This document shows positions 1-64,000 of a DNA stretch of 64,000 bases, one piece after another. The translations under genes and the position numbers were made by a program. This DNA is from Actinomycetales bacterium. GTDB taxonomy: Bacteria > Actinomycetota > Actinomycetes > Actinomycetales > Microbacteriaceae. The number at the start of each line of letters is the position of its first letter. The first letter of the stretch is position 1. Location of the stretch: positions 2,531-66,530 of the forward strand of contig JBBSQX010000011.1 in assembly GCA_038243605.1 (NCBI GenBank), in the 5' to 3' direction. The notes below the pieces were generated by a model that ran no database searches, was not told the origin of the DNA, and saw nothing but the letters and a program-made list of their open reading frames with translations.

Positions 1-62
1 GGTGTTATCGCGTGCTGCTGGCTTCGAGACGATCGCTTCGCGATCCCTCCGCCAGCGGGGCC

Positions 63-105
63 CCGTTCCCTGAGGAGGCCCGTAGGGCCGTCTCGAAGGG
101 AACGG
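63..105 (-). promoter_or_regulatory. GC-rich stem-loop just downstream of rpsG (rpsG-fusA spacer)
   Basis: A perfect 9-bp outer stem, CCGTTCCCT (63-71) / AGGGAACGG (97-105), encloses an inner GGCCC-GTA-GGGCC (77-89). It starts 10 nt after the rpsG stop. No U-tract follows on the transcribed strand, so this is an attenuator or stability hairpin rather than a clean terminator. Confidence 0.4.
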
Positions 106-114
106 AGCTAACTG

Positions 115-585
115 CTACCAGCGGTAATGTGCGAAGGCGCGGTTCGACTCGGCCATCTTGTGAGTGTCTTCACGACGCTTCACGGCAGCGCCGAGACCAT
201 TGGACGCATCCAGAATCTCGTTGGTGAGACGTTCGGTCATGGTCTTCTCGCGACGAGCCTTTGCGTAGGTGGTGAGCCAACGCAGCGCGAGAGTGTTCGC
301 ACGATGAGGCTTTACTTCGATCGGCACCTGGTACGTCGAGCCACCGACACGGCGACTCTTGACCTCGATGGTGGGGCGAACGTTGTCGAGGGCCTTTTTC
401 AAGGTGACGACGGCATCCGCACCGTTCTTCGCGGCAACGCCGGCGAGTGCGTCGTAAACGATGCGCTCGGCGAGAGCCTTCTTGCCGTCAAGCAGAATCT
501 TGTTGACGAGCTGGCTGACAATGGGGGCGCCGTATACCGGGTCGTTGACGACGGGGCGCTTGGGGGCTGGTCCTTTACGAGGCAT
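115..585 (-). CDS. rpsG: 30S ribosomal protein S7
   Basis: 156-aa [22 protein letters not shown]...[21 protein letters not shown]...NRAFAHYRW is full-length S7. Its ATG overlaps the rpsL stop by 1 nt (TAATG). Confidence 0.98.
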
Positions 586-959
586 TACTTCTTGTCCTTC
601 TTGGCGCCGTAGTGGCTACGACCCTGCTTGCGGCCCTTGACGGCCTGGGTGTCGAGGGCGCCACGAACGATCTTGTAGCGAACGCCTGGGAGGTCTTTCA
701 CACGGCCGCCGCGGATGAGCACCATCGAGTGCTCCTGCAGGTTGTGACCTTCGCCTGGGATGTAGGCGGTGACCTCTGTGCCGTTGGAGAGCTTGACACG
801 AGCGACCTTGCGCAGAGCCGAGTTCGGCTTCTTTGGCGTGGTCGTGTAGACGCGGGTGCACACACCGCGCTGTTGAGGGTTGGACTTAAGAGCGGGTGTC
901 TTGCTCTTAACGACCTTCGGCGTACGGCCCTTTCGAACCAATTGCTGAATGGTTGGCAC
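585..959 (-). CDS. rpsL: 30S ribosomal protein S12
   Basis: [12 protein letters not shown]...[19 protein letters not shown]...[20 protein letters not shown] start at 957-959 checked on the sequence. The 34-aa upstream extension in the ORF track is not S12-like. Lys at the PKKPNS and RVKDLPG positions is wild type. Confidence 0.97.
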
Positions 960-1283
960 TGATGTAACTCCTTGAATTGACTGCACGGTGACAGTTACTG
1001 CTGCTCGCCGCCGACACGTTGAAATCCGCTGCGCCGAACGACGTGACCCACCGTGGAACACTGTGCCCTTGAGAACACTGTGTTTCTGGCGTGTGTGGTG
1101 AGTATGCCGTGGGGGTGCGATGCGAACCTCGATGGTTTGCTCGAACCCAATTCTGGTTGGTGCCTCAGTGCTCGCCGTTCTGTGGTTTTGGGCACAGTAG
1201 GGCGCGCGTGAAAGCGCACACCTGAAGAAGACTAGTCGCTCACACGTTCGTGGTCAAATGTTTCGCAGCAAACTCTTACCCGG

Positions 1284-1763
1284 TCACCGCGCTTGAGATC
1301 GAGCGAGGGAGATCAGCGGGAGCATCAGCACCGTGATGACGGCGAGAAGCGTGGCGACGAGCACAAACGGGTTCACAAGGTAACGAACGAAAAACGGCAT
1401 CCCCGACAGGATCTGTTCTTGCCCGAGCGAGTAAACAATGGACCCGACAGCGGGGCCGAGTATCAAAACAGCCAACCCGGTAAGGATGGCCCGGCCCACC
1501 GGGATTCGCCTGCGCCCGAGGGCCGGCCGCAACCCAGAAAGTACAGACACAAACACCACGCACAACGCCGCGAATGTCATGATGGGGCCCACCAGGGGGC
1601 CGGCATCCGTTTCGGCGATCACATTCTGGTCACTGAGCAGGCTGATCAGCCCATCGATGGCGAACAGGATCGCCCCGTATAACACGGCCACCATGACCGC
1701 GACGAGAAGCGCCCGCGAAAACGAGCCGGAGTGGGTCGGCTCAGGCGGCCGATGCTCCGCCAA
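1284..1763 (-). CDS. Small polytopic membrane protein, unknown function (last gene of the pilus string)
   Basis: ORF with about four hydrophobic segments (ALLVAVMVAVLYGAILFAI..., LVGPIMTFAALCVVFVSVL..., AILTGLAVLILGPAVG..., FVLVATLLAVITVLMLPLI). Start is uncertain: TTG at 1763 overlaps the upstream gene, and ATG at 1694 would begin inside a TM helix. Confidence 0.5.
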   Translation of the reverse strand: MAEHRPPEPTHSGSFSRALLVAVMVAVLYGAILFAIDGLISLLSDQNVIAETDAGPLVGPIMTFAALCVVFVSVLSGLRPALGRRRIPVGRAILTGLAVLILGPAVGSIVYSLGQEQILSGMPFFVRYLVNPFVLVATLLAVITVLMLPLISLARSQAR

Positions 1764-2685
1764 ATTCCGCTCTCTTCTGCGCCTCTTCGTGCTCGAAGGA
1801 CTGCCACGCGTCGTAGTTGCGTTCGCGCACCTTGCGGCCACGCTTGGCGATCACAGCACCAAACCAGATCGCACACTCGCGCGCAATAAGCGCTGCGGCG
1901 ATGAGCGCTGGCGAGATTGCAAGCCTCTGGAACTCAGCCGTTGCCGCAGACGCTGTCATTCCGAAACCGCCCTGAATGAGCAAGAAGACGCCGATCGAGG
2001 CGAAGTAGGTGACGGCGGCGATCACGAAGGACCCGATGACCCACGACCACCAGCTTGCGCGATTGGCCAGAAGTGCCCACAGGCTCATCACGACCAGGAA
2101 CGCGAGCACAGGAATAAAGAACAGTGGACTCACCACGAACGAACTCAGCGCGCTCGCCACAACGTTTGGATCAAGTGACAGGAGAAGAATCGCCACAATC
2201 CCCACATACACTGCCGCGAAGACGACCGCGGCGAGTACTGACATCAGAATTCCCACGCCACGGTTACCCTTGGGGCGCGGTGGTGTCGGCGCTGTTACAT
2301 AGACGGTTTGCACGGGAGCGTGAACGGGGGTCACTTCGCCGGTCGCACTAGAAACGACAGGGGTGATCTCACCCGTCGCACCGCTCGCGACATGGGCAAC
2401 CTCACCCGTCGCACCGCTCGCCACCGGGGTGACCTCACCCGTCGCACGGCTCTCGACGGGGGTGGAAACCTCGGTGAGCACTACCTCATCCGCTGGGGTC
2501 ACTGCCTTGTGTGCCGGCGTAGCCGTCGTCACAACAACAGGCTCAGCATTCGTACCCACCGCAGACTCAGAACTGAAATCAGGACTACTGACCCCGTCTG
2601 CCGTTGTCGGAGTCTCGACCGCAGTCGGCTGTTCCGGTGCGGTCTCGTCAGGTGTTACATTCTTGGCGTTCATCCGTACCTCCAC
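1741..2685 (-). CDS. Membrane protein with N-terminal tandem 11-aa repeats and a C-terminal multi-TM domain, unknown function
   Basis: 314-aa ORF, 73 nt downstream of pilO on the same strand. The N-terminal soluble part carries (S/R)xATGE(V/I)xxV(A/V) x4, followed by 5-6 hydrophobic helices. Confidence 0.6.
   Translation of the reverse strand: MEVRMNAKNVTPDETAPEQPTAVETPTTADGVSSPDFSSESAVGTNAEPVVVTTATPAHKAVTPADEVVLTEVSTPVESRATGEVTPVASGATGEVAHVASGATGEITPVVSSATGEVTPVHAPVQTVYVTAPTPPRPKGNRGVGILMSVLAAVVFAAVYVGIVAILLLSLDPNVVASALSSFVVSPLFFIPVLAFLVVMSLWALLANRASWWSWVIGSFVIAAVTYFASIGVFLLIQGGFGMTASAATAEFQRLAISPALIAAALIARECAIWFGAVIAKRGRKVRERNYDAWQSFEHEEAQKRAEFGGASAA
2323..2448 (-). repeat. In-frame 33-bp tandem repeat (4 copies) inside the 314-aa membrane protein gene
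   Basis: Encodes RATGEVTPVA / SGATGEVAHVA / SGATGEITPVV / SSATGEVTPV. The repeated ...cctcacccgtcgcaccgctcgc... units are visible on the plus strand. Confidence 0.7.
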
Positions 2686-2758
2686 ATGCCGGGGCTGAGT
2701 GGCCCGGTCAGGTCACTCTAGCAATTGATGCGGTGGTTGCGACAGGTGGAGGTTATGG

Positions 2759-3415
2759 CTACGGCGTTGGTGTCGCCGTAGGTTCAGGTGTCACCGGCGC
2801 AATGGGAGTGACGGTGGGCGGTGGAGCTGACGGGTCGACGAGTACGTAAACAAAGCCCGTAATGCTTCCCGAATAGCCCTGTTCGGCATCGCTTCCAGAT
2901 TGCAGACTGAAGGAATTGATCAGAAACAACCTCTTGCCAAACTGAAGGTCATGCACAAAGTCAAGAACCTGCTCCTTGGTTCCTGAAACCTTGAGGCCGA
3001 CACCAATCACGATGACGTTCTCTGAAGTCACCAGCGGACTCGTGACCGTGTCCGTTCCATTGGGAACAGACACAAACGGCACGCCCTCGCCTGCAGAGAA
3101 TGACGTCAGTTGCACACCGCTCATCACTTCGAGTTCGTGCAACTGACCCAGAAAGGAAGAAAGGTCGCCATCTGGAGGCAGCTGCAGCTGTATCTCTTTA
3201 AGATCGCTCTTGATCGAATCAATCTTTTCGGAATCGCTTTTGAGCTGGTCGAGAGTCTGTTGAAACCCGGCGTTTTGCGTCTCGACATTGGCGCGCTGAG
3301 TCTCGGCGGCATTCGCCTCATCGATCTTTGGTGAGATGCCAAGGAACCATCCCATGAGAAGCACAGCAGCACTGACGACAAATGCAATGAGCATCCAGAA
3401 CCTGCTATTAATCAC
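2759..3415 (-). CDS. pilO: Type IV pilus assembly protein, PilO-like
   Basis: N-terminal TM (FWMLIAFVVSAAVLLMGWFL), a coiled-coil segment, then a ferredoxin-like C-terminal part. It sits after pilM-pilN. The GTG at 3415 is preceded by GGAGG. There is a Pro/Thr-rich C-terminal tail. Confidence 0.65.
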   Translation of the reverse strand: MINSRFWMLIAFVVSAAVLLMGWFLGISPKIDEANAAETQRANVETQNAGFQQTLDQLKSDSEKIDSIKSDLKEIQLQLPPDGDLSSFLGQLHELEVMSGVQLTSFSAGEGVPFVSVPNGTDTVTSPLVTSENVIVIGVGLKVSGTKEQVLDFVHDLQFGKRLFLINSFSLQSGSDAEQGYSGSITGFVYVLVDPSAPPPTVTPIAPVTPEPTATPTP

Positions 3416-4226
3416 CGGAACCTCCTTCTGGAGCGTCGGAACTACTAGGGGTAGGATCTGAGACTTCTGTTGGTATTGGAGCAGGTGGCGACGTGACTTC
3501 TACCCCATTTTCCGCATCCTTCGCCTTCTTGGCTTCAGCGATTGCCGCATCCCGTGCATCCCTAAGCTCTTTATCGTAACGGAGCAAAAGTACGTCCTTA
3601 TTGATGTGCATAGTGATGCTCACCTGATAAACTGCGTCGCCTTGCAAGCTCACGTTGCCTGGTGCCGCGTCCACAAAACCTGGCAATGTGGCGAGAGATT
3701 GAAGCCAATTCTCGACATCAGGCAAAGATGCACTCGTCGCCGTGAACGTTAGCTCTCCGATGCGGTCGCCTTGCAGAGGCACGGAGGGTTGCGAAAACGG
3801 TTCCACGGGTGTAGCTGCCTGAGCATTAACGTTTGTGACAACCGTGCCAGCGGGAAGAATGGCCTCGATCTTCTGGAAGTAGTCCTTCCAGTCAATTTCC
3901 GTGGATGTTGCCACAATTCGCGCGGCGGATGCCGTTTGAAGAAGTGACTTGACGCTTCGCACTTCAGTGAACTCAGCCTGCGCGGCCAAGAGATCCTCGG
4001 TGCGCTGTTCTGCTGCATTCAGTTGCGCTTGAGCAGCGACCGCGTAGAGCATTGCGCCTGCGTACCCCACCACGACCAGAATGGCGGCGAGAATGACGAT
4101 CGCCACAGCATTGCGACGGACAACTTTGCCATGCGCTGCGGTTCCCACTTCTGGCGGCAATAAATTCGCGCGAGCTGGGCCACCAATAATAAGACTGCTG
4201 CCTGGCTTGCCGCTTCCTCTACTCAT
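3408..4226 (-). CDS. pilN: Type IV pilus assembly protein, PilN-like
   Basis: N-terminal ...ANLLPPEV... motif followed by a single TM and a periplasmic-type domain. ATGA overlap with the pilM stop (4223-4226). Confidence 0.65.
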   Translation of the reverse strand: MSRGSGKPGSSLIIGGPARANLLPPEVGTAAHGKVVRRNAVAIVILAAILVVVGYAGAMLYAVAAQAQLNAAEQRTEDLLAAQAEFTEVRSVKSLLQTASAARIVATSTEIDWKDYFQKIEAILPAGTVVTNVNAQAATPVEPFSQPSVPLQGDRIGELTFTATSASLPDVENWLQSLATLPGFVDAAPGNVSLQGDAVYQVSITMHINKDVLLLRYDKELRDARDAAIAEAKKAKDAENGVEVTSPPAPIPTEVSDPTPSSSDAPEGGSGD

Positions 4227-5269
4227 GCCGCCGCACCGCCCAACGCTAGGCCCAGTGCAACATTCATACCGAGCTGGCTCTGTGAACCCCGTGAGGCTTC
4301 GCGCGAGACATCAATACTCCCAAATGTGTCACCGATCACCACCGGAATACGTGTCATCTCGGACAGGGCATCGGCAAAGCCGAGAAGCTGCGCGCCACCG
4401 CCCGTAAGCACGATACCTGAGTACTGTTCGTTTTGACGGGTGTTGGCGAAGTAACCAAGCGTGTTCTTGAGGCTACTTAAGAGGTTGCTTGTCACTTCGC
4501 GGATGATCGACACCGCCTCGGTGTTCTCAGCCGACACTGTCACGCCGCCAAGTCCCAACGTTCGCTTCAAATTCTCCGCTTGGTCTTCGGGGACGCTCAG
4601 CCTATCTCCGAGCGCAGCGGTCAGGTCATGCCCACCGTTGGCAATGATGCGCACAAACTGCGGAACCCCGCTGCTTGTGACAATCACGTTGGTTGTGCGT
4701 GCACCAACATCAATGTGCGCCACATTGCCGATCATGCGCGACGGAGATGTCAGCCGCGTCAAGGCGAACGGTATGAGGTCAACTCCTACTGGGTTTAGTC
4801 CAGCGAGCTGAACAGACTTCACATTGGCAAGAACGGAACTCTTAATGGCGGCGACGAGGAGCCCGTTGACTACCGGGCCCGTGTCGCTGGCGCTTTCGGA
4901 AATGGGGTAAAAGTCGAGAAGGGCATCTGCCACAGGAACAGGAAGCATTTCTTGCACCTGCGTCGGGAGCGACTCCCTGATTTCTGCGTGGCTCAGCTTA
5001 GGAACGGTCAGGTCGCGCACTAGCACCTTAGCGTTGCCGACACCCAGCACGACATCTTTACTGCTGAACTTCGCGGCACTCCACAATTGCTTGAGGGCAG
5101 CCGAAACAGTATTGACTTCGACAACTTCACCATTCTTGACGGCGCCCTCTGGCAATGGAAATGAAAAGAACCTCGTGACGCTCGGGTGCTTAGTTCCTAC
5201 CCCCGACACCTCGACAGCCCTAATATTTGTGGCGCCGAGATCGACCCCAACGATTTGAGTGCTGGCCAT
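4223..5269 (-). CDS. pilM: Type IV pilus assembly ATPase-fold protein PilM
   Basis: MASTQIVGVDLGATNIRAVEVSG... is an actin/FtsA-like fold. ATG at 5267-5269 checked. The 116-aa upstream extension in the ORF track overlaps pilD and is rejected. Confidence 0.85.
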   Translation of the reverse strand: MASTQIVGVDLGATNIRAVEVSGVGTKHPSVTRFFSFPLPEGAVKNGEVVEVNTVSAALKQLWSAAKFSSKDVVLGVGNAKVLVRDLTVPKLSHAEIRESLPTQVQEMLPVPVADALLDFYPISESASDTGPVVNGLLVAAIKSSVLANVKSVQLAGLNPVGVDLIPFALTRLTSPSRMIGNVAHIDVGARTTNVIVTSSGVPQFVRIIANGGHDLTAALGDRLSVPEDQAENLKRTLGLGGVTVSAENTEAVSIIREVTSNLLSSLKNTLGYFANTRQNEQYSGIVLTGGGAQLLGFADALSEMTRIPVVIGDTFGSIDVSREASRGSQSQLGMNVALGLALGGAAA

Positions 5270-5277
5270 CACGTCCC

Positions 5278-6102
5278 CTAACTGATTCCGACCAGTGCGA
5301 GATACCACTCCGATATCTCGTTGCCGCAGAAGATTCCCACCCATGCGCCTAAAAGCATCCAAGGCCCAAATGGAATTCCTGACTTTCGCGTCGCTTTGCC
5401 GGTTAACAGCAGAGCGATGGAAAAGACTCCCCCCAACAAGAATGCAGCAAACGCGCCCACAATCAAAGAACCCCATCCGAGGTACCCCAGTGCCATGCCC
5501 ACGAGGGCCGCCAGTTTCACATCTCCGAACCCCATGCCCTGTGGATAGATCAGGACGAGGGTGAAGTAGAAGATGAAGAGCGCCACGCCACCAACAATCG
5601 CCCACAACAGCGTCCACCAGTCACCACTACCGAAACTGGCGAGCGCGAGAAGCGCGGGCATGATGACGAGAGACGGAACCACGATGCGGTTCGGAAGCTT
5701 TCGAGTGTCGAGATCAATGAGGGTAAGAGCCACACTCACCGCAGCAAAATAAAGATAAGCCGGCGTGCGCCAGATTCCTGCTGGCAAAATTAGTGCCCAC
5801 AGTGTGACCCCGACGAAAATGAGGGCGGTACTAAATTCAACCAGCGGGTACCGAGGTGAAATCGGCTCGTGGCAGTCTCGACACTTCCCTCTTAGCACTA
5901 GCCAGGAGAGCACCGGAATATTGTCGTACGCGCGGATAGCGTGGCCGCACTTCGGGCACGCACTCGGTGGCGCGCTGAGCGATCCGCCTCGAGGAACGCG
6001 CCACACCACCACGTTCAGAAAGGATCCAACGGCGAGACCCACAAGGCCCGCAAAGACTGCGGCTCCGATAATTAACGGTGCCGTGAATTGGGTCCAGATC
6101 AA
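5278..6102 (-). CDS. pilD: Prepilin peptidase / N-methyltransferase (A24 family)
   Basis: CPKCGH...CRDCHEPISPRYPLVE zinc-binding N-terminal domain. Catalytic Asp motifs IDLDTRKLP and GFGDVKL. Multi-TM. Confidence 0.95.
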   Translation of the reverse strand: MIWTQFTAPLIIGAAVFAGLVGLAVGSFLNVVVWRVPRGGSLSAPPSACPKCGHAIRAYDNIPVLSWLVLRGKCRDCHEPISPRYPLVEFSTALIFVGVTLWALILPAGIWRTPAYLYFAAVSVALTLIDLDTRKLPNRIVVPSLVIMPALLALASFGSGDWWTLLWAIVGGVALFIFYFTLVLIYPQGMGFGDVKLAALVGMALGYLGWGSLIVGAFAAFLLGGVFSIALLLTGKATRKSGIPFGPWMLLGAWVGIFCGNEISEWYLALVGIS

Positions 6103-8072
6103 GGAACCGGGTTCCCATTCGCATCCAACTCGACGCCATCCGCGTTGAATCCCGTCCGAACCAGTGCGTACTTCGTCACCCCGTACGTGGTCGAAATGGG
6201 AGTCAAGAACTTCGGAGGGCTAATGGCGAACAGCCGAACATCGTAGTTATACGTTTTGTCGTAGCCGTTACTGCCCGATGCAACAGTTCCGCGGAACTTC
6301 TGCGCAATTGCGCCGTTGATAGTCAACCTTCCGCGCTCTCCGCCAACGCTGTAGTTTTGCACCTGAAAAGTATGACGTACTGACATGATCGCGGCACTAA
6401 TGGTGCGATTGTTGCCGGTCAACGGGTAATAATTACTGCCGCTCTTACGCATGGGGTTCCATACCCAGACCGCGTTGTTGCCGACCAGACCGAGAACATC
6501 CGAACTGCTTTCGTCTTTGACGTTGTATTCGACGTTCGCGGTGACGTAGACATAGTTCTCGCTCGCGACAGTGATCTGGCCGTTCACCGTGCCTTTCACA
6601 TAGACATCGCCATTCGTGCAGCCGTACGATGCCGGTGCGCCGTCTTTTCCACCATTCGGCGTGGCTTCGTTGGAAAGCGGATACTGAATCGTGGTCGAGC
6701 CCGACTTCTGTAAGATCCATCCTTCGCTCACGTTCCCGCGATTATTGCAGGTGAAACCGGTGGGGTTTGCTCCCACTGTGACGGCAGGGTGCCACACCCG
6801 GTTATACCAAGGCCCCGTGTAGTAACCAGCGATCGTAGACTCTAACTCCCCATAGTTCGGGTCGTTCACGGCAGCTGGGTCAGTGTCGGCGTTCGGCACG
6901 TTTTGCACAAAGATCAAGTTCTGTTCTGGTGGAAAAAACGTCGAGCCGTCCGGCGAATGCAACTCACTCAAGACGCCACATCCTTTGACTATTCCATCAA
7001 CTCCCGCCACAGGATTTTGCGAGAGAGAAGGATTAGTCAGATTTGGCCGCGTGAATTTGGTCCATGGTGACACCACATTTATTTTGCCGTTGGCAAGAAA
7101 AGTGATCGACGTCGGGCCCGTATAGAGGCAACCTGGCCTCGTGATCTCGGGAAGGTCGAGTCGAGCCTCGTTCTTCATTCCATCATTAGTCTTTGGCATT
7201 TCTATGCGGGCAACACGCGGTATTGCTCCACCAGTATTTTTGAGATCAGAGAAACTCCCGTTGGCGCAGCCGCTACTTCCTTTTCGGTATTGAGGGGAGG
7301 TTATTGGGCTAGACGACGTGACAAGCTTCGTGAACGTAGAACCACAGACCTTAATGATGTCGTTGGAGTGCACTTTTCCATTAAGGACGTCATCCTCGCC
7401 AAATTGAATTTCGGTGCAACTTGAACCATGCCAGTTGCCATATGTTTGGCCGGTCTTAACTGCTACCCAATCACTCGGGCGCTTATTGGAATCTCCACAG
7501 TCAGTGTTGGAAAGCTCCGGATCCCTGATCTCATGGTCACTGAAGTACAGGTAGTCGATGAATCCGCTCTGTTTCAGATCAGCCACTACTGATGCTGTCT
7601 GATTCCCCACGCGGCCGGTCGAACGCACCCGCAGCGAGCCGGTACCCGAATACCGTGAATTGTCCACTTCATACCTGAAGGTGACGCGCCCATCGGTTCC
7701 TTCAATTGTTGCCCACGATCCGCCTTTTCCCACTCCGAACGCTGCGTTCTCTTTTCCGGGAGGCGGTAGTGCCACGGTTGAGTCACTGTTAGTTGCTTTC
7801 GTAAATGGGGAGAGCTTATTGCCGAATTGGTAATACGTACTGTCATTGGAAAGCCGACTGCTGTATTCGTCTATCCCGGCATAGGCCGCGGCCAAGGCCG
7901 CCGAATTATCCACATCTACGTACGCAGTTTTCACCCCAGAAAGCGAGAAGCTCAGGGCTGCGGTGATAAGGATCAGCATAGTGATCGATAATGCAAGCAC
8001 GACGACCAACGCTGCACCCGCTTCATCAGCAACCCTGCGCTTTAGCCTCTGAATCAGTGTGTTCACAATCAC
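6099..8072 (-). CDS. Large (657 aa) pilus-associated protein with a PilX-N-like hydrophobic N-terminus (pseudopilin or tip protein candidate)
   Basis: The N-terminus ...RRVADEAGAALVVVLALSITMLILITAALSF is pilin-like but lacks Glu5. The large Cys-containing, beta-rich C-terminal domain is unassigned. Coupled by overlaps to the minor pilin upstream (8069-8072) and pilD downstream (6099-6102). Confidence 0.6.
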   Translation of the reverse strand: MIVNTLIQRLKRRVADEAGAALVVVLALSITMLILITAALSFSLSGVKTAYVDVDNSAALAAAYAGIDEYSSRLSNDSTYYQFGNKLSPFTKATNSDSTVALPPPGKENAAFGVGKGGSWATIEGTDGRVTFRYEVDNSRYSGTGSLRVRSTGRVGNQTASVVADLKQSGFIDYLYFSDHEIRDPELSNTDCGDSNKRPSDWVAVKTGQTYGNWHGSSCTEIQFGEDDVLNGKVHSNDIIKVCGSTFTKLVTSSSPITSPQYRKGSSGCANGSFSDLKNTGGAIPRVARIEMPKTNDGMKNEARLDLPEITRPGCLYTGPTSITFLANGKINVVSPWTKFTRPNLTNPSLSQNPVAGVDGIVKGCGVLSELHSPDGSTFFPPEQNLIFVQNVPNADTDPAAVNDPNYGELESTIAGYYTGPWYNRVWHPAVTVGANPTGFTCNNRGNVSEGWILQKSGSTTIQYPLSNEATPNGGKDGAPASYGCTNGDVYVKGTVNGQITVASENYVYVTANVEYNVKDESSSDVLGLVGNNAVWVWNPMRKSGSNYYPLTGNNRTISAAIMSVRHTFQVQNYSVGGERGRLTINGAIAQKFRGTVASGSNGYDKTYNYDVRLFAISPPKFLTPISTTYGVTKYALVRTGFNADGVELDANGNPVP

Positions 8073-8848
8073 TTTCCCGCCATGGTTCCTAGGTTGAGCA
8101 TTCCGATTGCATTGGTAATGATCACGGGGCGATCGTCAGGACCAACGAGCGGAACCGTGTTCATCGTTACTACGACCGTGGAGATCTCTTTTCGATTTGC
8201 AAGGCTGAGACTGGAGGTTCCGGTGGGTACCAACTCCGTGCAGTGTTGAACTAGATGGTCGATGATCGACATCGAGGGCGGATTCGGTACCGAACAATCG
8301 TCAGTGAAATAGCGAAACAGTGACGTGCTAGTTCCGGTCGCAAGAAATTTGCCACCCAGCACTCGCGAACTCACCGCGGTGTTGTTTGCCGTGGAAGATA
8401 CCCCACTGAAGCTCCAGAATTGGCCGGACGCAGTCGGATTCCAGCGACGCTCAAAAACGTTACCGTCTGATTCGAGGCCAATCTTCACCATCACTGGCTT
8501 GAGCGGGCGTTCCGCCGTTGACGCGAGCCCATCAACGTCGACAAGGCTATAAACCACCAATTCCGAAGCCTTCGCTGAACTGAAGGCGGGAAGCGGATCC
8601 GCGCCGGAGAGCGGACTGTTCACCGCGAAGCGGACAACTCGGTTTAGTTCGTTCATGGCGTTGGAGGCCACCCTGGTGCCCTCGTTCACTGACTTAGAGT
8701 CATCTGTCGTTCGAACGACGCTGATATACATGTTGCTCGCCATTAGCAGAATCATCCCCAGCAGAATCATCGTGACAAGCAACTCGATAACACTCATTCC
8801 TGATTCGGCGTTGTTCTGCGAAAAAGTACGCCGAATGCGCCGGATCAC
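8069..8848 (-). CDS. Minor pilin (prepilin-type N-terminal cleavage/methylation domain)
   Basis: Leader ...NNAESG | MSVIELLVTMILLGMILL with Glu at +5. GTGA overlap with the upstream gene. Confidence 0.8.
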   Translation of the reverse strand: MIRRIRRTFSQNNAESGMSVIELLVTMILLGMILLMASNMYISVVRTTDDSKSVNEGTRVASNAMNELNRVVRFAVNSPLSGADPLPAFSSAKASELVVYSLVDVDGLASTAERPLKPVMVKIGLESDGNVFERRWNPTASGQFWSFSGVSSTANNTAVSSRVLGGKFLATGTSTSLFRYFTDDCSVPNPPSMSIIDHLVQHCTELVPTGTSSLSLANRKEISTVVVTMNTVPLVGPDDRPVIITNAIGMLNLGTMAGK

Positions 8849-10197
8849 GGTGTCACCACTCGAGGATCGAGCACGAAAATGCCATCGCTTGCGACCACAC
8901 CGGGTGTGATGAGCGCGATCTTGGATTTAGCAATGGGGGTGCCCCCGCTGTCTTGCGCCGTACTCTCGTAAAGGGCCCAAGACCCAAAGGGAAGCGCAAT
9001 GTTCATTGTTGAGCCGCCGGCAGCGAAGGTAGTCGAGAAGGTGTATTTTTTGGCGGTATCGCACCCCGGCTGCCCCTCCGCGAGGGCGACTGCTTGTGAA
9101 ATCGCGTAAACGTATTTTTTGCTCGAGGTACCTGTCACCTTTAGCGTACCCATGGGCACTGGAGTTGTTGCAGATGTTCCGCCCGGAAGGGTGAATGCTT
9201 TGGGTGACTTTGGGGAAACAGCGATCGGCGGGGTGGTCGTGTCGGGCCAGGCCGCTGGATTAACCGACGCACACGTTGAACCTAGTTCCGTACCAGGAAT
9301 AAATGTTCCAGCAACGACCTCATAACCGGCACTTGCAGCGTAGAGAATTTTGCTTCCCTGAAGGTTGGCGGCTGTTGGCACAATTGTTGTGTATCGCGAA
9401 ATGGTATTAATGAAGGTGGTGGTCAAGTTATTCGGGAGTGTGAGCTGAGGAGTTGTGCCGTCATTCGATGCATAGCTCATGACGTAGGTGCCGCGCTTGT
9501 CGTATTGAAAACCGAACTGCGCTGACGCTCCCGCCTTGACGTCTAACGTAACCTCTGGATTCTCGACCTGATCAATATCCATGTTGTTGGAGCCCAGAAG
9601 CTTTACGGTGTACATTCCCGGCGTGACCGAGAGAAGGAAACTGCACCCATCCGCGTTCGTCGGCGTAGTCACAAGAGCATCTCCGGTGGCGGGTTTCGCT
9701 GTGAAAGACACCCCAGCGTTGCCGAGACCGGATGCATTTTTCACCGAGACGAGAATTGTGCCTAGATCGGGATTGTTGATTCTGGTGGTGGGGACAATGG
9801 CAGTGTCTGCTTTGACAGCCGCACTGTCGCTCAACCCGTTCCAGCTCACGCTTACACTCACGGTCTTGTATTGAAGAGCCGCTCCACCACTTCCGCACGT
9901 TTCCGCGGTGCCACCAGGCGTCACCCAGACTGCCTTGCGAGAAATCGAGTAGGTCGTGTTGTCGACCGTGATCGTGCGGTCAACATTAAGAATCTTAAAC
10001 GGATCTCCGATCGCGCGCGCCGCGTCCAGCTCCGAACTTGCGAGGCTGACGGCGGTCTCACGACTCTGACTATCCCGCGTCATCTTCAGAATATTGATGA
10101 GGGAGTAACCGATTCCCACGACCAGCATGGCGAAGATCATCATGGCAACGAGAACTTCGACGAGAGAGAGGCCGTCTTCAGACGAACGCTTTTTCAT
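8845..10197 (-). CDS. Large minor pilin (prepilin-type N-terminus, about 420-aa C-terminal domain)
   Basis: MKKRSSEDG | LSLVEVLVAMMIFAMLVVG with Glu at +5. ATG at 10195-10197 checked. The ORF-track start at 10233 would add 12 residues. Confidence 0.8.
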   Translation of the reverse strand: MKKRSSEDGLSLVEVLVAMMIFAMLVVGIGYSLINILKMTRDSQSRETAVSLASSELDAARAIGDPFKILNVDRTITVDNTTYSISRKAVWVTPGGTAETCGSGGAALQYKTVSVSVSWNGLSDSAAVKADTAIVPTTRINNPDLGTILVSVKNASGLGNAGVSFTAKPATGDALVTTPTNADGCSFLLSVTPGMYTVKLLGSNNMDIDQVENPEVTLDVKAGASAQFGFQYDKRGTYVMSYASNDGTTPQLTLPNNLTTTFINTISRYTTIVPTAANLQGSKILYAASAGYEVVAGTFIPGTELGSTCASVNPAAWPDTTTPPIAVSPKSPKAFTLPGGTSATTPVPMGTLKVTGTSSKKYVYAISQAVALAEGQPGCDTAKKYTFSTTFAAGGSTMNIALPFGSWALYESTAQDSGGTPIAKSKIALITPGVVASDGIFVLDPRVVTP

Positions 10198-10277
10198 AGC
10201 AATCAAGCATTTGTGCATTTCAACCTCTCCCAAGGTCGTGATGAAAATTCAAGAATATTAGGTGGTTAACCCTTCAC

Positions 10278-10310
10278 AGCGGTGAGGCTCAGAATTCGAA
10301 CCTCACCGCT
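10278..10310 (-). terminator. Perfect 10-bp hairpin 23 nt after the pilA stop (intra-operonic terminator/attenuator)
   Basis: AGCGGTGAGG (10278-10287) / CCTCACCGCT (10301-10310) with a 13-nt loop. There is no clear U-tract. Confidence 0.55.
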
Positions 10311-10332
10311 ATGAGCTGTTAGAGAGTTGCGG

Positions 10333-10821
10333 TTATGAACAAGCCAGAACTGCCGGGGTCGCGGGAGTCCCTGTACCAGCGGCAGCAACCTTGGCAGGAG
10401 CAGTGTTGTCACGCACGACCCACTGATTTTCGTTCGTGGCAGTTGCCTGAATGCAGAAATGCTTTGCGGTGAGGTTCGTAGCAGCGGTAGTGCCATCTTC
10501 AGCCGTGAATGAAATTACTGGCTTCGTGTTGTAGTTGGCTCCATCAATTGAGACGGTGGTTTTCATAGCTTCGACTGTCGCCGGGAGTTTTCCGTTGTTC
10601 TGAGTCTGGAACGCGACAGCGGCCGTCTTGAGGCTCGTCAGGTCGGCGCTGACTGCGCTGTCCTTTGCACTATTCTGCACATTCAGGAAGACCGGAATGG
10701 CGATCGCGGCGAGAATGCCAATAATGATGACGACAACCAGAAGCTCGATGAGGGTGAAGCCCTCTTCGCGCTTGATGCCTGCACGGCGGTCGTTCAGCGC
10801 TTTGTTAACTCGTAGAAACAT
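10333..10821 (-). CDS. pilA: Type IV major pilin
   Basis: [21 protein letters not shown] | [24 protein letters not shown] is a canonical class III signal with Glu5. A C-terminal Cys pair (HFC...LAC) is present. AGGAAAG sits ahead of the ATG. Confidence 0.9.
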
Positions 10822-10979
10822 TTTTACTTTCCTGTCTGTAAGTGATGAACATGAACAGGGCCCCCAGTTTTACTTGACCCCCACCCATCATGTTGGCCCT
10901 GAAAATCAGAACCCGTAATCCCACAAAGGGGGCACATCCGGGATATTTGTGACCCCAGTTGTAGGCACGCTTTCAGCAG

Positions 10980-12209
10980 TCATTTGATGAGCGTAAAGAT
11001 ATTGAAGATCGGCAAGTACAAGGCAACGATCATGCCGCCGACCACAATGCCCAGGAACGCGATCATGAGTGGCTCAATCATCGCGGTGAGCTGCTCCGTA
11101 GCCGACTGCACCTCTTCGTCGTAGAAGTCAGCAATCTTCGCGAGCATCTGCTCGAGCGCTCCGGCATCTTCACCCACAGAAATCATTTGCGTGACCATGG
11201 AAGGGAATACCTTCTCTTCGCTGAGCGGGCCGGCAACTGTCTTACCTTGCCGCACGGACTCCGCAACCTTGCGCAGCGCCTCCTCCATGACCCAGTTACC
11301 TGCAGTGTCACCCACGATGGAAAGCACTTGGAGGATCGGCACACCGGCCGCCATCATGCTGGAAAAATTGCGGGCGAAGCGGGCAATGGCGATCTTCCGG
11401 AACAATTGACCAAACACCGGGATGCGTAGCTTCAGTGGATCAACAACCTTGCGAACGCGTTCCGTGTTCTTATTCTTCTGCCACCAGATGGAGAAGACAA
11501 TGCTGATGATGGCCAGTAGTGGAACAAACCACCACATGATGCTCGAAAGCCACACAAGAATCTGAGTGGGCAACGGCAGGGTACCCCCAAAGTTCTCGAA
11601 CATCTTCTGGAAAATGGGCACGATGAAGATGAGCATTGCGATCACCGCGACGATCGCCATGATGAACACAATCACCGGATACGTCATCGCCGACTTGATC
11701 GTGCCGCGCAGCTTGACCTCAGCCTCGAAGTTCCGCGCCACCGACATCAACGCCTCATCAAGGAATCCGCCAGTTTCACCCGCGCGAATAAGGCTGATCA
11801 TGATGGGAGGAAAGACCGTTGAGTGCTTTCCCGTTGCCTCTGAAAGAGAAGAGCCAGACTCAACCTCACGCGTGATGGTGGTGAGGATGCGTTTGAGTTC
11901 CTTGTTTTCCGTCTGCTCAGTGAGAATCGTGAGCGTACGCAGCAAAGACAAACCCGACGTAATCATGGTTGCCATCTGTCGGCTCATGATTGCCAAATCC
12001 TTCAAGCCAACTTTTGCCTTAAAAGCTCCCAGGTTAATATCCATCTGGAGTCCGGTACCACCGGTCGCCTCTTGGATCGAGAGTGGCGAAATGCCCATCG
12101 CGCGCAGGCGGGCAGAAACCGCGCCCTCAGACATCGCGTCAATGCGACCCTTGACGACCTTGCCTTCGGTGTCGCGGCCCTTGTAGGCAAAAGTTGCTGT
12201 TGTTGCCAC
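10980..12209 (-). CDS. pilC: Type IV pilus platform protein PilC (GspF family)
   Basis: Duplicated GspF-type domains (...LSRQMATMITSGLSLLRTL..., ...FSSMMAAGVPILQVL...). The GTG at 12207-12209 lies 1 nt after the pilT stop. The 24-aa extension in the ORF track is rejected. Confidence 0.93.
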   Translation of the reverse strand: MATTATFAYKGRDTEGKVVKGRIDAMSEGAVSARLRAMGISPLSIQEATGGTGLQMDINLGAFKAKVGLKDLAIMSRQMATMITSGLSLLRTLTILTEQTENKELKRILTTITREVESGSSLSEATGKHSTVFPPIMISLIRAGETGGFLDEALMSVARNFEAEVKLRGTIKSAMTYPVIVFIMAIVAVIAMLIFIVPIFQKMFENFGGTLPLPTQILVWLSSIMWWFVPLLAIISIVFSIWWQKNKNTERVRKVVDPLKLRIPVFGQLFRKIAIARFARNFSSMMAAGVPILQVLSIVGDTAGNWVMEEALRKVAESVRQGKTVAGPLSEEKVFPSMVTQMISVGEDAGALEQMLAKIADFYDEEVQSATEQLTAMIEPLMIAFLGIVVGGMIVALYLPIFNIFTLIK

Positions 12210-12210
12210 T

Positions 12211-14019
12211 TCAGTGCGCCCTATTCGAGGCGAATTCGTCTCCGAAGTCGGGGCCAGCAGACATCTGGTTTGAGCCGCCACCAGGGTCGGCGCGGTGAAT
12301 AAGTCGCTTCATACCCTCGATGTCGTGCGCCTTCTCCATCGCCGCAGCGTGGGTGATTTTTCCCTTGTCCACAAGTTCTGCGAGATGCTGATCCATGGTG
12401 AACATTCCGAGCTCGCGGCCGGCCTGAAGCGCGGTAGGAATCTGGTACGTCTTGCCCTCACGAATGAGGTTGGCAATAGCTGGGGTGATGACCATGACCT
12501 CGGTGGCCACGACGCGGCCTTGGCCACTGGCCCTCTTGACCAGCGTCTGGCACACAACCCCTTGAAGAGTCGCGGCGAGTTGCGCCCTCACCTGATCCTG
12601 TTGGAACGGTGGGAACACGTCGATCACGCGGTCAATGGTCTGTGCCGCATCTTGCGTGTGCAGTGTCGCGAAGACGAGGTGGCCCGTTTCTGCTGCGGTC
12701 AGTGCGACAGAGATGGTCTCGAGGTCACGAAGCTCACCGATGAGGATGACGTCGGGGTCCTGACGCAGTACGTGCTTGAGCGCCTCACCAAAGCTGTGAG
12801 TGTCGGCGCCAACTTCACGCTGGTTGATGAGCGAACGCTTGTTGCCGTGCATGAACTCGATCGGGTCCTCAACCGTGACAATGTGGTCGGTGCGCGTGCG
12901 GTTCACCAAGTCAATGAGCGCGGCAAGCGTTGTCGACTTACCTGAACCCGTTGGCCCGGTGACAAGAACCAAACCTCTGGCCAACTCGGCGAATCTCGCC
13001 ACCGTGTCGGGAACACCCAAGCTTTCGAGCGGCTTAATTTCTGTCGGAATGAGACGGAACGCGCCACCCACCGCATCACGCTGCTGGTAGAAGTTCACCC
13101 GGAATCGGGCACTCTCTGACACAGCAAACGCGAAGTCAAGCTCTAGATCCTTCTCGAACTTTTCGCGCTGCGGCTCGGACAGGATGCTGTAAAGAGCCTT
13201 GGTCACGCGGTCGCGATCCCACACCTGGGAACCGGCCAGCGGAGTGAGCGCACCATCGACGCGAAGCATGGGTGGCGCGTTGGACGTCACGTGAAGGTCA
13301 GAAGCTGTGAGCCTCACCACCTCCTGCAGCGCGTTAATGAGGTCGGGGTCAGCCCCCGGATGCGGGTTGAAACCAGCGTTCACGCGCCCGAGAGGATCAA
13401 GATCCTCAGCCAACGGAGCGCCAACGGGTGGCGCCATTGGCGGAACGGATGGTGTCACGGAAGGGAGCGCCTGTGTCACCGGAGCAGAAGCTGGAGGCGG
13501 CATGGTAGGCGGAGCAGCCGCCATCGGTGCGGTCATGGGTGGAGCCATCGGCGGCGCCATGGTCGACGCGGATGGCATCGTAGGCGGAGTCACCATCGTC
13601 GGAACTGCCATTGTTGGAGCCACCATTGTTGGAGCCACCATCGTCGGAGCGGCCATCGTCGGCGCAGCCATCGGTGCAGCCATCGGTGCAGCCATCGGAG
13701 CAGCCATTGTTGGTGCCGCCATCATCGGAGCCGCAGCCATCGGCGCGTTCCCCGGAGCAGACATGGGCGGCGGCATGGGTGGCAACGGTGCCGACACTGG
13801 TGGCGGTGGCATCTGACCCGCATCATCAAAAGACAGTGATGCCGCAGCTTGAGGCGATGGCGCGCCCGGTGCCGCTGGTGGCGGAGCAGATTGATTTGGC
13901 GTCTGCGCCGGAGGTGGCATCGTCATCCCCGGCGTCGACTGCGGAGCACCCATAGGCGCTGCCGGACGAATTCCTTCGCCCTCCCCAAAGACTGGAATTT
14001 CGTGTACTTGCTTGCTCAT
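12211..14019 (-). CDS. pilT: PilT-type retraction ATPase with a ~200-aa Pro/Ala/Met-rich N-terminal extension
   Basis: Core: DLHVTSNAPPMLRVDG..., Walker A GPTGSGKSTT, VEDPIEF, LRQDPDVILIGE. The ATG at 14019 is preceded by GAGGGGG 6 nt upstream and lies only 31 nt after pilB. Confidence 0.9.
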   Translation of the reverse strand: MSKQVHEIPVFGEGEGIRPAAPMGAPQSTPGMTMPPPAQTPNQSAPPPAAPGAPSPQAAASLSFDDAGQMPPPPVSAPLPPMPPPMSAPGNAPMAAAPMMAAPTMAAPMAAPMAAPMAAPTMAAPTMVAPTMVAPTMAVPTMVTPPTMPSASTMAPPMAPPMTAPMAAAPPTMPPPASAPVTQALPSVTPSVPPMAPPVGAPLAEDLDPLGRVNAGFNPHPGADPDLINALQEVVRLTASDLHVTSNAPPMLRVDGALTPLAGSQVWDRDRVTKALYSILSEPQREKFEKDLELDFAFAVSESARFRVNFYQQRDAVGGAFRLIPTEIKPLESLGVPDTVARFAELARGLVLVTGPTGSGKSTTLAALIDLVNRTRTDHIVTVEDPIEFMHGNKRSLINQREVGADTHSFGEALKHVLRQDPDVILIGELRDLETISVALTAAETGHLVFATLHTQDAAQTIDRVIDVFPPFQQDQVRAQLAATLQGVVCQTLVKRASGQGRVVATEVMVITPAIANLIREGKTYQIPTALQAGRELGMFTMDQHLAELVDKGKITHAAAMEKAHDIEGMKRLIHRADPGGGSNQMSAGPDFGDEFASNRAH

Positions 14020-14050
14020 CAGGTTCCCCCTCAGGACCTAGTCGCCCGAA

Positions 14051-15721
14051 TTAGGCGACAACCCGCAAAATCTCTTCGATCGATGTGAGACCCATTTGGG
14101 CCTTCATCCATCCATCCATGCGCAATGGAATCATTCCCTGCTGCTGCGCAAGACGCGAAACGTCGGCAGCTGAGGCTCGCTCCACCGCAAGACGCTCAAT
14201 CTCTTCCGTCACCGTCATGACCTCGTGGATCGCGATACGGCCACGGTAGCCAGTGCCGGAACAGGTCTGGCACCCAATCGGCTTAAACAGAGTGGGAAGC
14301 GGCTGGCTCGGGTCGAACCCGATACGCAAGTGCATGAGCTCAGCCTGACTCGGCTGGTACGCCTCTTTACACCGGTCGCACAGACGACGCGCAAGCCGCT
14401 GAGCGACAACACTGTCGAGAGCGGAGCCGACCAGAAATGGCTCGATCTCCATCTCGGTGAGTCGAACGATAGCGCTTGGCGCATCGTTGGTGTGCAACGT
14501 GGAGAGCACAAGGTGGCCGGTCAGTGATGCTTCAACGGCAATCTGCGCCGTCTCGTGGTCACGGATCTCACCAATCAGCACCACATCCGGGTCAGAACGA
14601 AGAATCGACCGCAGCGCACTGGCAAACGTGAGCCCCGCCTTCGGGTTCACCTGCACCTGGTTGATACCGGGCATGCGGAACTCGACCGGGTCTTCAACCG
14701 TAATGACGTTGATCTCTGGCTTGGCCACCGCGTGCAGTGTCGTGTACAGCGTTGTCGACTTACCCGAACCTGTCGGGCCTGTCACCAGAATCATTCCGTA
14801 CGGCTTGATGAACGACTGCTGGTATGCCGACATGTTGTAGTCGAGCATCGCGAGGTCATTGAGCGACATGCTCGACTGTGAGTTATCGAGAATACGCATG
14901 ACGACTTTCTCGCCCCACACGGTCGGCAGCGTTGCCACACGAAGGTCAATCTTTCGACCACCGTGGCTCACCGACATGCGGCCATCCTGAGGCTTACGAC
15001 GCTCGGCAATGTCAATGTCACTCATGATCTTCAGCCGGGAAATAACACCGTTCTGAATGGCCTTCGGCGCCTGCTGCATCTCGTGCAACACACCGTCAAT
15101 GCGGTAGCGCACATTCAGCTGGCGCTCGGCCGGTTCGATGTGGATGTCAGACGCACGGTCCTGGATGGCCTGGCTGATGAGCAAGTTCACGAACCGAACA
15201 ATCGGTGCATCATCTTGCGAGGCCTCCTGCTGCCCCGAGAGAGCGAGGTCAGTTCCGGCACTCTCTTCTTCAAGCTCGTTTGTGAGGTCACTGAGCTCAC
15301 CATCGGCACGATGGAAGCGATCGATCGCACTGAGTAGGTCGCTGCGCTCGGCAACGACCAGGTGAATCTGCAATCGCGTCGCCGCGCGCACATCGTCAAT
15401 AGCAAAGACGTTGCCAGGATCAACCATGGCGAGAGTTAGGGAGTCCCCGCTCATGGCGATTGGCAACACTTCATGACGACGGCACAGCGAAGCTGCGACG
15501 AGAGATACTGCAGTGCGATCGACCGGGTATTCCAGCAGTTCCACGAACGGCAGGCCCGCCTGGGCCGCACGCGCAGAAGCCACCTGAGCTTCGGTGAGAA
15601 CTCCCTGCTCAATCAAGGCGCGAACCGAAGTTTCTTCCTCGCCCCAACCGCCAGGCATGCTGTCTAGACTCTCGATCGGCATAACGCCACGCAGAATCAG
15701 AATTTCAGTCAATGAAGCCAC
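14051..15721 (-). CDS. pilB: Type IV pilus assembly ATPase PilB (GspE family)
   Basis: T2SSE N-terminal domain, Walker A GPTGSGKSTT, VEDPVEF, Zn tetracysteine CDRC...CQTCSGTGYRGR. GTG start preceded by GGGGGAAG. Confidence 0.95.
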   Translation of the reverse strand: MASLTEILILRGVMPIESLDSMPGGWGEEETSVRALIEQGVLTEAQVASARAAQAGLPFVELLEYPVDRTAVSLVAASLCRRHEVLPIAMSGDSLTLAMVDPGNVFAIDDVRAATRLQIHLVVAERSDLLSAIDRFHRADGELSDLTNELEEESAGTDLALSGQQEASQDDAPIVRFVNLLISQAIQDRASDIHIEPAERQLNVRYRIDGVLHEMQQAPKAIQNGVISRLKIMSDIDIAERRKPQDGRMSVSHGGRKIDLRVATLPTVWGEKVVMRILDNSQSSMSLNDLAMLDYNMSAYQQSFIKPYGMILVTGPTGSGKSTTLYTTLHAVAKPEINVITVEDPVEFRMPGINQVQVNPKAGLTFASALRSILRSDPDVVLIGEIRDHETAQIAVEASLTGHLVLSTLHTNDAPSAIVRLTEMEIEPFLVGSALDSVVAQRLARRLCDRCKEAYQPSQAELMHLRIGFDPSQPLPTLFKPIGCQTCSGTGYRGRIAIHEVMTVTEEIERLAVERASAADVSRLAQQQGMIPLRMDGWMKAQMGLTSIEEILRVVA

Positions 15722-15867
15722 GGAACTTCCCCCTAAAGTTGTTCCCCCAACGACGCGACCATTACCTCGGGTACGAGAAAAGCCATCGCGTCGAATGGCA
15801 AATCTAACTCGTTCGTGTCGTTACACGCCATACCCGCTATCGGGGGGTATAGGGAGCCATGAGCTGG

Positions 15868-16578
15868 CTAAAAGGACCGAAGCACCGCGAAACCGATCGC
15901 CACGAGGCCCACAACGGAGACCACGCAGGCGAGCGCAAATCCGACGACAGCGATGACCCCGAAGCGCCGGGATGACTTTCGAACGGAGGGCACAGCGTCG
16001 GCCGGTGGCCTCGTGATCACCGCGCTCTGTTCCAAACGAGGAGTCGCTTCTGGCTGAACGGGGAGCTCCCGGGGCGCGTAGTTCTCCACCGCACCAGGCC
16101 CGGAAGCAAGGACTGCCTTCTCTGCGAACCCCGCCTCGACCGGAGGCAAGTTGATGCGCTGCCGCCCTCTGGGCCCGCGATTGGATGGCGTCTTGGGCTT
16201 AGCCCTCTTGCCGACCACCACGGTGGCATCGCCATCCGCTGGCTTACGCTTCACAGCCCGTTCGACGACTACGGTTCGTTCACCTTCATCACGGTCCACC
16301 ACGACGGTGCGTTCATTGTCGTCACGGTCAACAACCACAGTGCGATCGCTGTCACCTCGGTCGACGACGACAGTGCGTTCACTGTCGGCATTGCCTCGGT
16401 CGACGACGACAGTGCGGTCACTCTCGGCATTGCCTCGGTCGACGACGACAGTGCGGTCACTCTCACCGCGATCGACCACAACAGTGGCCTCGCTCAAGGA
16501 ATCGTCGTCTTCGCCGGCTCCAGGGCCTGGCTCTGCGGAGTCACCATGTGCGCGGTGTGACGGCTCACCCATGGTCAC
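15868..16578 (-). CDS. Tail-anchored protein carrying eight (D/E)x-TVVV-(D/E)R motifs
   Basis: 236-aa ORF with an acidic N-terminal half carrying TVVV at residues 32, 43, 56, 69, 80, 91, 102 and 119 (hand count). A basic linker follows, then a C-terminal TM (FGVIAVVGFALACVVSVVGLVAIGFAVL). Start overlaps the PP2C stop (16575-16578). Confidence 0.7.
   Translation of the reverse strand: MTMGEPSHRAHGDSAEPGPGAGEDDDSLSEATVVVDRGESDRTVVVDRGNAESDRTVVVDRGNADSERTVVVDRGDSDRTVVVDRDDNERTVVVDRDEGERTVVVERAVKRKPADGDATVVVGKRAKPKTPSNRGPRGRQRINLPPVEAGFAEKAVLASGPGAVENYAPRELPVQPEATPRLEQSAVITRPPADAVPSVRKSSRRFGVIAVVGFALACVVSVVGLVAIGFAVLRSF
16210..16491 (-). repeat. In-frame 33/39-bp tandem repeats encoding the TVVV array
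   Basis: Repeated ...cgatcgaccacaac / cggtcgacgacgacagtgcg... units, with periods of 11, 13, 13, 11, 11, 11 and 17 codons. Confidence 0.8.
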
Positions 16579-17408
16579 AGCTCGACCGTTGCGTCGTTCT
16601 TGCCCGTGTCGTACGCACCATGCGAGAGCAGTCCAGAACCCGTCATGTTGTCACTACTCGGATCGCCCCCACCCGAAATAACATCGATCACGATCACCGA
16701 AATGTTGTCGCGCCCGCCCGCCTCATTGGCGCGTTGCACCAGCGTGGAAGCCACCGACTCTGGGCGGCCACCCATCGTGAGTGTCGCCCGGATGCCTTCA
16801 TCGACGAGTTCAGAAGTGAGCCCATCTGAACAGATGAGAAGACGCTCGCCATTGATCACGGGAACAACCCAACTATCGGCAGTGCTGTCGGCGGCACCAA
16901 TCGCGCGCGTGATCACATTTCGGTCGGGGAAGGTGGCGAGATCTTCTTGCAACATCTCGCCAGCATCCACAAGCTCCTGTCCAAGCGAGTGATCGATAGT
17001 GAGCTGTTCAAGCTCGGTTCCCACGTGGCGGTACACGCGGGAGTCGCCCACATTGAAGATCAGCCAGCACGGTGCACCCTCATGCTCAATGAGAATTGCC
17101 CCGGCCACCGTGCTGCCAGCACCCCGAGTCGTCTCCGCCGCGACAGCCGCAACTTTTGCGTCAGCAGCGACAAGAGCATTTCGGATGCCCAGCAACGTTG
17201 CAAAGCCCTCCACCACCGTGTTCTCCTGGAATGCGGATATCACCGCCGCGCTTGCGCGGTCGCCAGCCTCATAACCGCCCATGCCGTCGGCAACAACGAA
17301 AACCGGAGACTCCACGAGAAAAGAGTCCTCGTTGACTTTGCGCTTGCGGCCGGTGTCACTGAGCCCCGCCACAACGAGTTTTACGCGACCGATGGTGAGT
17401 TCCGTCAT
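16575..17408 (-). CDS. PP2C-family Ser/Thr protein phosphatase
   Basis: GLSDTGRKRKVNEDSF, VADGMGG, ICSDGLT, GGRDNISVIV. 4-nt overlaps on both sides. Confidence 0.92.
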   Translation of the reverse strand: MTELTIGRVKLVVAGLSDTGRKRKVNEDSFLVESPVFVVADGMGGYEAGDRASAAVISAFQENTVVEGFATLLGIRNALVAADAKVAAVAAETTRGAGSTVAGAILIEHEGAPCWLIFNVGDSRVYRHVGTELEQLTIDHSLGQELVDAGEMLQEDLATFPDRNVITRAIGAADSTADSWVVPVINGERLLICSDGLTSELVDEGIRATLTMGGRPESVASTLVQRANEAGGRDNISVIVIDVISGGGDPSSDNMTGSGLLSHGAYDTGKNDATVEL

Positions 17409-19021
17409 GAAGGTCCGTTCTCGAAGGTGAGGCTCAAACTTACGTTCCCGAGGATGAACTGCTCTGACAGCGCTGCCGAACCACCGGCAGGCAACTCGGT
17501 TTCTTTACCGTCGGCCGCGACAAGAATGACACCATTTGTCGACGTGAGGTCGGTGATTGTCCACACCTCATCCTGAAGATCAAGTCGCGCATGGTTCTTC
17601 GACAGCGTGCGCGTCTCATCCGGAACCGCCACCAACTCGACAGAAACATCAGTGGATGTCGGCTTTCTTCCGAGCAACACCGAATTGGACTTCAACGGCA
17701 GAACGACACCGGATTCTGTCACCAGGTTCCATTGCACAAGCGGGCGACGGTCGACTACAACGGTGCGGTCGAGGTCATCATCGTCATCATCATTGTTCAG
17801 GATTCCCGAATGCTGTGAAGGAATGATCGTGGGCATCTCGGCAACATTTGCGCGGGCATCGAAAGATGAGGGCGCCTGCACCTCCGCGGTTCGCATTGTG
17901 GCCGGTGCAGCACCTGCCGACGAACGCGGCGCCCACGGGTTGTCACCGCTGAGCGGGGCTTCTGTGGCAGGAGGTTCTGCACCGAGCGGATCGGCAGCGA
18001 GCGGATCGGCATCACGGGGACCGGCAGCGAGCGGATCGGCAGCGAGCGAGCCCGCATCGCGCGGATCGGCAGCGAGCGGTTCGACACCTACGTGTTCACC
18101 AGCTGGCACCGGCACTGGCACCGGGGGCATGGGTGGCACCGTCAGGGACGGTGCTGCCGCAGGCTCAGCAAACACGGGTTCGGCGGCGGCCGGAGCAAGT
18201 ACCGGTGGCCGCACCACTGCGGGCTGTGGCACATCGAGCGGATCTACAAGCTGGGCAGTGGGCGGCATAGGTGGAGCCGGAGGGGCGGAAGGGGCAGCGA
18301 ACGGCACCTGCTGGAACGGATCCTGCTGCACAGGCGCCTGCTGGAACGGGGCATTCTGCTGCACAGGCGCCTGCTGGAACGGGGCATTCTGCTGCACAGG
18401 CGCCTGCTGGAACGGATCCTGCTGCACAGGCGCCTGCTGGAACGGGGCATTCTGCTGCACAGGCGCCTGCTGGAAGGGGGCATTCTGCTGCACAGCGGCC
18501 GGCGGGAACGGAGACTGTGTCATCGTCAATGCCATTGGAGTTGGCATTGACGTTGGCATTGGCGTTGGCGTTGCCGCCGGCGCAGCCGCCTGGTTCGCTG
18601 GCGTCATCATTCCCTGAATCCGCTCACCATAGTGCTCTGAAGCAGGTGGTGGTGCGGTGCGGGCAAGGAGGGTCGCCCACAGTGGCGGCAACAGGAATCC
18701 GAGAACCACGAGGGCTGTTCCTCGACCAAACCGTTGCCCGATGCGAATCATCGCCATTGCCTTCAAATGCAGGCCATAGAGGCTCACGATCGGCAGGAAG
18801 TAGAGAATGACGGACCAACCGGGAACTCCACCGCGCTCCAGAATGACCATCTCGTTCAGGATGGGGACCCAGCCCTTCCAGCCCTGCTCACCCAGCTTGG
18901 GGAACAGTCGAGAAAGCGCAAAGCAGTACCAAATGTAGAGCCCGAGCGGAACTATCGCCCCGAACACCACGCTTGCCACAATGATGCCAATTCCGAGCGA
19001 ACTTGACGATGAGTCCATCAC
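17405..19021 (-). CDS. Membrane FHA-domain protein (N-terminal DUF5684-like TM module, Q/P-rich repeats, C-terminal FHA)
   Basis: The N-terminal motif ...GWKGWVPILNEMVILERGGVPGW... has flanking TM helices; the family name is from memory. FHA signature: LLGRKP...TLSKNHARL...DLTSTNGVIL. DRTVVVDRR lies directly before the FHA domain. Confidence 0.85.
   Translation of the reverse strand: MMDSSSSSLGIGIIVASVVFGAIVPLGLYIWYCFALSRLFPKLGEQGWKGWVPILNEMVILERGGVPGWSVILYFLPIVSLYGLHLKAMAMIRIGQRFGRGTALVVLGFLLPPLWATLLARTAPPPASEHYGERIQGMMTPANQAAAPAATPTPMPTSMPTPMALTMTQSPFPPAAVQQNAPFQQAPVQQNAPFQQAPVQQDPFQQAPVQQNAPFQQAPVQQNAPFQQAPVQQDPFQQVPFAAPSAPPAPPMPPTAQLVDPLDVPQPAVVRPPVLAPAAAEPVFAEPAAAPSLTVPPMPPVPVPVPAGEHVGVEPLAADPRDAGSLAADPLAAGPRDADPLAADPLGAEPPATEAPLSGDNPWAPRSSAGAAPATMRTAEVQAPSSFDARANVAEMPTIIPSQHSGILNNDDDDDDLDRTVVVDRRPLVQWNLVTESGVVLPLKSNSVLLGRKPTSTDVSVELVAVPDETRTLSKNHARLDLQDEVWTITDLTSTNGVILVAADGKETELPAGGSAALSEQFILGNVSLSLTFENGPS
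18306..18493 (-). repeat. In-frame 30/33-bp tandem repeats (QQNAPFQQAPV / QQDPFQQAPV units)
   Basis: The unit ctgctgcacaggcgcctgctggaacgg(ggcatt/atc) is repeated about 6 times on the plus strand. Confidence 0.8.
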
Positions 19022-21519
19022 ACGACCTCCTTTGGACGAAAGAGCGAAAGGCCCATAGACAATCCGGCACGGGCCGGCAGATACCTAACGAAGGACCGCA
19101 GAGCTAGCGCCGCCTTGACGCGGGCAGAAAACTTCACTTCGGATGCGAGCTCAGCACGCTCCGCACGAAGCAACTCCCACGCGGCGTCCGCCGACTCACG
19201 GGTGGGCGCGTACTCCGCAAAAACTCCCGCGTCGATGATGACAGCCAGCGTGGCGGCGTTGGGTCTACCGATGACACTCGCCATGTGGCCCCTCGTGGCG
19301 TGGTCAGGAAGCTTCACACCGTAATCGAGGTACGTGTCCATCAGCTCATCCCACACCCCAACGAGACTCACTTCTGGCTCCACCGCCGACCTGCGACTCC
19401 GTCGACGCATGATCTTCAGAATCACGAGGAAGAGCAACGGCAAAAGCAAAAGCAACAGCGTCAGCGCGCCAGTACCGACAGCTTTGAGAATGGGCAGGAT
19501 GGTGTCAACCCACCCCGCGGTATCACCCGCCCCGGGGTTCAGTGTTGAAGAGTCATCACGTTGCGCGGGCGGCGGATCCAAAACCTCGGTCGTCACATCT
19601 TGCGCGACGGTGGGGTTTTGTGGCCGCTCCTCACCGGGGTTAACTCGGAACGGTGAAAGGGCATACTGCGGGCTCGCATCCGCCGCGAACCATGCCGCCC
19701 CTGACGCACGGAACTCAACCCAGGCGGTGACGTTCGCACCCGTGCACACCCCAGCGGTGCACGGTTCAACAGCGGGTTTGTCGTCATCCGACACCAACCT
19801 CGCACCCACGACGATCCGAGAATCGAAACCGAGAAACCGCGCAAGCAAGGCGGCAGCGGTAGCGAATTGCTCATCGTCACCGATCGCGGCAACAAGACTC
19901 TCTGGCTCCGCATCTTCGCCAACGGCTCGCTGCTGGTCATAGAGCGCCGTAAAAAGCTCCTCGACGCGCGCAGCAGAATGGCCGGCATACGAGGGCTGAA
20001 AAACGAAGTCAGAAGCAGCGAGGCGCTTGATCCAACTCTTCGAACTCTCGTTATTTTGAAGGGAGTGGCTCAGGTAACCGCGATCACGCAGCCGTTGAAT
20101 CAACTCGACGACACCCGCCGCCGTTCGAGGCACATCTTGTTGCTCCACCCATGCTGCAAGCGCTGGGTAGTCGTCATCACTGATCAGTGACTCACCACCG
20201 CGCACCGAACCGGCGACCTCACCGCCCACGCTGGGGGCGACGCTGATGCGGTAGGAATCTCCTGGTCGAACCCCAAAACCTCCGTCGACGCGAGGGGTCA
20301 CCACCACAGCGCTCTCGCCCTGCGAACCGACGTAAGAACCATCCGCCAGTTTCTCGGCGAGTGGGCCGGTGAAAGTCGGAGTTGAATCCATGAGGCCAGG
20401 GGTCGGAAGCCACACGCCGGAGTAGCCGTCACCGATCGTGATCGTGAACTTCACCCCGCTATTGCTGGCGCTGGGAAGCCGACGGAACTGCTGCTGCCCG
20501 GTTCGTGAACCCGGTCGAAAGACAGCACCGTCGTAGTAGCCGAGTGTCGCGAGACGCACGCGATCTACCCCGGCGAGGTCGCCATCAATTGTGAACAGCT
20601 GTTCATCGAACTTCTGCGCACTGAACCACGAGCGGTAGTCGCTCAACGGGCTCGGCTGCTGCAAAACAACCACTTCGGGGTTGACGCGGTCCCGCAGGGT
20701 TTCCCGCGGCGCCCAACCAGCGGCAGCGGGCGCGACAAGCAGACCAGCGGTGACGGCGACAACGATCAAAATTGCGGCGAACGCGCGCCGGCGCAAGCGC
20801 ATCCACACCGTTGAGTGGCTGCTCTGGCGAATATCGGTGGAGAGTGCCATCGCGCGCCGGAGTGCATTCTTTCGCTCCATTCTGGCGCGAACGATGAGCC
20901 ACACGAGTGAGACAACCACAAACAGGATGCCGAGCAGAACCTGGCGAGGTGCCGGGATCGTGAGCCCGACGACGTTCAACGGCGGGTCCGTTGTGCTTGA
21001 CCCGAAGACCGGCCCGAACGCGCACATGAGAAAGACGACGCCGACAGAAAACGACGAGTACTTGCGATGGCCGATGCTGAGCGCCGTGGCCACGATGGAG
21101 CCAACGAAGATGGTCAGGAAGAACGGAACGAGTACTGCCTGATACTCGCCCAACGGCAGCGTGAGCGTAACAATTTGTTTCCACCCCAAGACCACGCCGG
21201 TGACACCATCAAGGATTCCTTGAAGGGCACGAAGTGGGGAACTCAGCGCGACGGGAATGGCGAGGGGCACAACGGTGACGAGGTAGAGACCCGCGGCCAC
21301 GCGCGCCGTAATCCACCACCGCCACCCCAACACGCGCCCGACCACCACGAGCGCGATACCGAGCACCGCGGCCGCCACCGCGACCAAAATCATGCGGGGT
21401 GAGGCATAAACCGGCCATGCCAAACCGGTGGCAAGAGCGACCCCGATGATGACATACGCGACGTCCACGAGGAGTCTAGGAACATCCAGCTTGCCGAGCG
21501 CTGTCGTTATATTCGTCAT
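19018..21519 (-). CDS. Polytopic membrane protein with a transglutaminase-like core lacking the Cys and His of the triad
   Basis: About 6 N-terminal TM helices, then an extracytoplasmic region, then a core that aligns to the TGase motif: IGDDEQFATAAALLARFLGFDSRIVVGA ... NVTAWVEFRASGAAWFAADASP. A further TM follows near the C-terminus. The MoxR-DUF58-TGase gene order supports the call. Confidence 0.8.
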   Translation of the reverse strand: MTNITTALGKLDVPRLLVDVAYVIIGVALATGLAWPVYASPRMILVAVAAAVLGIALVVVGRVLGWRWWITARVAAGLYLVTVVPLAIPVALSSPLRALQGILDGVTGVVLGWKQIVTLTLPLGEYQAVLVPFFLTIFVGSIVATALSIGHRKYSSFSVGVVFLMCAFGPVFGSSTTDPPLNVVGLTIPAPRQVLLGILFVVVSLVWLIVRARMERKNALRRAMALSTDIRQSSHSTVWMRLRRRAFAAILIVVAVTAGLLVAPAAAGWAPRETLRDRVNPEVVVLQQPSPLSDYRSWFSAQKFDEQLFTIDGDLAGVDRVRLATLGYYDGAVFRPGSRTGQQQFRRLPSASNSGVKFTITIGDGYSGVWLPTPGLMDSTPTFTGPLAEKLADGSYVGSQGESAVVVTPRVDGGFGVRPGDSYRISVAPSVGGEVAGSVRGGESLISDDDYPALAAWVEQQDVPRTAAGVVELIQRLRDRGYLSHSLQNNESSKSWIKRLAASDFVFQPSYAGHSAARVEELFTALYDQQRAVGEDAEPESLVAAIGDDEQFATAAALLARFLGFDSRIVVGARLVSDDDKPAVEPCTAGVCTGANVTAWVEFRASGAAWFAADASPQYALSPFRVNPGEERPQNPTVAQDVTTEVLDPPPAQRDDSSTLNPGAGDTAGWVDTILPILKAVGTGALTLLLLLLPLLFLVILKIMRRRSRRSAVEPEVSLVGVWDELMDTYLDYGVKLPDHATRGHMASVIGRPNAATLAVIIDAGVFAEYAPTRESADAAWELLRAERAELASEVKFSARVKAALALRSFVRYLPARAGLSMGLSLFRPKEVV

Positions 21520-22880
21520 CGAATCGCCCCCCGCGCCATCAGATGCTTGAGGTCTCCGAGTGCGCCAATTGTCAGGACTGTCATTCCCGACATGGAATTA
21601 ACTCGCGGCTCCGCTCCCGGCACCGTGCGGATGGCCACTGCCGTCACGTTCGCAGGAAGCTGCACAGCGCAGCCCCGAAGGCGGCCGAGTTCCATCGTCG
21701 AACCGGTGACCAGAAAGGCAATCGACATTCCAGGGAACGACTGTGTCGTCAGAGCGGTCACCACGTTGAGTCGAAAGGCCCTCTCGCTGCCCTCCACCGT
21801 TGACATGCTGTCGAGGAGCGTGCGGGCGGTCACCGTTGGCAGGGTCGAGATCGACTGCAACACACTTCGGGTCAGCTCTGGCACCTCTGAACTTGTGGTG
21901 ACAATGACTTCACGGCCATCGCGTACCGCCTGAACGGCCACGGATGCTGCCGCGCTGACCGCCATCTCGAATTCGTCTTCTGAGGCGTACTCGTCGGTGT
22001 TCAAGTCAAGGACCACGGCGAGACTCGCGCGCCTGGTTTCTTCATACTGACGCACCATGAGGGTGCCTGTTTTCGCGGTTGACTTCCAGTGAATATGACG
22101 CTGGGAGTCTCCTGGCGCATACTGACGGATCGCGTGAAACGAGAGATCGCTGTCAACAATGTCGCGCGTTGGCGTTCCCTCCAAATCTTTGATGAGCCCG
22201 GCGCTGGTGCTCGGAATCGCCACAGTGACGGGGTGCACGTAAAGGCGTTCAATCTGTGGCCACGACACCTCACGACGCAAAATACCAATCGGGTCGCCCC
22301 GACCAATGGTCATCGGACCAATGTCGATAACTCCGCGACGGTGAGCCCCAATAGTGAGCTCCTCATGATGCTCTGCGGAGGCGAACAGAAGCGGCACCTG
22401 AACTTCGACGAGCCCTTCACCCACGGGGATGTCAATGACCCCTGGCAGAGAAATACGTGAGGCGCGGTTGGTGACAGAGAGTCGCGCACGCACGTCTGTT
22501 CCGGCAACAACACGGTCTTTCTCGAGGACAAGTTGCACACCGTAGTCGTGCCCGCCCAAAAGGAACGGAATGCTCAGAAGCAGAAGGGTGCCCGCGATCA
22601 CCGCGAGAGCCCACCCTTCAACCCAACCGACCGTAGCGCCAACAACGATGCCGATGACCAGCAGCGCAAGAAAGAGCCACCCAGGCGCGAGCACCGTTTC
22701 TTTGAGCCAACGGCCCGCCGCACCCACTGCTCTTGTCACCGAGCGCGACGTGCGCCGGCCCCAAAACACGCCACCCTCAACGAGACCCGTGCGGGTACTC
22801 GTGTACCTCGTGACTGTCTCCGTGCGGGTGCGGGTCAGGGTACCGGTGCGCGTCAACCGCGACTCGGTGTTTGTTCTCAT
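21516..22880 (-). CDS. DUF58-family protein (VWA-like), membrane anchored
   Basis: FHAIRQYAPGDSQRHIHWKSTAKTGTLMVRQYEETRRASLAVVLD is the DUF58 signature. Two N-terminal TMs and a Thr/Arg-rich N-terminus. Overlaps with moxR and the TGase-like gene. Confidence 0.85.
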   Translation of the reverse strand: MRTNTESRLTRTGTLTRTRTETVTRYTSTRTGLVEGGVFWGRRTSRSVTRAVGAAGRWLKETVLAPGWLFLALLVIGIVVGATVGWVEGWALAVIAGTLLLLSIPFLLGGHDYGVQLVLEKDRVVAGTDVRARLSVTNRASRISLPGVIDIPVGEGLVEVQVPLLFASAEHHEELTIGAHRRGVIDIGPMTIGRGDPIGILRREVSWPQIERLYVHPVTVAIPSTSAGLIKDLEGTPTRDIVDSDLSFHAIRQYAPGDSQRHIHWKSTAKTGTLMVRQYEETRRASLAVVLDLNTDEYASEDEFEMAVSAAASVAVQAVRDGREVIVTTSSEVPELTRSVLQSISTLPTVTARTLLDSMSTVEGSERAFRLNVVTALTTQSFPGMSIAFLVTGSTMELGRLRGCAVQLPANVTAVAIRTVPGAEPRVNSMSGMTVLTIGALGDLKHLMARGAIR

Positions 22881-23842
22881 GCCGCGCCGTTCTCCACGGG
22901 TGGTGCGACGTCGAGCAACACTTGGCCGATAACGTCGAGGGCCGTGACGCCGTCGAACTCGGCCTCTGGTTCGAGGATGAGGCGGTGCGCGAACGCTGGC
23001 ACGGCGAGAACCCGAACGTCATCCGGTGTCACGAACGTGCGCCCCTGAGACACGGCACGCGTCATGGCGAGGCGAGACAAGGCGAGCGCACCACGCACGC
23101 TCACGCCGAGCCGCACTTCGGATGCCTGGCGTGTGGCGTTCACGATGCGCATAATGTAGTCGAACAGGAGCGGGTTAACGAACGAGCCGCGCGAAAGCTC
23201 CGACATGATTTTGATGGTGTCGGGCGTGACGATGCCGGGAACTTCACGCTTCGGGTTCACCACTCCCTGCAGAATGCGCATGGTCGAGGCGTCGTCGGGG
23301 TATCCGATGGACGTTTTGATCATGAACCGGTCAAGCTGCGCTTCAGGCAACCGGTACGTTCCGGCCTGCTCGACCGGGTTCTGGGTGGCGATGACGAGAA
23401 ACGGTGAGCCGACGGGGCGGGTGACGCCGTCCACGGTGACGTTGCCCTCTTCCATGACCTCCAGCAGAGCTGACTGGGTCTTGGGGCTCGCACGGTTGAT
23501 CTCATCGGCCAGAACAACGTTCGCGAAGATCGGGCCGGCGTGAAACTCGAACTCGCCCTTCTTCTGGTCGTACACGGTGATGCCCGTGACGTCACCCGGC
23601 AGAAGGTCTGGGGTGAACTGGATGCGCGAGTTGGTGCCCGTGATCGTCTGCCCAATGGTGCGCGCAAGTGCCGTCTTACCCGTGCCGGGGAAGTCCTCCA
23701 ACAGCACGTGCCCTTCGCTGATCGCGGTGGCCAACACAAGCTCCACGATGGCGCGCTTGCCGATAATTGCCTGCTCAACGTTGTCGGCCAGCAGACTGAA
23801 TGTCTCGGCAAACCAACTGGCCTGCTCCTGGGCAATCGTCAT
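22877..23842 (-). CDS. moxR: MoxR-family AAA+ ATPase
   Basis: VLLEDFPGTGKTALAR (Walker A), LLADEINRASPKTQSALLE (Walker B / sensor), ATQNP..GTY.LPEAQLDRF. Confidence 0.95.
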   Translation of the reverse strand: MTIAQEQASWFAETFSLLADNVEQAIIGKRAIVELVLATAISEGHVLLEDFPGTGKTALARTIGQTITGTNSRIQFTPDLLPGDVTGITVYDQKKGEFEFHAGPIFANVVLADEINRASPKTQSALLEVMEEGNVTVDGVTRPVGSPFLVIATQNPVEQAGTYRLPEAQLDRFMIKTSIGYPDDASTMRILQGVVNPKREVPGIVTPDTIKIMSELSRGSFVNPLLFDYIMRIVNATRQASEVRLGVSVRGALALSRLAMTRAVSQGRTFVTPDDVRVLAVPAFAHRLILEPEAEFDGVTALDVIGQVLLDVAPPVENGAA

Positions 23843-23876
23843 AGTTGTTCCTCTCGGGATGAATCGGGTTCAGGGG

Positions 23877-26800
23877 TTATGGACCGACGGGCGGCACAAC
23901 AGGCGGGATGACCGGAGGGTCTACCGGCGGGTCGACGGGCGGATCGACTGGCGGATCTGGATCTGGCGGTATGACTGGGTCGGGTTCGTAGGAGCCAACG
24001 AATGTTGCCGCGGCCAGCATGCTGTACCCACCCGAGAATGACACCGTGTACGTGACAGTCTTCGCTGCGGCATCCAGCACCGGTACGACAGTCGCATAGG
24101 GGCTAGCGAAGTTACTCACGGTCACCATCGACGGGTCGTTTGCTTGAGCCTCGGTTAACGTGCCGGTGGGGAAAGTCACTGTCACGGTCGTGGGTGCAGA
24201 CCCAGACTCCGGGGTGATGAGCGCAGGGTTGTTTGAGCAGACCTTTTGCCCCCAAAACTTGGTTCTGCAATATTGCACAAAGATCCCGGCATCATAATTT
24301 GTCGAGTCGTTGATATTGAACGTGGTGGTAACGACACCACCAATGTTGTATTCGAGGTACCACTTATTCTTTGGGGTCGGGGCCGGTGCCTTCTCAAGCT
24401 TGTACTTCTGCACGCTACTTCCCGGTGAATCCGGTGATGACGACACCCTGTAGGTGAGATCACCGCCCGGCTGGTTCGGGCTCGGGAAGCTACTTGCCAC
24501 AGCTATCGCGGATTCCGCCCAGCCATACCCGTTCGTTGCGCAGGCTTTGATCGAATAGTCATGCTCCGTGTCCACGGTGACGGTGGAGGAAGGGCTAGAG
24601 AACTGAGCACCGGAAGCAGAAATCACGTCTCCCTCAGCCGAGCAAGTTGGTTCTGCACCATCTTCATTCCACGCGACAAAAATCTCAGACTTCTTCGAAC
24701 CGCTATTGGCGCTAAAACCTGCGCCGGTCAGGGTCACCGTCGTCGGAGTACCAGTAGCCGTTCCCGCGCTTGTGTACTTCGGGGACCCCACTGCCGTCAC
24801 AGTAAACGTGGCTTGATCTCCCACGCCGTTGCTGCCGGTGCCGCCGATCGGCGGCTGGAACTCACTAATGGGGATCACGATGAGCGTGTTGGACCCCGGA
24901 GCCAAGGTGAGGTTCGCGACCGTCACCGGCCCAGTGCGGTCAAAATCTTGACTCACATTCGTGACACGAAAACTCTTGGAATCCGCGCCGGCAGTAATGG
25001 ATAAGTCCACGCCACCGGATCCGTCCGTCGTGCGGCTGTCAAACACCGAGGTCGCAGTCAACGCCGACACCGTTGGCTTCGCGTACGCCCAAGTCTGGTG
25101 CTGCGATGTGTCGAGTGATTCGCCCACACTGTTCACCGCGCGCGCCGAATACGTGTGCGGGGCCCCGTTGACGAGGCCGGGAGCAGTGCAGGAGTACGAC
25201 GCGGGGCCGCTGGATGAACACGTGGCACCGGATGCCGGGCTGCTGCCCTCATACAAGACGACACCAGTGACCGACGGATGCGCCTGAGCGGCCTCCCCCA
25301 ACGGCACATTTACCGTGACGGACGTGCCGGTGTACCCGGTGGTCATCACGCTCGCCGGAACCTGCGGATAGCCGAGCACGTCAATCGTCAACTGCCCCGG
25401 CCCAGTGCGGCCCTGCGCATCCGCAACCGTCAAGGGAACAACGCACGCGCCGCCCACCGGGCGCGGCCCTGCTGGCCAGGTAGCGCTGACCTGCTTCTCG
25501 CCAGACAGAACGACGGTCGCCACCGGGCAGGTCACCGATGTGCCGGTGCCCACGCCCACAATCTTGAGACCGCCACCAAGCTTTCCGGCGAAGGGATCAT
25601 ATTCCCCGCCAACGCCGATGACCGTGATCGAACAGCTTGCGCTGGTGCTCACCGTGCACTGCTGGCTGAGGGTGGCACCTCGCGGGGCATCCGGTGGGGC
25701 AATACCCACCACCAACGACACGCCACCAACAAGCCCACCAAAGTTCGAGACCGCGACCTGAACGTTTTCTCTCGTGCCGGGGGCCGCATCCGCCCTCGCC
25801 GTAATCGTGATGGACCTGCCCTTTTGTTCCATCACAAACGCTGTTCCGCTCGACGACGCCGCGTAGTTGAGGAGCTTCTTGTCGCCGACACGACCGCCCT
25901 CCCAGGTGGTGAGGGCGTCGTAAAGGTCAATTGTGGCAGTTTCGCCTGGTGCAAGTGTGCGCGCAATCGTCGCGAGGATCGCCTGAGGGTCCCTCGGCAG
26001 AATCCATATTGGCACGGCGACCGTTGACCACTGCTTCTGGCCCTTGAGGCGCACCGAGAACGCGCACAAGTCATTCCACGGCGCCTCACGCCCACTGGCA
26101 TACCGCACGAGCGTTCCCGAAACGGGTTGACACGAAGCGTTGCCTCTCTGCACCACAAACGCACCGTTTGGATTAATTTCTATGTCATCTGACGGATCAA
26201 TGTCGAGCAACTTGCGCACATCAAAATCGACAGTTTTCTCTTCGGCGACCTCAATGTGCTTCTCCGTTGGCTTCACCTGCACGCGAAGATCATCGAATGC
26301 CGGGATGCGCAAGAACCCGTGTGCAGTGACATCGGCACCCGCCGCATCTTTACCGGTCAGCTCAAACGGAACAAGATCGCCGCGGGACGGAAAATCGCCA
26401 GAAATTTGTGAGCCGCTCACCTTGTATCGGTCCGCCGCGGAGCCCCAGACCGAGAGCTTCAAGCCCGAGATGACACCGGATGCCCAACGGACCTTGCCCG
26501 ACACAACATCGATGCCGCTCGCCAGCTGCACGCGGTCCTTCGCCGTCAGTACCGTGTCTTTCACCACAGGCATGTCTGGCGCTACGCTCTCGGCAACGCC
26601 CACAACGATGAGACCCTCCGCTGTGCTCGTCGAGATCGACGACTGCACGGTATAAATGAACGACTGGGTGCCGAGAGTGTCACCCGCGCGCAAAACAATT
26701 TCACCAGTCTTGAGAGAAGTTTCCGGATCGATGAGCGCGTCAAGACGTGCATACTCCGGATTCGATGCATCACCCGGTGCGTTCGGGCGAAGACCCACGA

Positions 26801-29800
26801 TCTTCAGCGTGCCCTGCGCGGGGTCGCGGTCGTTCAAGATCGGCTGAACCCTCACCGGCGTCGGCGACCCCTTCAAAACCTGAACGTAGTCGCTATAGGT
26901 GACAGGGGTGAGGTCAAGCAGTGTGGACGAGATCACACCAACATTCACCGTGCCCGAACCTGTGGCGCCGCTCGAGTCACGCACCGTGTACTCGAAAGAA
27001 ACCTGCCCGCCAGGAACGCCTCCTGAGGGAGCGGAATAGATTATGGCGCTGCCATCCGGAGAAATCGAGGGCACGCCCTTGCCCGACTTCGGAAGCTGCA
27101 CATCCGTCAACGTCACCTGGTCGCCATCAGGATCTATGCCGAAGCTCTCTACCGGAATCAGCACAGTTTGGCCCGCGTTGGCGCGCGCGTTCAACACCGG
27201 TGGCTCAGGCGCACGGTTGGAGCCGACAGCGATCACCGTCACGGTAATGGCGGCAGTGTCGACGCGGTCGGGCCTGCCCTCCATATACACCGAATAGCTC
27301 ACCGAGTACACGCCAGGAACCGTGGGAGCCAAGTAGCGAATAGATGACTCACTAGCGAACGCAAGTTCACCCGCAGCATCAGAACCCTGCACGTCGGGGT
27401 GAACTACCAACCGCTCACCGCGGGGGCTCAAATCGTTGCGCAGTACCGGAATGTCGACCTGGGTGCCCGCCCGCACGGTCGCCGAATCCGGAACCGCGAT
27501 CGGCCCAACGCCAAAAGCCGACGGAACGAGGAACACCGACACCTCGCCCGTCACGACAGCACCGCCGCCATCGCTGACCGTAATGGTGGCAGTACCGATA
27601 AAGCCGGGCTGCCCGTCGGGGGTGGAACCACTCACACGCAGTCTCGACTGTGCGACCACATTCACGTTCAGAGCCGGCGTCGAACTTGTCGCACCGGCAA
27701 CGAGGAGAACGCGCCCCGTCGTATTTTGCACGGCACCAAGAACATCGACCGTTGTATCTTCATTAGCGCGAACAAAGGCGGTGAGCGGAGCCATCGTCAA
27801 CGGGCTTCCGGAGGGGACCACCGTGAGACGGATGATGGAGGACTGCTCGCTGAGCGTCACCGCATCTTGCACCGAATAGCTGACCGTGTACTCGCCAGGA
27901 TCCGTGGCACTCACATCTACCGTGCCTGCCGCGGCATTCGGAACCACAATGAGCCCGCCGCCCGTCGTGGACGCCTGCACGGCATCCAACACGCGGTACG
28001 CACCAGACCCGCCGGTCACGTGATCGGCGATCGTCACCGTCACCTTCTGGCCAGAGCTCGACGTCACAGCAACCGGCGCAGCCTTGATTCCGGAGGTAGC
28101 GCCCACCGTGATCTCGAGTTCCTTCTCGGTCACCGCGCCAAGCGAATCAGAAACCACTACAGACAGCTTGATGATCGATGCACCCGCGTTGGGGTCACTG
28201 TGACGGAGAGCAACACTGCCATCTGACATAGGAACAACCGCAACCGGTGCGTTCGGGTCAACCTTGCGAACATCAACGAGAACGATCGGGTCGCCCTCTG
28301 GGTCAAGCCAGCCATCCATCACCGGAACAATCGCCGTACCACCTGCCGCGATTTTTGGCGTCGGCCACACCTGAACGCAGCCATCAACAGGGCACCATTC
28401 CGGTGCGGAGTTCGTGCCATCTGGGATGATCGTGAGCGTCACAGTGGCCGGGGCCGACTGCGCTTTTCCATCCGTTACGGTGTACGGGAACGTTGCCGAA
28501 CCTGAGGCGGCTTTGACCTGCACGACCGCGGTTTGATCATTGCCGACAAGCCCGAGCTGCCCGAACGCTGGGTTACTCAGGCCCGCCGAGATCGAGTCGG
28601 GAACGACCGACAACACATCTTTCTTATTCGGGTCGTGGTCATTCAGCAGCACCGGAAGAGAAACCAGTCGGCCAGCACGCACGCCGAACGTATCGGCGAC
28701 AGCGACTGGCGGTTCCTGCTGGGGAAGGTCATCGACCTTTACTGTTCCCGCCTCGTGATCATCGTCACCAAGGTCCCATTGATCGATCGGGATGGCCCTA
28801 CCGTCTGGCACAGTCCAGAGCAGCCCAGTGGACTTTTCTGCCAGAACAGCGCGTGAACCGTTGTTGAAAAAGTGGGGAACAATCACCTGCACTTCATCGA
28901 GCTGCTTGCCTTCCACGTCGATCGTGACAGTTTTTTTCGTCTCTGACGACCACAGTGACCCGCCAGAAGTGTTCAGCCATGCGGCGTACACAACTCCGTC
29001 AACCTCTGCCGGCGCTGCCGGCACACCATCACCGGTGGCAAGAGGCGTCACGGCCCCAGAGTCGAGGGCGATCGAGATGAGAGTCTTCTGGTCGGCGAGA
29101 TGAATTGTGCGACCGTCACGCGACCACGGCTGCAGCTTCGCCCCGCCACCGAGACCGGTATCTATTGCGTCTTTCTTACCCGGAAGCCACACCGCACCAT
29201 CGCCGGGGGAGCTGAGAACCCATGCGTCGCCTGCAACCGCCAGCTCTAGGCGAGCATCAGCCTTCGGAGCATTCTGCACAGCGGAAGGGTCGCCAACGAA
29301 TCGGCTTCTCTCGGCGTCAAACGTTCGCACAGTCTTCTCTTGGGAGGAGTACAACAGCACTCGACCCTCAGGAGAAAGCGCTACCGCGGTCGCCGAATAG
29401 ACGGGGCGATCCTCGCCGTCTTCTACCTCAACACTGGCGAAAGGGTCCACCGGAAAAGCGGTGGGCGGTTCACCGTTCTGGGTCGTCAACGTACTCACAA
29501 ATACCGAACCGGTATCTGTCAGATACACAAGGTAGTTACCGGAAGACAGAACTTCGCGCGTTCCGACGGGAGTGTTCTGGGCCCCGGTAAGGTCAGCAGC
29601 GTCGTCTTTCTTTTTGTCGTCTTTCGATGCGTCGCCTTGTGCCGGATCGGAGGCGGGCACCACCGGCGACCCTGCGGCCGTCAGGTTGGTGGGGTTAGCC
29701 GCATTCACCGGCCACACCTGCCGGTACCCGCTGCTGAACACCACAGCATCCGGACCAGACTGCGCGACACCCACTGGATCGGTCACAGCGCGCACCGTGT

Positions 29801-30014
29801 CGATCTCGGCAAGGTCGGTATTGACCCTCGCGTATTGGCCAGCATCTCTCGTGACCCACACGGAAGTTTCGAGCGCAGGAATCTCTTTTGCGTCGTAGCC
29901 TTCCGCAAACACTGCCAGGGTGGCGATGAGCGCGATAACAGCGGCGGCGGCAACGGCTGGGATTACTCGCCGACTGAGTTTCGGCCGCGTTTTTTTCGCA
30001 CTCTTCACGGCCAC
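23877..30014 (-). CDS. Giant (2045 aa) N-terminally anchored surface protein with beta-propeller-like, cadherin/Ig-like and FN3-like repeats
   Basis: Single N-terminal TM (VIPAVAAAAVIALIATLAVFA). Recurrent ...V(A/P)D..TVRAG..V.IPVL.ND.DP.G..L.V.. cadherin-like units. FN3-like units in the C-terminal third. Tail is PPVDPPVDPPVDPPVIPPVVPPVGP. No LPXTG motif. The GTG start overlaps the kinase stop (TAGTG). Confidence 0.85.
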   Translation of the reverse strand: MAVKSAKKTRPKLSRRVIPAVAAAAVIALIATLAVFAEGYDAKEIPALETSVWVTRDAGQYARVNTDLAEIDTVRAVTDPVGVAQSGPDAVVFSSGYRQVWPVNAANPTNLTAAGSPVVPASDPAQGDASKDDKKKDDAADLTGAQNTPVGTREVLSSGNYLVYLTDTGSVFVSTLTTQNGEPPTAFPVDPFASVEVEDGEDRPVYSATAVALSPEGRVLLYSSQEKTVRTFDAERSRFVGDPSAVQNAPKADARLELAVAGDAWVLSSPGDGAVWLPGKKDAIDTGLGGGAKLQPWSRDGRTIHLADQKTLISIALDSGAVTPLATGDGVPAAPAEVDGVVYAAWLNTSGGSLWSSETKKTVTIDVEGKQLDEVQVIVPHFFNNGSRAVLAEKSTGLLWTVPDGRAIPIDQWDLGDDDHEAGTVKVDDLPQQEPPVAVADTFGVRAGRLVSLPVLLNDHDPNKKDVLSVVPDSISAGLSNPAFGQLGLVGNDQTAVVQVKAASGSATFPYTVTDGKAQSAPATVTLTIIPDGTNSAPEWCPVDGCVQVWPTPKIAAGGTAIVPVMDGWLDPEGDPIVLVDVRKVDPNAPVAVVPMSDGSVALRHSDPNAGASIIKLSVVVSDSLGAVTEKELEITVGATSGIKAAPVAVTSSSGQKVTVTIADHVTGGSGAYRVLDAVQASTTGGGLIVVPNAAAGTVDVSATDPGEYTVSYSVQDAVTLSEQSSIIRLTVVPSGSPLTMAPLTAFVRANEDTTVDVLGAVQNTTGRVLLVAGATSSTPALNVNVVAQSRLRVSGSTPDGQPGFIGTATITVSDGGGAVVTGEVSVFLVPSAFGVGPIAVPDSATVRAGTQVDIPVLRNDLSPRGERLVVHPDVQGSDAAGELAFASESSIRYLAPTVPGVYSVSYSVYMEGRPDRVDTAAITVTVIAVGSNRAPEPPVLNARANAGQTVLIPVESFGIDPDGDQVTLTDVQLPKSGKGVPSISPDGSAIIYSAPSGGVPGGQVSFEYTVRDSSGATGSGTVNVGVISSTLLDLTPVTYSDYVQVLKGSPTPVRVQPILNDRDPAQGTLKIVGLRPNAPGDASNPEYARLDALIDPETSLKTGEIVLRAGDTLGTQSFIYTVQSSISTSTAEGLIVVGVAESVAPDMPVVKDTVLTAKDRVQLASGIDVVSGKVRWASGVISGLKLSVWGSAADRYKVSGSQISGDFPSRGDLVPFELTGKDAAGADVTAHGFLRIPAFDDLRVQVKPTEKHIEVAEEKTVDFDVRKLLDIDPSDDIEINPNGAFVVQRGNASCQPVSGTLVRYASGREAPWNDLCAFSVRLKGQKQWSTVAVPIWILPRDPQAILATIARTLAPGETATIDLYDALTTWEGGRVGDKKLLNYAASSSGTAFVMEQKGRSITITARADAAPGTRENVQVAVSNFGGLVGGVSLVVGIAPPDAPRGATLSQQCTVSTSASCSITVIGVGGEYDPFAGKLGGGLKIVGVGTGTSVTCPVATVVLSGEKQVSATWPAGPRPVGGACVVPLTVADAQGRTGPGQLTIDVLGYPQVPASVMTTGYTGTSVTVNVPLGEAAQAHPSVTGVVLYEGSSPASGATCSSSGPASYSCTAPGLVNGAPHTYSARAVNSVGESLDTSQHQTWAYAKPTVSALTATSVFDSRTTDGSGGVDLSITAGADSKSFRVTNVSQDFDRTGPVTVANLTLAPGSNTLIVIPISEFQPPIGGTGSNGVGDQATFTVTAVGSPKYTSAGTATGTPTTVTLTGAGFSANSGSKKSEIFVAWNEDGAEPTCSAEGDVISASGAQFSSPSSTVTVDTEHDYSIKACATNGYGWAESAIAVASSFPSPNQPGGDLTYRVSSSPDSPGSSVQKYKLEKAPAPTPKNKWYLEYNIGGVVTTTFNINDSTNYDAGIFVQYCRTKFWGQKVCSNNPALITPESGSAPTTVTVTFPTGTLTEAQANDPSMVTVSNFASPYATVVPVLDAAAKTVTYTVSFSGGYSMLAAATFVGSYEPDPVIPPDPDPPVDPPVDPPVDPPVIPPVVPPVGP

Positions 30015-31144
30015 TAGATGAGCCCAACCAGTTTCGCCACGACAGCCACAATAGCGACCACAACGAGTGCGACGCCTGCCCCAATTAGGGCTGGTTTCAT
30101 TCCGCCGCCCGAGCGCGCCACCTCGTGCGGCTCGACGGTGCGGCCTTTCACCACGCTCGCGCGTGCTGCCCGACGCGAATTCTTGTTCACCACGGAGATC
30201 ACCGGGCCCCGTGGAGTCGAATCAGTGAGACTGAGTGGCGCCGCAGCAGCCCACTCGGCTTGGGCGACCTCCAGCGGTGTCGGTGAAATTCCAGACTGAT
30301 ACTGGGCCAGCCGCAGTTCCTCGGCAAACGCAAACATCGACTCGAACCGCTTAGTCGGATCTTTCGACATACTCCTGGCAAAAATCGCCTCTACGCCTTG
30401 CGGAACATCTGGGCGCCCAATCGGCGTGTAAGCAGCCTTAGCCACGCGCGCAATGACGTGTGCCGACGAGTTCTTGCTGCGGTCGACATGCTCAAACGGG
30501 CTGTGCCCCGCCAGAAGCGAGTAGAGCGTTGCGCCCAGGCTCCACACCTCAGTGGCAATCGTGCCAGTAGTGGCCTCAGAAAGAACCTCCGGAGAACTCC
30601 ACGGAATCGACATCGCAAAAACTTCATTATCTTCATCGGCGTTGATTGCCGCGGCGATACCAAAGTCAGCCAAAACCGGAGACCCCATCGAGGTGATGAG
30701 AACGTTCGACGGCTTGATGTCCCGATGAAGGAGCCTCGAGCGGTGCGCGGTCTCCAACGCCGCCGCGATACGCACTCCGGCGTCAAGAACGTCGGCAAGA
30801 GAAAGACCCGCGCGCTTCATGCGCGCACTCATCGTGTCTGGGCAATACTCCATGGCCAGATAGGGACGACCGTCTGCTGAAATGGATGCTTGGTAGATAC
30901 TCACGATGGAGGGATGCGCGCTCAGGCGGGCCATGATGTCGGCCTCCGCATTGAAGGTGCGCAAAACCTCCGGGTTAATGGCATCGCTCAGAAGTACCTT
31001 CACCGCGACAACGCGGCGCGGCATGTCTTGCTCATAGAGAAATACGTCAGCAAAGCCGCCCGAGCCCAGCGGACGCACGTACGTGTAACCCGGCAGCACG
31101 GGAGGCGCAGACGGCGCGCGTTTAGCCAAGTTTTGCCCCCTCAA
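30014..31144 (-). CDS. Hanks-type Ser/Thr protein kinase, tail-anchored, no extracellular domain
   Basis: LGSGGFADVF, VAVKVL, HRDIKPSNVL, ADFGIA, WSSPE. The ORF ends right after the C-terminal TM (LIGAGVALVVVAIVAVVAKLVGLI*). The TTG start is uncertain. Confidence 0.93.
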   Translation of the reverse strand: MRGQNLAKRAPSAPPVLPGYTYVRPLGSGGFADVFLYEQDMPRRVVAVKVLLSDAINPEVLRTFNAEADIMARLSAHPSIVSIYQASISADGRPYLAMEYCPDTMSARMKRAGLSLADVLDAGVRIAAALETAHRSRLLHRDIKPSNVLITSMGSPVLADFGIAAAINADEDNEVFAMSIPWSSPEVLSEATTGTIATEVWSLGATLYSLLAGHSPFEHVDRSKNSSAHVIARVAKAAYTPIGRPDVPQGVEAIFARSMSKDPTKRFESMFAFAEELRLAQYQSGISPTPLEVAQAEWAAAAPLSLTDSTPRGPVISVVNKNSRRAARASVVKGRTVEPHEVARSGGGMKPALIGAGVALVVVAIVAVVAKLVGLI

Positions 31145-31213
31145 AATTCTCGGATGTGCGGAAGTTAGTAACGCACGTCACTCACTTAGTGAGCCACGAT
31201 CAACATGAACTGC

Positions 31214-32530
31214 TCACCGATGATATACCGAGTCGTCTAGTCCCACGATCTTTACGAGAGCGCCTTCCCCCAAATCGAGAACATCGCCCCGCTCAAGAAT
31301 GGTTTCCCGCCCATGGTCAAGAAGCCATGATGGTCGACCGGGGGTCATGATGACGGTGCCATTCGTTGAATTCAGGTCGCGGGCCTTCAAGCGCCCACCG
31401 ATCTCCGCGATCTCGAGATGGATGGCGCTGATCTCCCTCATCGGCGACTCCAATGCGATACTCACGATGGACGAGGTGTCGAGCTCAGTGCTCCACGGTC
31501 GGCGACCCAGCACGAGAGGAATATTGGCGGCAAAGGGGTTGCCATCCAAAAGCTGCACACCCAGACGGCCACCAGCGACCTCCGCGGAGAGGTCAATGCG
31601 CGTGGCACCTCGCTCGGCGCGTGATTCTGGCGGGATCTCCTCTGGCGTCACTCGGGCTGGCGTGGCGCGAACAACGCGGGGCACTACCTCTCGCGGCGCC
31701 TGCTCGTGAGGGCGCTTCTCGCTGGGTTCTTCTTTGGTGGGTGCTTCCCCCGCAGACTCGGTCTCAGCGGGCACGGCCTCACTTGGCGCTACCTCGACAG
31801 GCGCCTTCGCGACCGGAGTCTTTTCGACGGGCATCTTTTCGACGGGCGCCTTCGCGTCAGGCATCTTTTCGACGGGCGCCTTCGCGTCAGGCGCCTTCCC
31901 TGCGGGAACGGTCTCGACCGGAGGCTTCGCGCTCGGCGTCTTTTTTCGCGACTTTTTCCCGCGGGGTGCGGCCGAGGACTTCTGAGAAACGACGCGTGGA
32001 TCGCGGGGAAGTTCCATCTGCACAGTTTTTGGTGACGGTTCGTCGATAAAAGCAAGGGCAGGAGCTGGTTCCGTCGACGGGTTCAACGCCACCACTGCCG
32101 CACGAACAACACCGCGGCGAAGCGGTAGCCTCTCGTCATCCAGGGCGTCTGGTGCACCGGTGAGTGACAGAGACAGCGCGGTGACTCCCCTCACCTCGCC
32201 CATCACCCAGGTGGCGCCTGTCGGCCCAGACAGTCGCGTACCGGTCGCGCCGTCGACATCTGCCACAACGTCGCCCTGCACGGCAACCGTCATGCGTCGT
32301 TTGGCGGCATCAAGCACCTCAACGATCGCAAAGTCTGTGAGGGAGTAGTGGGCGATCATTGCCGACAGCGCGCTATTCAGATGCACAGCCTCAGAATCGA
32401 GCGCGGCATAAAGCTCACTGGCTTGGACGGCCGTCGCGGAATGCCCAAGCAAGCAAAGAAAGCGATCCGTGACAATGGCGAAGCCGCCCTGGTCATCGGC
32501 GGACTGAGACAGGTATGCGAACACTTGCAA
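31214..32530 (-). CDS. FHA-domain protein with a Lys/Pro/Ala/Glu-rich repeat linker
   Basis: C-terminal FHA: LVLGRRP...ISAIHLEI...DLNSTNGTVI. The linker holds KAPVEKMPDA repeats. The N-terminal ~150 aa is unassigned. Start is uncertain (TTG 32530 or GTG 32524). Confidence 0.8.
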   Translation of the reverse strand: MQVFAYLSQSADDQGGFAIVTDRFLCLLGHSATAVQASELYAALDSEAVHLNSALSAMIAHYSLTDFAIVEVLDAAKRRMTVAVQGDVVADVDGATGTRLSGPTGATWVMGEVRGVTALSLSLTGAPDALDDERLPLRRGVVRAAVVALNPSTEPAPALAFIDEPSPKTVQMELPRDPRVVSQKSSAAPRGKKSRKKTPSAKPPVETVPAGKAPDAKAPVEKMPDAKAPVEKMPVEKTPVAKAPVEVAPSEAVPAETESAGEAPTKEEPSEKRPHEQAPREVVPRVVRATPARVTPEEIPPESRAERGATRIDLSAEVAGGRLGVQLLDGNPFAANIPLVLGRRPWSTELDTSSIVSIALESPMREISAIHLEIAEIGGRLKARDLNSTNGTVIMTPGRPSWLLDHGRETILERGDVLDLGEGALVKIVGLDDSVYHR

Positions 32531-32538
32531 AGAGTACC

Positions 32539-32567
32539 GGATGCGGAGCCCACTTCGGGCTCCATCC
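32539..32567 (-). terminator. Strong hairpin between the eccC stop and the downstream FHA gene (attenuator/terminator candidate)
   Basis: GGAT-gc-GGAGCCC (32539-32551), loop ACTTC, GGGCTCC-ATCC (32557-32567). On the transcript it is followed by GGUACUCUUUG. Confidence 0.45.
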
Positions 32568-32589
32568 GAAAACTCGATCGTGCGGCCTG

Positions 32590-35500
32590 TTAGCCCTCGC
32601 GGGGAGGAGAAAGCGCGAGCTGTGCGGAGAGCACACCACGGTCGCGGCTGACAATCTGCGCACGTCCGGCGACGGAAGGTCGAGGCTTCACCTTGCCGAT
32701 GAGCTGACCCTCTTCTGGGTTTCCGCTCAGCAAGATGCCCGTGGTTCCCAAATCTGTGAGTCCCTGGATGATGGGGTCGTATGCCGACCTGCTTGCGCCG
32801 CCTGCGCGTCTAGTGAGAATCACGTGCATACCGAGGTCGCCTGCCTGCGCGAGCAACGGCGCGAGAGGCGCGAGGGGGTTACCCTGCGAGGTGGCGACCA
32901 AATCGTAGTCGTCAACGAGGATGAACCCCTCAGCACCTGTCCACCATGAGCGGGCACGCAACTGCTCTGAGTTCACATCCGGGCCCGGAATGCGCCCACG
33001 CAGGAACGCCGCAAGCTCAGCGATTCCGGTCGTGGCAAGTTCGTGCGCTGTGAGGTATGCACCCAGGTACTCCGGTGGAATCTCACCAAGCAGTGCGCGT
33101 CGGTAGTCGACCACAAAGATTTTCGCCTCAGCCGGTGTGTAAAGGCGCATGATCTCGTTGGCGTACGCCCGCAGCATCGACGACTTGCCGGAGTCGGCGT
33201 CACCGTAGAGGTAAAGATGTGGTTCTGCGCGGGGGTCGATCGCGAACGGCGCCAGTTCTGCCTCATCGATCCCGATCAAAATGTTGCGGGTGTCGGCAGG
33301 CGCCAAGGCGCGCAGCTCATCGAGGGTGATGAGCTCAGGCAGCAATCGCAGCTTCGGCCCTGCAGGCCCGGTCCAGCCCGCACTCACCTTGGCAATGAGG
33401 TCGTCGATGCCATTGGCGAGGGTGGAGCTCTCGCCCGAACCGTCGATGCGCGGAAGCGCGGTGAGCATCTGCAACTTGCTCTGCGCGAGACCACGGCCTG
33501 GCATCGACATGGCCACGTTGGCTGCGGCCTTACGGTCGATCTCAGAGTCGGCAGCGTCACCGAGCCGCAGCTCGATCTTGGAGCCGATGAGGTCTTTGAT
33601 GTTCGCGCGCAGTTCGAGCCAGCGGGATGCCGTGATGATGACGTGAACACCGAACGTGAGCCCGCGCGCGGCGAGCGCCTGCACATCGACCTCGAGATTC
33701 TCGAACTCGCTGCGCAGTGTTGCCCAGCCGTCGATGATCAGGAAGATATCGCCGTAACCGTCGTTCACCGTACCCTCAGCGCGGCGCTGGCGATAGGTCT
33801 CGATCGAGTCGATGCCCTGTTGGCGAAAATACACTTCGCGCTTGTTGACGATGCCGATGATCTCGGCGACCGTACGCCGAACCACATCCGGTTCGGACCT
33901 GGTGGCGAGGCCGCTCAAGTGCGGAAAGTCCTGCAAACCCGAGAAGCTACCGCCACCGAAGTCAAGAACGTAGAACTGCACCTCCAAGGGCGTGCAGGTG
34001 AGCGAGAGCGCGACCATGGTGCTGCGAGCGAGCGTGCTCTTGCCGCTCAACGGCCCACCGACGATGGCCATGTGGCCTGCCGCGCCGCCGAGAGAAACAG
34101 TGAGTGACTCACGCCGCTGCTCGAGCGGGATGTCGACGATGCCGAGTGGCACGGTGAGCGCACCCGTGTTGCGCCAGCTTTGCGAGATGAGCCCGAGTTG
34201 AGGGTGCACCGCAAGGTCGGGCATGAGCTGGTCGAGGGAGGCGGGGGTGAGCAGAGGTGGCAGCCAGACCTGGTGGGCGGCAGGACCTCGCCCGCTCATC
34301 CGCTCGACCGCGATCTCGAATGTGCTGCGCTTCTCTTCTGGCTCAGCAGAGGAGACAACAGGGGCATCTGCGTGAACCTCTGGCTCCTCGGAGCGTCGCA
34401 CCGGCGCCGCAGTGAACAGTTCGACACTGGATGCGCCGTCGCGGATGACCCCACCGGCAACCGAGCGCGCACGGTTCTTTGGTGCGCCCGAAACGTAGGC
34501 GGCCCTGAACTGAGTCATGGTTTCGGTGTCGGATTTCAGGAAGCCCATTCCGGGCTCCGGCGGCAGGTGGTAGGCATCAGGCACCCCAAGCACGGCGCGG
34601 GATTCGGCGGCCGAGAAGGTGCGCAGCCCGATGCGGTACGACAGGTGGGAGTCGAGCCCGCGCAGCTTTCCCTCTTCTAGACGCTGCGATGACAGCAGGA
34701 GGTGCACCTGCAGGGAGCGACCAAGTCGACCAACGTTGACGAAGGTTTCGACGAAGTCTGGCTTCGCAGAGAGCAGCTCCGAGAACTCGTCAGCGACAAT
34801 GAGCAGCGCAGGCAGCGGCGCGAGGTCGGTGCGGCCACCGCGACGGGCTTTCTCGTAATCGGTGACGTTGGCGAAGTTGCCACTGATGCGAAGCAGTTCC
34901 TGACGGCGCACCATTTCGCCCTGCAAGGCATCCTGCATGCGATCGACGAGCGCGATCTCCTTACCGAGGTTCGTGATGATCGCGGAGACGTGGGGCATGT
35001 CGGCCATGCCAGCGAAGGTGGCGCCACCCTTGAAGTCGACGAGAACGAAGTTGAGCTGTTCAGGCGAATGGGTGAGGGCGAGAGCGAGCACGAGGGTACG
35101 CAAAACCTCAGACGTGCCGGAACCGGTTGCCCCAATAATGAGGCCGTGCGGGCCCATTCCTTGCTGGGCCGACTCTTTGATGTCGAGCACAATCGGCACA
35201 CCCTCTGAGTCCTGACCGATCGGTACGCGCAAGCGGTCGCGCTCGAGGCGCCCGCCCCAGGCCGTGTCAAAATCGATGTCACGCACATCTGGGAGGTTGA
35301 GCAGGTCAACCAGTTCCGCCTGCCCAGAGATCGCGCCGCTAGAACTCGTGGTGGTCGACGTCGACGAATACAGCGGCATGAGCCTGCGCGCGGTGGCCTC
35401 CGCTTCGACGACACTGATTCCGTCGGCGGTGAAATCTACGGCAGCCGCCTGCAACGTGATGAGTTCTGCGGCACCACGCTTCGCCGTCGGGGACTGGGAG

Positions 35501-36558
35501 AGTGCGATGCGCAGCATGGTCGGGTTCTCAAGCTCTGCCCATCGCGCCGGAAGCTCGATCACCGTAACGCCGAGCACACCGTCTTCGGTGACAATGGGGT
35601 CACTCAATGGCACTCGTGCGCCATCAACAACAATGATCACGTGCGGCAGCGTCGCGGAGGTGGCCGGCCCAAACCGCGGTCGCTCCTTGATTTCTGCCGG
35701 CAGCAGATCCTCGATCTCGTCGAGCGAGGAGGAGATCATTCTGGCCGGACCGAGCTGGTCGGTGCTCGTGCGCGAGTGGGTGTGTGGCAGCCACTTTGCC
35801 CACTCCCACTGCGACAGCGAGGCGTCATCCGCGGCGATGGCGATCTGCAGGTTCTCTGGGTCGTGCATTGTTGCAGCGTGCAACAGCATGGCGCGAACGA
35901 GCGAACGAACCTCGCGTTCATCCCCCGTCACCTGAACGCGAGCGAAGCCGTTGAGTGGCACCGCAAGGGGGAGGTTCTCTTGCATCTCGTGCGCGATCAT
36001 GAATCGGTGCGCTGCGGATGCCGCCACAGGGTCGAGCTGCGCAAGAGGGGGGAGCTCTGGAGCTTCGAGCGTCACACACAGCGGCTGATCGCTGGTGCCA
36101 ACCCTGCCGAGCAAAAAGTCTGGGTCCCCGGCGGAGCGTTCCCACACCCTGGTGCGTTCCTCTGCGAGGTAGGTGAGCGCTACCGGCGCAGGGTTCGCCC
36201 AGTTGGCGGCCCTGCGCTGCTGCTTGGCGGCAACACGAATGGTCTGACGCAGCTCGGTGAGGTAGGCGAGGTATTCGCGTCTCGCGGCGACCACGGCGGT
36301 TTGGCGCTGCGAGCGTTGCCGCCATCCGTTGACCACGACAAAGCCGAGGGACGACAGCAGAAACATTCCACCAGTGAGTAGCCCGGTGAGGCCCGCATTC
36401 GACATGGTGACCATGACGATGGCGCCGATACTGCCGAGCATAGGGAGCATCGAGCTGAGAAGGTTGCTTCCCCCTTCGCTCGGGGCGAGTTCTGGCGGGG
36501 CCTGCACCGAAATCTTGCCGGAGGGCACGCGTGGGGGCGCGAGGCGGGTTGCTGACAT
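32590..36558 (-). CDS. eccC: Type VII secretion FtsK/SpoIIIE-family ATPase EccC (three P-loop domains)
   Basis: Two N-terminal TMs plus three ATPase domains. The P-loops are GATGSGTSE (D1, atypical), GGPLSGKST (D2) and GDADSGKSS (D3). The D1 Walker B is LLIVADEFSELL. The ATG overlaps the upstream stop (TAATG). Confidence 0.95.
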   Translation of the reverse strand: MSATRLAPPRVPSGKISVQAPPELAPSEGGSNLLSSMLPMLGSIGAIVMVTMSNAGLTGLLTGGMFLLSSLGFVVVNGWRQRSQRQTAVVAARREYLAYLTELRQTIRVAAKQQRRAANWANPAPVALTYLAEERTRVWERSAGDPDFLLGRVGTSDQPLCVTLEAPELPPLAQLDPVAASAAHRFMIAHEMQENLPLAVPLNGFARVQVTGDEREVRSLVRAMLLHAATMHDPENLQIAIAADDASLSQWEWAKWLPHTHSRTSTDQLGPARMISSSLDEIEDLLPAEIKERPRFGPATSATLPHVIIVVDGARVPLSDPIVTEDGVLGVTVIELPARWAELENPTMLRIALSQSPTAKRGAAELITLQAAAVDFTADGISVVEAEATARRLMPLYSSTSTTTSSSGAISGQAELVDLLNLPDVRDIDFDTAWGGRLERDRLRVPIGQDSEGVPIVLDIKESAQQGMGPHGLIIGATGSGTSEVLRTLVLALALTHSPEQLNFVLVDFKGGATFAGMADMPHVSAIITNLGKEIALVDRMQDALQGEMVRRQELLRISGNFANVTDYEKARRGGRTDLAPLPALLIVADEFSELLSAKPDFVETFVNVGRLGRSLQVHLLLSSQRLEEGKLRGLDSHLSYRIGLRTFSAAESRAVLGVPDAYHLPPEPGMGFLKSDTETMTQFRAAYVSGAPKNRARSVAGGVIRDGASSVELFTAAPVRRSEEPEVHADAPVVSSAEPEEKRSTFEIAVERMSGRGPAAHQVWLPPLLTPASLDQLMPDLAVHPQLGLISQSWRNTGALTVPLGIVDIPLEQRRESLTVSLGGAAGHMAIVGGPLSGKSTLARSTMVALSLTCTPLEVQFYVLDFGGGSFSGLQDFPHLSGLATRSEPDVVRRTVAEIIGIVNKREVYFRQQGIDSIETYRQRRAEGTVNDGYGDIFLIIDGWATLRSEFENLEVDVQALAARGLTFGVHVIITASRWLELRANIKDLIGSKIELRLGDAADSEIDRKAAANVAMSMPGRGLAQSKLQMLTALPRIDGSGESSTLANGIDDLIAKVSAGWTGPAGPKLRLLPELITLDELRALAPADTRNILIGIDEAELAPFAIDPRAEPHLYLYGDADSGKSSMLRAYANEIMRLYTPAEAKIFVVDYRRALLGEIPPEYLGAYLTAHELATTGIAELAAFLRGRIPGPDVNSEQLRARSWWTGAEGFILVDDYDLVATSQGNPLAPLAPLLAQAGDLGMHVILTRRAGGASRSAYDPIIQGLTDLGTTGILLSGNPEEGQLIGKVKPRPSVAGRAQIVSRDRGVLSAQLALSPPREG

Positions 36559-37994
36559 TATGCTTTCTCACTCCCGAGAAGGATGCTGACCGTGAACGTT
36601 CGGTCGCCAATGCGCACGCGTACGCCATCGTCAAGCAGAACCCGCTCACCCGGCACTAGCACGACGCTGTCACCGTCTTCGGAGAGCAACTCTGTTCCGT
36701 TGGTGGAGTCGCCATCCGTGAGCCAGGTACGACCGCGGGAATGCTCTAGGCGCAGATGGGTTTTCGAGACGGTCGAGTCTGGGTCCGTCACGACAACAAG
36801 TTTGTCACTTGGTTCGGTTGCCACGGGGTTACGACCGAGGTTCACCGAGACGGGGGCCGCAAACTGCTCACGTTGGCCGGTGTCAAATATCAGCAGCAGG
36901 GTGCCACTCGCGCTGGGAGCCTCGGCCCCACTCGCCGGGATGATGCCCGCGACGAGGCCACTCGACGGCTCCTCGATAATGGGCACCGGAGAGGCGATAA
37001 ACGTCTGGCCACCGGCCGCCGTGTTCGATGTGCTGAGCGAATCTTCGTCGACGACCGAGAATCGGGCGGTCGTACTGATGACGTGCGGCACCAGTGAAGG
37101 AACGGGCGGTGTGAGGTAGTGCATGGCGGCTCCCGGCGGGAGTGCCTCTGGCTGTGACCCCATCGTCACGGCCATCCCCTGCTGCTGCATGTTGCCAATA
37201 TCGCGAGGGAATGCTGCCTTACGTGGAGTGCGAGGTGGAACCGCCACAACAACGGTGAGAGCTGCACGATCTGCCCAGGTTCTGCCCTTGCCCGCGTCAT
37301 CCCAGGCGGAGGAGGCGACGACTATCCACGCGCCCACGGCGGCGACCATGAAGCCGGCGCCCGTAATGAGCCACCGCACGAAGGAGCGCCCAACGCCAGG
37401 AGAGTATGGGGCGTCATGGCGGGCGGTGCGCAATCGGAACAGCGCATTTCCGGGCGTCAGCCCCGTGCGGGCCTCAAGTACCCACATAATGACGAGGGCT
37501 TCTGCGAGCGCGATCAGGCCGTAGACGATACTCGAGGTCGCTAACGTGACAACCAACGCCACGAGCGCCACCGCGATGACGTCGGCCGTGAAAGCTCCGA
37601 GCCTCGCACCGGTACTTGCGACTGTTCCGGCGAATACTGGGTCGAGCGTGGCGGTGCCCCGTGGCGGCCTCTGCACATTCGGTCGAACTGACATCTGGTG
37701 CGGGGTGGCCGGCTGGGGGAACCCTTGTGGCGGGATGCCCATCGGTGCAGAACCCCCGGCATCCGCGCCGACGGCACCGGCACCAGCCAACGCAGGCGCA
37801 ACGAGAAACTGCGCGGGTGAGACCTGCTGGATGGCCCCACACCAAATACAGCTGACGCTGCCGGCCTGAACAACCTGATGACAGTTCCAGCACTGCGCGC
37901 CGGAAGTTGACGGTGCCCCTGAGGACGGTGCCCCTGAGGACGGTGCACCTGAAGACGGCGCACCTGGGGTTGGCGGCAGCGGTGGCAGACTCAT
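36558..37994 (-). CDS. Zinc-ribbon / RDD-family membrane / FHA-domain protein
   Basis: (GAPSS)x3, then CWNC...CIWC. RDD-type TM region ending ...GRTWADRAALTVVV. C-terminal FHA: NLGRNP...TVSKTHLRL...GDSTNGTEL. Overlaps the eccD stop (37991-37994) and the eccC start (36558). Confidence 0.8.
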   Translation of the reverse strand: MSLPPLPPTPGAPSSGAPSSGAPSSGAPSTSGAQCWNCHQVVQAGSVSCIWCGAIQQVSPAQFLVAPALAGAGAVGADAGGSAPMGIPPQGFPQPATPHQMSVRPNVQRPPRGTATLDPVFAGTVASTGARLGAFTADVIAVALVALVVTLATSSIVYGLIALAEALVIMWVLEARTGLTPGNALFRLRTARHDAPYSPGVGRSFVRWLITGAGFMVAAVGAWIVVASSAWDDAGKGRTWADRAALTVVVAVPPRTPRKAAFPRDIGNMQQQGMAVTMGSQPEALPPGAAMHYLTPPVPSLVPHVISTTARFSVVDEDSLSTSNTAAGGQTFIASPVPIIEEPSSGLVAGIIPASGAEAPSASGTLLLIFDTGQREQFAAPVSVNLGRNPVATEPSDKLVVVTDPDSTVSKTHLRLEHSRGRTWLTDGDSTNGTELLSEDGDSVVLVPGERVLLDDGVRVRIGDRTFTVSILLGSEKA

Positions 37995-39376
37995 GCCGCC
38001 ATCATTCCACGCAGAAGGTCTATCGCGTCGGCGGCGAGCAGTGCCGCGGGCAGACAGAAGGCAACGGCGAGGCCCTCCATGACATCCGCGAGCCGTGACC
38101 AGCCAAGGGAGCTGGAGCCGCGACCGATAGGAACAAGCACTGCGGCGGCGATGATGCCGATCACGAGAAAGACGATCGAGGCGATGACGAGCGACTGCGA
38201 GCCAAATTCTGCAGTGGCCACCACGGCGGCTTCCAACATGACGATGACGGCGGCGCTTCGGGGAACCCAGCGAAGTATCGGGTTGAGGGTGTGCCGTGGA
38301 ACAAGCAGCAGCGCGAGTACGAGTAGCACCACGAGGGCTATTGTTCCTATCTCGATGAGCAGGTTTGCCCGCCAGTTTCCGGCGAGGGCGATGGGCATCA
38401 TCGTGACGGCGATAATGCTCAGAAGTACTGTACCGGCGAGCAGTCGCGCACTGGAGTCGTGCACGATCCGCAGCACCTCCGTGAACCTCACCTGATCTGG
38501 TGAGACCGGGATCGTTCCACGCACTGTCCAGCGGTTGCTCATGAACCGCGCGTAGTCAATGTGGTAGCCCTCAGGAACATTCACGAGGGTGCTAGGAATG
38601 GCGCGAAGCGCGATCGGCACCGCGCCCGCCGAGATGGCACCTGCCGCAACGAGGCCCCACCCCATCGCGAGCGTGATTCCCCACACCCCAGCGAACACGA
38701 GGAGCAGGATGGCGACCGCGGAGGAGGCGCCGCGCAGACGCACACCGCCGACCGAGGTTGTGAGCACAGTGGCGAGGATGCCGGCGGCGAGCAGCCCAGA
38801 AAATATTCCGAGCTGCAGTGAGGCTTCGAGACCGGAGGGCACCGCAAGCATCCCGGAGGCGAAGGCGAGGCCGAGAGGCGCAAGCATCGCGAGAGCATCG
38901 GCCGGGTTGTCGTTCGATTGACGGAACGCCCAGGCGAGCGCGGAGACGATTGCGGCAACCCCGAGCACGGCGCTCACGACGGCGCGCTCAACTGTGCCGA
39001 GCACAACGCCATCAGAGTTGTTGCTGTACACGGCAGTGCCGACGGCGACGATGGCGATCATGGCGAGCATCCACCAAACGTTCCCGCGGTCATAACGCGT
39101 CGTGGTGCGCTGTTCTCGTACTGTGGGGGCGAGCGGTTCGTTTGCTCGCAGGTCAACGATGGCGAACAGGGCCCCGTCTGACAGCTCTGCTGCGAGTATG
39201 CCGAGCTTAGTCTCGCGCCCGCCGCGTTCGAGCACCACGTGGCGACCAGGCTCGATGATATAGCCCAGCCCACTCAATACGTTGCCGAGGGTGTCATCGA
39301 GCGGAACGAGCAGGTCGAGGCGACGCTCCCCGTCAACCAGAGCGATCTTTCGGCGCTCCGGAACGATCACCGACAT
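37991..39376 (-). CDS. eccD: Type VII secretion integral membrane protein EccD (copy 1)
   Basis: N-terminal ubiquitin-like segment (RRLDLLVPLDDTLGNVLSGLG...) followed by about 11 TM helices. Confidence 0.85.
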   Translation of the reverse strand: MSVIVPERRKIALVDGERRLDLLVPLDDTLGNVLSGLGYIIEPGRHVVLERGGRETKLGILAAELSDGALFAIVDLRANEPLAPTVREQRTTTRYDRGNVWWMLAMIAIVAVGTAVYSNNSDGVVLGTVERAVVSAVLGVAAIVSALAWAFRQSNDNPADALAMLAPLGLAFASGMLAVPSGLEASLQLGIFSGLLAAGILATVLTTSVGGVRLRGASSAVAILLLVFAGVWGITLAMGWGLVAAGAISAGAVPIALRAIPSTLVNVPEGYHIDYARFMSNRWTVRGTIPVSPDQVRFTEVLRIVHDSSARLLAGTVLLSIIAVTMMPIALAGNWRANLLIEIGTIALVVLLVLALLLVPRHTLNPILRWVPRSAAVIVMLEAAVVATAEFGSQSLVIASIVFLVIGIIAAAVLVPIGRGSSSLGWSRLADVMEGLAVAFCLPAALLAADAIDLLRGMMAA

Positions 39377-39502
39377 ATTTTACAGTCCCACGACGAGTTA
39401 GCGGATGTCGCCCCGCTGACTCTCAACGAAGCACCGGTCGCAGGCAAAACCTGTCGGGTCAGCACTGATCATCTGCGCTGATCGTCTGTGGCATTGCCGC
39501 TC

Positions 39503-40813
39503 CTATTCGATGTCGGGAACGTCACGCCCGCCGGCCATGGCCCCCGCTGAGCGTGGTCCGCGCTCGATGTCATCCTCAAGTTTGGGCGCCATCGGGCCAC
39601 CAAGACCTGAACGCTTCTCTTTTTCGCCGCCACCAGCACCGCCTTGACCGCCGCCCATCATGGCGCCACCCGGTCTGCTGCCTGCTGCCCCAGAGCCACC
39701 GGCCGCTTCACCAGCCGCACCGACTCCGCCGCCCTTGGCGCCGCCAAGCAGCCCGCCAGCGCCCGGGTTTGCCGCAGCACCACCGGCACCCCCCATGCCG
39801 CCGGCTCCGCCGCCTGCGGAACCGAAACCACCAAGCCCACCACCGGTGCCCGTCATTCCAGAGCCGCCCACGCGGGCGCCAACGGCAAGAGCCGCAGCAC
39901 CAGCGCCACCGCTCACTGCGCCACCCAAACCACCGCCCGGTCGGAAGGGGAGTCCGCCACCGTTGGGGCCACCAGCGCCACCGCCAGATCCGCCAGCGCC
40001 ACCGGGACCACCAGCGCCACCGGTTCCCGGAAGGTAACCGCCATCGAGGCCTCCGTCAACAGAGGGAACTGTCGCATGCCCGCCAGGGACGTAGCCCGGC
40101 CCACCAGGAACATAGTGTGGCCCACCAGTACCTGGTCCACCCGTGCCGAAGCCACCGGTACCTGACCCACCAGCTCCAGGCCCACCAGACGAGGCTCCAG
40201 ACACTCCGGGACCACCGTAGTTGCCGCCACCCGGGCCCGATCCGTATCCAGGATTTCCGTTTCTCCACCCGTCCGTGGACGAGGGCGGAGGAGCGGGCTG
40301 GTCGGGCACGAAATCGACGGCAAGCTGCTTCGGCTGTTTCAGGGCGAGATCCCTCCCTGCCAAGCTTGCGTGAAACTCATCCAACTTCTTGCGTGCCGCG
40401 TCTTCGCGTTGGCCTTTGAGGTGGTCTTCATACACCTGCATGCCACCCTGGGCCGACAAGACTCCCAGCGGGCCGAGGGCGAAGCTCCCCGCCGTAATCG
40501 CAGTGCGAGTGCCGCCGTCGATGTGGGTCGACGGCAATGGGCCGTCGTTAACCATTCGCCGCGTGTTGTTTGCGTAAAAAATCATATCCTTCACCTCATG
40601 CACGTTGTCGTGTATTTCGGCAAATTGTTTCTGAAGCGCAGAAAACACCGCTTGGGCACTCTCTGCAGAAGCGCCCGTGAGCCCAGTGGCACCTGCAATC
40701 TTCGCCATCAGGGCCACAAGCTCTGGGAGCTCATTCTCAAGTTGATTTAGTGCCGGAACCTCCCAATCAGGCGCCGCAGCGAGTGCCTTGAGCTCGTCTT
40801 CGTATTTTCCCAT
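39503..40813 (-). CDS. Helical N-domain plus long Gly-rich C-terminal protein (candidate T7SS substrate)
   Basis: About 190 aa of predicted helices, then a Pro linker, then about 240 aa of GGxGG/GPG low complexity. The ATG at 40813 is preceded by AAAGGAA. A TTG at 40834 would overlap the upstream stop. Confidence 0.65.
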   Translation of the reverse strand: MGKYEDELKALAAAPDWEVPALNQLENELPELVALMAKIAGATGLTGASAESAQAVFSALQKQFAEIHDNVHEVKDMIFYANNTRRMVNDGPLPSTHIDGGTRTAITAGSFALGPLGVLSAQGGMQVYEDHLKGQREDAARKKLDEFHASLAGRDLALKQPKQLAVDFVPDQPAPPPSSTDGWRNGNPGYGSGPGGGNYGGPGVSGASSGGPGAGGSGTGGFGTGGPGTGGPHYVPGGPGYVPGGHATVPSVDGGLDGGYLPGTGGAGGPGGAGGSGGGAGGPNGGGLPFRPGGGLGGAVSGGAGAAALAVGARVGGSGMTGTGGGLGGFGSAGGGAGGMGGAGGAAANPGAGGLLGGAKGGGVGAAGEAAGGSGAAGSRPGGAMMGGGQGGAGGGEKEKRSGLGGPMAPKLEDDIERGPRSAGAMAGGRDVPDIE

Positions 40814-40830
40814 GATGCAATTCCTTTCGC

Positions 40831-42144
40831 TCAAAAACCTGTGCCATTAGTCGGTGGTCGCTTAGCTCGCCGGGAGGTGAGCACGACCGCCAAAATGATT
40901 ACGCCGATGATCAGCAGCAGGAATATCACGCCCCCAATCACTATCGGTAACAACCAGGAAAGTGATGACGCGCCTTCCGTCGGCTCAGTCGGCGACGCGT
41001 CGGGCGTGTGGATGGGAGGCGGGCTCGCAATCATCTCCGCCGAAGGATCCCAGCCAGCACCCTCCATAATCAACGGATTCACATCCGGATACTGTGTCGG
41101 ATCCACTTTCAACATATGAGTGGCCGATGCCACCCCATACCCAAGGCCGGCATCAGTGCTGAACTCGAGTGGATGATCATCGCCACCTGTGTTATGGATC
41201 AAAGTTTGAATCAACTGATTGCCAGTCGCCTTGGGATATTTATCCTTCACCAACGCCATAAAGCTGGACACTATCGGTGTCGCATACGACGTGCCATATC
41301 CGAGCATCTGTGTCTCCCACAAACCCTCATCCACCGAGCCCTGCGTCATGACACCCATCCCAGGCCCCGCCACTACGACCCTTTTGTCGTAGTCACTCGC
41401 GCCCTGCAACGACACCTCAGCATTGGCATCTATCCGCTGCACGGCCACCGCACCATTTGCTGCCGCGGGCCACGCAAAGTTATGTTCTGTGCTGCCATCA
41501 GGACCCACATTGGGTAGTCCACCGACAATGACCACACCTTTGTTCTCTGCCCTCGCGACAGCTTGGATTAGCGTCGCCTCGGGAAAACCATTCAACGACA
41601 CAGAAATGATGTCGGCACCCATGGCCACTGCACTATCGACAAACAAAGCCTCGACGCTGTTCTCGTAAGCGGTGCCATCGGCCTCGAGACAGTCCCCCTC
41701 ATTGCCAGCATTATCAGTCGGCGACAACATGAAGTAGAGCACCTTCGCCTTCGGCGCCACACCCTTCACACCTGTCTGGCCCGGATAGCCAGCGCCGGTA
41801 CCCACAATGAACGAGGCCACATTCGTGCCATGGTGCGCCCCCATGGCTGTTGAGGTCGGCGGAATCAACACACCAGACTCATCCCAACACAGCGACGGCT
41901 GCACCTCAATATCAGCACCCTTAAGGGTGGGAACTTCAAGATTAATTTGAGTATCAATGACCGCAATGGTCACACCAGAACCCATGATGCCCGCGTCATG
42001 CGCATCCTGCACATGAAAAGCATCAAAATACCAAAAGCTATCGTCAAGGTTCTCAGCCATCGCGGCAGAACCAGATCCCAGCAACAGTCCCGCCACTGCA
42101 ACTACCCCCACAGCACGGGTACTCCAGCGCAAGAACGATCTCAA
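40831..42144 (-). CDS. Membrane-anchored S8 (subtilisin-family) serine protease, mycosin-like (paralog A)
   Basis: Signal peptide. Asp (VTIAVIDTQ), His (AHHGTNVAS) and Ser (GYGTSYATPIVSS) are all present. C-terminal TM plus a short basic tail. The TTGA start overlaps the upstream gene. Confidence 0.88.
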   Translation of the reverse strand: MRSFLRWSTRAVGVVAVAGLLLGSGSAAMAENLDDSFWYFDAFHVQDAHDAGIMGSGVTIAVIDTQINLEVPTLKGADIEVQPSLCWDESGVLIPPTSTAMGAHHGTNVASFIVGTGAGYPGQTGVKGVAPKAKVLYFMLSPTDNAGNEGDCLEADGTAYENSVEALFVDSAVAMGADIISVSLNGFPEATLIQAVARAENKGVVIVGGLPNVGPDGSTEHNFAWPAAANGAVAVQRIDANAEVSLQGASDYDKRVVVAGPGMGVMTQGSVDEGLWETQMLGYGTSYATPIVSSFMALVKDKYPKATGNQLIQTLIHNTGGDDHPLEFSTDAGLGYGVASATHMLKVDPTQYPDVNPLIMEGAGWDPSAEMIASPPPIHTPDASPTEPTEGASSLSWLLPIVIGGVIFLLLIIGVIILAVVLTSRRAKRPPTNGTGF

Positions 42145-42602
42145 CTTATGCCCGCACCCTTCGGCTGACTCGCAAATTCAGCGGTGGCATTAGACGCCGT
42201 GGCGCCTGTTCCCGCGGTGTCTTTCGCAGTCGAAATCGTTCTCGTTTTCTCTTTCTCGGTCGCCACCGCTATCGCCGTCGGAGTTGCCATCAACGCAATC
42301 TGTGCCAAAAGTTTGGCAGCACCTTCCGAGAGCGACCCATCTGCCTTCACTAGCGCCGTGACAGTTTCGGCGATAGCAACGTGTTGCTGCTGCACGCTGT
42401 CGCTGATTGCGGTTGCGAGTTTGTAAAGATTGCCCTCAAGGGTCCCCAACCGCCAGTAGAAGTCGGACGTCACACCCTCGCTTGTACCGTGTACGGCCCC
42501 AACCCTGCAAGTCAAGCCTCCGCCGCCCGGCAGATACTCTGCGAGCAGCTTGAGCGCGTGCGCAGCTTCATCAAGATCGACGGCGATGACTTTGCCAGCC
42601 AT
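42141..42602 (-). CDS. Small helical protein of unknown function within the T7SS operon
   Basis: 153-aa ORF with an ATG start, coupled to the downstream protease gene. Ala/Thr-rich C-terminus. I can support no family assignment. Confidence 0.55.
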   Translation of the reverse strand: MAGKVIAVDLDEAAHALKLLAEYLPGGGGLTCRVGAVHGTSEGVTSDFYWRLGTLEGNLYKLATAISDSVQQQHVAIAETVTALVKADGSLSEGAAKLLAQIALMATPTAIAVATEKEKTRTISTAKDTAGTGATASNATAEFASQPKGAGIS

Positions 42603-42651
42603 GAGTGGCCCTTTCCCTACGTGACGTTAAAAACTTTGTGTCAGGCTGCAG

Positions 42652-42681
42652 GCCGGGCGGCGGAGTAACCGCACACCCGGC
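42652..42681 (-). terminator. GC-rich hairpin about 20 nt after the WXG100 pair (attenuator candidate)
   Basis: GCCGGG (42652-57) / CCCGGC (42676-81) outer stem and GCGG (42660-63) / CCGC (42669-72) inner stem. The transcript has GUUUUUAA about 20 nt further downstream. Confidence 0.4.
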
Positions 42682-42701
42682 CCGACAAAGCCTGGGTCGA
42701 A

Positions 42702-42992
42702 CTAGATAGCGAAGCGGCTCGCGGACGAGTTGTCGCTCTGCACATACTGCTGCGAAATTTCTTCCGTCTTGGTAGCAACCTGTGACAGCAACTGCTGCAT
42801 CTCGGCCACCGACTGGTTCCACTTGCGCTGAGCGGCATCATACGACTGCTGCGCCTCGCCACCCCACGATGCACGCAACTTGGAGACCTCAGACTCGAGA
42901 GTGTCAAGCTGTGCACGGATGCCCTGAGCACCACCGCGGATCTGGCCGGCGAGTGCGGTGACTTGGGCCGGATTGACTGACATCGACTGCAT
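42702..42992 (-). CDS. WXG100-family (Esx) protein with a C-terminal YxxxD motif
   Basis: 96 aa. SWGGEA (WxG) sits at the helix-turn-helix centre, and QQYVQSDNSS lies near the C-terminus. Confidence 0.88.
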   Translation of the reverse strand: MQSMSVNPAQVTALAGQIRGGAQGIRAQLDTLESEVSKLRASWGGEAQQSYDAAQRKWNQSVAEMQQLLSQVATKTEEISQQYVQSDNSSASRFAI

Positions 42993-43026
42993 GTTTAAAA
43001 CCTTTCTTTACAGAATTCGTGAAACT

Positions 43027-43344
43027 TTAGAAACCAGACATCATCGAGCCGAGGCCCGAGATGGTGGACTGGTGCTCTTCTTCGGTCGCCGCCGCGTCAC
43101 GCTCAGTGCCCGACAGCGCATCCTCAAGAGTGACCAACACGTTGTTGAGCTTGCGTGCCTGCTCATCCCACGAGTTCATCAGCGTGGTGAACGACACCGC
43201 CGCTGAACCCTGCCAGTAACCGCGCAGCTGCTCGATCTCTCCACGCACGTTCTTCACCTGCTGGTCGATTCCAGCCTTCGTTTCATTAACCGCCTGAGCT
43301 CCCCTACGTAGGGCTCCCTCTTCCGCGGAAATAACTCCTGCCAT
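43027..43344 (-). CDS. WXG100-family (Esx) protein
   Basis: 105 aa from the ATG at 43344 (MAGVISAEEG...). YWQGSA provides WxG. The C-terminus ...GSMMSGF resembles the CFP-10-type ...QMGF end. The 24-aa extension in the ORF track is rejected. Confidence 0.88.
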   Translation of the reverse strand: MAGVISAEEGALRRGAQAVNETKAGIDQQVKNVRGEIEQLRGYWQGSAAVSFTTLMNSWDEQARKLNNVLVTLEDALSGTERDAAATEEEHQSTISGLGSMMSGF

Positions 43345-43554
43345 GGTCCACTCCTTCAATACATCGTGTGCCATCAATGACGGGCCCACAACGGGCCCAC
43401 CACAAGACAAGGGCAATCACCACTGGTCTGCCCCAAAACATCCTTCAAAGCCCCAGAGTAAGACAGAAGCGTCTACCACCGCAACATAACGAGCGATATT
43501 CCCTTACGAGAATCGTGCCTGACCCCGCGTGCGGGCCATCCAGAGACCGGGGTG

Positions 43555-44904
43555 TCACGGTCGCTTGATGCGCCGGGAGGCGAGCACCACCACCAGAATG
43601 ATCACGCCGATGATCAGCAGCAGGAAGATGACCCCGCCTATCACGACCGGAACTAGCCACGACATCGACCGGTCGGCCTCTGGAGGTTTAGTTGCTGAGG
43701 GCGTCGGTGTACTCGCGTTCGTCCCGTTAGCAATCATCTCGGCAGAGGGACCCCACAGTGAGTTTTCTTGCACCAGAGGATTCACATCCGGATACTGCGT
43801 AGGATCCACTTTCAGCATGTGAGTTGCCGAGGCGATTCCGAACCCGATCCCGCTCGTAGCACTGTAGCCGAGTGGGTGATCTACGACTCCGGTGTTGTTG
43901 ATCAGGGTTTGAATCAACTGATTACCCGTCGCTTTGGGATACTTCTGCTTCACCAACGCCAAGAAACTTGACACAACCGGAGTCGCATACGAGGTGCCAT
44001 TGGCAAGACGCTGCGTCTCCCACGAACCATCCGCAGCAAAACCCTGAACCAGAATCCCACCACCAGGGCCCGCCACCACAACGTTAGGATCCTGCTCGGT
44101 CTGACCACCGGCAACATCCATCTTCACGTTGCCGTCAGAATCAACCCGCTGCACCGCTACCGCACCATTAGCCGTTGCTGGCCACGTTGCGGTAATAAAG
44201 TCTCCAGTGAGAAGCTCATTAGCAAGCGAACCAACAATGACAACGCCGTTGTGCTGCGCGTTTGCCACCGCATCAACAAGTTCAGGCACCGGAGAAACAC
44301 CCAACGACACCGAAATAATCTGTGCCCCCAACGCCACCGCGCTATCGACATAGTCGGCAACGATATCGCCAGAGTACTTTGCACCGCCCTCACCACGGCA
44401 CTCGAATATATTGCCGTCAGCGCTCGGCGGGCCCGTCATGAAATAGAGCACCTTCGCGCCAGGGGCTACGCCCTTCACCCCCGTCTGACCCGCATATCCA
44501 GCGCCCGTGCCCACAATCAACGACGTCACATTCGTACCGTGATCTGCATCCAAGGATGTCGAGGTCGGAGGAATCAACACACCCGACTCATCAAAACACT
44601 TCGAAGGCTGCACCTCAATATTGGTGCCCTTCAGTGTGGGTAAATCAAGATTGATCTGCGAATCCAACACCGCAATCGTCACACCCTTGCCCGTGATCCC
44701 CGCATCATGCGCATCCTGGATATGGAACACGTCGAAATACCAAAGACCTTCTTGCGGGGTCTCCGCCATCGCGGCAGAACCAGAACCCAGCAGCAGCCCC
44801 ACAACGGCAATAGCTGACACCACACGGGCGCTCCAACGCCGCACCGGCTTCGTTGCACCGCGATCAATGTTTACTCGGTATCGATTAGTCGTAGTCATCA
44901 GCAT
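43555..44904 (-). CDS. Membrane-anchored S8 serine protease, mycosin-like (paralog B)
   Basis: Closely parallels paralog A: LKGTNIEVQPSKCFDESGVLIPPTS..., ADHGTNVTS, NGTSYATPVVSS, ASATHMLKVDPTQYPDVNPL, then a C-terminal TM. Start taken at the ATG 44904; 44898 is also possible. Confidence 0.88.
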   Translation of the reverse strand: MLMTTTNRYRVNIDRGATKPVRRWSARVVSAIAVVGLLLGSGSAAMAETPQEGLWYFDVFHIQDAHDAGITGKGVTIAVLDSQINLDLPTLKGTNIEVQPSKCFDESGVLIPPTSTSLDADHGTNVTSLIVGTGAGYAGQTGVKGVAPGAKVLYFMTGPPSADGNIFECRGEGGAKYSGDIVADYVDSAVALGAQIISVSLGVSPVPELVDAVANAQHNGVVIVGSLANELLTGDFITATWPATANGAVAVQRVDSDGNVKMDVAGGQTEQDPNVVVAGPGGGILVQGFAADGSWETQRLANGTSYATPVVSSFLALVKQKYPKATGNQLIQTLINNTGVVDHPLGYSATSGIGFGIASATHMLKVDPTQYPDVNPLVQENSLWGPSAEMIANGTNASTPTPSATKPPEADRSMSWLVPVVIGGVIFLLLIIGVIILVVVLASRRIKRP

Positions 44905-45192
44905 CCGGTTCACCCTCACATTTGGAGCACCACTGCAGCGCCTACCGTCAAACACCTCACAACGACCGCACGAGTGGCGATCACCGAAAACAAGTAGACC
45001 TGAACAACGTCTGAAGGGTGAGATGCCACATCCTGCGCGACACGCCTGTCTGTGAACAGAGTATTCTATCCCTACCGTTGTTCGCGATCACTGTGCACCT
45101 CTTCTATGTATTGCGTGTGTAGAGAACTGACTAAACTCTGAAAAGTATCAAAACGGCCCGGGATGCGGGCACAACCTCAGTGGGGAAACGTG
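44905..45192. promoter_or_regulatory. Divergent promoter region between the two T7SS operons
   Basis: The only sizeable non-coding gap between divergent genes in the island, and visibly AT-richer. Contains a small palindrome TCTGT-GA-ACAGA (45049-45060). No -10/-35 assignment attempted. Confidence 0.4.
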
Positions 45193-46545
45193 ATGAGCCA
45201 GGCTGTCGCCACGACAGGAACACTCCTGCGAGTGTCAATCGTCAGTGAAGACCGGCGCCTCGACATCGGGGTGCCAGCACAACTTCCGCTCATCGAGCTC
45301 ATCCCCGGCTTCGCACGCAGCCTCGGAGTGCTCGACCCCACACTCGCACACGGCGGCTACGCCCTGCACAAAGCAGACGGCACCGCGCTCGACCCCAGTC
45401 GAAGCGGCGGCGCACAAGGAGTGCACGACGGCGACCTTCTCACTCTCGTGCGTGGCGGGCTCATTGCGGAACCGCGCATCTACGACGACATCGTCGAAGC
45501 CGTCATCGACGCCACCTCAGAACAACACGGAACGTGGACTCCACGAGACAGCGCCAGAACCGCCCTCGCCATCAGCCTCAGCTTTCTCGGCCTCTGTGCC
45601 GTCATGCTGCTCAGCGCTGGCCCCGCACTCAGCGTTGGCGCCATCAACCTCGGTGCGATCATCGCGGCAGGCGGCGCCATCGTTCTCGTCACCGCCGCCG
45701 CCGTGCTCACCCGCATGGGGCAGCCAGAAGCGGGCCACGCGTTAGGCCTCGCCGCGGCAGTGTTCGGCGGCATGACCGGATACCTGCTGGTACCGGGCGC
45801 CACGCTGTGGGGATGGCCACTCGCCGCCGCAGGGCTCGGGATGCTCATCGTCGGCGGCGCTGGCCTCGCACTAACCCAGCAGAAACCAGAAGTGCACCTC
45901 ATTCCGGTCACCTTCGGAGCCGTCCTAGGAATCACCGCGCTCCTCACCGCGGTGCTCGCGCCAGAAAGCCCTGCCGTCTACGCGATCATGATCGCCGTCA
46001 CCGCCACGCTCTCCAACGGATTACCGTGGCTAGCGCTCAGCTCCACCCGCATCCGGGTGATCTCCGCCCAAAATGACCTCGAAATTTTTGCCACCCCCGA
46101 ACCCATCAACGCCACTGACGTCAAAAATCGGACTGCCGCGGGGCAGCGAGTACTCGTCTCACTCAGAGTGGCACTCGGCCTCTCCGTGCTCACCGCAACA
46201 CCCCTCGTCGCTGCCACCGGTGGAGCAGGCGCAGCGCTGTGTGCGCTGGCCTTTGTGGGCATGATGTTCCAGTCGCGGCAGAGCTACGCACGACTCGGGG
46301 TACTCGTGCTCATGGCCGCCGGTGCCATCGGGCTCGCCGTCACCGGGCTCACCGTCAGTGCCGCACAACCAGACCTGCGGCCGGCGCTACTCACCATTCT
46401 TCTCAGCGTGACCGGCGCACTCGTCGTACTCACACTCCTCAGCCCCAAAGCTCGGCTGCGCCTGACAAAACTCGGAGACACCGTAGAGATCTTTGCCCTG
46501 GTTCTTCTCCTGCCGCTCGGCGCCGCCACGGTGGGGCTGCAGTAA
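45193..46545 (+). CDS. eccD: Type VII secretion integral membrane protein EccD (copy 2)
   Basis: LLRVSIVSEDRRLDIGVPAQLPLIELIPGFARSLG ubiquitin-like N-terminus plus about 11 TMs. The ATG at 45193 is preceded by GGGGAAA. Confidence 0.85.
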   Translation: MSQAVATTGTLLRVSIVSEDRRLDIGVPAQLPLIELIPGFARSLGVLDPTLAHGGYALHKADGTALDPSRSGGAQGVHDGDLLTLVRGGLIAEPRIYDDIVEAVIDATSEQHGTWTPRDSARTALAISLSFLGLCAVMLLSAGPALSVGAINLGAIIAAGGAIVLVTAAAVLTRMGQPEAGHALGLAAAVFGGMTGYLLVPGATLWGWPLAAAGLGMLIVGGAGLALTQQKPEVHLIPVTFGAVLGITALLTAVLAPESPAVYAIMIAVTATLSNGLPWLALSSTRIRVISAQNDLEIFATPEPINATDVKNRTAAGQRVLVSLRVALGLSVLTATPLVAATGGAGAALCALAFVGMMFQSRQSYARLGVLVLMAAGAIGLAVTGLTVSAAQPDLRPALLTILLSVTGALVVLTLLSPKARLRLTKLGDTVEIFALVLLLPLGAATVGLQ

Positions 46546-46548
46546 ACG

Positions 46549-47910
46549 ATGGCTACCAAAAAAGACCTCATAGAAGCGCAAGGATACAGTCGCAGACGGC
46601 TGCTCTCCGCGTTCACCGGCGGCGCACCAGGCGGCAAAGAGCTCGACCCCGCCAAGCCGTTACGCGCCGTCGTGGCCGGCATCGCCCTCACCGTGATGGT
46701 CATTCTGGGCGGAGTCTTCTACGGGATGATTCGCCCAGGACTCCCCACCGGATGGGAGAACAACCACCTCGTCGTGGCCAGCGACACAGGCGCGAGGTAC
46801 CTCTCCGTTGACGGCGTGCTCTACCCGGTCATCAATACGGCAAGCGCACGACTGCTAATCCCCTCCGGCAAATTCGCGGTGATCACCACCGACCAGAAAA
46901 CACTCGCCGACATTCCCATCGGCGGCGCCATTGGCATCCCCGGAGCACCAGACAACCTGCCATCCCCCGACTCGCTCGTGCGAGACGGATGGGCCGCGTG
47001 CGTCACAGACGACGCCCACACCGCTGTTGCCCTCCCCGACACCCAGCTACTTGAACCAACTGACAACGCCACCCTGGTGAAAGTAGAGAAACAGCTCTCC
47101 GTAATCATGGGAGAAAATCGCTACGCAGTTGACCACAGCGAAGCAGACTCCGTTCTGCGCGCGGTCGGGCTCGACGCCTCCAGCGCTGTCGACGTCGACA
47201 GCCGCTGGCTCAGCCTCTTCGAGCCGGGCGTTCCCCTCGCCCCGATCACGGTAGCGGATGCCGGCGACTCAATCCCCGGAAGCAGCCTCAAGGTCGGCAG
47301 TGCCGTGCACACCCAAGGAAGCCCAGAAGACCAACGTTTTCTTGTGACTAAAAACTCAGAGCTCGCGCCGCTCAGCCCCCTCGCCTACCAGCTCTACCTC
47401 CTCGGGAGCGGCGCAGATCTCGGCGCCGCTCGCGAGGTCAGCCCCGCCGAGATCGCCTCCCTCTCAACAGCCAAGAGCCCAGCGGGCGGAGAGGACTGGC
47501 CGACCACGCAGCTCACTCCCGTCGCTGACGACACCCCCCGCTGCGCCCTGCTCACCCACGAAAAAGAAGGCGAACCGCTCACCACGCTCGGCACGCTGAA
47601 AGCCGGAGCCACTCTGCCAGAACAGACCACCGACGTGAGCGTCAGCAGCAACGGCGGAGCCCTCATCCGAGTGGGCAGCAGTGGTGACGGCGGCGGGATG
47701 ATCTACCTCATCGATGGCGCAGGAACGGCCTACCCGATCCCCGCGGCAAACAAAGAAATCATCGGCAGACTCGGGTATGCCCCCTCCGACATCACCAGAG
47801 TTCCCGCCGCCTGGATCGACTTCATGCCCGCCGGGGCCAGCCTCACCGAGGAAGCAGCAGGCCAAAGCGCCAACGCGGGCACCAGCACGACAACCTCAGG
47901 GAAGTCGTGA
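46549..47910 (+). CDS. eccB: Type VII secretion protein EccB
   Basis: MATKKDLIEAQGYSRRRLLSAFTGG..., one TM, then a large extracytoplasmic domain (LYPVINTASARLL...). Confidence 0.92.
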   Translation: MATKKDLIEAQGYSRRRLLSAFTGGAPGGKELDPAKPLRAVVAGIALTVMVILGGVFYGMIRPGLPTGWENNHLVVASDTGARYLSVDGVLYPVINTASARLLIPSGKFAVITTDQKTLADIPIGGAIGIPGAPDNLPSPDSLVRDGWAACVTDDAHTAVALPDTQLLEPTDNATLVKVEKQLSVIMGENRYAVDHSEADSVLRAVGLDASSAVDVDSRWLSLFEPGVPLAPITVADAGDSIPGSSLKVGSAVHTQGSPEDQRFLVTKNSELAPLSPLAYQLYLLGSGADLGAAREVSPAEIASLSTAKSPAGGEDWPTTQLTPVADDTPRCALLTHEKEGEPLTTLGTLKAGATLPEQTTDVSVSSNGGALIRVGSSGDGGGMIYLIDGAGTAYPIPAANKEIIGRLGYAPSDITRVPAAWIDFMPAGASLTEEAAGQSANAGTSTTTSGKS

Positions 47911-49406
47911 TCGGGATGCGGCGCCTCGGCACCCTGATCGCACTGCTCGCCCTCAGCGCAGTGCCCATCCTTATTCCTAGCGCAAGCACCGTAGCGTTCG
48001 CCGCCGCCGGAGACACCCAATGTGCGCCAGGAACTATCGCCTACTCGCCGGACACCCCCGCCGCCCTCGGGCTGTTGCAGAACACCGCCGCCTGGACTCA
48101 CAGCACCGGGGCCGGTGTCATCGTGGCCATCGTGGACTCCGGCATCGACGCCCACAACGCGCACCTGAAAGACGCCGTTATCGGCGGCATCAACCTTGTC
48201 GGTGACGGCACAGACAGCTCCGGACTCAGCGACCTCGACGGGCACGGCACCGCCATCGCCGGACTCGTCGCCGCGCGCAGCGTTCCCGGCTCCGGAGTGA
48301 TCGGCCTGGCACCAGACGCAAAGCTGCTCTCGGTGCGCGTGTTCCGTGGCACGAATGAAGAAAACATTAAGGCCGGATTCGGGCCAACAATCGAGCGGCT
48401 CGCCCAAGGCATCCGCTACGCCACCGACCACGGAGCCACGATAATCAACGTGTCGCTCAGCGACTACACCGACTCTGGCCCGCTGCTCGCTGCTGTCAAC
48501 TACGCGACAGCGAACGGCAGCCTCATCGTTGCCAGTGCAGGCAACCGAGCAACCACCACAAACAAGACGGACGGGCCGCGGTACCCCGCCGCATACCCCG
48601 GAGTTCTTGGCGTCGCGGCCACCGGCCTCGACGGCATCGTGACAAACGACTCAATCCATGGCCCGCACGTCGCCATCTCCGCGCCCGGATCTGAAATTCT
48701 CACCTCCGCAACCGGAAGCGGCGACTGCCTCTACGCCTCCGACGCCCCCACTTCAAGCTTTGCGACCGGATACGTCAGTGCCGCAGCAGCGCTGGTCGCG
48801 TCGGCGCACCCGGATGAGACGCCAGCACACTGGGCCTACCGACTGCAGGCGACCGCCCTGCGAACCGACCGAGACCATCGCAACGACGAAGCCGGCTGGG
48901 GCGCGGTGCAACCCGCCGACGCCATCACTCTCGCACCGGGGGCAAGTACCCGTGGCCCGGAGGGCCCCTTCAGCGACACCAGCACCAGCGCTGTGCGGCC
49001 AGCCCACATCACCGTGGCGCCCGACTACAGCGTCTCGCCGTTTGATGTGGCCCAAAGCAGCATGGTGCTGCTCGTCGCGATTGCGGCAACACTGCTCGGC
49101 ACGCTTGGGCTCGTGATCGCGTTACGCGCACGTCGACGCAGTAGCGGTGTTGGCACTGGCGATGTTGGTACTGCTGGCGTGGGGAATGACGGTGCCGGCA
49201 TTGACGGTGTTGGCACTGGCGATGTCGGCACTGGCGATGTCGGCCGCAGCATTGCTGGCGGTCGCGGCAATGGTCGAAGCGGCATGGCTGGGGGTAGAAG
49301 CACTGGCGGTAGCGGGAACAGGAGCGGCACGGCCGGTGGTAGCGGGAACGGGAGCGGCACGGCCGGCGGTAGCAGCATCGGCAGCATCGGCAGCATCGCG
49401 ACGTAA
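47907..49406 (+). CDS. mycP: Mycosin (T7SS-associated S8 protease) with an 87-aa Gly-rich tail after the TM anchor
   Basis: Signal peptide, AIVDSGID, DLDGHGTAIAGLVAA, VASAGN and TSSFATGYVSAAAALV. TM is MVLLVAIAATLLGTLGLVIAL, followed by RARRRS and the repeat tail. GTGA overlap with the eccB stop. Confidence 0.9.
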   Translation: MIGMRRLGTLIALLALSAVPILIPSASTVAFAAAGDTQCAPGTIAYSPDTPAALGLLQNTAAWTHSTGAGVIVAIVDSGIDAHNAHLKDAVIGGINLVGDGTDSSGLSDLDGHGTAIAGLVAARSVPGSGVIGLAPDAKLLSVRVFRGTNEENIKAGFGPTIERLAQGIRYATDHGATIINVSLSDYTDSGPLLAAVNYATANGSLIVASAGNRATTTNKTDGPRYPAAYPGVLGVAATGLDGIVTNDSIHGPHVAISAPGSEILTSATGSGDCLYASDAPTSSFATGYVSAAAALVASAHPDETPAHWAYRLQATALRTDRDHRNDEAGWGAVQPADAITLAPGASTRGPEGPFSDTSTSAVRPAHITVAPDYSVSPFDVAQSSMVLLVAIAATLLGTLGLVIALRARRRSSGVGTGDVGTAGVGNDGAGIDGVGTGDVGTGDVGRSIAGGRGNGRSGMAGGRSTGGSGNRSGTAGGSGNGSGTAGGSSIGSIGSIAT

Positions 49407-49456
49407 AACCGCAGCCATTCCCCGTGCGAGAAGTCTGGTGTTTGCGGCGATGGCGA

Positions 49457-50488
49457 CTACTCGGAGCTCACGCTCATACCGACATCGCCAAGCACGAAGC
49501 GACCCTGCACCACAGCAGAGGCGGCCGGCTCAAGATAGTTTTCCGCACCGTCGGCCGCAACGACCATGACGCCGTTCGTGGATTTCAGGTCAGTGATAGT
49601 CCACTGGCCATTCCCAAACGTGAGACGTGCATGCGCCTTCGACAGCGTGCGGGTGGAATCCTCAATCGCAAGCAGCTGCGACGCTGCGTCATCTGATGAT
49701 GGATTGCGGCCCAACTCAACTCGAGTGGCGGTGAGCGCGAAGGCGCGGCCATCGTCGAGCCTGAGGCTCCACAGAACCGGCGACACGGGCTCCACGGGAG
49801 GCACCACCCGAACGTCAACCGCCTGAGGCTCAGCAGCCACGACAGGCACGGCGGGTGACACAGATACTGCGTTTGGTGGCAGTGGCACTGCTGGTTCGTC
49901 GGGTGGGGCAGGCGCGACAGATAAGGCAGGTTGGGCCGGTGCGACAGGGGCCTCTGCGGCGGATATTTGCGCGGGCGCCGATGGTGGTTTCTGAGGAATT
50001 GCGTAGCCAGAGGCATCCGTCACTCTCACTCCCAGAGTGGGTTCCGGTTTCACGCGAGGGCTAGCGACGCGATCCCCCCGCACCGGAGGGCTCGAGGCGA
50101 CACCAGCAGCAACTTGGACATCAGTCGTCACGCGGCCCCAGCCCAAAATAGACGCCCAGATTGGCGGGAACAAAAGCCCAACAACCGTCAGACCCGCACC
50201 GCGCCCGAGCTTACGGTTGATGCGCAGCAATGCGACCGCCTTCAAATACACGCCATACAACTGCAAGACCGGAATGAAGTAGTAAACGACCGACCAACCA
50301 GGGATACCGCCGCGTGTCAGAATCTCGGCCTCGTTCAGAACTGGCACCCAGCCCTTCCACGCCTCGCCACCGATCTTCGGGAACAGCCGAGACAAGGCGA
50401 TCGCGTACCAAACGAAACCAGCCACACCCGCGATGACAGTCAGCACCACGCCAACGACCACTGCTCCCTGCAGTTCGGGCGGCGTCAT
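49457..50488 (-). CDS. Membrane FHA-domain protein, paralog of 17405-19021
   Basis: From the ATG at 50488 (checked): ...AWKGWVPVLNEAEILTRGGIPGW... TM module, a Pro/Ala linker, and FHA (ELGRNP...TLSKAHARL...DLKSTNGVMV). The 64-aa extension in the ORF track is rejected. Confidence 0.85.
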   Translation of the reverse strand: MTPPELQGAVVVGVVLTVIAGVAGFVWYAIALSRLFPKIGGEAWKGWVPVLNEAEILTRGGIPGWSVVYYFIPVLQLYGVYLKAVALLRINRKLGRGAGLTVVGLLFPPIWASILGWGRVTTDVQVAAGVASSPPVRGDRVASPRVKPEPTLGVRVTDASGYAIPQKPPSAPAQISAAEAPVAPAQPALSVAPAPPDEPAVPLPPNAVSVSPAVPVVAAEPQAVDVRVVPPVEPVSPVLWSLRLDDGRAFALTATRVELGRNPSSDDAASQLLAIEDSTRTLSKAHARLTFGNGQWTITDLKSTNGVMVVAADGAENYLEPAASAVVQGRFVLGDVGMSVSSE

Positions 50489-50700
50489 CTCACACATTCC
50501 TTTCGACAGAACAAGGGCACAGCGAATGCACAACGAGTGCGACCGCGGGTGCTGGGCCACAACGGTGCACGGAAGAGGCCAGTGTAATTCTTGCACGGGT
50601 GCGGGAACGGCGGGGGTTCCCTTCGAGAGGGCCCTTGGCCTCCTCAGGAAGCGGCAAGGCGACCGCTGAACCGCCTCCACAGGTGACGGTTAACGCAAAG

Positions 50701-50728
50701 AGAGGGCCCCCGCGTAAGCGGAGACCCT
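50701..50728 (-). terminator. rpoC intrinsic terminator candidate
   Basis: GAGGGCCCCCGC (50701-12), loop GTAA, GCGGAGACCCTC (50717-28). On the transcript the stem needs two G-U pairs and is followed by UCUUUGCGUU. It lies 25 nt after the rpoC stop. Confidence 0.6.
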
Positions 50729-50752
50729 CAACTTTGAACTATCGACTACGTG

Positions 50753-53700
50753 TTAGCTGTAAGTGCCAGGCGTTGGCTCGTCGGAGGCGAAGCTGTCGAA
50801 GTCCATGAAGGACAAGTCAGATTCGCCGAACGAAGCGTCTTCCGAATAGATGCGGTTCGGGTAACGCTCGGCCTTCGCCTCTTCCGTCGCCTCAACATTG
50901 ACGTTGCGGTACATCGGCAGACCCGTTCCTGCGGGGATGAGCTTACCGATGATGACGTTCTCCTTCAGGCCCATGAGCGGGTCAGACTTGCCCTCCATGG
51001 CGGCCTGCGTGAGAACACGCGTGGTCTCTTGGAATGAAGCAGCCGACAGCCACGACTCCGTCGCAAGCGACGCCTTCGTGATACCCATGACTTCTTGACG
51101 AGCGGATGCCGTCTTCTTGCCCTCCGTGAGAGCGGCGCGGTTGAGCTCGTTGTACTTCGAACGGTCAACAAGTTCACCCGGCAGAAGAGTCGTGTCACCG
51201 TGATCGACAACAGTCACCTTGCGGAGCATCTGACGAACGATGACCTCAATGTGCTTATCGTGAATCGGAACACCCTGCGAGCGGTAGACGCCCTGCACGC
51301 CACCAACGAGGTGCTCCTGCACCGCGCGAACGCCGCGCACACGCAGAACCTCCTTGGGGTCAACAGCACCAACGTGCAGCTGCTGGCCGAGAACAACATG
51401 CTCGCCATCCTCGATGAGAAGGGTTGCGCGCTTCAGCACGGGGTACGCAACCGGCTCGTCACCGTTATCGGGGGTGAGGATGAGCTTGCGGCTGCGATCC
51501 GTGTCCTCGATGGTGATGCGACCGGCGGCCTCCGCGATAGGGCTTGCACCCTTGGGGGTACGCGCTTCGAACAGCTCCGTCACACGGGGCAGACCCTGCG
51601 TGATGTCATCTGCTGTTGCGGCGCCACCCGTGTGGAAGGTACGCATAGTGAGCTGTGTTCCGGGCTCACCGATCGACTGGGCCGCGATAATACCGACGGC
51701 CTCACCGATGTCGACGAGCTTGCCGGTGGCGAGCGAGCGACCGTAGCAGGCAGCACACACACCGACAGCAGACTCACACGTGAGCACCGAGCGCACCTTG
51801 ACGTGCGTGACGCCAGCCTTGATGAGAGTCTCGATCATGACATCGCCCACATCGTCGCCGCCCTTGGCAACAACCTTGCCCTTGGCATCCTTCGCGTCAT
51901 CCGCGAGGCTACGCGCATACAGCGAGTTCTCGACGTTCGGGTCAACAACCAGCGTTCCCTCGAAGTTCGGCGCTGCCACAAGCAGGTCGAGACCCTTCGT
52001 GGTTCCACAGTCGTCTTCACGAATGATGACATCCTGCGACACATCCACCAGACGGCGGGTCAAGTACCCGGAGTCAGCGGTACGCAACGCGGTGTCGGCC
52101 AGGCCCTTACGGGCACCGTGGGTTGCGATGAAGTACTCGGCAACCGAAAGACCTTCGCGGTAGCTCGAGATGATCGGGCGCGGGATGATCTCACCCTTCG
52201 GGTTTGACACAAGCCCACGCATACCGGCGATCTGACGCACCTGCATCCAGTTACCACGAGCACCGGAGGTGACCATGCGGTTGATGGTGTTATCCACCGG
52301 CATGTTCGCTTCCATCGCCTTGGCAACCTCAGCGGTGGCCTTGTTCCAGATCTCGATGAGCTCTTGGCGACGCTCAGCGTCGGTCGTGAGGCCCTTGTCG
52401 AACTGGTCCTGAACCTTCTTGGCCTGCTTCTCGTGAACCTCAATGATCTGACGCTTGTTCGGCGGCGTGAGGATGTCGGAGAGCGCCACCGTGACACCGG
52501 AGCGGGTTGCCCAGTGAAAACCGGCATCCTTGACGCGGTCAAGCGTTGCGGCAACTTCGACCTTCGGGTAGCGCTCGGCGAGATCGTTGACGATCCCCGA
52601 GAGCACTGTCTTATCGGTGACGGCCTCAATGTAGGGGTAGTCCGCAGGAAGCGTCTCGTTGAAGAGTGCGCGACCGAGCGAGGTCTGCTTGAGCACCGGA
52701 CCATTGACGTAACCCTCTGGCGCTTCGCCTTCGGGGAACACAACGTCGTGGAGACGGATGCGCACCTTCGCGTTGAGGTCGAGGCTGTGCTGGTCCATTG
52801 CCAGGATTGCCTCGGCGACGCTGGAGAACGCACGACCTTCGCCCACGACACCCTCCTTGAGGGTGGTGAGGTGGTGAAGCCCGATGATCATGTCCTGTGT
52901 TGGCAGGGTGACCGGGCGGCCATCCGACGGCTTCAGGATGTTGCTCGACGCAAGCATCAGGATGCGCGCCTCGGCCTGAGCCTCGACCGACAGCGGCAAG
53001 TGCACTGCCATCTGGTCGCCATCGAAGTCAGCGTTGAACGCGGCACACACGAGCGGGTGAAGCTGGATGGCTTTACCTTCAACGAGCTGCGGTTCGAACG
53101 CCTGGATGCCCAAACGGTGAAGCGTTGGTGCGCGGTTCAGCAGCACGGGGCGCTCGCGGATGATCTCCTCCAGCACATCCCACACCTGTGGGCGGCTGCG
53201 CTCAACCATGCGCTTGGCGCTCTTGATGTTCTGAGCGTGGCTCAGGTCGATGAGGCGCTTAATCACGAACGGCTTGAACAGCTCGAGCGCCATCTGCTTG
53301 GGCAGACCACACTGGTGCAGCTTCAGCTGCGGACCAACAACGATGACCGAACGGCCCGAGTAGTCCACGCGCTTGCCGAGGAGGTTCTGGCGGAACCGAC
53401 CCTGCTTACCCTTCAGCATGTCGCTGAGGGACTTGAGCGCACGGTTACCTGTGCCGGTGACGGGGCGACCACGGCGACCGTTGTCGAACAGTGCGTCGAC
53501 GGCCTCCTGCAACATGCGCTTCTCATTGTTCACAATGATCTCGGGGGCACCAAGATCAAGCAGACGACGCAGACGGTTGTTGCGGTTGATCACGCGACGG
53601 TAGAGGTCGTTCAGGTCGGAGGTGGCGAAACGGCCACCGTCGAGCTGAACCATGGGGCGAAGCTCCGGCGGAATCACCGGAACAACTTCGAGCACCATGG

Positions 53701-54631
53701 CGGCCGGCGAGTTGCCGGTCTGCAGGAACGAGTTGACGACCCGGAGGCGCTTGATGGCGCGGATCTTCTTCTGGCCCTTGCCGTTGGCGATCTCGTTGTG
53801 AAGGTTGTCGGACTCGGTCTGCAGGTCGAACGCCTGCAGACGACGCTGAATTGCTTCGGCACCCATGTAGGCCTCGAAGTAGATTCCGAAGCGGTCCTGC
53901 AGCTCGTGGAAGACAGAATCTTCTGGCTTCAGGTCGCCGACCTTCAGGTTGCGGAAGTCTTCCCACACGCGGTCGAGCTGGTTGATCTGCTCGTCGAAGG
54001 ACTTGCGGGCCTGGCCCATCTCCTTCTCAGCGGCATCCTTCGTGCGACGCTTCTGGTCGGCCTTCGCACCCTCTTCTTCTAGGGCGGCGAGGTCGGTCTC
54101 GAGCTTGTGGAGACGCTCGGCGACACGGGTGTCGCGCTGGTTCTCCAACTCCTTCATCTCGAGACGGATCTCGTTTTCGAGACCTGGCATGTCAGCGTGA
54201 CGACCATCTTCGTCTACCGCAATGACCATGTACGCGGCGAAGTAGATGACCTTCTCGAGGTCCTTCGGCGCCATGTCGAGCAGGTAGCCGAGGCGGCTTG
54301 GAACACCCTTGAAGTACCAGATGTGCGTGACGGGCGCTGCGAGCTCAATGTGGCCCATGCGCTCGCGGCGCACGGAAGACTTAGTGACCTCAACGCCACA
54401 GCGCTCACACACGATGCCTTTGAAGCGCACGCGCTTGTACTTACCGCACGAGCACTCCCAGTCGCGGCTCGGTCCGAAGATCTGCTCTCCGAAGAGGCCG
54501 TCCTTCTCTGGCTTCAGCGTGCGGTAGTTGATCGTTTCTGGCTTCTTGACCTCGCCGTGAGACCACTTGCGGATATCCTCCGCGGTGGCGAGACCGATAC
54601 GCAGCTCATCAAACGTAGTGACGTCGAGCAA
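50753..54631 (-). CDS. rpoC: DNA-directed RNA polymerase subunit beta'
   Basis: 1292 aa, ...[16 protein letters not shown]... and full-length conservation. TTG start preceded by AGGAG. Confidence 0.99.
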
Positions 54632-54679
54632 TGTTTCTCCTAATGCCTAAATCTTCGTGAGTCGTTGATGGGCTGTGTT

Positions 54680-57600
54680 TTAGATCTCGTCGATTGACGA
54701 GTTCTCAAACTGCCTAGAAATGTTGATGCCGAGCTCTTCAGCGGCGCGGAAGACCTCGTCATCCGTGTCTCGGAGGCTCATTGCCTTACCGTCAGAGGAC
54801 AGCACCTCGACGTTCAGACACAGCGACTGCATTTCTTTGATGAGCACCTTGAAGCTCTCGGGAATACCGGGCTCCTGAATGTTCTCGCCCTTGACGATGG
54901 CCTCGTATACCTTCACGCGGCCAAGGATGTCGTCGGACTTGATCGTGAGCAGCTCCTGCAGTGCGTACGCCGCACCATAGGCCTCGAGTGCCCACACTTC
55001 CATCTCACCGAAGCGCTGGCCACCGAACTGGGCCTTACCGCCGAGCGGCTGCTGGGTGATCATCGAGTACGGACCCGTCGAGCGTGCGTGGATCTTGTCG
55101 TCGACAAGGTGGTGCAGCTTCAGGATGTACATGTAGCCAACCGAGACGGGCTCGGGGAACGGCTCACCGCTGCGACCATCGAACAACCGGGTCTTACCGG
55201 TGGAGTCGATCAGTCGGTCACCATCACGAGTCTTCGTGGTGGAGTTCAGCAGGCCCTCGATTTCGCTCTCCAGCGCACCGTCGAACACCGGGGTCGCAAC
55301 CTTGGTGCCTGGCGCTGCCTTGTGTGCAGACTCAGGAATCTTGGCGGCCCACTTGGGGTTGCCTTCGATTTCCCAACCCTGCTTCGCAACCCAACCGAGG
55401 TGAGTCTCAAGCACCTGGCCGAAGTTCATGCGACCAGGGATACCGAGCGGGTTCAGGATGATGTCGACCGGGGTGCCATCGCTAAGGAACGGCATGTCTT
55501 CGACCGGCAGGATGCGGGAGATAACACCCTTGTTGCCGTGACGGCCAGCAAGCTTGTCGCCCTCGGTGATCTTGCGCTTCTGGGCGATGAAGACCACGAC
55601 GCGCTGGTTGACACCGCTGCCGAGCTCGTCGTCGCCATCCGTGGCGTCAAATACCTTGACGCCGATGATGGTTCCGCGCTCACCGTGGGGAACCTTGAGG
55701 CTCGTGTCGCGAACCTCGCGGCTCTTCTCGTTGAAGATCGCGCGCAGCAGACGCTCTTCGGCGCTCAGCTCGGTTTCGCCCTTCGGCGTGACCTTGCCGA
55801 CGAGGATGTCCCCGGGGTTGACCTCTGCACCGATGCGGATAATGCCGCGCTCGTCAAGGTCAGCAAGCAACTCTGGGCTGACGTTGGGGAGGTCACGGGT
55901 GATCTCCTCCTTGCCAAGCTTCGTGTCGCGAGCGTCAACCTCGTACTCTTCGATGTGAATCGAGGAGAGCACGTCGTCTTTCACCAAGTTCTGGCTGAGG
56001 ATGATCGCGTCTTCGAAGTTGAGACCCTCCCACGGCATGAACGCCACAAGGAGGTTCTTGCCGAGCGCGAGCTCACCCTTCTCCGTTGCGGGGCCGTCAG
56101 CGAGAACCTCGCCGATCTCGACGCGGTCACCCGCACTCACGATCACGCGGTGGTTGTAGCTTGTGCCCTGGTTGGAGCGGTCAAACTTGCGCAGGTAGTA
56201 GTCCTGCGTTCCGCCGGCATCCAGCTGAACGGTGACGACATCTGCCGAGACCTCGGAGACAACGCCTGCACCCGTTGCGGTGAGAACGTCACCCGCGTCG
56301 ATGGCCGCGTATGTTTCCATACCGGTTCCGACGAGCGGGCTTTCGCTCATGAGCAGCGGAACAGCCTGACGCTGCATGTTCGCACCCATGAGGGCGCGGT
56401 TTGCGTCGTCGTGCTCGAGGAACGGAATAAGAGAGGTCGCGACCGACACCATCTGGCGCGGGGAGACATCCATGTAGCCGATTTCGTCGACCGGGAACAG
56501 GTCGACCTCTCCACCCTTCGAGCGGGCCAGAACGCGATCCTGCTCGAAATGTGACTCCTTCGTGAGCACGGCATTTGCCTGTGCAACAACGAACTCGTCT
56601 TCTTCGCTCGCGGTGAGGTAGTCGATCGTCTCGGTGACCTTGCCCTTGACGACGCGACGGTACGGGGTCTCAATGAACCCGAACGAGTTGATGCGTGCGA
56701 AGGAGGCGAGCGAACCGATCAGACCAATGTTGGGGCCTTCAGGAGTTTCGATGGGGCACATGCGGCCGTAGTGCGACGGGTGAACGTCACGCACCTCGAC
56801 GCCTGCGCGCTCACGAGATAGACCACCTGGACCAAGCGCCGAAAGGCGACGCTTGTGGGTGAGGCCCGCGAGCGGGTTGTTCTGGTCCATGAACTGCGAG
56901 AGCTGAGAGGTTCCGAAGAACTCCTTGATCGCGGCGACAACCGGACGCACGTTGATGAGCGTCTGTGGGGTGATCGCCTCAATGTCTTGCGTCGTCATGC
57001 GCTCGCGAACAACGCGCTCCATACGGGAAAGACCCGTGCGAACCTGGTTCTGAATGAGCTCACCGACGGCGCGGATGCGACGGTTACCGAAGTGGTCGAT
57101 GTCGTCGATGTCGAGACGGATGTCGACCTTCTTGCCCTCGCGGGTACCAGGAAGTGTCTTCTGCTCATCGTGCAGGGCGACCAAGTACTTGATCGTGGCG
57201 ATGATGTCTTCTTGGCTGAGCACTGAACTCGACAGCGGTGCTTCGATTCCCAGCTTGCGGTTGATCTTGTAGCGACCAACCTTCGCGAGGTCGTAACGCT
57301 TCGGGTTGAAGTAGAAGTTGTCGAGCAGCGCACGCGCGGCCTCAGCAGCAACCTGCTCGCCCGGGCGAAGCTTGCGGTAGATGTCTTTGAGCGCCTCTTC
57401 TTTCGTGAGGATGGCATCCTTCTCGAGGGTTGCCTCGATGGACGCGTAACCCTTGAAGTTCTCGAGAATCTCTTCGCTCGTCAGACCGAGAGCCTTGAGG
57501 AAGACGGTAACCGACTGCTTGCGCTTACGGTCGATGCGCACGCCAACCTGGTCGCGCTTGTCGATCTCGAACTCGAGCCATGCGCCACGGCTCGGGATGA

Positions 57601-58182
57601 TGCGAGCAGAGTAGATGTCTTTGTCAGACGTCTTCTCCTGCGCGCGGTCAAAGTACACACCGGGGGAGCGCACCAACTGGGAGACGACGACGCGCTCCGT
57701 GCCGTTGATAACGAACGTGCCCTTAGGAGTCATGAGCGGGAAGTCGCCCATGAAGACTGTCTGAGTCTTGATCTCACCGGTGAGGTGGTTCATGAACTCG
57801 GCCTCGACGTAGAGCGGGGCAGAGAGGTCTTGCCCTTCTCCTTACACTCGTCGATTGTGTACTTCTTCTCCTCGAGGAACGGGTTCGTGAAGGAGAGCTG
57901 CATCGTCTCGCCCAGGTCCTCGATGGGGGAGATCTCTTCGAAGATCTCCTCGAGGCCGGTGAGCGAAGGAAGATCTTGGCGACCGGCAGCCTTAGCCGCA
58001 GCAGCGCGTTCCTTCCACAGGTCGTTGCCCACAAGCCAGTCGAAGCTCTCCGTCTGCAAAGCAAGCAGGTCGGGAACAGTCAACGTGTCAGTGATCTTCG
58101 CGAACGAGAGGCGCTCAGCAGAGCGACCGTTCTTGAGGGCTTTCTTGGAACTTGAGGTGGATGCGTTGCGCGCAGCAGCCAA
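54680..58182 (-). CDS. rpoB: DNA-directed RNA polymerase subunit beta, interrupted by an apparent 1-nt deletion near 57825 (pipelines would flag it as frameshifted/pseudo)
   Basis: N-terminal 120 aa (ORF 57790-58182: ...[26 protein letters not shown]...[12 protein letters not shown]) and the remainder (frame of 54680-57841: [21 protein letters not shown]...) are in different frames. The rifampicin-region sequence ...[29 protein letters not shown] is intact. TTG start preceded by GGAGG. Confidence 0.95.
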
Positions 58183-58403
58183 GGAAATAACCTCCGGTGG
58201 CCTTCATGGCCGGTTACAGTCGGTGATATGTGGGCTTTACGACTCACCAGAACCCACAAAGCATTACCACTGAACTGAACTGTTCGGGGGATGCATGGCC
58301 GACCGCAATATGAAGGCGTGAAAGATCTAGGAGCGCAAGGAACAACTATAGGTCGGATTTGTCGGCGTGTCCACTTAAATATTGACCGCATCCTGATAGT
58401 GCG

Positions 58404-59402
58404 CTATAAGTTGTGCTTTTTCTTATACGCCATCGCGGCGAGCGCCTCCCAGATGAGACCGTGCGCGTTGTTGACGGTGATGTCGGCGTGGTCGTAGGCG
58501 GGCGCGACCTCCATGACATCCATCGCCACCACGTTCGTGTCGAGCACGATCTGGCGCACCACACGCAGCAAGTCGATCGGCGCGAAGCCACCAGGAGCCG
58601 GCGTGCCGGTGGCCGGTGCGAATCCGGGGTCGAGCACATCGATGTCGATGGAGAGGTAGATGGCGTCGCACCCGTCGAGGGCCTCGGCGATCACGTCTTT
58701 CATGACCTCTTTCGCGCCACGCTCCCATATCTCCTGCATGGTGTGGTGGCGAAGGCCATTGTCGCGCATCCACTTCTGGTCTTCCTCGCCAGGCCAGTAG
58801 CCGCGAAGGCCCACCTGAATGAAGTTGTGGCCCGGGATCGCGCCGGACTCAATGAGCCTGCGCATCGGGGCACCGTGGCTCGCCAAGTTGCCATCAATCT
58901 GCTCGGCGGTATCTGCGTGGGCATCGAAGTGAATCATGCCGACGTTGCCGAACCCGTGATGCTCCGCCACCGCGGTCGCTGCTGGCCAGGTGATCGAGTG
59001 GTCGCCACCCAGAATGATCGGGATGATGCCGCGGCTCGCGATCTCGCCCACCCGTTGATGGATGGCATTCTTCGATGCCTCCCACATGCCGTGGCTCATG
59101 ATCGCGTCACCGTAATCAATCACCTCGAGGTGGTCGAACATCTCCACCTGCAAGTCGAGGTGATAGCTGCCGGGGTCATACGCGTTCGCGCGCAACGCAC
59201 GCGGACCAAAACGTGCTCCTGGGCGGTTCGTGGTGCTGTCGTCCCACGGCGCACCGACGATCGCGACATCCGGCTGCCACTCATCCAGCTGTTCAGGCTC
59301 AGTAAGGAAAGGGCGCATCCCGAAAGTTGCGGGGCCGTGAAGCGACGACGCGTCGAGCTGGGCACGCATGCCGGGAGGAAGATCGCGTTTTGGTGCAGTC
59401 AT
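58404..59402 (-). CDS. Agmatinase / ureohydrolase (arginase-family) enzyme
   Basis: GGDHSIT, HFDAHADT and SIDIDVLDP metal-binding motifs. I cannot separate agmatinase from guanidinobutyrase by eye. Confidence 0.9.
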   Translation of the reverse strand: MTAPKRDLPPGMRAQLDASSLHGPATFGMRPFLTEPEQLDEWQPDVAIVGAPWDDSTTNRPGARFGPRALRANAYDPGSYHLDLQVEMFDHLEVIDYGDAIMSHGMWEASKNAIHQRVGEIASRGIIPIILGGDHSITWPAATAVAEHHGFGNVGMIHFDAHADTAEQIDGNLASHGAPMRRLIESGAIPGHNFIQVGLRGYWPGEEDQKWMRDNGLRHHTMQEIWERGAKEVMKDVIAEALDGCDAIYLSIDIDVLDPGFAPATGTPAPGGFAPIDLLRVVRQIVLDTNVVAMDVMEVAPAYDHADITVNNAHGLIWEALAAMAYKKKHNL

Positions 59403-59428
59403 ACCCTTCAGTGTGGCAGTGTCGAGGG

Positions 59429-60286
59429 GTGAAGGCGAAACCCTCAGCGGTACTCAAAGGCAGCGGATACCGCGCCGTCATCGAGGTGGACCACTGGGTG
59501 CCAGGCTCCTTCACCCTCGTGGTCGACGGCACACCGCAATCGCATGTGAATCTCGATGACCCCTCACAGCTTTTCTTTGAGTACATCCAGCGCATGGGGC
59601 ACGTGATCGATCAGCTGAAAATACCGGGCGAACCGCTCACTGCCGTGCATCTCGGCGGAGGCGCGCTCACACTTCCCCGCTACATCGAGGCCACTCGGCC
59701 GGGCTCGCGCCAGCAAGTTATCGAGCTTGAGCGCGACCTCATTGACCTTGTGCGCGCCGAGTTGCCGTGGTCGAAGAATGCCTCCATTCGGGTGCGATAC
59801 GGGGATGCGCGAGAGATTCTTGGGCGACTACCTGAGGGCCTTCGCGGCACCGTCGACCTGCTCATCGTTGACATCTTCGCCGGAGCACGCACCCCAGCGC
59901 ACGTCACCAGCGCCGAGTTTTATCGCGCCGCCGTTGGACTGCTCGCCCCCGACGGCGTCATTCTGGTGAACATTGCGGATGGGCCTGGGCTCGCATTCGC
60001 CCGAGGCCAGGTCGCCACGCTCGCCTCCGTGGTGAAAGATGTGGCCGCCCTCGCCGAAGCGCAAGTGCTCAAAGGGCGCCGGTTCGGCAATGTCGTCGTG
60101 GCCGGGTCACCAACACCACTTCCTCTCGAGTGGATGCCACGACTGTTGGCCGGCGGACCGCATCCGGCAAAAATCCTGACCGGTCGCGAATTGAAGGACT
60201 GGATCGCCGGAGCACTCGTCGTCACCGACGACACCGCCGTCGCGTCCCCCCTGCCCTCCGCCGGGATCTTTCGCACCCGTTCCTGA
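59429..60286 (+). CDS. Spermidine-synthase-like (class I SAM-dependent transferase fold) protein
   Basis: ...LVVDGTPQSHVNLDDP..., HLGGGALTLPRY, VIELERDL, LLIVDIFAG. Start is uncertain (GTG 59429 or GTG 59411). Divergent from the agmatinase gene with almost no spacer. Confidence 0.75.
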   Translation: MKAKPSAVLKGSGYRAVIEVDHWVPGSFTLVVDGTPQSHVNLDDPSQLFFEYIQRMGHVIDQLKIPGEPLTAVHLGGGALTLPRYIEATRPGSRQQVIELERDLIDLVRAELPWSKNASIRVRYGDAREILGRLPEGLRGTVDLLIVDIFAGARTPAHVTSAEFYRAAVGLLAPDGVILVNIADGPGLAFARGQVATLASVVKDVAALAEAQVLKGRRFGNVVVAGSPTPLPLEWMPRLLAGGPHPAKILTGRELKDWIAGALVVTDDTAVASPLPSAGIFRTRS

Positions 60287-60296
60287 CGCTGCCGTC

Positions 60297-60406
60297 ACTT
60301 TCATCATTCAGGAGCTGGTGTCACCTGAGTGAAAAAATGGATGCAGTTAGGGTGTTTTTAGTAACTTCAACCCCACCAGTCACACAAACTCCTGAATGAT
60401 GAAAGT
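60297..60406 (+). promoter_or_regulatory. 110-nt AT-rich element bounded by a perfect 18-bp inverted repeat; the 3' arm abuts the start codon
   Basis: ACTTTCATCATTCAGGAG (60297-60314) pairs with CTCCTGAATGATGAAAGT (60389-60406). A second helix pairs CTGGTG (60315-20) with CACCAG (60374-79). The main ATG is at 60407. Confidence 0.5.
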
Positions 60407-61546
60407 ATGCGACGCACACGATGGACCCCAGCAGTAGCACTGCTCACTGTCGTCGTTCTGGCAGGATGCGGCACAGAGTCGAGCCCTGCACCGAGCGCCC
60501 TGCCGCCAGACCCCAACACCTCCTCAACCCCATCGTCTAATGGCGTCACGCCCACCGGCACCCCGCTCACACTTGCCACCGGCCTTCACTCACCGTGGTC
60601 GGTCGTACGACTCAGCTCTGGCACCGCGCTCATCAGCGAGCGCGACACAGCAAAGATCATCGAGATTTCGGCTGACAACATAGTGCGCACAATCGGCACC
60701 GTGCCAGGGGTTGACCACGGCGGAGAAGGCGGCCTCCTCGGGCTCGCCATCGTCGAACACGGCGATGCCACCACTCTTTTCGCCTACCTCACAACCGCAA
60801 GCGATAACCGAATCGTGCGGATGTCGCTTCGCGGTGAACCGGGAAGTTACACCGTGGGGCAGCCGAAGCCGATCCTCGTCGGGCTCGAGAAGGCGGGCAA
60901 CCACAACGGTGGGCGCATCGCGATCGGCCCGGACGAGAAGCTCTATGCCACCGTCGGCGATGCAGGCAACCCAGACCGCGCACAAGATATGACATCACTC
61001 AACGGCAAGATTCTGCGCATGAACCTCGACGGGAGCACGCCAGACGACAACCCGTACCCAGATTCGCTCATCTACACTCTCGGCCACCGCAACCCACAAG
61101 GAATCGCGTGGGATTCGGACGGCCAACTGTGGGCATCCGAATTCGGACAGAACACGTGGGATGAGTTCAACCGCATCATCGCGGGCAAAAACTATGGGTG
61201 GCCGATCGTGGAAGGACAAGAGGGCAGGGCGGGATTCGTTGACCCCGTCGTGCAATGGAAGACCGCCGATGCGAGCCCGAGCGGTCTCGCCTTTGTTCAC
61301 GAAACATTCTTCATGGCGGCACTTCGAGGTCAGCGCCTGTGGTCGATTTACACGCAGGACCCGTTGAGTTCCGAGCCAGATGCCACAGCGTGGTTCTCCG
61401 GAGAATACGGGCGACTGCGAGACGCCATCCCCGGCCCCAACAGCACGCTGTGGGTGCTCACCAACAACACGGATGGCCGCGGTTCGCCGCGCGACGGCGA
61501 TGACAGGCTGTTACAAATCACACTCGCTGCTCCGCATGAGGGTTGA
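60407..61546 (+). CDS. PQQ-dependent sugar (aldose/sorbosone) dehydrogenase family lipoprotein
   Basis: Lipobox LLTVVVLAGC. GNHNGGRIAIGPDEKLY, GKILRMNLDGSTPDDNPYP, LGHRNPQGIAWD, EFN.I..GKNYGWP. Confidence 0.85.
   Translation: MRRTRWTPAVALLTVVVLAGCGTESSPAPSALPPDPNTSSTPSSNGVTPTGTPLTLATGLHSPWSVVRLSSGTALISERDTAKIIEISADNIVRTIGTVPGVDHGGEGGLLGLAIVEHGDATTLFAYLTTASDNRIVRMSLRGEPGSYTVGQPKPILVGLEKAGNHNGGRIAIGPDEKLYATVGDAGNPDRAQDMTSLNGKILRMNLDGSTPDDNPYPDSLIYTLGHRNPQGIAWDSDGQLWASEFGQNTWDEFNRIIAGKNYGWPIVEGQEGRAGFVDPVVQWKTADASPSGLAFVHETFFMAALRGQRLWSIYTQDPLSSEPDATAWFSGEYGRLRDAIPGPNSTLWVLTNNTDGRGSPRDGDDRLLQITLAAPHEG

Positions 61547-64000: not shown

Follow-up and report, generated by a model that had tools for sequence, protein, structure and literature searches.

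Introduction

The PFNA operon of Bifidobacterium comprises pkb2, fn3, aaa-atp, duf58, tgm, prpC, a gene for a hypothetical protein, and fha (Danilenko laboratory, PMC8430577, PMC6803598). It has been described as unique to bifidobacteria; its co-transcription has been demonstrated in B. longum GT15, and the MoxR ATPase of B. longum is a reported substrate of Pkb2 (PMC8430577). In vitro, TNF-alpha is bound by fragments of the FN3 protein of B. longum (PMC8430577, PMC10688814, PMC12607495).

A second system, the epibiont sensing and response (Esr) pathway of Schaalia odontolytica, has been reported in a preprint that is not peer reviewed (Wang et al., bioRxiv Sept 2026, PMC13622651). Its surface filament is tipped by a propeller and has a transglutaminase-like anchor; MoxR and a vWA/DUF58 protein are further components, together with a Hanks kinase, a PP2C phosphatase, and, as output protein, one with an FHA domain. 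The pathway senses Saccharibacteria and controls Esx secretion (PMC13622651). EsrA is needed for the epibiont response: an esrA1 deletion mutant loses both the proteome and transcriptome response that the epibiont induces and the phosphorylation of EsrG1, an FHA protein that is phosphorylated on Thr, with phospho-sites at T152 and T263 (PMC13622651). Loss of the transglutaminase-like protein EsrD releases EsrA into the medium, and the preprint proposes that EsrD makes a covalent linkage (PMC13622651). Phenotypes were reported for the esrA1, esrD1, and esrA2 deletions and for the EsrG1 T152A substitution; the Esr1 regulon remodels the cell surface, and AesA and AesB, two Esx substrates, are secreted under the control of the Esx-linked Esr2 (PMC13622651). 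Esx genes adjoin 40% of 3502 Esr pathways, and both the steps from sensing to output and the influence of Esr2 on Esx secretion are stated as not yet established (PMC13622651). The MoxR-vWA ternary conflict systems likewise couple a MoxR-vWA pair to a sensor that varies, and some of them have FHA or kinase effectors (Kaur, Burroughs, Iyer, Aravind 2020, PMC7159879); according to the Esr authors, Esr clusters were not detected in that study (PMC13622651).

Here, we examine a related gene cluster from a member of the Microbacteriaceae, in a window (the whole stretch of DNA analyzed) of 64,000 nucleotides. The initial annotation took this cluster to be functionally undescribed. That claim does not stand, because the PFNA operon has been described (PMC8430577) and the Esr pathway has an experimentally characterized function (PMC13622651). 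Judged by architecture, gene order, and taxon rather than by measured homology, the cluster is probably (at a probability of roughly 0.75) an Esx-linked Esr/PFNA surface-sensing phospho-relay.

Results

A translationally coupled module beside an ESX locus

An ORF check of the window confirmed eight minus-strand genes spanning 15868-31144, at the coordinates first given, and Pfam annotation of all eight products recovered the domains that had been named. The features of the region are as follows.

32590..50680 (.) adjoining ESX/type VII locus (context, outside the module); Pfam matches
31214..32530 (-) second FHA protein, 438 aa; Pfam FHA at aa 341-421
30014..31144 (-) tail-anchored Hanks Ser/Thr kinase, EsrE/Pkb2-like, 376 aa; Pkinase 2.9e-42 (Pfam)
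23877..30014 (-) giant surface protein, EsrA/FN3-like, 2045 aa; Big_9 (three stretches) and cadherin-like (Pfam)
22877..23842 (-) MoxR-family AAA+ ATPase, 321 aa; AAA_3 1.6e-61, AAA_lid_2, bpMoxR 4e-10 (Pfam)
21516..22880 (-) DUF58 protein, putative vWA-type MoxR partner, 454 aa; DUF58 3.7e-12 (Pfam)
19018..21519 (-) polytopic TgpA-like pseudo-transglutaminase, EsrD/Tgm-like, 833 aa; Transglut_core 1.9e-8 (Pfam)
17405..19021 (-) membrane FHA protein, EsrG-type, 538 aa; DUF5684 9.4e-11, FHA 2e-6 (Pfam)
16575..17408 (-) PP2C Ser/Thr phosphatase, EsrF/PrpC-like, 277 aa; PP2C_2 (Pfam)
15868..16578 (-) tail-anchored T-repeat (TVVV) protein, 236 aa; eight copies of [DE][RA]TVVV[DEG][RK], nt 16207-16491
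15782..15799 (-) terminator-like hairpin, then TTTTCTCG; consensus match only

The junction sequences agree with the earlier claim that start/stop overlaps of 1-4 nt chain these genes. The kinase and giant-protein genes overlap by 1 nt at 30014 (TAGTG); ATGA forms the moxR/DUF58 (4-nt overlap), DUF58/transglutaminase-like, and FHA/PP2C junctions, and GTGA forms those of the transglutaminase-like/FHA and PP2C/TVVV genes. The giant-protein gene and moxR are separated by 34 nt (23843-23876), as annotated, with GAGAGGAA preceding the moxR ATG. A hydropathy scan likewise found membrane segments in all products except MoxR and PP2C. The hairpin, which lies inside the 146-nt gap after the last gene, is likely to mark the 3' end of the operon.

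The range 15868-31144 leaves out the second FHA gene (31214-32530) and the neighboring ESX genes; the module continues on the same strand from a complete ESX locus. This locus encodes EccC, an RDD-FHA protein, an EccD-like polytopic protein, and a Gly-rich AesB-like protein, as well as three mycosins, two WXG100 proteins, EccD, EccB, and a second DUF5684-FHA protein.

Conservation outside Bifidobacterium

A neighborhood survey, which the initial annotation had proposed, found the order kinase-giant protein-MoxR-DUF58-transglutaminase in 72/72 related loci with sufficient flank. Thus, the idea of one conserved, translationally coupled module holds, as does the joining of a MoxR-DUF58-transglutaminase-like triad to a giant surface protein and to a set of kinase, PP2C, and FHA protein. 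An FHA gene follows the transglutaminase-like gene in all 62 related loci with at least 6 kb downstream; 29 of these also have PP2C and 42 a T-repeat ORF. Because esx genes lie within the 10-kb flank of just 14 of the 62, the Esx link is not obligatory. Among the best 80 of the genome scan, there was no Schaalia locus.

The comparison with PFNA is close. The first five genes have identical order on one strand, and both clusters have additional genes for PP2C, a small hypothetical protein, and FHA; they differ in the last three, which are prpC, hypothetical, and fha in Bifidobacterium and fha, PP2C, and T-repeat here. Restriction of PFNA-type clusters to Bifidobacterium is contradicted by the survey, the organism studied here being a member of the Microbacteriaceae. 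The PFNA literature also offers a different function: detection of immune signals from the host, by way of a giant FN3-type protein to which cytokines such as TNF-alpha bind. Although the in vitro binding of TNF-alpha by B. longum FN3 fragments speaks for this model, all named relatives here (free-living Microbacteriaceae, Demequinaceae, Cellulomonas, and Propionicimonas) come from soil, water, or sludge and have no animal host, and the cluster adjoins an ESX locus. Host cytokine sensing is unsuited to free-living Microbacteriaceae, and we consider it highly improbable for this cluster.

The giant surface protein

The features of the giant protein fit those of the Esr filament. The N terminus of the 2045-aa protein is of the Sec type, with a basic stretch, a hydrophobic segment, and VFA-EG, and its C-terminal tail is Pro-rich; reading of the C terminus found no LPXTG motif. 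A Pfam search detected no fn3 domain in this protein, but a more distant locus of the family encodes a giant protein with fn3, and in locus L002 a second giant gene, lying downstream, has it too. In an AF2 model of aa 1-436 (mean pLDDT 81, >90 across most of the core), aa 46-415 are all-beta with ~28 strands, and the top Foldseek PDB matches listed are beta-propeller proteins, among them BamB, WD40 proteins, cd1 nitrite reductase, and methylamine dehydrogenase. By this model, the protein carries a beta-propeller at aa ~46-415 (nt 28770-29879) in addition to its Ig/cadherin-like repeats. This cluster and Esr thus have the same kind of filament, exported by Sec, built of Ig-like repeats behind an N-terminal beta-propeller, and lacking LPXTG. 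In MoxR-vWA-beta-propeller systems, by contrast, the propeller is fused to vWA, whereas here it lies on a separate secreted protein.

MoxR, DUF58, and a transglutaminase-like protein lacking the catalytic Cys and His

MoxR has its Walker motifs (GTGKT and VVLADE109) and scores above the Pfam bpMoxR cut-off (39.6 bits, cut-off 27), a feature shared with the ternary systems, as is the MoxR-vWA pair with a variable sensor. As in Esr, moxR stands beside the gene for a putative vWA-type partner. This DUF58 protein consists only of a TM hairpin (aa ~59-111, by hydropathy) and the DUF58 region, and its candidate MIDAS position reads DLNTD292, not DxSxS.

The transglutaminase-like protein has the family and topology expected of an EsrD-type protein: ~7 N-terminal TM segments are followed by an external domain with the transglutaminase-like core, and a further TM segment (673-707) leads to a cytoplasmic tail. 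Its best PDB sequence match is a weak one (E 0.28) to 6g49, TgpA of Pseudomonas aeruginosa, which is likewise polytopic in the membrane and has its transglutaminase-like core outside; Pfam TgpA_N is matched by family members that are more distant. We take TgpA to be encoded together with MoxR and DUF58 genes as well. In the alignment to TgpA, D549 stands at the catalytic Cys, T598 at the His, and D614 retains the Asp, so the Cys-His-Asp triad of active Transglut_core enzymes is incomplete, and the label "pseudo-transglutaminase" given in the initial annotation is well founded. Across 127 family representatives, the Cys position holds D in 105, A in 9, Q in 6, E in 6, and G in 1, with Cys in none; His occupies the His position in 1/127, and GD[DAQE]EQ[FY]A is conserved. 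The family therefore differs from TgpA, which is annotated as an active protein-glutamine gamma-glutamyltransferase. Judged from sequence, the family-wide absence of catalytic Cys/His speaks against attachment of the sensor to the envelope by an enzymatic cross-link, in contrast to the covalent EsrD linkage proposed in the preprint.

Kinase, phosphatase, and FHA proteins

The kinase has all of its motifs intact (VAVK46, HRDIKPSN140, DFG160, SPE184), a single TM segment (aa 346-376, by hydropathy), and no extracellular domain. PP2C carries NED26, DGMGG41, GDS121, SDG194, and RDN233, and it matches the Stp1-type NCBIfam model at 1.1e-53, which is under the model's cut-off. A Ser/Thr kinase and phosphatase pair is thus shared with Esr, with catalytic motifs intact here, although the Schaalia phosphatase is named for Esr1 only.

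Two candidates correspond to the Esr FHA output protein, which has a variable N terminus and a disordered region. The first, encoded at 17405-19021, is a DUF5684 membrane protein, unlike the Esr protein; it is ordered as DUF5684 with 3 TM segments, a repeat-rich disordered region, a DLDRTVVVDRRP motif, and an FHA domain with GRKP451, SKNHA474, and STNG494. The second, encoded 69 nt upstream of the kinase at 31214-32530, has an N-terminal domain, a Pro/Lys/Glu-rich disordered region, and, at its C-terminus, an FHA domain with GRRP342, SAIH368, and STNG388. Comparison of its N-terminal domain with PP2C established no similarity. An FHA gene also precedes the kinase in related loci L004, L005, L008, L010, L020, L029, L045, L056, and L078, and the second protein is possibly an EsrG1-type output protein.

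A repeated TVVV motif shared by two proteins of the locus

The T-repeat protein has no Pfam family match. Its eight motif copies, the number originally claimed, are accompanied by DNA tandem repeats with a period of 33/39 nt (16277-16464); its N-terminal half is highly charged (130 aa, of which 31 are acidic and 21 basic), and aa 202-236 form a TM segment at the C terminus. In a six-frame translation of the whole window, the TVVV motif occurs 9 times, 8 in the T-repeat gene and 1 in the adjacent FHA gene. The latter is the DLDRTVVVDRRP motif (nt 17747-17770), which lies ~10 aa ahead of the first FHA strand; this pre-FHA motif is kept in nearly all related loci examined, with fixed spacing to the FHA domain.

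The T-repeat family counts 133 members, all of them unnamed and lacking any Pfam domain, and a C-terminal TM segment is present in 120/120 of those listed. They carry 1-11 copies of [DE][DE]xTVVV[DE]R. A tail-anchored T-repeat ORF lies downstream in 25 of the 29 PP2C-bearing related loci, directly 3' of PP2C in the loci inspected. In a motif logo of 545 instances, where Thr is fixed by the selection of instances, V at +1 to +3 is constrained by the search pattern, and +4 and +5 are unconstrained, D/E occupies +4 in 80% and R occupies +5 in 95%. When pre-FHA motif and repeats of the same locus were compared, 2.61/6 positions were alike versus 2.17 +/- 0.11 for shuffled pairings, a similarity attained in 0/5000 shuffles by a statistic that ignores genome kinship. 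In L029, L031, L040, and L045, TVLAARR is found in both the FHA protein and the T-repeat protein.

Many FHA domains prefer pT-x-x-(I/L/V), which the hydrophobic +3 of the motif fits. In GarA/OdhI, an FHA domain recognizes the phospho-Thr of ETTSVFR, a motif of the acidic T-x-x-hydrophobic-x-R form. As the initial annotation suggested for the TVVV array, the T-repeat protein is a plausible candidate for a multivalent phospho-Thr platform that FHA domains would bind. It could instead be a charged spacer or an FHA-unrelated kinase decoy, with the pre-FHA motif as a structural strand; the short, fixed distance between motif and FHA domain could mean a structural element, and the charge of the N-terminal half is in keeping with a spacer. 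However, the conservation of +4 and +5 outside the search pattern, the joint change of motif variants in the two proteins of one locus, and the fit of +3 to FHA preference make this alternative the less likely one. The T-repeat gene is an eighth gene of the cluster, absent from the preprint text. The reported EsrG1 phospho-sites are placed differently, far from the FHA domain rather than just before it (PMC13622651).

Discussion

Our results support a model in which the cluster works as a surface-sensing relay of the Esr/PFNA type. Like Esr, which is confined to the class Actinomycetes and frequently lies beside esx genes, it adjoins an ESX locus, as Esr2 does. The 2045-aa protein would be exported by Sec and form an Ig-repeat stalk with the N-terminal propeller as a ligand-binding head; its architecture is seen here, and its sensing role is proposed by analogy with EsrA1. 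The external domain of the TgpA-like protein would then hold it at the membrane. Because this protein has no catalytic Cys and His, we infer that retention of the filament depends on binding, not on transamidation. The filament's occupancy, or the load on it, may be relayed through the TgpA-like protein to DUF58 and MoxR at the cytoplasmic face, which would switch on the tail-anchored kinase, itself devoid of a sensor domain.

The initial annotation had suggested phospho-regulated, chaperone-assisted assembly or remodeling of a surface structure. The remodeling part has a counterpart in the Esr1 regulon; the Esr model differs in that the surface protein is the sensor and phosphorylation the output. 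In that reading, the MoxR-DUF58-transglutaminase-like triad is a chaperone machine that assembles or remodels the giant protein as its product, with kinase, PP2C, and FHA proteins serving only as regulators. MoxR ATPases are generally assembly or maturation chaperones (PMC8430577), Pkb2 is reported to phosphorylate one of them in B. longum (PMC8430577), and the release of EsrA upon loss of EsrD implies that the triad affects surface retention (PMC13622651). Nonetheless, deletion of esrA1 abolishes both the response and EsrG1 phosphorylation (PMC13622651), so that the kinase acts downstream of the surface protein; moreover, the kinase of this cluster lacks an external domain and must receive an input. 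We regard assembly as improbable and favor sensing by the giant protein.

Downstream of the kinase, the proposed targets are Thr residues in acidic [DE]xT-hydrophobic-hydrophobic-x-x-R motifs, with one pre-FHA copy in the DUF5684-FHA protein and eight on the tail-anchored protein; we infer their phosphorylation since the motif is conserved and co-varies within loci. The phospho-sites would be read by FHA domains, four FHA proteins being encoded in and around the adjoining ESX locus. By analogy with Schaalia Esr2, this may gather FHA proteins at the membrane and gate EccC-dependent secretion post-translationally, and PP2C would reset the system. In the H1 type VI secretion system of Pseudomonas, the Hanks kinase PpkA, the PP2C phosphatase PppA, and the FHA protein Fha1 gate secretion post-translationally. 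The likeness to this pathway and to GarA/OdhI is one of functional analogy only, namely kinase/PP2C/FHA gating and an FHA-read phospho-Thr; the secretion system is a different one, homology is limited to shared domains, and these pathways are not known to include a multivalent repeat protein.

Two features seem undescribed: the conserved absence of catalytic Cys/His and the T-repeat/pre-FHA motif. The text of the Esr preprint mentions neither the missing residues nor a T-repeat gene with a shared motif (PMC13622651). We tentatively propose, at somewhat less than even odds, that the T-repeat protein is a seemingly undescribed eighth Esr/PFNA component whose motif co-varies with the pre-FHA motif, and that the "transglutaminase" is apparently a pseudo-enzyme throughout the family. 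Both features bear on open questions stated in the preprint (PMC13622651).

In summary, the main value of this analysis is the correct filing of the cluster as a probable Esx-linked Esr/PFNA system in a free-living member of the Microbacteriaceae. Such clusters are not special to gut bifidobacteria or oral Actinomycetaceae. The T-VVV-D-R motif, common to the FHA protein and the multi-copy tail-anchored protein, is a concrete candidate for both kinase target and FHA ligand. If the kinase phosphorylates the motif Thr, the T-repeat protein would be a multivalent phospho-Thr platform or sponge that would set the threshold or localization of FHA signaling to the type VII machine. If the transglutaminase-like protein is a pseudo-enzyme family-wide, the sensor filament would be held non-covalently, which runs counter to the mechanism now proposed.

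Organization and conservation of the gene cluster

The eight open reading frames at 15868-31144, all on the minus strand, encode a kinase, a giant surface protein, MoxR, a DUF58 protein, a transglutaminase-like (TGase-like) protein, an FHA protein, a PP2C phosphatase and a protein with eight TVVV-type motifs (T-repeat protein). Their boundaries lie exactly where the initial annotation placed them, and every one of its domain calls is backed by Pfam (Pkinase; Big_9 and cadherin-like repeats; AAA_3 and its lid; DUF58; Transglut_core; DUF5684 and FHA; PP2C_2), with no Pfam match for the last ORF. In NCBIfam, none of the nine proteins searched scored at the cut-off of any model. The short start/stop overlaps said to chain the genes are seen on reading the junctions in the DNA: the kinase stop and the giant-protein start have one base in common (TAGTG), and the other overlapping junctions are three ATGA and two GTGA. 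The sole spacer within the module, 34 nt ahead of moxR, contains GAGAGGAA seven bases before the ATG. The 146-nt gap after the last gene holds a terminator-like hairpin, and a promoter scan inside the cluster was uninformative (2 sites, with 3.4 expected).

A hydropathy scan of the eight products agrees with the proposal that only MoxR and PP2C are without a membrane segment. The kinase and the T-repeat protein are tail-anchored, the giant protein begins with a signal or anchor, the DUF58 protein has a transmembrane hairpin, about seven transmembrane segments lie in the N-terminal part of the TGase-like protein and one lies later, and the FHA protein has three. Read from the translations, the catalytic or binding motifs of the kinase, PP2C and FHA domains are intact, and MoxR has its Walker motifs. 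The cytoplasmic N-terminus of the DUF58 protein (22770-22880, minus strand) has an unusually high content of Thr and Arg (TRTGTLTRTRTETVTRYTSTRTG) and could be a further candidate kinase target. The disordered linker of the FHA protein (18303-18512, minus strand) is encoded by DNA repeated in tandem with a 33-nt period (6.5 copies, 89% matches), which gives QQNAPFQQAPV units.

Homologues of the TGase-like protein numbered 410 in a word-indexed search and 1765 representatives at E <= 0.001 in an exhaustive one. A genome scan with a 10-sequence alignment found 472 relatives, of which the best 80 loci were mapped; these belong to Microbacteriaceae, Demequinaceae, Cellulomonas and Propionicimonas, and none of the 80 is from Schaalia or Bifidobacterium. 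All 72 of these loci with enough upstream flank have the genes in the sequence kinase, giant protein (propeller end first), MoxR, DUF58, TGase-like, which excludes chance adjacency. Where 6 kb or more of downstream sequence was available (62 loci), an FHA gene follows the TGase-like gene in every case, a PP2C gene is present in 29, a T-repeat ORF in 42, and esx genes lie within the flank in 14. All eight genes also occur in Microbacterium natoriense, where no esx gene lies nearby. More distant representatives place PP2C upstream of the kinase and have a zinc-ribbon-IDR-FHA protein after the TGase-like gene, which fits the variable EsrG architectures described for the Esr pathway (PMC13622651). 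The cluster is a real, conserved functional unit.

Relation to the PFNA and Esr systems

The initial annotation regarded this combination of genes as functionally undescribed. That view does not stand, as the cluster is already known in kind from two systems. The PFNA operon of Bifidobacterium opens with five genes, pkb2 (kinase), fn3 (large surface protein), aaa-atp (MoxR), duf58 and tgm; behind these, some species have prpC (PP2C), a hypothetical gene and fha, and in B. longum GT15 all eight genes are co-transcribed (PMC8430577). The "epibiont sensing and response" (Esr) pathway of Schaalia odontolytica was defined in a preprint of September 2026 (PMC13622651). There, EsrA is a Sec-exported filament with 14 Ig-like repeats and an N-terminal WD40-class beta-propeller, accompanied by MoxR, a vWA protein, the transglutaminase EsrD, the kinase EsrE, the phosphatase EsrF and the FHA output protein EsrG (PMC13622651). 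The same work counted 3502 Esr pathways, confined to the class Actinomycetes, with 40% next to esx genes (PMC13622651).

To compare the giant protein with EsrA, we modelled its residues 1-436 with AF2 from an alignment of 11 homologues. Residues 46-415 are modelled as an all-beta domain with about 28 strands; pLDDT is >90 across most of it, and the top PDB matches listed by Foldseek are beta-propeller proteins, among them cd1 nitrite reductase, methylamine dehydrogenase, BamB and WD40 proteins. With this fold and with the kinase, PP2C, FHA and MoxR motifs, the cluster shows every architectural feature of Esr. Judged by architecture, gene order and taxon, it is probably a member of the Esr/PFNA kind in Microbacteriaceae, linked to Esx as Esr2 is. 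The cytokine sensing put forward for PFNA does not fit here, since the hosts of the cluster are free-living.

In the genome scan, many Microbacterium genomes were also matched at about 35% identity, not about 46%. These matches at lower identity suggest that a Microbacterium genome may hold two paralogous Esr-type clusters, as in Schaalia. Some Microbacterium genomes have a second giant Big_9/cadherin/fn3 gene within a few kb on the downstream side of the first module, as in L002 (18874-22535 in that locus) and in L006; in L006 a second MoxR gene follows it.

A probable pseudo-transglutaminase

The TGase-like protein alone retrieved only noise in a sequence search of the PDB, and a profile search yielded a single match that was weak yet could be interpreted, TgpA of Pseudomonas (6g49, E 0.28). 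In that weak alignment (E 0.28), the Cys position is occupied by D549 and the His position by T598, while the Asp is kept. Among 127 full-length proteins that represent 50%-identity clusters, the residue at the Cys position was D in 105, A in 9, Q in 6, E in 6 and G in 1, and never C; His stood at its position once, and the surrounding GD[DAQE]EQ[FY]A was almost invariant. The label "pseudoTGase" was therefore apt. This pattern across the representatives speaks against transamidation, the role put forward for EsrD, at least as far as this portion of the family is concerned. In Schaalia, deletion of esrD1 releases EsrA1 into the medium (PMC13622651); from the residues at the active-site positions, we infer that the filament is retained non-covalently. 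The pseudo-enzyme status of this protein seems to be a new detail worth pursuing.

The T-repeat protein and a motif in common with the FHA protein

The eight-fold TVVV repeat noticed at the outset is real both in the protein (15868-16578) and in the DNA, where its period is 33/39 nt. When all 64 kb are translated in six frames, the pattern [DE].T[VI][VI][VI][DEG][RK] is found at nine places, eight of them within the T-repeat gene and one within the FHA gene beside it. The family comprises 133 unnamed proteins without a Pfam domain; all 120 members listed, of the 133, have a C-terminal transmembrane segment, and motif copies range from 1 to 11. Over 545 instances, the motif has D/E at -2 (91%), T at 0 and V at +1 to +3 (85-95%), followed by D/E at +4 (80%) and R at +5 (95%), both outside the search pattern. 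Variants include DDETRLVRR, DDETLLAARR and DDATRLASRR. FHA domains commonly prefer pT-x-x-(I/L/V), which the hydrophobic +3 of the motif fits, and T-VVV-D-R resembles the ETTSVFR of GarA/OdhI.

The motif also stands about 10 residues before the first FHA strand in nearly all FHA proteins examined. This pre-FHA variant tracks the repeat variant of the same locus, with an identity of 2.61 of 6 positions compared with 2.17 +/- 0.11 after shuffling and 0/5000 shuffles at the observed value, figures that are inflated by genome relatedness. The T-repeat ORF lies directly 3' of PP2C in the loci inspected, and of the 29 loci with PP2C, 25 have a tail-anchored T-repeat ORF downstream, as do 17 of the 33 without it. 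In four Microbacterium loci (L029, 14621-16099; L031, 14492-15940; L040, 14492-15943; L045, 14681-16162), the protein with the repeats and tail anchor begins with a kinase-like domain; this is probably a pseudokinase, because HGRIRIEN takes the place of HRDxKxxN in its catalytic loop.

The text of the Esr preprint makes no mention of a protein of the T-repeat type (PMC13622651), and the "hypothetical" seventh PFNA gene may be its counterpart. The T-repeat protein and the motif it has in common with the FHA protein seem new and worth pursuing. We tentatively propose, at somewhat less than even odds, that the T-repeat protein is an undescribed eighth component of Esr/PFNA systems, a putative multivalent phospho-Thr platform or sponge, alongside a pseudo-enzymatic TGase-like protein and non-covalent retention.

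The adjoining ESX locus and type IV pilus genes

A complete ESX/type VII locus, recognized by Pfam, leads into the module on the same strand; beyond this locus lies rpoC.

Genes of the ESX locus and its border with the module (window positions)
31214-32530, minus strand, FHA protein (N-domain-IDR-FHA), 69 nt upstream of the kinase
32590-36558, EccC (Pfam)
36558-37994, minus strand, RDD-FHA protein; its stop overlaps the eccC start
37991-39376, minus strand, EccD-like polytopic protein of 461 aa, about 11 hydrophobic segments by eye, without a Pfam match
39503-40834, minus strand, Gly-rich protein of 443 aa, without a Pfam match
40831-42144, 43555-44955 and 47907-49406, three mycosin-type subtilases
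45163-46545, plus strand, EccD (Pfam EccD and YukD)
49457-50680, minus strand, second DUF5684-FHA protein (Pfam)
Also in the locus, two WXG100 genes and EccB

The N-terminal part of the Gly-rich protein is helical; about 215 Gly-rich residues (including GPHYVPGGPGYVPGG) come next, and the C-terminus is short and charged, a layout that matches the one reported for AesB, the Schaalia Esx effector. Four FHA proteins, all on the minus strand, lie in or next to the locus (17405-19021, 31214-32530, 36558-37994 and 49457-50680); the first and the last are DUF5684-FHA paralogues, and only the first contains DRTVVVDR. For the N-domain of the protein at 31214-32530, profile comparison with a PP2C alignment, as a test for a pseudophosphatase like that of EsrG1, gave a probability of 0.06, and a single-sequence AF2 model had a pLDDT of 37.8, too low to use.

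Downstream of the module, on the same strand, is a type IV pilus set (8845-15721, minus strand) of PilB, a PilT-like ATPase, PilC and a pilin-like protein with an N-methylation motif. The PilT-like ATPase (12211-14019, minus strand) has a ~200-aa N-terminal extension of Pro/Ala/Met-rich repeats (APMAAPTMAAP and similar) before its T2SSE domain. PilB-like genes also lie downstream of the module in L021, L052 and L064.

A model for signalling from the cell surface

The initial annotation read the cluster as a system for phospho-regulated, chaperone-assisted assembly of a surface structure. That reading is weakened by the genetics of Schaalia, which place the surface protein upstream of phosphorylation: deletion of esrA1 abolishes the response to the Saccharibacteria epibiont, and EsrG1 is phosphorylated on T152 (PMC13622651). 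The Esr2 copy, which lies inside esx operons, is needed post-translationally for secretion of AesA and AesB (PMC13622651). The best-supported reading of the cluster is a surface-sensing phospho-relay. By analogy with EsrA1, the propeller-tipped filament would provide the input, and the polytopic pseudo-transglutaminase, the DUF58 protein and MoxR may link it to the kinase, which is tail-anchored and itself lacks a sensor. Judging from motif conservation, the kinase would phosphorylate the Thr of the acidic T-VVV-D-R motifs, both in the FHA protein and in the multivalent tail-anchored protein, and PP2C would reset the system. The FHA domains of the four proteins in and around the ESX locus would bind these sites and, by analogy with Esr2, modulate EccC-dependent secretion.

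Follow-up and report, generated by a model that had tools for sequence, protein, structure and literature searches.

In the present study, we describe a small tail-anchored protein whose cytoplasmic part carries eight copies of a threonine-centred motif, encoded in DNA of a member of the Microbacteriaceae (the window, meaning here the whole stretch of 64,000 nucleotides that was analysed). Judged from sequence, the best reading of this array is that it may be a multivalent scaffold which is written by a Ser/Thr kinase, erased by a PP2C phosphatase and read by FHA domains, and we put the probability of this at about 0.5. The comparison of homologues supports a Thr-centred short linear motif that is under strong selection and lies in a predicted disordered region. 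Furthermore, the same comparison marks the array proteins as an unannotated, well-defined and Microbacteriaceae-specific family, and this stands also if the signalling hypothesis is wrong.

Results

The array gene (15868..16578, minus strand; ORF and translation) is the last gene of its operon. It encodes 236 aa from a GTG at 16578, or 234 aa from an ATG at 16572, the start chosen by gene callers (P0001). The GTG overlaps the stop codon of the PP2C gene as GTGA, and the alternative ATG lies 6 nt further on, 2 nt past that stop; the coupling of the two genes, already put forward in the preliminary description of this DNA, is tight whichever start is used. On the 3' side of the gene there is a terminator-like hairpin with a T-run (15782..15799, minus strand), a consensus match only, of which the shuffled region gives 0.7 sites. 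The sequencing runs that contain the region are DNA only, from a soil metagenome.

Translation gave the same eight motifs, 11-17 residues apart, as had been described before, over a span of 16204..16491 (minus strand). They are EATVVVDRG, DRTVVVDRG (twice), ERTVVVDRG, DRTVVVDRD, ERTVVVDRD, ERTVVVERA and DATVVVGKR, all of which fit [DE][AR]TVVV[DEG][RK]. Their Thr residues stand at aa 32, 43, 56, 69, 80, 91, 102 and 119 (codons 16483-85, 16450-52, 16411-13, 16372-74, 16339-41, 16306-08, 16273-75 and 16222-24, minus strand), with Thr-to-Thr spacings of 11, 13, 13, 11, 11, 11 and 17. In a six-frame search of the whole window (64 kb), [DE]xTVVV[DE]R was confined to the array gene and the DUF5684-FHA gene. 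The acidic character of the segment and the C-terminal transmembrane anchor were also borne out, with 31 D/E against 19 K/R in the N-terminal 126 aa and a helix predicted at aa 199-233 (AlphaFold2, pLDDT 81-97). In the same model, which was built on a 22-sequence alignment, the array region has a pLDDT of 38-49 and no secondary structure is predicted over aa 1-125. This lack of a predicted fold points to an accessible string of motifs rather than a folded repeat. A folded beta-repeat or beta-solenoid was rejected, because the model has no strands and its pLDDT stays under 50 over the whole array.

Between the array and the anchor, we found a conserved basic and Pro-rich module that the preliminary description had missed (15964..16170, minus strand). 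It covers about 70 aa (aa 137-205, RGRQRINLPPVE...GPGAVENYAPRE...PSVRKSSRR) and was recognised from conserved alignment columns, a comparison of the C-terminal parts and a pLDDT of 58-82. This module is probably a second binding element of the array protein, and its positive juxtamembrane charges set an N-in topology. The anchor itself (15880..15963, minus strand; hydrophobic aa 206-233 within the predicted helix) is followed by only about 3 residues, and a hydrophobic C-tail was present in 123 of the 124 family representatives.

The array contains DNA tandem repeats of 33 nt and 39 nt. Copies 2-4 are near-identical DNA (39-nt unit, 97% matches), the remaining copies encode Val, Thr and Arg by other synonymous codons, and the motif is kept in more than 100 homologues despite diverged spacers; the array evidently is no fresh duplication. 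When sites were anchored on the hydrophobic triplet-x-R only, Thr occupied position 0 in 531 of 538 sites, and the lone Ser fell outside the repeats. In the 124 representatives, [DE]xT....[RK] occurred 466 times versus 8 for the Ser equivalent, in regions composed of 5.9% Ser and 8.0% Thr. The logo of the close homologues (539 motifs) has Val at +1 (87%), +2 (94%) and +3 (92%) and Arg at +5 (98%), with acidic residues at -2 and -3 and D/E at +4 in 80%. Within the core, Thr is conserved at 100% and Arg +5 at 97-98%; among the representatives +3 is V/I/L in 87%, and +4 is the least conserved core position, being acidic in 45%. Variation was also seen: one subclade has Ala at +3 (ERTRVAxA), others have Arg at +1 or have lost +5, and +1 is Arg, Thr or Glu in some arrays.

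A search for homologues of the array protein gave 125 at E<=1e-3, and the family makes up 319 clusters among 1.84 billion (1.84e9) proteins, its named members all being Microbacteriaceae. The protein is carried by soil Microbacteriaceae. No family in Pfam-A, NCBIfam or PADLOC matched it (0 matches). The preliminary description had proposed a search for motif arrays next to PP2C and FHA genes; among the homologues, such an arrangement was found in 9/9 loci (the window and 8 related loci), always in the order TGase, DUF5684-FHA, PP2C and, in last place, the array gene. At the PP2C/array junction of the 8 related loci, the two genes overlap by up to 8 nt or are separated by up to 9 nt, and DUF58 and TGase genes lie upstream in unchanged order in 8/8 of them. 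MoxR and big-Ig genes were seen where the flank reaches that far (both in L001 and L002, MoxR in L014), and the array locus is often inside a T7SS cluster. Libraries of defence systems gave only generic kinase and weak PP2C matches, and for this reason a defence reading was rejected.

In addition, genomes were scanned at the DNA level for DR...TVVV[DE]R...TVVV[DE]R, a pattern that is too strict, and 10 loci were obtained. The matches outside Microbacteriaceae were a tail-anchored protein with 2 copies from Acidimicrobiaceae, a Pro-rich protein from Sandaracinaceae, a perfect 7-aa repeat from a cyanobacterium, one from Streptomyces and one off-frame in M. aurantiacum. In the 8-kb stretches round the two that were checked (Acidimicrobiaceae and Streptomyces), there were no FHA, PP2C or kinase genes, and all these matches were taken as unrelated.

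The second protein with the motif is a DUF5684-FHA membrane protein encoded two genes upstream (17405..19021, minus strand; Pfam DUF5684 and FHA). Its single DRTVVVDRR (aa 418-426; 17744..17770, minus strand) lies directly N-terminal to the FHA domain, as had been reported, and is conserved in homologues. The FHA domain is modelled by AlphaFold2 in the canonical fold with pLDDT above 90. The Foldseek matches of this model are FHA domains of ArnA, OdhI, GarA, FhaA, DgcB and MDC1, with PDB 3uot, 3unn, 6hc1 and 6hc0 among them; the FHA segment searched against PDB by sequence gave no match at E<=0.01. A search with the motif-plus-FHA segment returned 34 fragments, a set that sufficed to establish the conservation of the motif but did not reach other FHA families or Bifidobacterium. 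Across 28 homologues the pThr-binding residues are invariant. In 30 homologues the motif Thr stands at a fixed distance, 10 residues before FHA strand 1 and 29 before the GR loop, with T, V(+2) and V(+3) invariant and D, R and P nearly so. The FHA partner bears T-V-V-V-D-R-R-P in every homologue, and it is present too in L013-L018. A second DUF5684-FHA paralogue outside the operon (49457..50680, minus strand) has VDVRVVPPVEP where the motif would be, which shows that the motif is dispensable for the FHA fold. An integral FHA strand was rejected as the role of the motif, which AlphaFold2 does not predict as a strand and which this paralogue lacks. No covariation was seen between the array variant and the partner motif, as D-H-T-R-V-V or TRVV arrays coexist with partner TVVVDRRP; this neither helps nor refutes the FHA-ligand reading.

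The PP2C gene (16575..17408, minus strand; Pfam PP2C_2), to which the array gene is translationally coupled, encodes a Stp1/IreP-like Ser/Thr phosphatase with a match to NCBIfam Stp1_PP2C of 1.1e-53, below the curated cut-off. The ORF at 30014..31144 (minus strand) is a Ser/Thr kinase as previously assigned (Pfam Pkinase 2.9e-42), tail-anchored and without an extracellular domain, and carries VAVK, HRDIKPSN and DFG besides its C-terminal TM. Since a kinase with catalytic motifs is itself tail-anchored, the candidate writer and its substrate would lie on one membrane face; the PP2C is soluble. The four FHA proteins claimed for the locus were all recovered: the two DUF5684-FHA proteins, a 438-aa FHA protein between the kinase and EccC (31214..32530, minus strand; Pfam FHA; GR, SxxH and STNG conserved) and an RDD-FHA membrane protein (36558..37994, minus strand; Pfam RDD and FHA; pThr-binding residues conserved). 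GR, SxxH and TNG are kept in 4/4 FHA domains of the window. The rest of the gene string, assigned by Pfam and all on the minus strand, consists of a TGase-like membrane protein (19018-21519), a DUF58 protein (21516-22880), a MoxR AAA+ protein (22877-23842) and a Big_9/cadherin-like protein of 2045 aa (23877-30014).

Discussion

According to the mechanism that we propose, the cytoplasmic part of the array protein would act as a string of (D/E)(D/E)x-T-V-V-V-(D/E)-R short linear motifs. The motif Thr would be phosphorylated by the membrane-anchored kinase of the same gene string (30014-31144) and dephosphorylated by the translationally coupled PP2C, and each pThr would serve as a docking site for a canonical FHA domain. 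Among the candidate readers, the DUF5684-FHA membrane protein comes first, followed by the 438-aa FHA protein and the RDD-FHA protein of the adjoining T7SS cluster. Through the motif copy beside its own FHA domain, the DUF5684-FHA protein may be reader and ligand at the same time. A multivalent array at the membrane, together with a partner that is both, means that phosphorylation would cross-link them into membrane-proximal clusters, which the PP2C would dissolve. What the sequences and models show is the motif with its conservation, the predicted disorder, the topology, the conserved neighbourhood of genes and the intact pThr pockets; the phosphorylation, the FHA binding, the clustering and any effects on the MoxR/DUF58/TGase module or the T7SS are inferred.

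FHA pockets are specific for pThr, and selectivity for an aliphatic +3 is typical of many actinobacterial FHA domains. The pThr specificity has also been stated in a published study (PMC3953482). The use of Thr and not Ser and the aliphatic +3 of the array fit these ligand requirements. Looking at what an FHA ligand calls for, we found a Thr acceptor, a selective +3 (with one exception, the Ala subclade), a predicted disordered segment and an intact co-encoded pocket. The docking scaffold that had been suggested for the FHA proteins of the locus is supported in part, by comparison: the strict Thr, the aliphatic +3, the predicted disorder, the PP2C and FHA neighbours and the intact pThr pockets speak in its favour. 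A freely varying motif count had been named beforehand as something that would speak against such a scaffold, and the count does vary, from 0 to 12 copies across homologues, as freely as the spacers. Some apparently full-length members have 1-2 copies only, so that high valency is not essential. We read a variable copy number as ordinary for multivalent motif arrays, although it means that the protein does not depend on one particular valency. In the searchable literature, 'TVVVDR' has no occurrence, and 'TVVV' together with FHA gave chance co-occurrences only.

The single motif on the partner had been put forward as a possible cis auto-inhibitory pseudo-ligand, and this we consider unlikely. 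In the FHA sandwich, the chain ends lie opposite the pThr pocket. With the Thr fixed 10 residues before strand 1 in 30 homologues, binding in cis is improbable, and a linker for fold-back of the GarA/OdhI type was not found in the partner, the geometry being taken from known FHA topology. By analogy, the partner's motif more likely acts in trans, where it would link FHA protein to FHA protein or support dimerisation.

The conservation goes beyond pThr and +3, as the acidic -2, Val +2 and Arg +5 are also kept, and this makes an additional or alternative reader likely. Such a reader of the motif, if not an FHA domain, would most obviously be the kinase. The alternative that survives best, which we regard as rather unlikely, builds on this point: the array would be a substrate sink or pseudo-substrate that buffers or times the kinase and PP2C, or tethers the soluble PP2C, with no FHA reading. 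The acidic residues upstream and Arg +5 do resemble a kinase or phosphatase determinant more than an FHA one, the tight translational coupling to PP2C is conserved in all loci, and a soluble PP2C faces a membrane-anchored kinase and array. The identical motif on the FHA protein of the operon, which is absent from the paralogue, is not explained in this way. Nor is the exclusive use of Thr, as both PP2C enzymes and Hanks kinases also act on Ser.

The argument from Thr and Ser is not exclusive to phospho-recognition, because Thr is also preferred over Ser in beta-strands. TVVV is strongly beta-prone, and its three Val residues are kept at 87-94%, above what a pThr/+3 ligand needs. It has to be considered that the TVVV segments, with their charged gatekeepers, may pair as strands with each other or with the edge strand of a partner independently of phosphorylation. 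Pairing with the FHA-adjacent copy would lead to homotypic cross-beta-like clustering, and phosphorylation of Thr, if it occurs, would switch the pairing off instead of creating a docking site. A homotypic contact would explain why the motif is found on two proteins and why the partner motif stands in a fixed register beside FHA strand 1. We judge strand pairing distinctly improbable, as AlphaFold2 gives no strand either on the array or on the FHA-adjacent motif, the motif-less paralogue has the same FHA fold signature, and Arg, Thr or Glu at +1 or Ala at +3 would weaken the hydrophobic zipper in some arrays; furthermore, the strict Thr and the PP2C coupling are left unexplained.

It is very doubtful that the array is a ligand for another component of the operon, be it by an acidic +4 that coordinates the metal site of the vWA-like DUF58 protein or by recognition of the motif by the MoxR or TGase-like proteins. 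This proposal draws on the constant company of DUF58 and TGase, and of MoxR where the flank reaches, and on D/E at +4 in 80% of motifs. However, +4 is the least conserved position (45% acidic in the representatives, against 100% for Thr and 97-98% for Arg +5), the motif offers neither Gln nor Lys to a transglutaminase, and there would be no reason for a copy on the FHA protein. Finally, a neutral expansion of low-complexity DNA repeats with no specific function, which might be suspected from the 33-nt and 39-nt tandem repeats (one block 97% identical) and the 0-12 copies, is effectively refuted by a motif conserved in 319 clusters with divergent spacers, by the synonymous codon differences between copies and by the single copy that another gene keeps at a constant position.

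The preferred reading of a kinase-written and FHA-read array can be extended, tentatively and with a good deal of doubt, to a wider proposal: the array protein may be the first bacterial scaffold dedicated to phosphothreonine docking, domain-less and with no task but to present up to a dozen sites that the kinase writes and the PP2C erases. Through an FHA protein that acts as reader and ligand alike, it would switch membrane FHA proteins between a dispersed and a clustered state and so gate the adjoining T7SS and/or the MoxR-DUF58-TGase envelope module. To our knowledge, bacterial pThr-FHA signalling mostly follows one site and one reader (GarA, TssL, FhaA-MviN), and the only multivalent case studied that we know of is Rv1747, with two sites. 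If true, the array would provide a simple model, amenable to genetics, of how bacteria control clustering at the membrane by phosphorylation, with a motif sharp enough to be tested with few peptides. It would also open a first mechanistic way into the widespread STPK-MoxR-DUF58-TGase-PP2C-FHA (PFNA-type) operons, to whose seventh gene a function could be assigned, and into the role of the kinase, phosphatase and FHA genes that have lately been described from many T7SS clusters.

Among known systems, GarA and OdhI are actinobacterial FHA proteins with a phosphorylatable Thr N-terminal to their own FHA domain, and the model of the partner domain matches their structures. In these proteins, some 30 residues or more separate the Thr from the FHA domain, and it folds back in cis; the partner Thr, only 10 residues ahead of strand 1, is probably too close to enter the pocket in this way. 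Precedents for this site are MDC1 pT4, a Thr beside its own FHA domain that is bound in trans (PMC3351156), and the N-terminal tail of Bdellovibrio DgcB; in these cases, a Thr just upstream of an FHA domain docks into the FHA domain of a second subunit and stabilises dimers or oligomers. The motifs there are different and no partner array protein accompanies them, and for the present protein binding in trans is a proposal.

The array itself can be compared with the SDT repeats of MDC1, which are bound by the FHA domain of NBS1 (PMC2315670). There, repeated Thr motifs (SDT(D/E)) in a disordered acidic region recruit the FHA-BRCT protein multivalently once phosphorylated (PMC2315670, PMC2315671, PMC2442910), and the XRCC1 and XRCC4 clusters read by the FHA domains of PNKP, APTX and APLF can be grouped with it. 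MDC1 differs in being eukaryotic and nuclear, written by CK2 as pS-D-pT-D with an acidic +3, and in having its repeats inside a large scaffold. The array protein is bacterial, tail-anchored, small and dedicated, with aliphatic residues from +1 to +3 and a phosphorylation that we propose from sequence features.

The T6SS likewise has a set of kinase, PP2C and FHA genes (PpkA/PppA/Fha) within its secretion cluster, and the FHA protein docks to a Thr in the cytoplasmic N-terminus of a membrane-anchored protein, as with TssL pT14 bound by Fha in Agrobacterium (PMC3953482); condensates of Fha have also been reported (bioRxiv 10.1101/2023.12.21.572528). That system is Gram-negative and without sequence homology to the present one, and its single site belongs to a core structural component. 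In the window, the candidate target is an accessory protein with many sites, in the setting of an ESX-like T7SS plus a MoxR-DUF58-TGase module.

With respect to gene content, the window agrees with the PFNA operon of Bifidobacterium, pkb2-fn3-aaa-atp-duf58-tgm-prpC-hypothetical-fha (PMC8430577), in which STPK, Ig/FN3, MoxR, DUF58, TGase, PP2C, a small hypothetical protein and FHA all have counterparts, and the small hypothetical gene directly follows the PP2C gene. The order differs, being prpC, hypothetical and fha there but FHA, PP2C and, last, hypothetical in the window. The function of the hypothetical gene, BLGT_RS02790, is unknown according to the authors (PMC8430577). Kinase, PPM phosphatase and FHA genes also occur in T7SS clusters (PMC11217815). 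TseK of the T7SSe, described by Garrett and Palmer in 2024, is encoded with such a set and is small, with a single TM and a short unstructured cytoplasmic stretch (PMC11217815). It comes from Bacillota, no motif array has been described in it, and it is likened here by description only.

A known case of clustering is Rv1747 of M. tuberculosis, an actinobacterial membrane protein with multivalent pThr-FHA clustering under the control of a kinase and a PP2C, in which PknF brings about condensates and PstP reverses them (PMC9312465, PMC8339232). Rv1747 holds two FHA domains and their ligands (pT152 and pT210, in a disordered linker) on one polypeptide and has no repeat motif. In contrast, the candidate ligand sites described here, 1-12 in number and near-identical, are on a protein of their own, and the candidate reader has one site and one FHA domain. 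As counted from the sequence of the window, the network would comprise 8 array sites, a partner with 1 site and 1 FHA domain, and 3 further FHA proteins.

Results

The open reading frame at 15868-16578 (minus strand) translates to 236 aa. Its eight motif copies, [DE][AR]TVVV[DEG][RK] (16204-16491, minus strand), lie within the N-terminal 125 aa or so, which are acidic (31 D/E versus 19 K/R by composition count), with Thr at aa 32, 43, 56, 69, 80, 91, 102 and 119. A hydrophobic helix (aa 206-233) follows, with only about 3 residues beyond it. These data bear out the preliminary description of this array protein as eight motifs spaced 11-17 residues apart (here Thr to Thr) in an acidic segment followed by a C-terminal TM. 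That description lacked a basic, Pro-rich module between the array and the TM (aa 137-205; 15964-16170, minus strand), conserved as RGRxR..PPV..GPGAVxxYxPR...LPSVxRxSRR. This second conserved element probably has a binding partner, which may be the PP2C or the kinase. The GTG start of the array gene overlaps the stop codon of the PP2C gene (16575-17408, minus strand) as GTGA, which agrees with the coupling noted before; public gene calls chose an alternative ATG 2 bases past this stop (P0001, 234 aa), and the coupling is tight with either start. Since a terminator-like hairpin and then the pilB start come 3' of the array gene, it is the last of its operon. A shadow ORF of 176 aa with STTTVRS repeats on the opposite strand (16151-16681, plus strand) was rejected as a gene; it is an artefact that the repeat produces where DNA is GC-rich.

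The array copies form 33-nt and 39-nt units (Tandem Repeats Finder). The 97% identity within one block suggests that copies 2-4 arose by recent triplication; the remaining copies differ in synonymous codons but not in the amino acids encoded. In 5.8 billion proteins searched, 125 homologues were found (E<=1e-3), and among the best 120 of them all named ones were Microbacteriaceae (Leifsonia, Agromyces, Microbacterium, Salinibacterium, Cryobacterium and Pseudolysinimonas). When 1.84 billion cluster representatives were searched exhaustively with a profile, 319 family members were obtained (E<=1e-3); the 150 of 319 matches listed were all small (80-388 aa), and 123 of the 124 new family representatives had a hydrophobic C-terminal tail. 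The family is taxonomically narrow and has no model in Pfam, NCBIfam or PADLOC, and the motif had no match in the searchable literature.

In the logo of 539 motifs, Thr is found at position 0 in 100%, preceded by D/E at -3 (56%) and -2 (89%) and followed by Val at +1 (87%), +2 (94%) and +3 (92%), Asp (69%) or Glu (11%) at +4 and Arg at +5 (98%). Homologue comparison showed no conservation in the spacers between motifs. When sites were anchored only on the hydrophobic triplet and x-R, 531 of 538 had Thr and none of the repeats had Ser at position 0; with the anchor [DE]x?....[RK] only, 466 Thr were counted against 8 Ser, and Ser is nearly as abundant as Thr in the array regions. Divergent subclades carry D-H-T-R-V-V-x-R, E-R-T-R-V-A or E-H-T-V-I-V-A (the last without Arg), and therefore the constant core is an acidic -2, Thr, an aliphatic +2 and usually an aliphatic +3. 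Copy number is unconstrained, ranging from 1 to 11 per homologue (mode 4) and from 0 to 12 per cluster representative.

AlphaFold2 with the family alignment gave pLDDT 38-49 and zero secondary structure throughout the array, moderate confidence (58-82) for the basic/Pro-rich module and a confident TM helix. On this prediction, the best description of the array is a chain of short linear motifs that is disordered and anchored on the cytoplasmic side of the membrane. Positive charges ahead of the TM and the missing signal peptide support this orientation.

A check of all six reading frames across the 64-kb window placed the full motif in two genes only, the array gene and the DUF5684-FHA gene encoded just upstream of PP2C (17405-19021, minus strand). 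The latter has one copy, DRTVVVDRR (aa 418-426; 17744-17770, minus strand), as previously described. T-V-V-V-D-R-R-P stands at a constant distance from the FHA domain in 30 of 30 aligned homologues, with Thr, Val(+2) and Val(+3) invariant and the Thr 11 positions before the strand 1 Trp and 29 before the GR loop; six further loci are alike. No covariation of array variants with this motif was found. The C-terminal 144 aa form a confident FHA sandwich (pLDDT above 90), preceded by the motif as non-strand of intermediate confidence, and the model matched the FHA domains of ArnA, OdhI, GarA, FhaA, DgcB and MDC1 (Foldseek). A paralogue adjoining rpoC outside the operon (49457-50680, minus strand) has VDVRVVPPVEP in place of TVVVDRR and the same FHA signature. 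It is a natural motif-less control, and the motif is therefore an operon-tied addition outside the fold. The termini of FHA sandwiches lie opposite the peptide-binding loops. Because of this and of only 10 residues to strand 1, binding in cis as in GarA/OdhI is improbable, and the earlier proposal of a cis auto-inhibitory pseudo-ligand is not favoured here. MDC1 pT4 (PMC3351156) and DgcB (PDB 6hc1) are direct precedents for binding in trans. In the DUF5684-FHA protein, the linker that joins DUF5684 to FHA contains a Gln/Pro-rich tandem repeat (QQNAPFQQAPV; 18299-18490, minus strand; DNA periods of 33/63/96 nt) and next an (A/L)ADP(L/R) repeat (about 17979-18083); such a low-complexity linker might favour condensation.

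Every gene between 42144 and 15868 is read from the minus strand. Starting at 42144, they encode in turn a mycosin-like S8 protease, a Gly-rich protein, a polytopic membrane protein, RDD-FHA, an EccC-like FtsK ATPase, FHA438, the tail-anchored Ser/Thr kinase, a 2045-aa Big_9/cadherin-like protein, MoxR, DUF58, a TGase-like membrane protein, DUF5684-FHA, PP2C and the array protein. EccD, EccB, more mycosins and the second DUF5684-FHA lie farther along the window, and type IV pilus genes come after the operon. Eight other loci (Leifsonia, Microbacterium, Agromyces, Conyzicola and four metagenomic contigs) share the order TGase, DUF5684-FHA, PP2C, array without change. Their PP2C/array junctions vary between 8 nt of overlap and a gap of 9 nt, and T7SS genes (mycosin, EccB, EccD, WXG100) come directly after in three of the eight.

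Several side observations were made. The FHA proteins are interleaved with an ESX-like T7SS cluster (32590-49406) comprising an EccC-like ATPase, EccB, EccD with a YukD domain, three mycosin-like S8 proteases, a second polytopic EccD-like protein without Pfam match (37991-39376) and a Gly-rich 443-aa protein (39503-40834). The PilT-like ATPase (12211-14019, minus strand) has an N-terminal Pro/Ala/Met repeat extension of about 200 aa (APTMAAPMAAP...), unusual for PilT. In Microbacterium esteraromaticum (L002, 10728-20558), two more Big_9/cadherin/fn3 proteins of about 2000 aa follow the array gene, so the operon's large Ig-like protein has tandem paralogues. An unrelated tail-anchored protein of an Acidimicrobiaceae MAG (L005, 3090-3863, plus strand) has two PRTVVVDR copies and no FHA, PP2C or kinase gene within 8 kb, possibly by convergence or chance.

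Discussion

We consider that the array is a pThr-FHA docking scaffold with a probability of about 0.5. The kinase (30014-31144, minus strand) would phosphorylate the motif Thr, PP2C would remove the phosphate and FHA domains would bind the phosphorylated motifs. The DUF5684-FHA protein, as both reader and ligand, could form a phosphorylation-dependent network with the eight-valent ligand. Such an array, in keeping with the earlier proposal, fits the exclusive use of Thr in the motif, the aliphatic +3, the acidic residues before the Thr, the disorder predicted, the membrane tether that it has in common with the kinase and the invariable co-encoding with PP2C and a motif-bearing FHA protein. The pThr pocket residues (Gly-Arg, Ser-x-x-His, Thr-Asn-Gly) are kept in all four FHA domains (17405-19021, 31214-32530, 36558-37994 and 49457-50680), the kinase has VAVK, HRDIKPSN and DFG, and PP2C has its metal-binding Asp motifs. 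The kinase is tail-anchored without an extracellular sensor domain, and its activation segment (DFGIAAAINADEDNEVFAMSIPWSSPE) has no Thr and an acidic DEDNE at the site of the PknB-type regulatory Thr. Its activity may be constitutive or controlled by other means.

Our estimate is held near one half by over-conservation at +1, +2 and +5, the lack of covariation, the free copy number and a possible strand preference, as beta-strands also prefer Thr over Ser. Val +1, Val +2 and Arg +5 are conserved beyond the needs of a pT/+3 ligand, pointing to strand pairing or to a further reader, for which the kinase or PP2C would be the simplest choice. This excess would suit a substrate sink or tether for the kinase and PP2C, which we hold unlikely, and also a phospho-independent strand pairing, which appears slightly less likely still. 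That the array is a ligand for the operon's DUF58, MoxR or TGase is very improbable. A neutral repeat is hardly credible for a motif that is selected and more than a mere DNA repeat.

In gene content the locus matches the PFNA operon of Bifidobacterium (pkb2, fn3, aaa-atp, duf58, tgm, prpC, a hypothetical gene and fha), in which the function of the seventh, post-prpC gene was stated as unknown (PMC8430577). Several T7SS variants also have kinase, PPM phosphatase and FHA genes (PMC11217815). The docking network proposed here resembles that of Rv1747 with PknF and PstP, for which phosphorylation dependence was shown (PMC9312465); the MDC1 SDT repeats with NBS1 (PMC2315670) and, in T6SS, TssL pT14 with Fha (PMC3953482) are further analogues. 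Eukaryotes already offer examples of FHA proteins recruited by a multi-site pThr array, and Rv1747 a rudimentary one. A bacterial operon with a tail-anchored protein that lacks any domain and is devoted to such an array would, if true, add a new form of this principle.

Follow-up and report, generated by a model that had tools for sequence, protein, structure and literature searches.

The window is the whole 64,000-nucleotide stretch of DNA analysed here, and its host is a Microbacteriaceae bacterium close to Lacisediminihabitans. The locus extends from 15868 to 50680, contains four FHA genes and is larger than the region delimited in the first-pass annotation. Genes on the same strand follow one another without interruption from 44955 down to 15868. 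This run contains, 3' of eccC and co-directional with it, an FHA protein, a Ser/Thr kinase, a 2045-aa beta-propeller/Ig surface protein, MoxR, DUF58, transglutaminase and membrane DUF5684-FHA proteins, a PP2C and a TVVV-repeat protein. The genes past 15868 belong to a type IV pilus cluster and not to the fhaA-pstP-pknB cell-division cluster. The features are as follows.

15868-16578 (-), tail-anchored TVVV-repeat protein, from sequence; C-terminal TM 208-226
16575-17408 (-), PP2C Ser/Thr phosphatase, EsrF-like; NF033484 (Stp1/IreP family), E 1.1e-53, 182 bits, below the 230-bit cut-off
17405-19021 (-), FHA0, membrane DUF5684 protein with C-terminal FHA domain; PF18936 E 9.4e-11, PF00498 E 2e-6
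19018-21519 (-), polytopic membrane transglutaminase-like protein, EsrD-like; Transglut_core E 1.9e-8, about 9 hydrophobic segments
21516-22880 (-), DUF58 protein at the vWA position of an Esr module; PF01882 E 3.7e-12
22877-23842 (-), MoxR-type AAA+ ATPase; AAA_3 E 1.6e-61, bpMoxR 39.6 bits (cut-off 27)
23877-30014 (-), EsrA-like surface sensor; Big_9 and Cadherin-like matches
30014-31144 (-), Ser/Thr kinase, EsrE-like; Pkinase E 2.9e-42, HRD and DFG motifs
31214-32524 (also 31214-32530) (-), FHA1, EsrG-like, encoded directly after eccC; FHA E 4e-4
32590-36558 (-), EccC, T7SSa motor ATPase; TIGR03924 and TIGR03925 above cut-off
36558-37994 (-), RDD-FHA: Zn-ribbon, RDD membrane domain, linker and FHA domain; RDD E 3.2e-9, FHA E 2.4e-6
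37991-39376 (-), EccD2, highly divergent EccD paralog; hhalign against the canonical EccD family
39503-40813 (-), AesB-like candidate substrate, from sequence; N-terminal domain, Gly-rich middle, C-terminal motif
40831-42144 (-), S8a, membrane-anchored mycosin-like subtilase; Peptidase_S8 E 2.3e-28, mycosin 137 bits, below cut-off
42141-42602 (-), 153-aa protein without a family match in the scans
42702-42992 (-), WXG100 protein (Esx); PF06013 E 3.5e-19, WGG motif in sequence
43027-43344 (-), WXG100 protein (Esx); PF06013 E 4.6e-13, TIGR03930 60.7 bits, above cut-off
43555-44955 (-), S8b, lineage-specific S8a duplicate; Peptidase_S8 E 7.3e-31
45163 or 45193-46545 (+), EccD1, canonical EccD; TIGR03920, Pfam YukD and EccD
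46549-47910 (+), EccB; TIGR03919, PF05108 E 4.3e-59
47907-49406 (+), MycP, the most canonical mycosin among the three S8 proteins; Peptidase_S8 E 4.8e-37
49457-50488 (also 49457-50680) (-), FHA3, second DUF5684-FHA membrane protein; PF18936, PF00498

EccC scores 873.9 bits against TIGR03924 (cut-off 509) and 810.2 bits against TIGR03925 (cut-off 347), and EccB scores 177 bits against TIGR03919 (cut-off 154), so that both of these first-pass assignments pass the NCBIfam equivalog cut-offs. A score of 118.5 bits is obtained for EccD1 with TIGR03920 (cut-off 95). The proposed WXG100 pair is present, with one gene misplaced: the ORF at 42641-42934 is an Arg/Ser-rich wrong frame that overlaps the true gene at 42702-42992 (-). 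The start of the WXG100 protein at 43027-43344 is likely Met25 of the longest ORF; its orthologs are 104-105 aa long. No locus protein matches EccA, EccE, EspG or PE/PPE models at E<=0.01 in the Pfam and NCBIfam scans, as had been proposed, and none of these families appears among the hypothetical proteins up to E<=10 in profile scans. The model matches and these absences bear out the assignment as an ESX-4-like minimal T7SSa (background in PMC11217815).

Peptidase_S8 domains were found at 40831-42144, 43555-44955 and 47907-49406, and each of the three proteins carries an N-terminal and a C-terminal hydrophobic segment, in agreement with the signal peptide and C-terminal TM originally described. 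The top NCBIfam match for all three is the mycosin model TIGR03921, with scores of 137 (S8a), 125 (S8b) and 250.9 bits (MycP) that lie under the 278.75 cut-off. S8b shares 64% identity with S8a over 432 aa and by this comparison is a recent copy of it. A single S8a/b-type gene is present in 43 of 58 related loci and at least two in 4 of 58. S8a sits between two putative late-substrate genes and may act on late substrates.

The first of these genes encodes a protein in which an N-terminal domain of about 165 aa is followed by a disordered, glycine-rich middle and then a charged C-terminus. Its start is likely Met8. The N-terminal domain gives a weak WXG100-like match (E 0.19) and has orthologs in about 50 loci; the conserved C-terminal motif is GLGG(P/Y)(I/M)APKLEDD..GPR, and Gly makes up about 35%. 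The protein is likened to AesB by architecture only, as AesB is described in PMC13622651. The 153-aa protein resembles just a few locus ORFs, and these weakly (best E 4.9e-4), and an unannotated small gene holds its position in related loci L001 and L002. It is possibly an AesA-like partner of the glycine-rich protein.

Two eccD paralogs had been called. The copy at 45193-46545 passes the TIGR03920 cut-off, whereas that at 37991-39376 is recognised only by profile-profile comparison. The hhalign comparison of the EccD2 family with the canonical EccD family gives a probability of 96.8% and an E of 2.7e-10 over 405 columns, full length, at 18% identity. BLASTP gave no match of EccD2 to EccD, and the full-length Pfam match to PF19053 is sub-threshold (E 0.034). 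EccD2 is ubiquitin-like in its N-terminal region and has about 11 TM segments. It is reasonable to infer that EccD1 and EccD2 may form a hetero-oligomer occupying two non-equivalent EccD positions; the ESX-3 protomer contains two conformationally distinct EccD copies (PMC6986878).

The start/stop coupling described for the FHA gene between eccD and eccC is confirmed, as rdd-fha overlaps both neighbours: the eccD2 stop and rdd-fha start share ATGA, and the rdd-fha stop and eccC start share TAATG. The RDD-FHA protein has a CxxC...CxxC pattern, and its GR, SKTH and STNG residues are invariant among 19 aligned RDD-FHA sequences, which argues for phospho-dependent binding. Three FHA genes had been placed in or beside the locus. 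FHA domains are present in all three (31214-32530, 36558-37994 and 49457-50680), and a fourth at 17405-19021 had been missed. All four FHA domains retain the GR / S-x-x-H / N-G phosphothreonine-binding residues, whereas the FHA domains of firmicute EssC lack them (PMC11217815). An architecture intermediate between T7SSa and T7SSb, proposed earlier, is not supported, with core parts that are all of T7SSa type. EccC gives 486 bits with the firmicute EssC model (cut-off 778) and contains no FHA domain, and no locus protein matches the T7SSb-specific EssA, EssB or EsaA in the Pfam and NCBIfam scans.

Chance does not account for the arrangement, which is found again in Microbacteriaceae, Demequinaceae and one Bifidobacteriaceae MAG. 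The order eccD2, rdd-fha, eccC, with its stop/start overlaps, is kept in the complete related loci: of 58, all have RDD-FHA and full-length EccD2, and 55 have EccC. An Esr-type gene lies within 10 kb of rdd-fha in only 14 of the 58, a count that is too low for Esr genes located beyond mycP; RDD-FHA may therefore work independently of Esr. In several other genera the T7SS is adjoined by Esr-type genes in rearranged order. Agromyces has FHA1 and the kinase directly after eccC, as in the window, and a gene in the place of FHA3 beside mycP. The kinase is also downstream of eccC in two Leifsonia loci. In the M. oxydans locus neither a kinase nor a sensor lies 3' of eccC.

These distributions bear on whether a distinct T7SSa subtype has RDD-FHA and EccD2 as constitutive structural subunits, with the FHA domain as an assembly scaffold in the manner of those of firmicute EssC and Esr as a facultative neighbour. 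The presence of both genes in all 58 loci, their translational coupling to eccC, the 14 of 58 count and the M. oxydans locus favour this reading, as does the finding that the assembly role of the EssC FHA domains involves no phosphothreonine binding (PMC11217815). The invariant phosphothreonine-binding residues of RDD-FHA and the undercounting of Esr genes weigh against it, and we regard it as rather doubtful, although it is compatible with the main explanation and both could hold.

The regulatory module continues from FHA1 to 15868. FHA1 contains GRRPW...S..H...STNG and an invariant T167 in its family alignment; the residue at +3 from the one invariant Thr of the linker is I, M or V. In the AF2 model a disordered linker connects an N-terminal domain to an FHA domain, a layout resembling that of EsrG1, and Foldseek gives matches to FHA domains. 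The kinase has a C-terminal membrane anchor (TM 358-376) and no extracellular domain. The EsrA-like protein consists of a signal or anchor sequence (hydrophobic 17-35), an N-terminal beta-propeller and Ig-like repeats; the AF2 model of residues 33-440 has a pLDDT of 87.5 and a pTM of 0.84, and all top Foldseek PDB matches are beta-propellers. The bpMoxR model matched by the ATPase describes MoxR-vWA-beta-propeller ternary systems. DUF58 proteins are the usual partners of MoxR, and the one here is presumably vWA-like, standing in for the Esr vWA protein. The TVVV-repeat protein carries eight TVVV repeats in tandem, of which six read (D/E)RTVVV(D/E)R, and its orthologs adjoin PP2C in Microbacterium loci with 2-6 EATVVV(D/N/S)R repeats; it is a candidate multivalent phosphothreonine docking scaffold. 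FHA3 is a paralog of FHA0 (59% and 48% identity in two blocks). It lies outside the operons and adjoins rpoC.

Actinomycetota commonly carry FHA, kinase and PP2C genes, and those found here could regulate another process (cell envelope, adjacent type IV pilus, MoxR clients), their place beside the T7SS being incidental. The pilus cluster directly past the module and the position of FHA3 are consistent with this. It is nevertheless most improbable given the overlap of rdd-fha with eccD2 and eccC, the order kept across three families, FHA1 and the kinase directly after eccC in the window and in Agromyces, the kinase 3' of eccC in two Leifsonia loci as well, and the experimental Esr-Esx functional link in PMC13622651. 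The reading that we prefer, at a probability of roughly 65%, is that a type VIIa secretion system resembling ESX-4 (EccB, EccC, EccD1, MycP and an EsxA/B pair) and an Esr-type threat-sensing module are physically linked here.

The Walker A lysine of ATPase 1 in EccC is Thr in the source assembly (K482T, codon 35113-35115): GATGSGTS appears in the window and GATGSGKS in 68 of 68 EccC orthologs. A 5116-nt assembly from a read run of the same strain differs from the window by this single base and encodes Lys. ESX secretion reportedly needs this P-loop lysine. K482T may thus disable the motor, and the locus may have been recently switched off in the sequenced clone, an explanation we hold possible but do not favour. 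The substitution could also stem from an error in the consensus or assembly, or represent a minority allele, and every other gene is intact, with no frameshifts.

For a joined secretion system and sensing module, the steps that we infer are carried over from the Schaalia model. The surface protein with its beta-propeller and Ig repeats, which the transglutaminase probably attaches to the envelope, would detect an external cue. MoxR and DUF58 would pass the cue on to the tail-anchored kinase, and PP2C would reset the signal. Phosphothreonines would be read by the EsrG-like and Zn-ribbon-RDD-FHA membrane proteins, which would switch EccC post-translationally to export of a late substrate, the glycine-rich AesB-like protein being the candidate. 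EsxA/B export would be basal.

No description of a second EccD, a membrane FHA protein and an extra protease in such a locus was found in the literature, and the gene order eccD2, Zn-ribbon-RDD-FHA, eccC is possibly a new feature. The signalling module (surface sensor, kinase, phosphatase and FHA) is of a kind already described by Wang et al. (bioRxiv, Sept 2026; PMC13622651), who report that Esx export of the glycine-rich substrates AesA/AesB in Schaalia is under post-translational control by Esr. In Schaalia odontolytica AesA/AesB, unlike EsxA/EsxB, require the Esr2 module next to Esx for their export, at a step after translation; the EsrG2 FHA domain is proposed to modulate EccC, EsrG-EccC fusions exist, and of 3502 Esr pathways 40% lie directly beside esx genes (PMC13622651). 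Each Esr domain type (EsrA, EsrD-G, MoxR and vWA components) adjoins the locus here, with homology drawn from domain architecture only. Gating of secretion by the neighbouring kinase, PP2C and FHA proteins, as first suggested, is plausible but not new, since it fits the published Schaalia Esr model.

Gene content was obtained from a greedy ORF map together with Pfam and NCBIfam scans of the predicted proteins. The core type VII genes are listed below.

Core type VII secretion genes of the window (coordinates, strand, identity)
32590-36558, minus: EccC (TIGR03924, 873.9 bits, cut-off 509; TIGR03925, 810.2 bits, cut-off 347)
36558-37994, minus: RDD plus FHA protein, RDD-FHA (Pfam/NCBIfam scans)
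37991-39376, minus: EccD2, a 461-residue polytopic protein
39503-40834, minus: Gly-rich protein, 443 residues, with a glycine-rich C-terminal half
40831-42144, minus: S8a, a subtilase
42141-42602, minus: 153-residue protein
42702-42992, minus: WXG100 protein (PF06013, E 3.5e-19)
43027-43416, minus: WXG100 protein (PF06013, E 4.6e-13)
43555-44955, minus: S8b, a subtilase
45163-46545, plus (divergent): EccD1 (TIGR03920, 118.5 bits, cut-off 95; YukD and EccD Pfam domains)
46549-47910, plus: EccB (TIGR03919, 177 bits, cut-off 154)
47907-49406, plus: MycP, a mycosin-like S8 protease (best match TIGR03921, 250.9 bits, under the cut-off of 278.75)

EccC combines an N-terminal EccCa portion with an EccCb portion (FtsK/SpoIIIE ATPase domains), and both models score above cut-off. 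The first-pass annotation had named EccC, EccB and an EccD in this region, and classification against TIGR03924/TIGR03925, TIGR03919 and TIGR03920 bears these names out, all above cut-off. The signal peptide and C-terminal transmembrane segment of MycP and the eccD-eccB-mycP gene order are all mycosin-like. A WXG100 pair had also been called; two genes with PF06013 are indeed present, and one had been placed at the wrong ORF. That ORF (42641-42934) is an Arg/Ser-rich wrong frame, and the true gene is 42702-42992.

EccC scores 485.6 bits against the firmicute EssC model (cut-off 778.4), and model matches on EccC begin at residue 10-19. Pfam and NCBIfam scans detected no FHA domain in EccC and no match to the EssA, EssB or EsaA families by any locus protein. 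Membership in T7SSb was rejected on the EssC score and the missing EssA, EssB and EsaA matches, and the earlier proposal of an architecture intermediate between T7SSa and T7SSb is not supported by the same score, the FHA-less EccC and the same missing families. EccA, EccE, EspG and PE/PPE had been listed as not recognizable, and the Pfam and NCBIfam models agree, matching none of the locus proteins, hypothetical ones included, although a very divergent EccE could escape such models. With these families unmatched, the EssC score far under its cut-off and no FHA domain in EccC, the core belongs to the minimal, ESX-4-like type of T7SSa (Garrett, Higginson and Palmer 2024, PMC11217815, for background). 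The genes rpoC and rpoB (50753-57793, minus strand) directly adjoin the locus, and the GC content is even across the region. The secretion system therefore sits in a core chromosomal region with no obvious island.

The Walker A motif of the first EccC ATPase reads GATGSGTS in the window and GATGSGKS in 68/68 orthologs (K482T, codon 35113-35115). A 5116-nt contig from run SRR24807091 of the same strain is identical to window positions 32111-37226 except at position 35114, where the contig carries the Lys codon AAG and the window carries ACG. Given this single-base Lys to Thr difference, the sequenced clone may carry a disabled EccC motor, or the base may be a consensus or assembly error. The closest named relative is a Lacisediminihabitans MAG.

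The presence of two EccD paralogs had been claimed at first pass. EccD1 was identified above cut-off, and the second copy was recognized through hhalign alone. EccD2 has no BLASTP similarity to EccD1, and its full-length match to PF19053 is sub-threshold (E 0.034). Alignments of 71 EccD2 orthologs and 52 canonical EccD sequences, all from related loci, were compared using hhalign, which gave a probability of 96.8% and an E-value of 2.7e-10 over 405 columns at 18% identity. The aligned span of EccD2 begins at the N-terminal RRxDLxVP ubiquitin-like region and extends through the last helix. No meaningful match was found for the EccD2 profile among PDB sequences, and the mycobacterial EccD chains were not reached. 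On the strength of the full-length hhalign alignment, EccD2 is classed by sequence as an old, intact EccD paralog. Decay of one eccD copy into a pseudogene, named beforehand as one refuting outcome, was rejected; both copies are intact, and EccD2 orthologs are full-length in 58/58 loci. A literature search of incomplete coverage returned no description of EccD paralogs outside mycobacteria. In the ESX-3 protomer, two EccD copies differ in conformation and in their contacts to EccC and EccE (PMC6986878), and by analogy a fixed EccD1/EccD2 heterodimer in an EccE-less system would be reasonable.

In the window, the eccD2/rdd-fha junction is ATGA and the rdd-fha/eccC junction is TAATG. RDD-FHA has hundreds of homologs, and those with names belong to Microbacteriaceae. 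Around residues 36-55, its N-terminus carries a CxxC...CxxCG zinc ribbon that is missing in about half of the relatives (alignment A1), and the linker between RDD and FHA contains a conserved acidic, Ser/Thr-rich patch, (V/I)DEDS.S.S.TG. The Ser/Thr-rich residues 398-408 in the EccC linker are a candidate phosphorylation or FHA-docking site. The combination of RDD, FHA and EccC was not found described in the literature search, whose coverage was incomplete.

Three FHA genes had been counted originally; all three are present, and the count was too low, as a fourth lies at 17405-19021. The four FHA proteins are encoded at 31214-32530 (FHA1), 36558-37994 (RDD-FHA), 17405-19021 (FHA0) and 49457-50680 (FHA3), and the phosphothreonine-binding residues GR, S-x-x-H and N-G are kept in all four domains. 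FHA3, beside mycP, is a second DUF5684-FHA paralog.

The same-strand gene run continues unbroken past eccC, well beyond the end of the locus as first reported.

Genes downstream of eccC (coordinates, strand, identity)
31214-32530, minus: FHA1, directly after eccC
30014-31144, minus: Ser/Thr kinase with a C-terminal anchor only (Pkinase, E 2.9e-42)
23877-30014, minus: 2045-residue EsrA-like protein (Big_9 and cadherin-like repeats, hydrophobic N-terminal signal)
22877-23842, minus: MoxR (AAA_3; also matches bpMoxR of MoxR-vWA-beta-propeller ternary systems)
21516-22880, minus: DUF58 protein
19018-21519, minus: polytopic transglutaminase-like protein (Transglut_core, E 1.9e-8, 35 bits, cut-off 23)
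17405-19021, minus: FHA0, a DUF5684 plus FHA membrane protein
16575-17408, minus: PP2C phosphatase (NF033484, E 1.1e-53, below the equivalog cut-off)
15868-16578, minus: tail-anchored protein with eight TVVV repeats

DUF58, presumably vWA-like, occupies the position of a vWA partner beside MoxR. An exhaustive HMMER search returned 2057 relatives, many about 2000 residues long. A 30-sequence alignment from this search gave a confident AF2 model of the N-terminus of the 2045-residue protein (pLDDT 87.5, pTM 0.84), and the best PDB matches of this model in Foldseek are all beta-propellers (YVTN S-layer propeller, cd1 nitrite reductase, BamB and WD40).

These genes parallel the Esr pathway of Schaalia odontolytica (Wang et al., bioRxiv Sept 2026, PMC13622651), which consists of EsrA, MoxR, vWA, the transglutaminase EsrD, the kinase EsrE, the phosphatase EsrF and EsrG, the FHA output. 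EsrA has a secretion signal, Ig repeats and a beta-propeller; the 2045-residue protein combines an N-terminal hydrophobic signal, Ig-like repeats and a terminal propeller that is predicted from the model. By their domain matches, the transglutaminase, kinase and phosphatase are likely counterparts of EsrD, EsrE and EsrF. According to the same preprint, 40% of 3502 Esr pathways adjoin esx genes, fusions of EsrG with EccC occur in some cases, and the taxonomic range of Esr includes GTDB Actinomycetales. In S. odontolytica, the Esx-adjacent Esr2 is needed post-translationally for export of AesA/AesB and not of EsxA/B (PMC13622651).

FHA1 belongs to a small family with a conserved N-terminal domain of ~150 residues, a variable disordered linker and an FHA domain, as seen in the alignment and the AF2 layout. 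The linker contains a single invariant Thr with I/M/V at +3. When the full FHA1 model was submitted to Foldseek, the FHA domain alone was matched, and the N-terminal domain returned no match. EsrG1 carries an N-terminal pseudophosphatase domain, and the phospho-acceptor Thr of EsrG lies in a disordered linker (PMC13622651); the modeled order of N-terminal domain, linker and FHA domain in FHA1 is that reported for EsrG1.

Six of the eight repeats in the TVVV-repeat protein read (D/E)RTVVV(D/E)R. Its Microbacterium orthologs beside PP2C (L012, L020, L023, L026 and L027) contain 2-6 EATVVV(D/N/S)R repeats, and DRTVVVDR occurs once in FHA0, just upstream of the FHA domain. The repeats suggest a multivalent scaffold on which FHA domains could dock at pT-x-x-V sites. 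Directly beyond the Esr-like module, a type IV pilus cluster (2759-15721, minus strand) encodes two T2SSE ATPases, one of them PilB-like with MshEN, as well as three prepilin-type N-methyl proteins, PilM and PilO. Because FHA0, PP2C and the TVVV-repeat protein have these pilus genes as neighbors, their assignment to a fhaA-pstP-rodA-pknB cell-division cluster was rejected.

S8a and S8b are 64% identical, and each is about 29-30% identical to MycP. In the 39503-42602 segment, the genes for the 153-residue protein, S8a and the Gly-rich protein lie close together, with no overlap or gap longer than 17 nt, and S8a is thereby placed between two putative late-substrate genes. This placement recalls the processing of EspB by MycP1. 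Orthologs of the N-terminal domain of the Gly-rich protein were detected in about 50 loci with a local phmmer search of the fetched loci. A large-database search with its N-terminal 179 residues returned nothing, for which the word prefilter is probably to blame. Past this domain the protein is about 35% glycine, and its C-terminus contains the conserved motif K-R-S-G-L-G-G-(P/Y)-(I/M)-A-P-K-L-E-D-D-E-E-x-G-P-R. In AesB, a helical N-terminal domain is followed by ~160 glycine-rich disordered residues and a charged C-terminal end that includes a conserved motif (PMC13622651). As judged from sequence, the Gly-rich protein shares the architecture of AesB, and its motif is related without being the same: GLGG(P/Y)(I/M)AP here and, for AesB, a motif printed as both GYNVP and GYVNP in the preprint.

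Related loci were collected using one genome per species, and their ORFs were annotated with the window proteins. The 80 loci obtained are distributed over Microbacterium, Leifsonia, Agromyces, Leucobacter, Salinibacterium, Cryobacterium, Orlajensenia, Demequina and one Bifidobacteriaceae MAG. The RDD-FHA of Agromyces protaetiae and of Microbacterium oxydans lies between a weak-EccD protein and EccC, opposite eccD-eccB-mycP. Counts were made over the 58 loci with full 10-kb flanks. EccD2 is upstream of rdd-fha in all of them (58/58), EccC is detected in 55/58 with its start mostly overlapping the rdd-fha stop by 4 nt, WXG100 genes are present in 53-56 of 58, and the Gly-rich protein in 44/58. 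Exactly one S8a/b-type protease is encoded at 43/58 loci, and two or more at only 4/58. Esr-type genes (MoxR, DUF58, transglutaminase, DUF5684-FHA, PP2C, TVVV-repeat protein and STK) adjoin the secretion genes on either side in 14/58, a count limited by the 10-kb flank.

EccC was undetected in four of the five Leucobacter loci, and two of those contigs end just after rdd-fha. In L041, L042, L045, L046 and L050 from this genus, eccC does not directly follow rdd-fha, and the otherwise fixed order is rearranged. WXG100, S8 or Gly-rich genes follow rdd-fha in L046, L050 and L042, with eccC elsewhere in L042 only; the L041 and L045 contigs end within 1 kb of rdd-fha.

With gene identity, architecture and synteny observed directly, the locus is best read as an ESX-4-like T7SSa joined to a sensing and phospho-signaling module of the Esr type. 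By analogy with the Schaalia work, the FHA proteins would relay the signal to EccC and so gate the late Gly-rich substrate. The phospho-gating proposed at first pass thus corresponds to a published and partly tested model (PMC13622651). The gain is incremental because the idea of an FHA/phospho-gated T7SS is already in the literature.

A further and rather doubtful proposal is that these loci represent a separate T7SSa subtype, so far undescribed, which Microbacteriaceae and Demequinaceae would share with some Bifidobacteriaceae and which would unite four features. First, EccD1 and EccD2 would pair as a heterodimer to occupy the two non-equivalent EccD positions of the protomer, with no EccE. 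Second, RDD-FHA, made in step with EccC, would act as a phosphothreonine-dependent motor clutch, the trans counterpart of the EssC FHA. Third, the multivalent TVVV-repeat protein or the EsrG-like protein might be what RDD-FHA reads. Fourth, S8a would be a dedicated mycosin-like protease that processes the glycine-rich late substrate. The texts of PMC11217815 and PMC13622651 contain no mention of the conserved order of eccD2, Zn-ribbon-RDD-FHA and eccC, of an extra mycosin-like protease between putative late-substrate genes, or of the TVVV-repeat protein and the two DUF5684-FHA proteins.

If the model holds, environmental Microbacteriaceae would join oral Actinomycetaceae as carriers of the recently described Esr-Esx defense circuit. 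The 2026 preprint lists as open how Esr2 signaling affects Esx secretion (PMC13622651), and EccD2, RDD-FHA, the extra protease and the TVVV-repeat protein are conserved candidates for the path of a phospho-signal to the EccC motor. An obligate EccD paralog pair, if confirmed, would be a natural experiment on the two non-equivalent EccD copies of an ESX protomer.

Among known systems, the mycobacterial ESX-4 and the ESX-4-like T7SSa of non-mycobacterial Actinomycetota share EccB, EccC, EccD, a mycosin (here the mycosin-like MycP) and an EsxA/B pair with the window and likewise have no EccA or PE/PPE; EccE is missing here, as in some ESX-4 variants (PMC11217815). Unlike these systems, the window has a very divergent EccD pair, extra S8 proteases, an in-operon FHA membrane protein and a linked sensor/kinase/phosphatase module.

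The T7SSc-j variants often occur with kinases, PPM phosphatases and FHA proteins, for which phospho-regulation was proposed in a study that covers no Microbacteriaceae system and no variant containing EccB/EccD (PMC11217815). T7SSb and T7SSd-j have FHA, kinases and PPM phosphatases at their clusters in common with the window, and a separate FHA component occurs in some of the variants. The ATPase itself carries the FHA domains in T7SSb, d, e, f and j, whereas the window EccC has none. The EssC FHA domains of T7SSb are without the phosphothreonine-binding residues that the window domains keep (PMC11217815). T7SSd (Olsenella/Bifidobacterium type) uses a TsdC ATPase with FHA and five components without EccB, EccD or MycP (PMC11217815); membership in T7SSd was rejected, as the window has all three and an EccC without FHA.

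The ternary conflict systems built on MoxR, vWA and a beta-propeller (Kaur, Burroughs, Iyer and Aravind 2020, cited in PMC13622651) share with the window the bpMoxR match, a presumably vWA-type DUF58 partner, a propeller sensor and STK/FHA parts. According to PMC13622651, clusters of the Esr type were missed by the 2020 survey. The output of those systems is a toxin or nuclease effector, whereas that of the window would be a secretion system. In the H1-T6SS of Pseudomonas aeruginosa, the PpkA kinase, the PppA PP2C and the Fha1 FHA adaptor control firing post-translationally. This likeness is analogy alone, as the machine is unrelated and homology does not extend past generic FHA, kinase and PP2C domains. 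A T6SS parallel to phospho-controlled T7SS is also drawn in PMC11217815.

At the level of domain architecture, the Esx plus Esr2 clusters of S. odontolytica F0309 resemble the window in joining a T7SSa Esx cluster to a module of a surface propeller/Ig protein, MoxR with a partner of presumed vWA type, a transglutaminase, a Ser/Thr kinase and phosphatase, and an FHA output protein. The text of the Schaalia paper does not mention several features of the window, namely four FHA proteins, a divergent EccD2, a Zn-ribbon-RDD-FHA coupled to eccC, one or two extra mycosin-like proteases and the TVVV-repeat protein. Both clusters encode a glycine-rich disordered protein, in the window a candidate substrate, whose charged C-terminal end is conserved.
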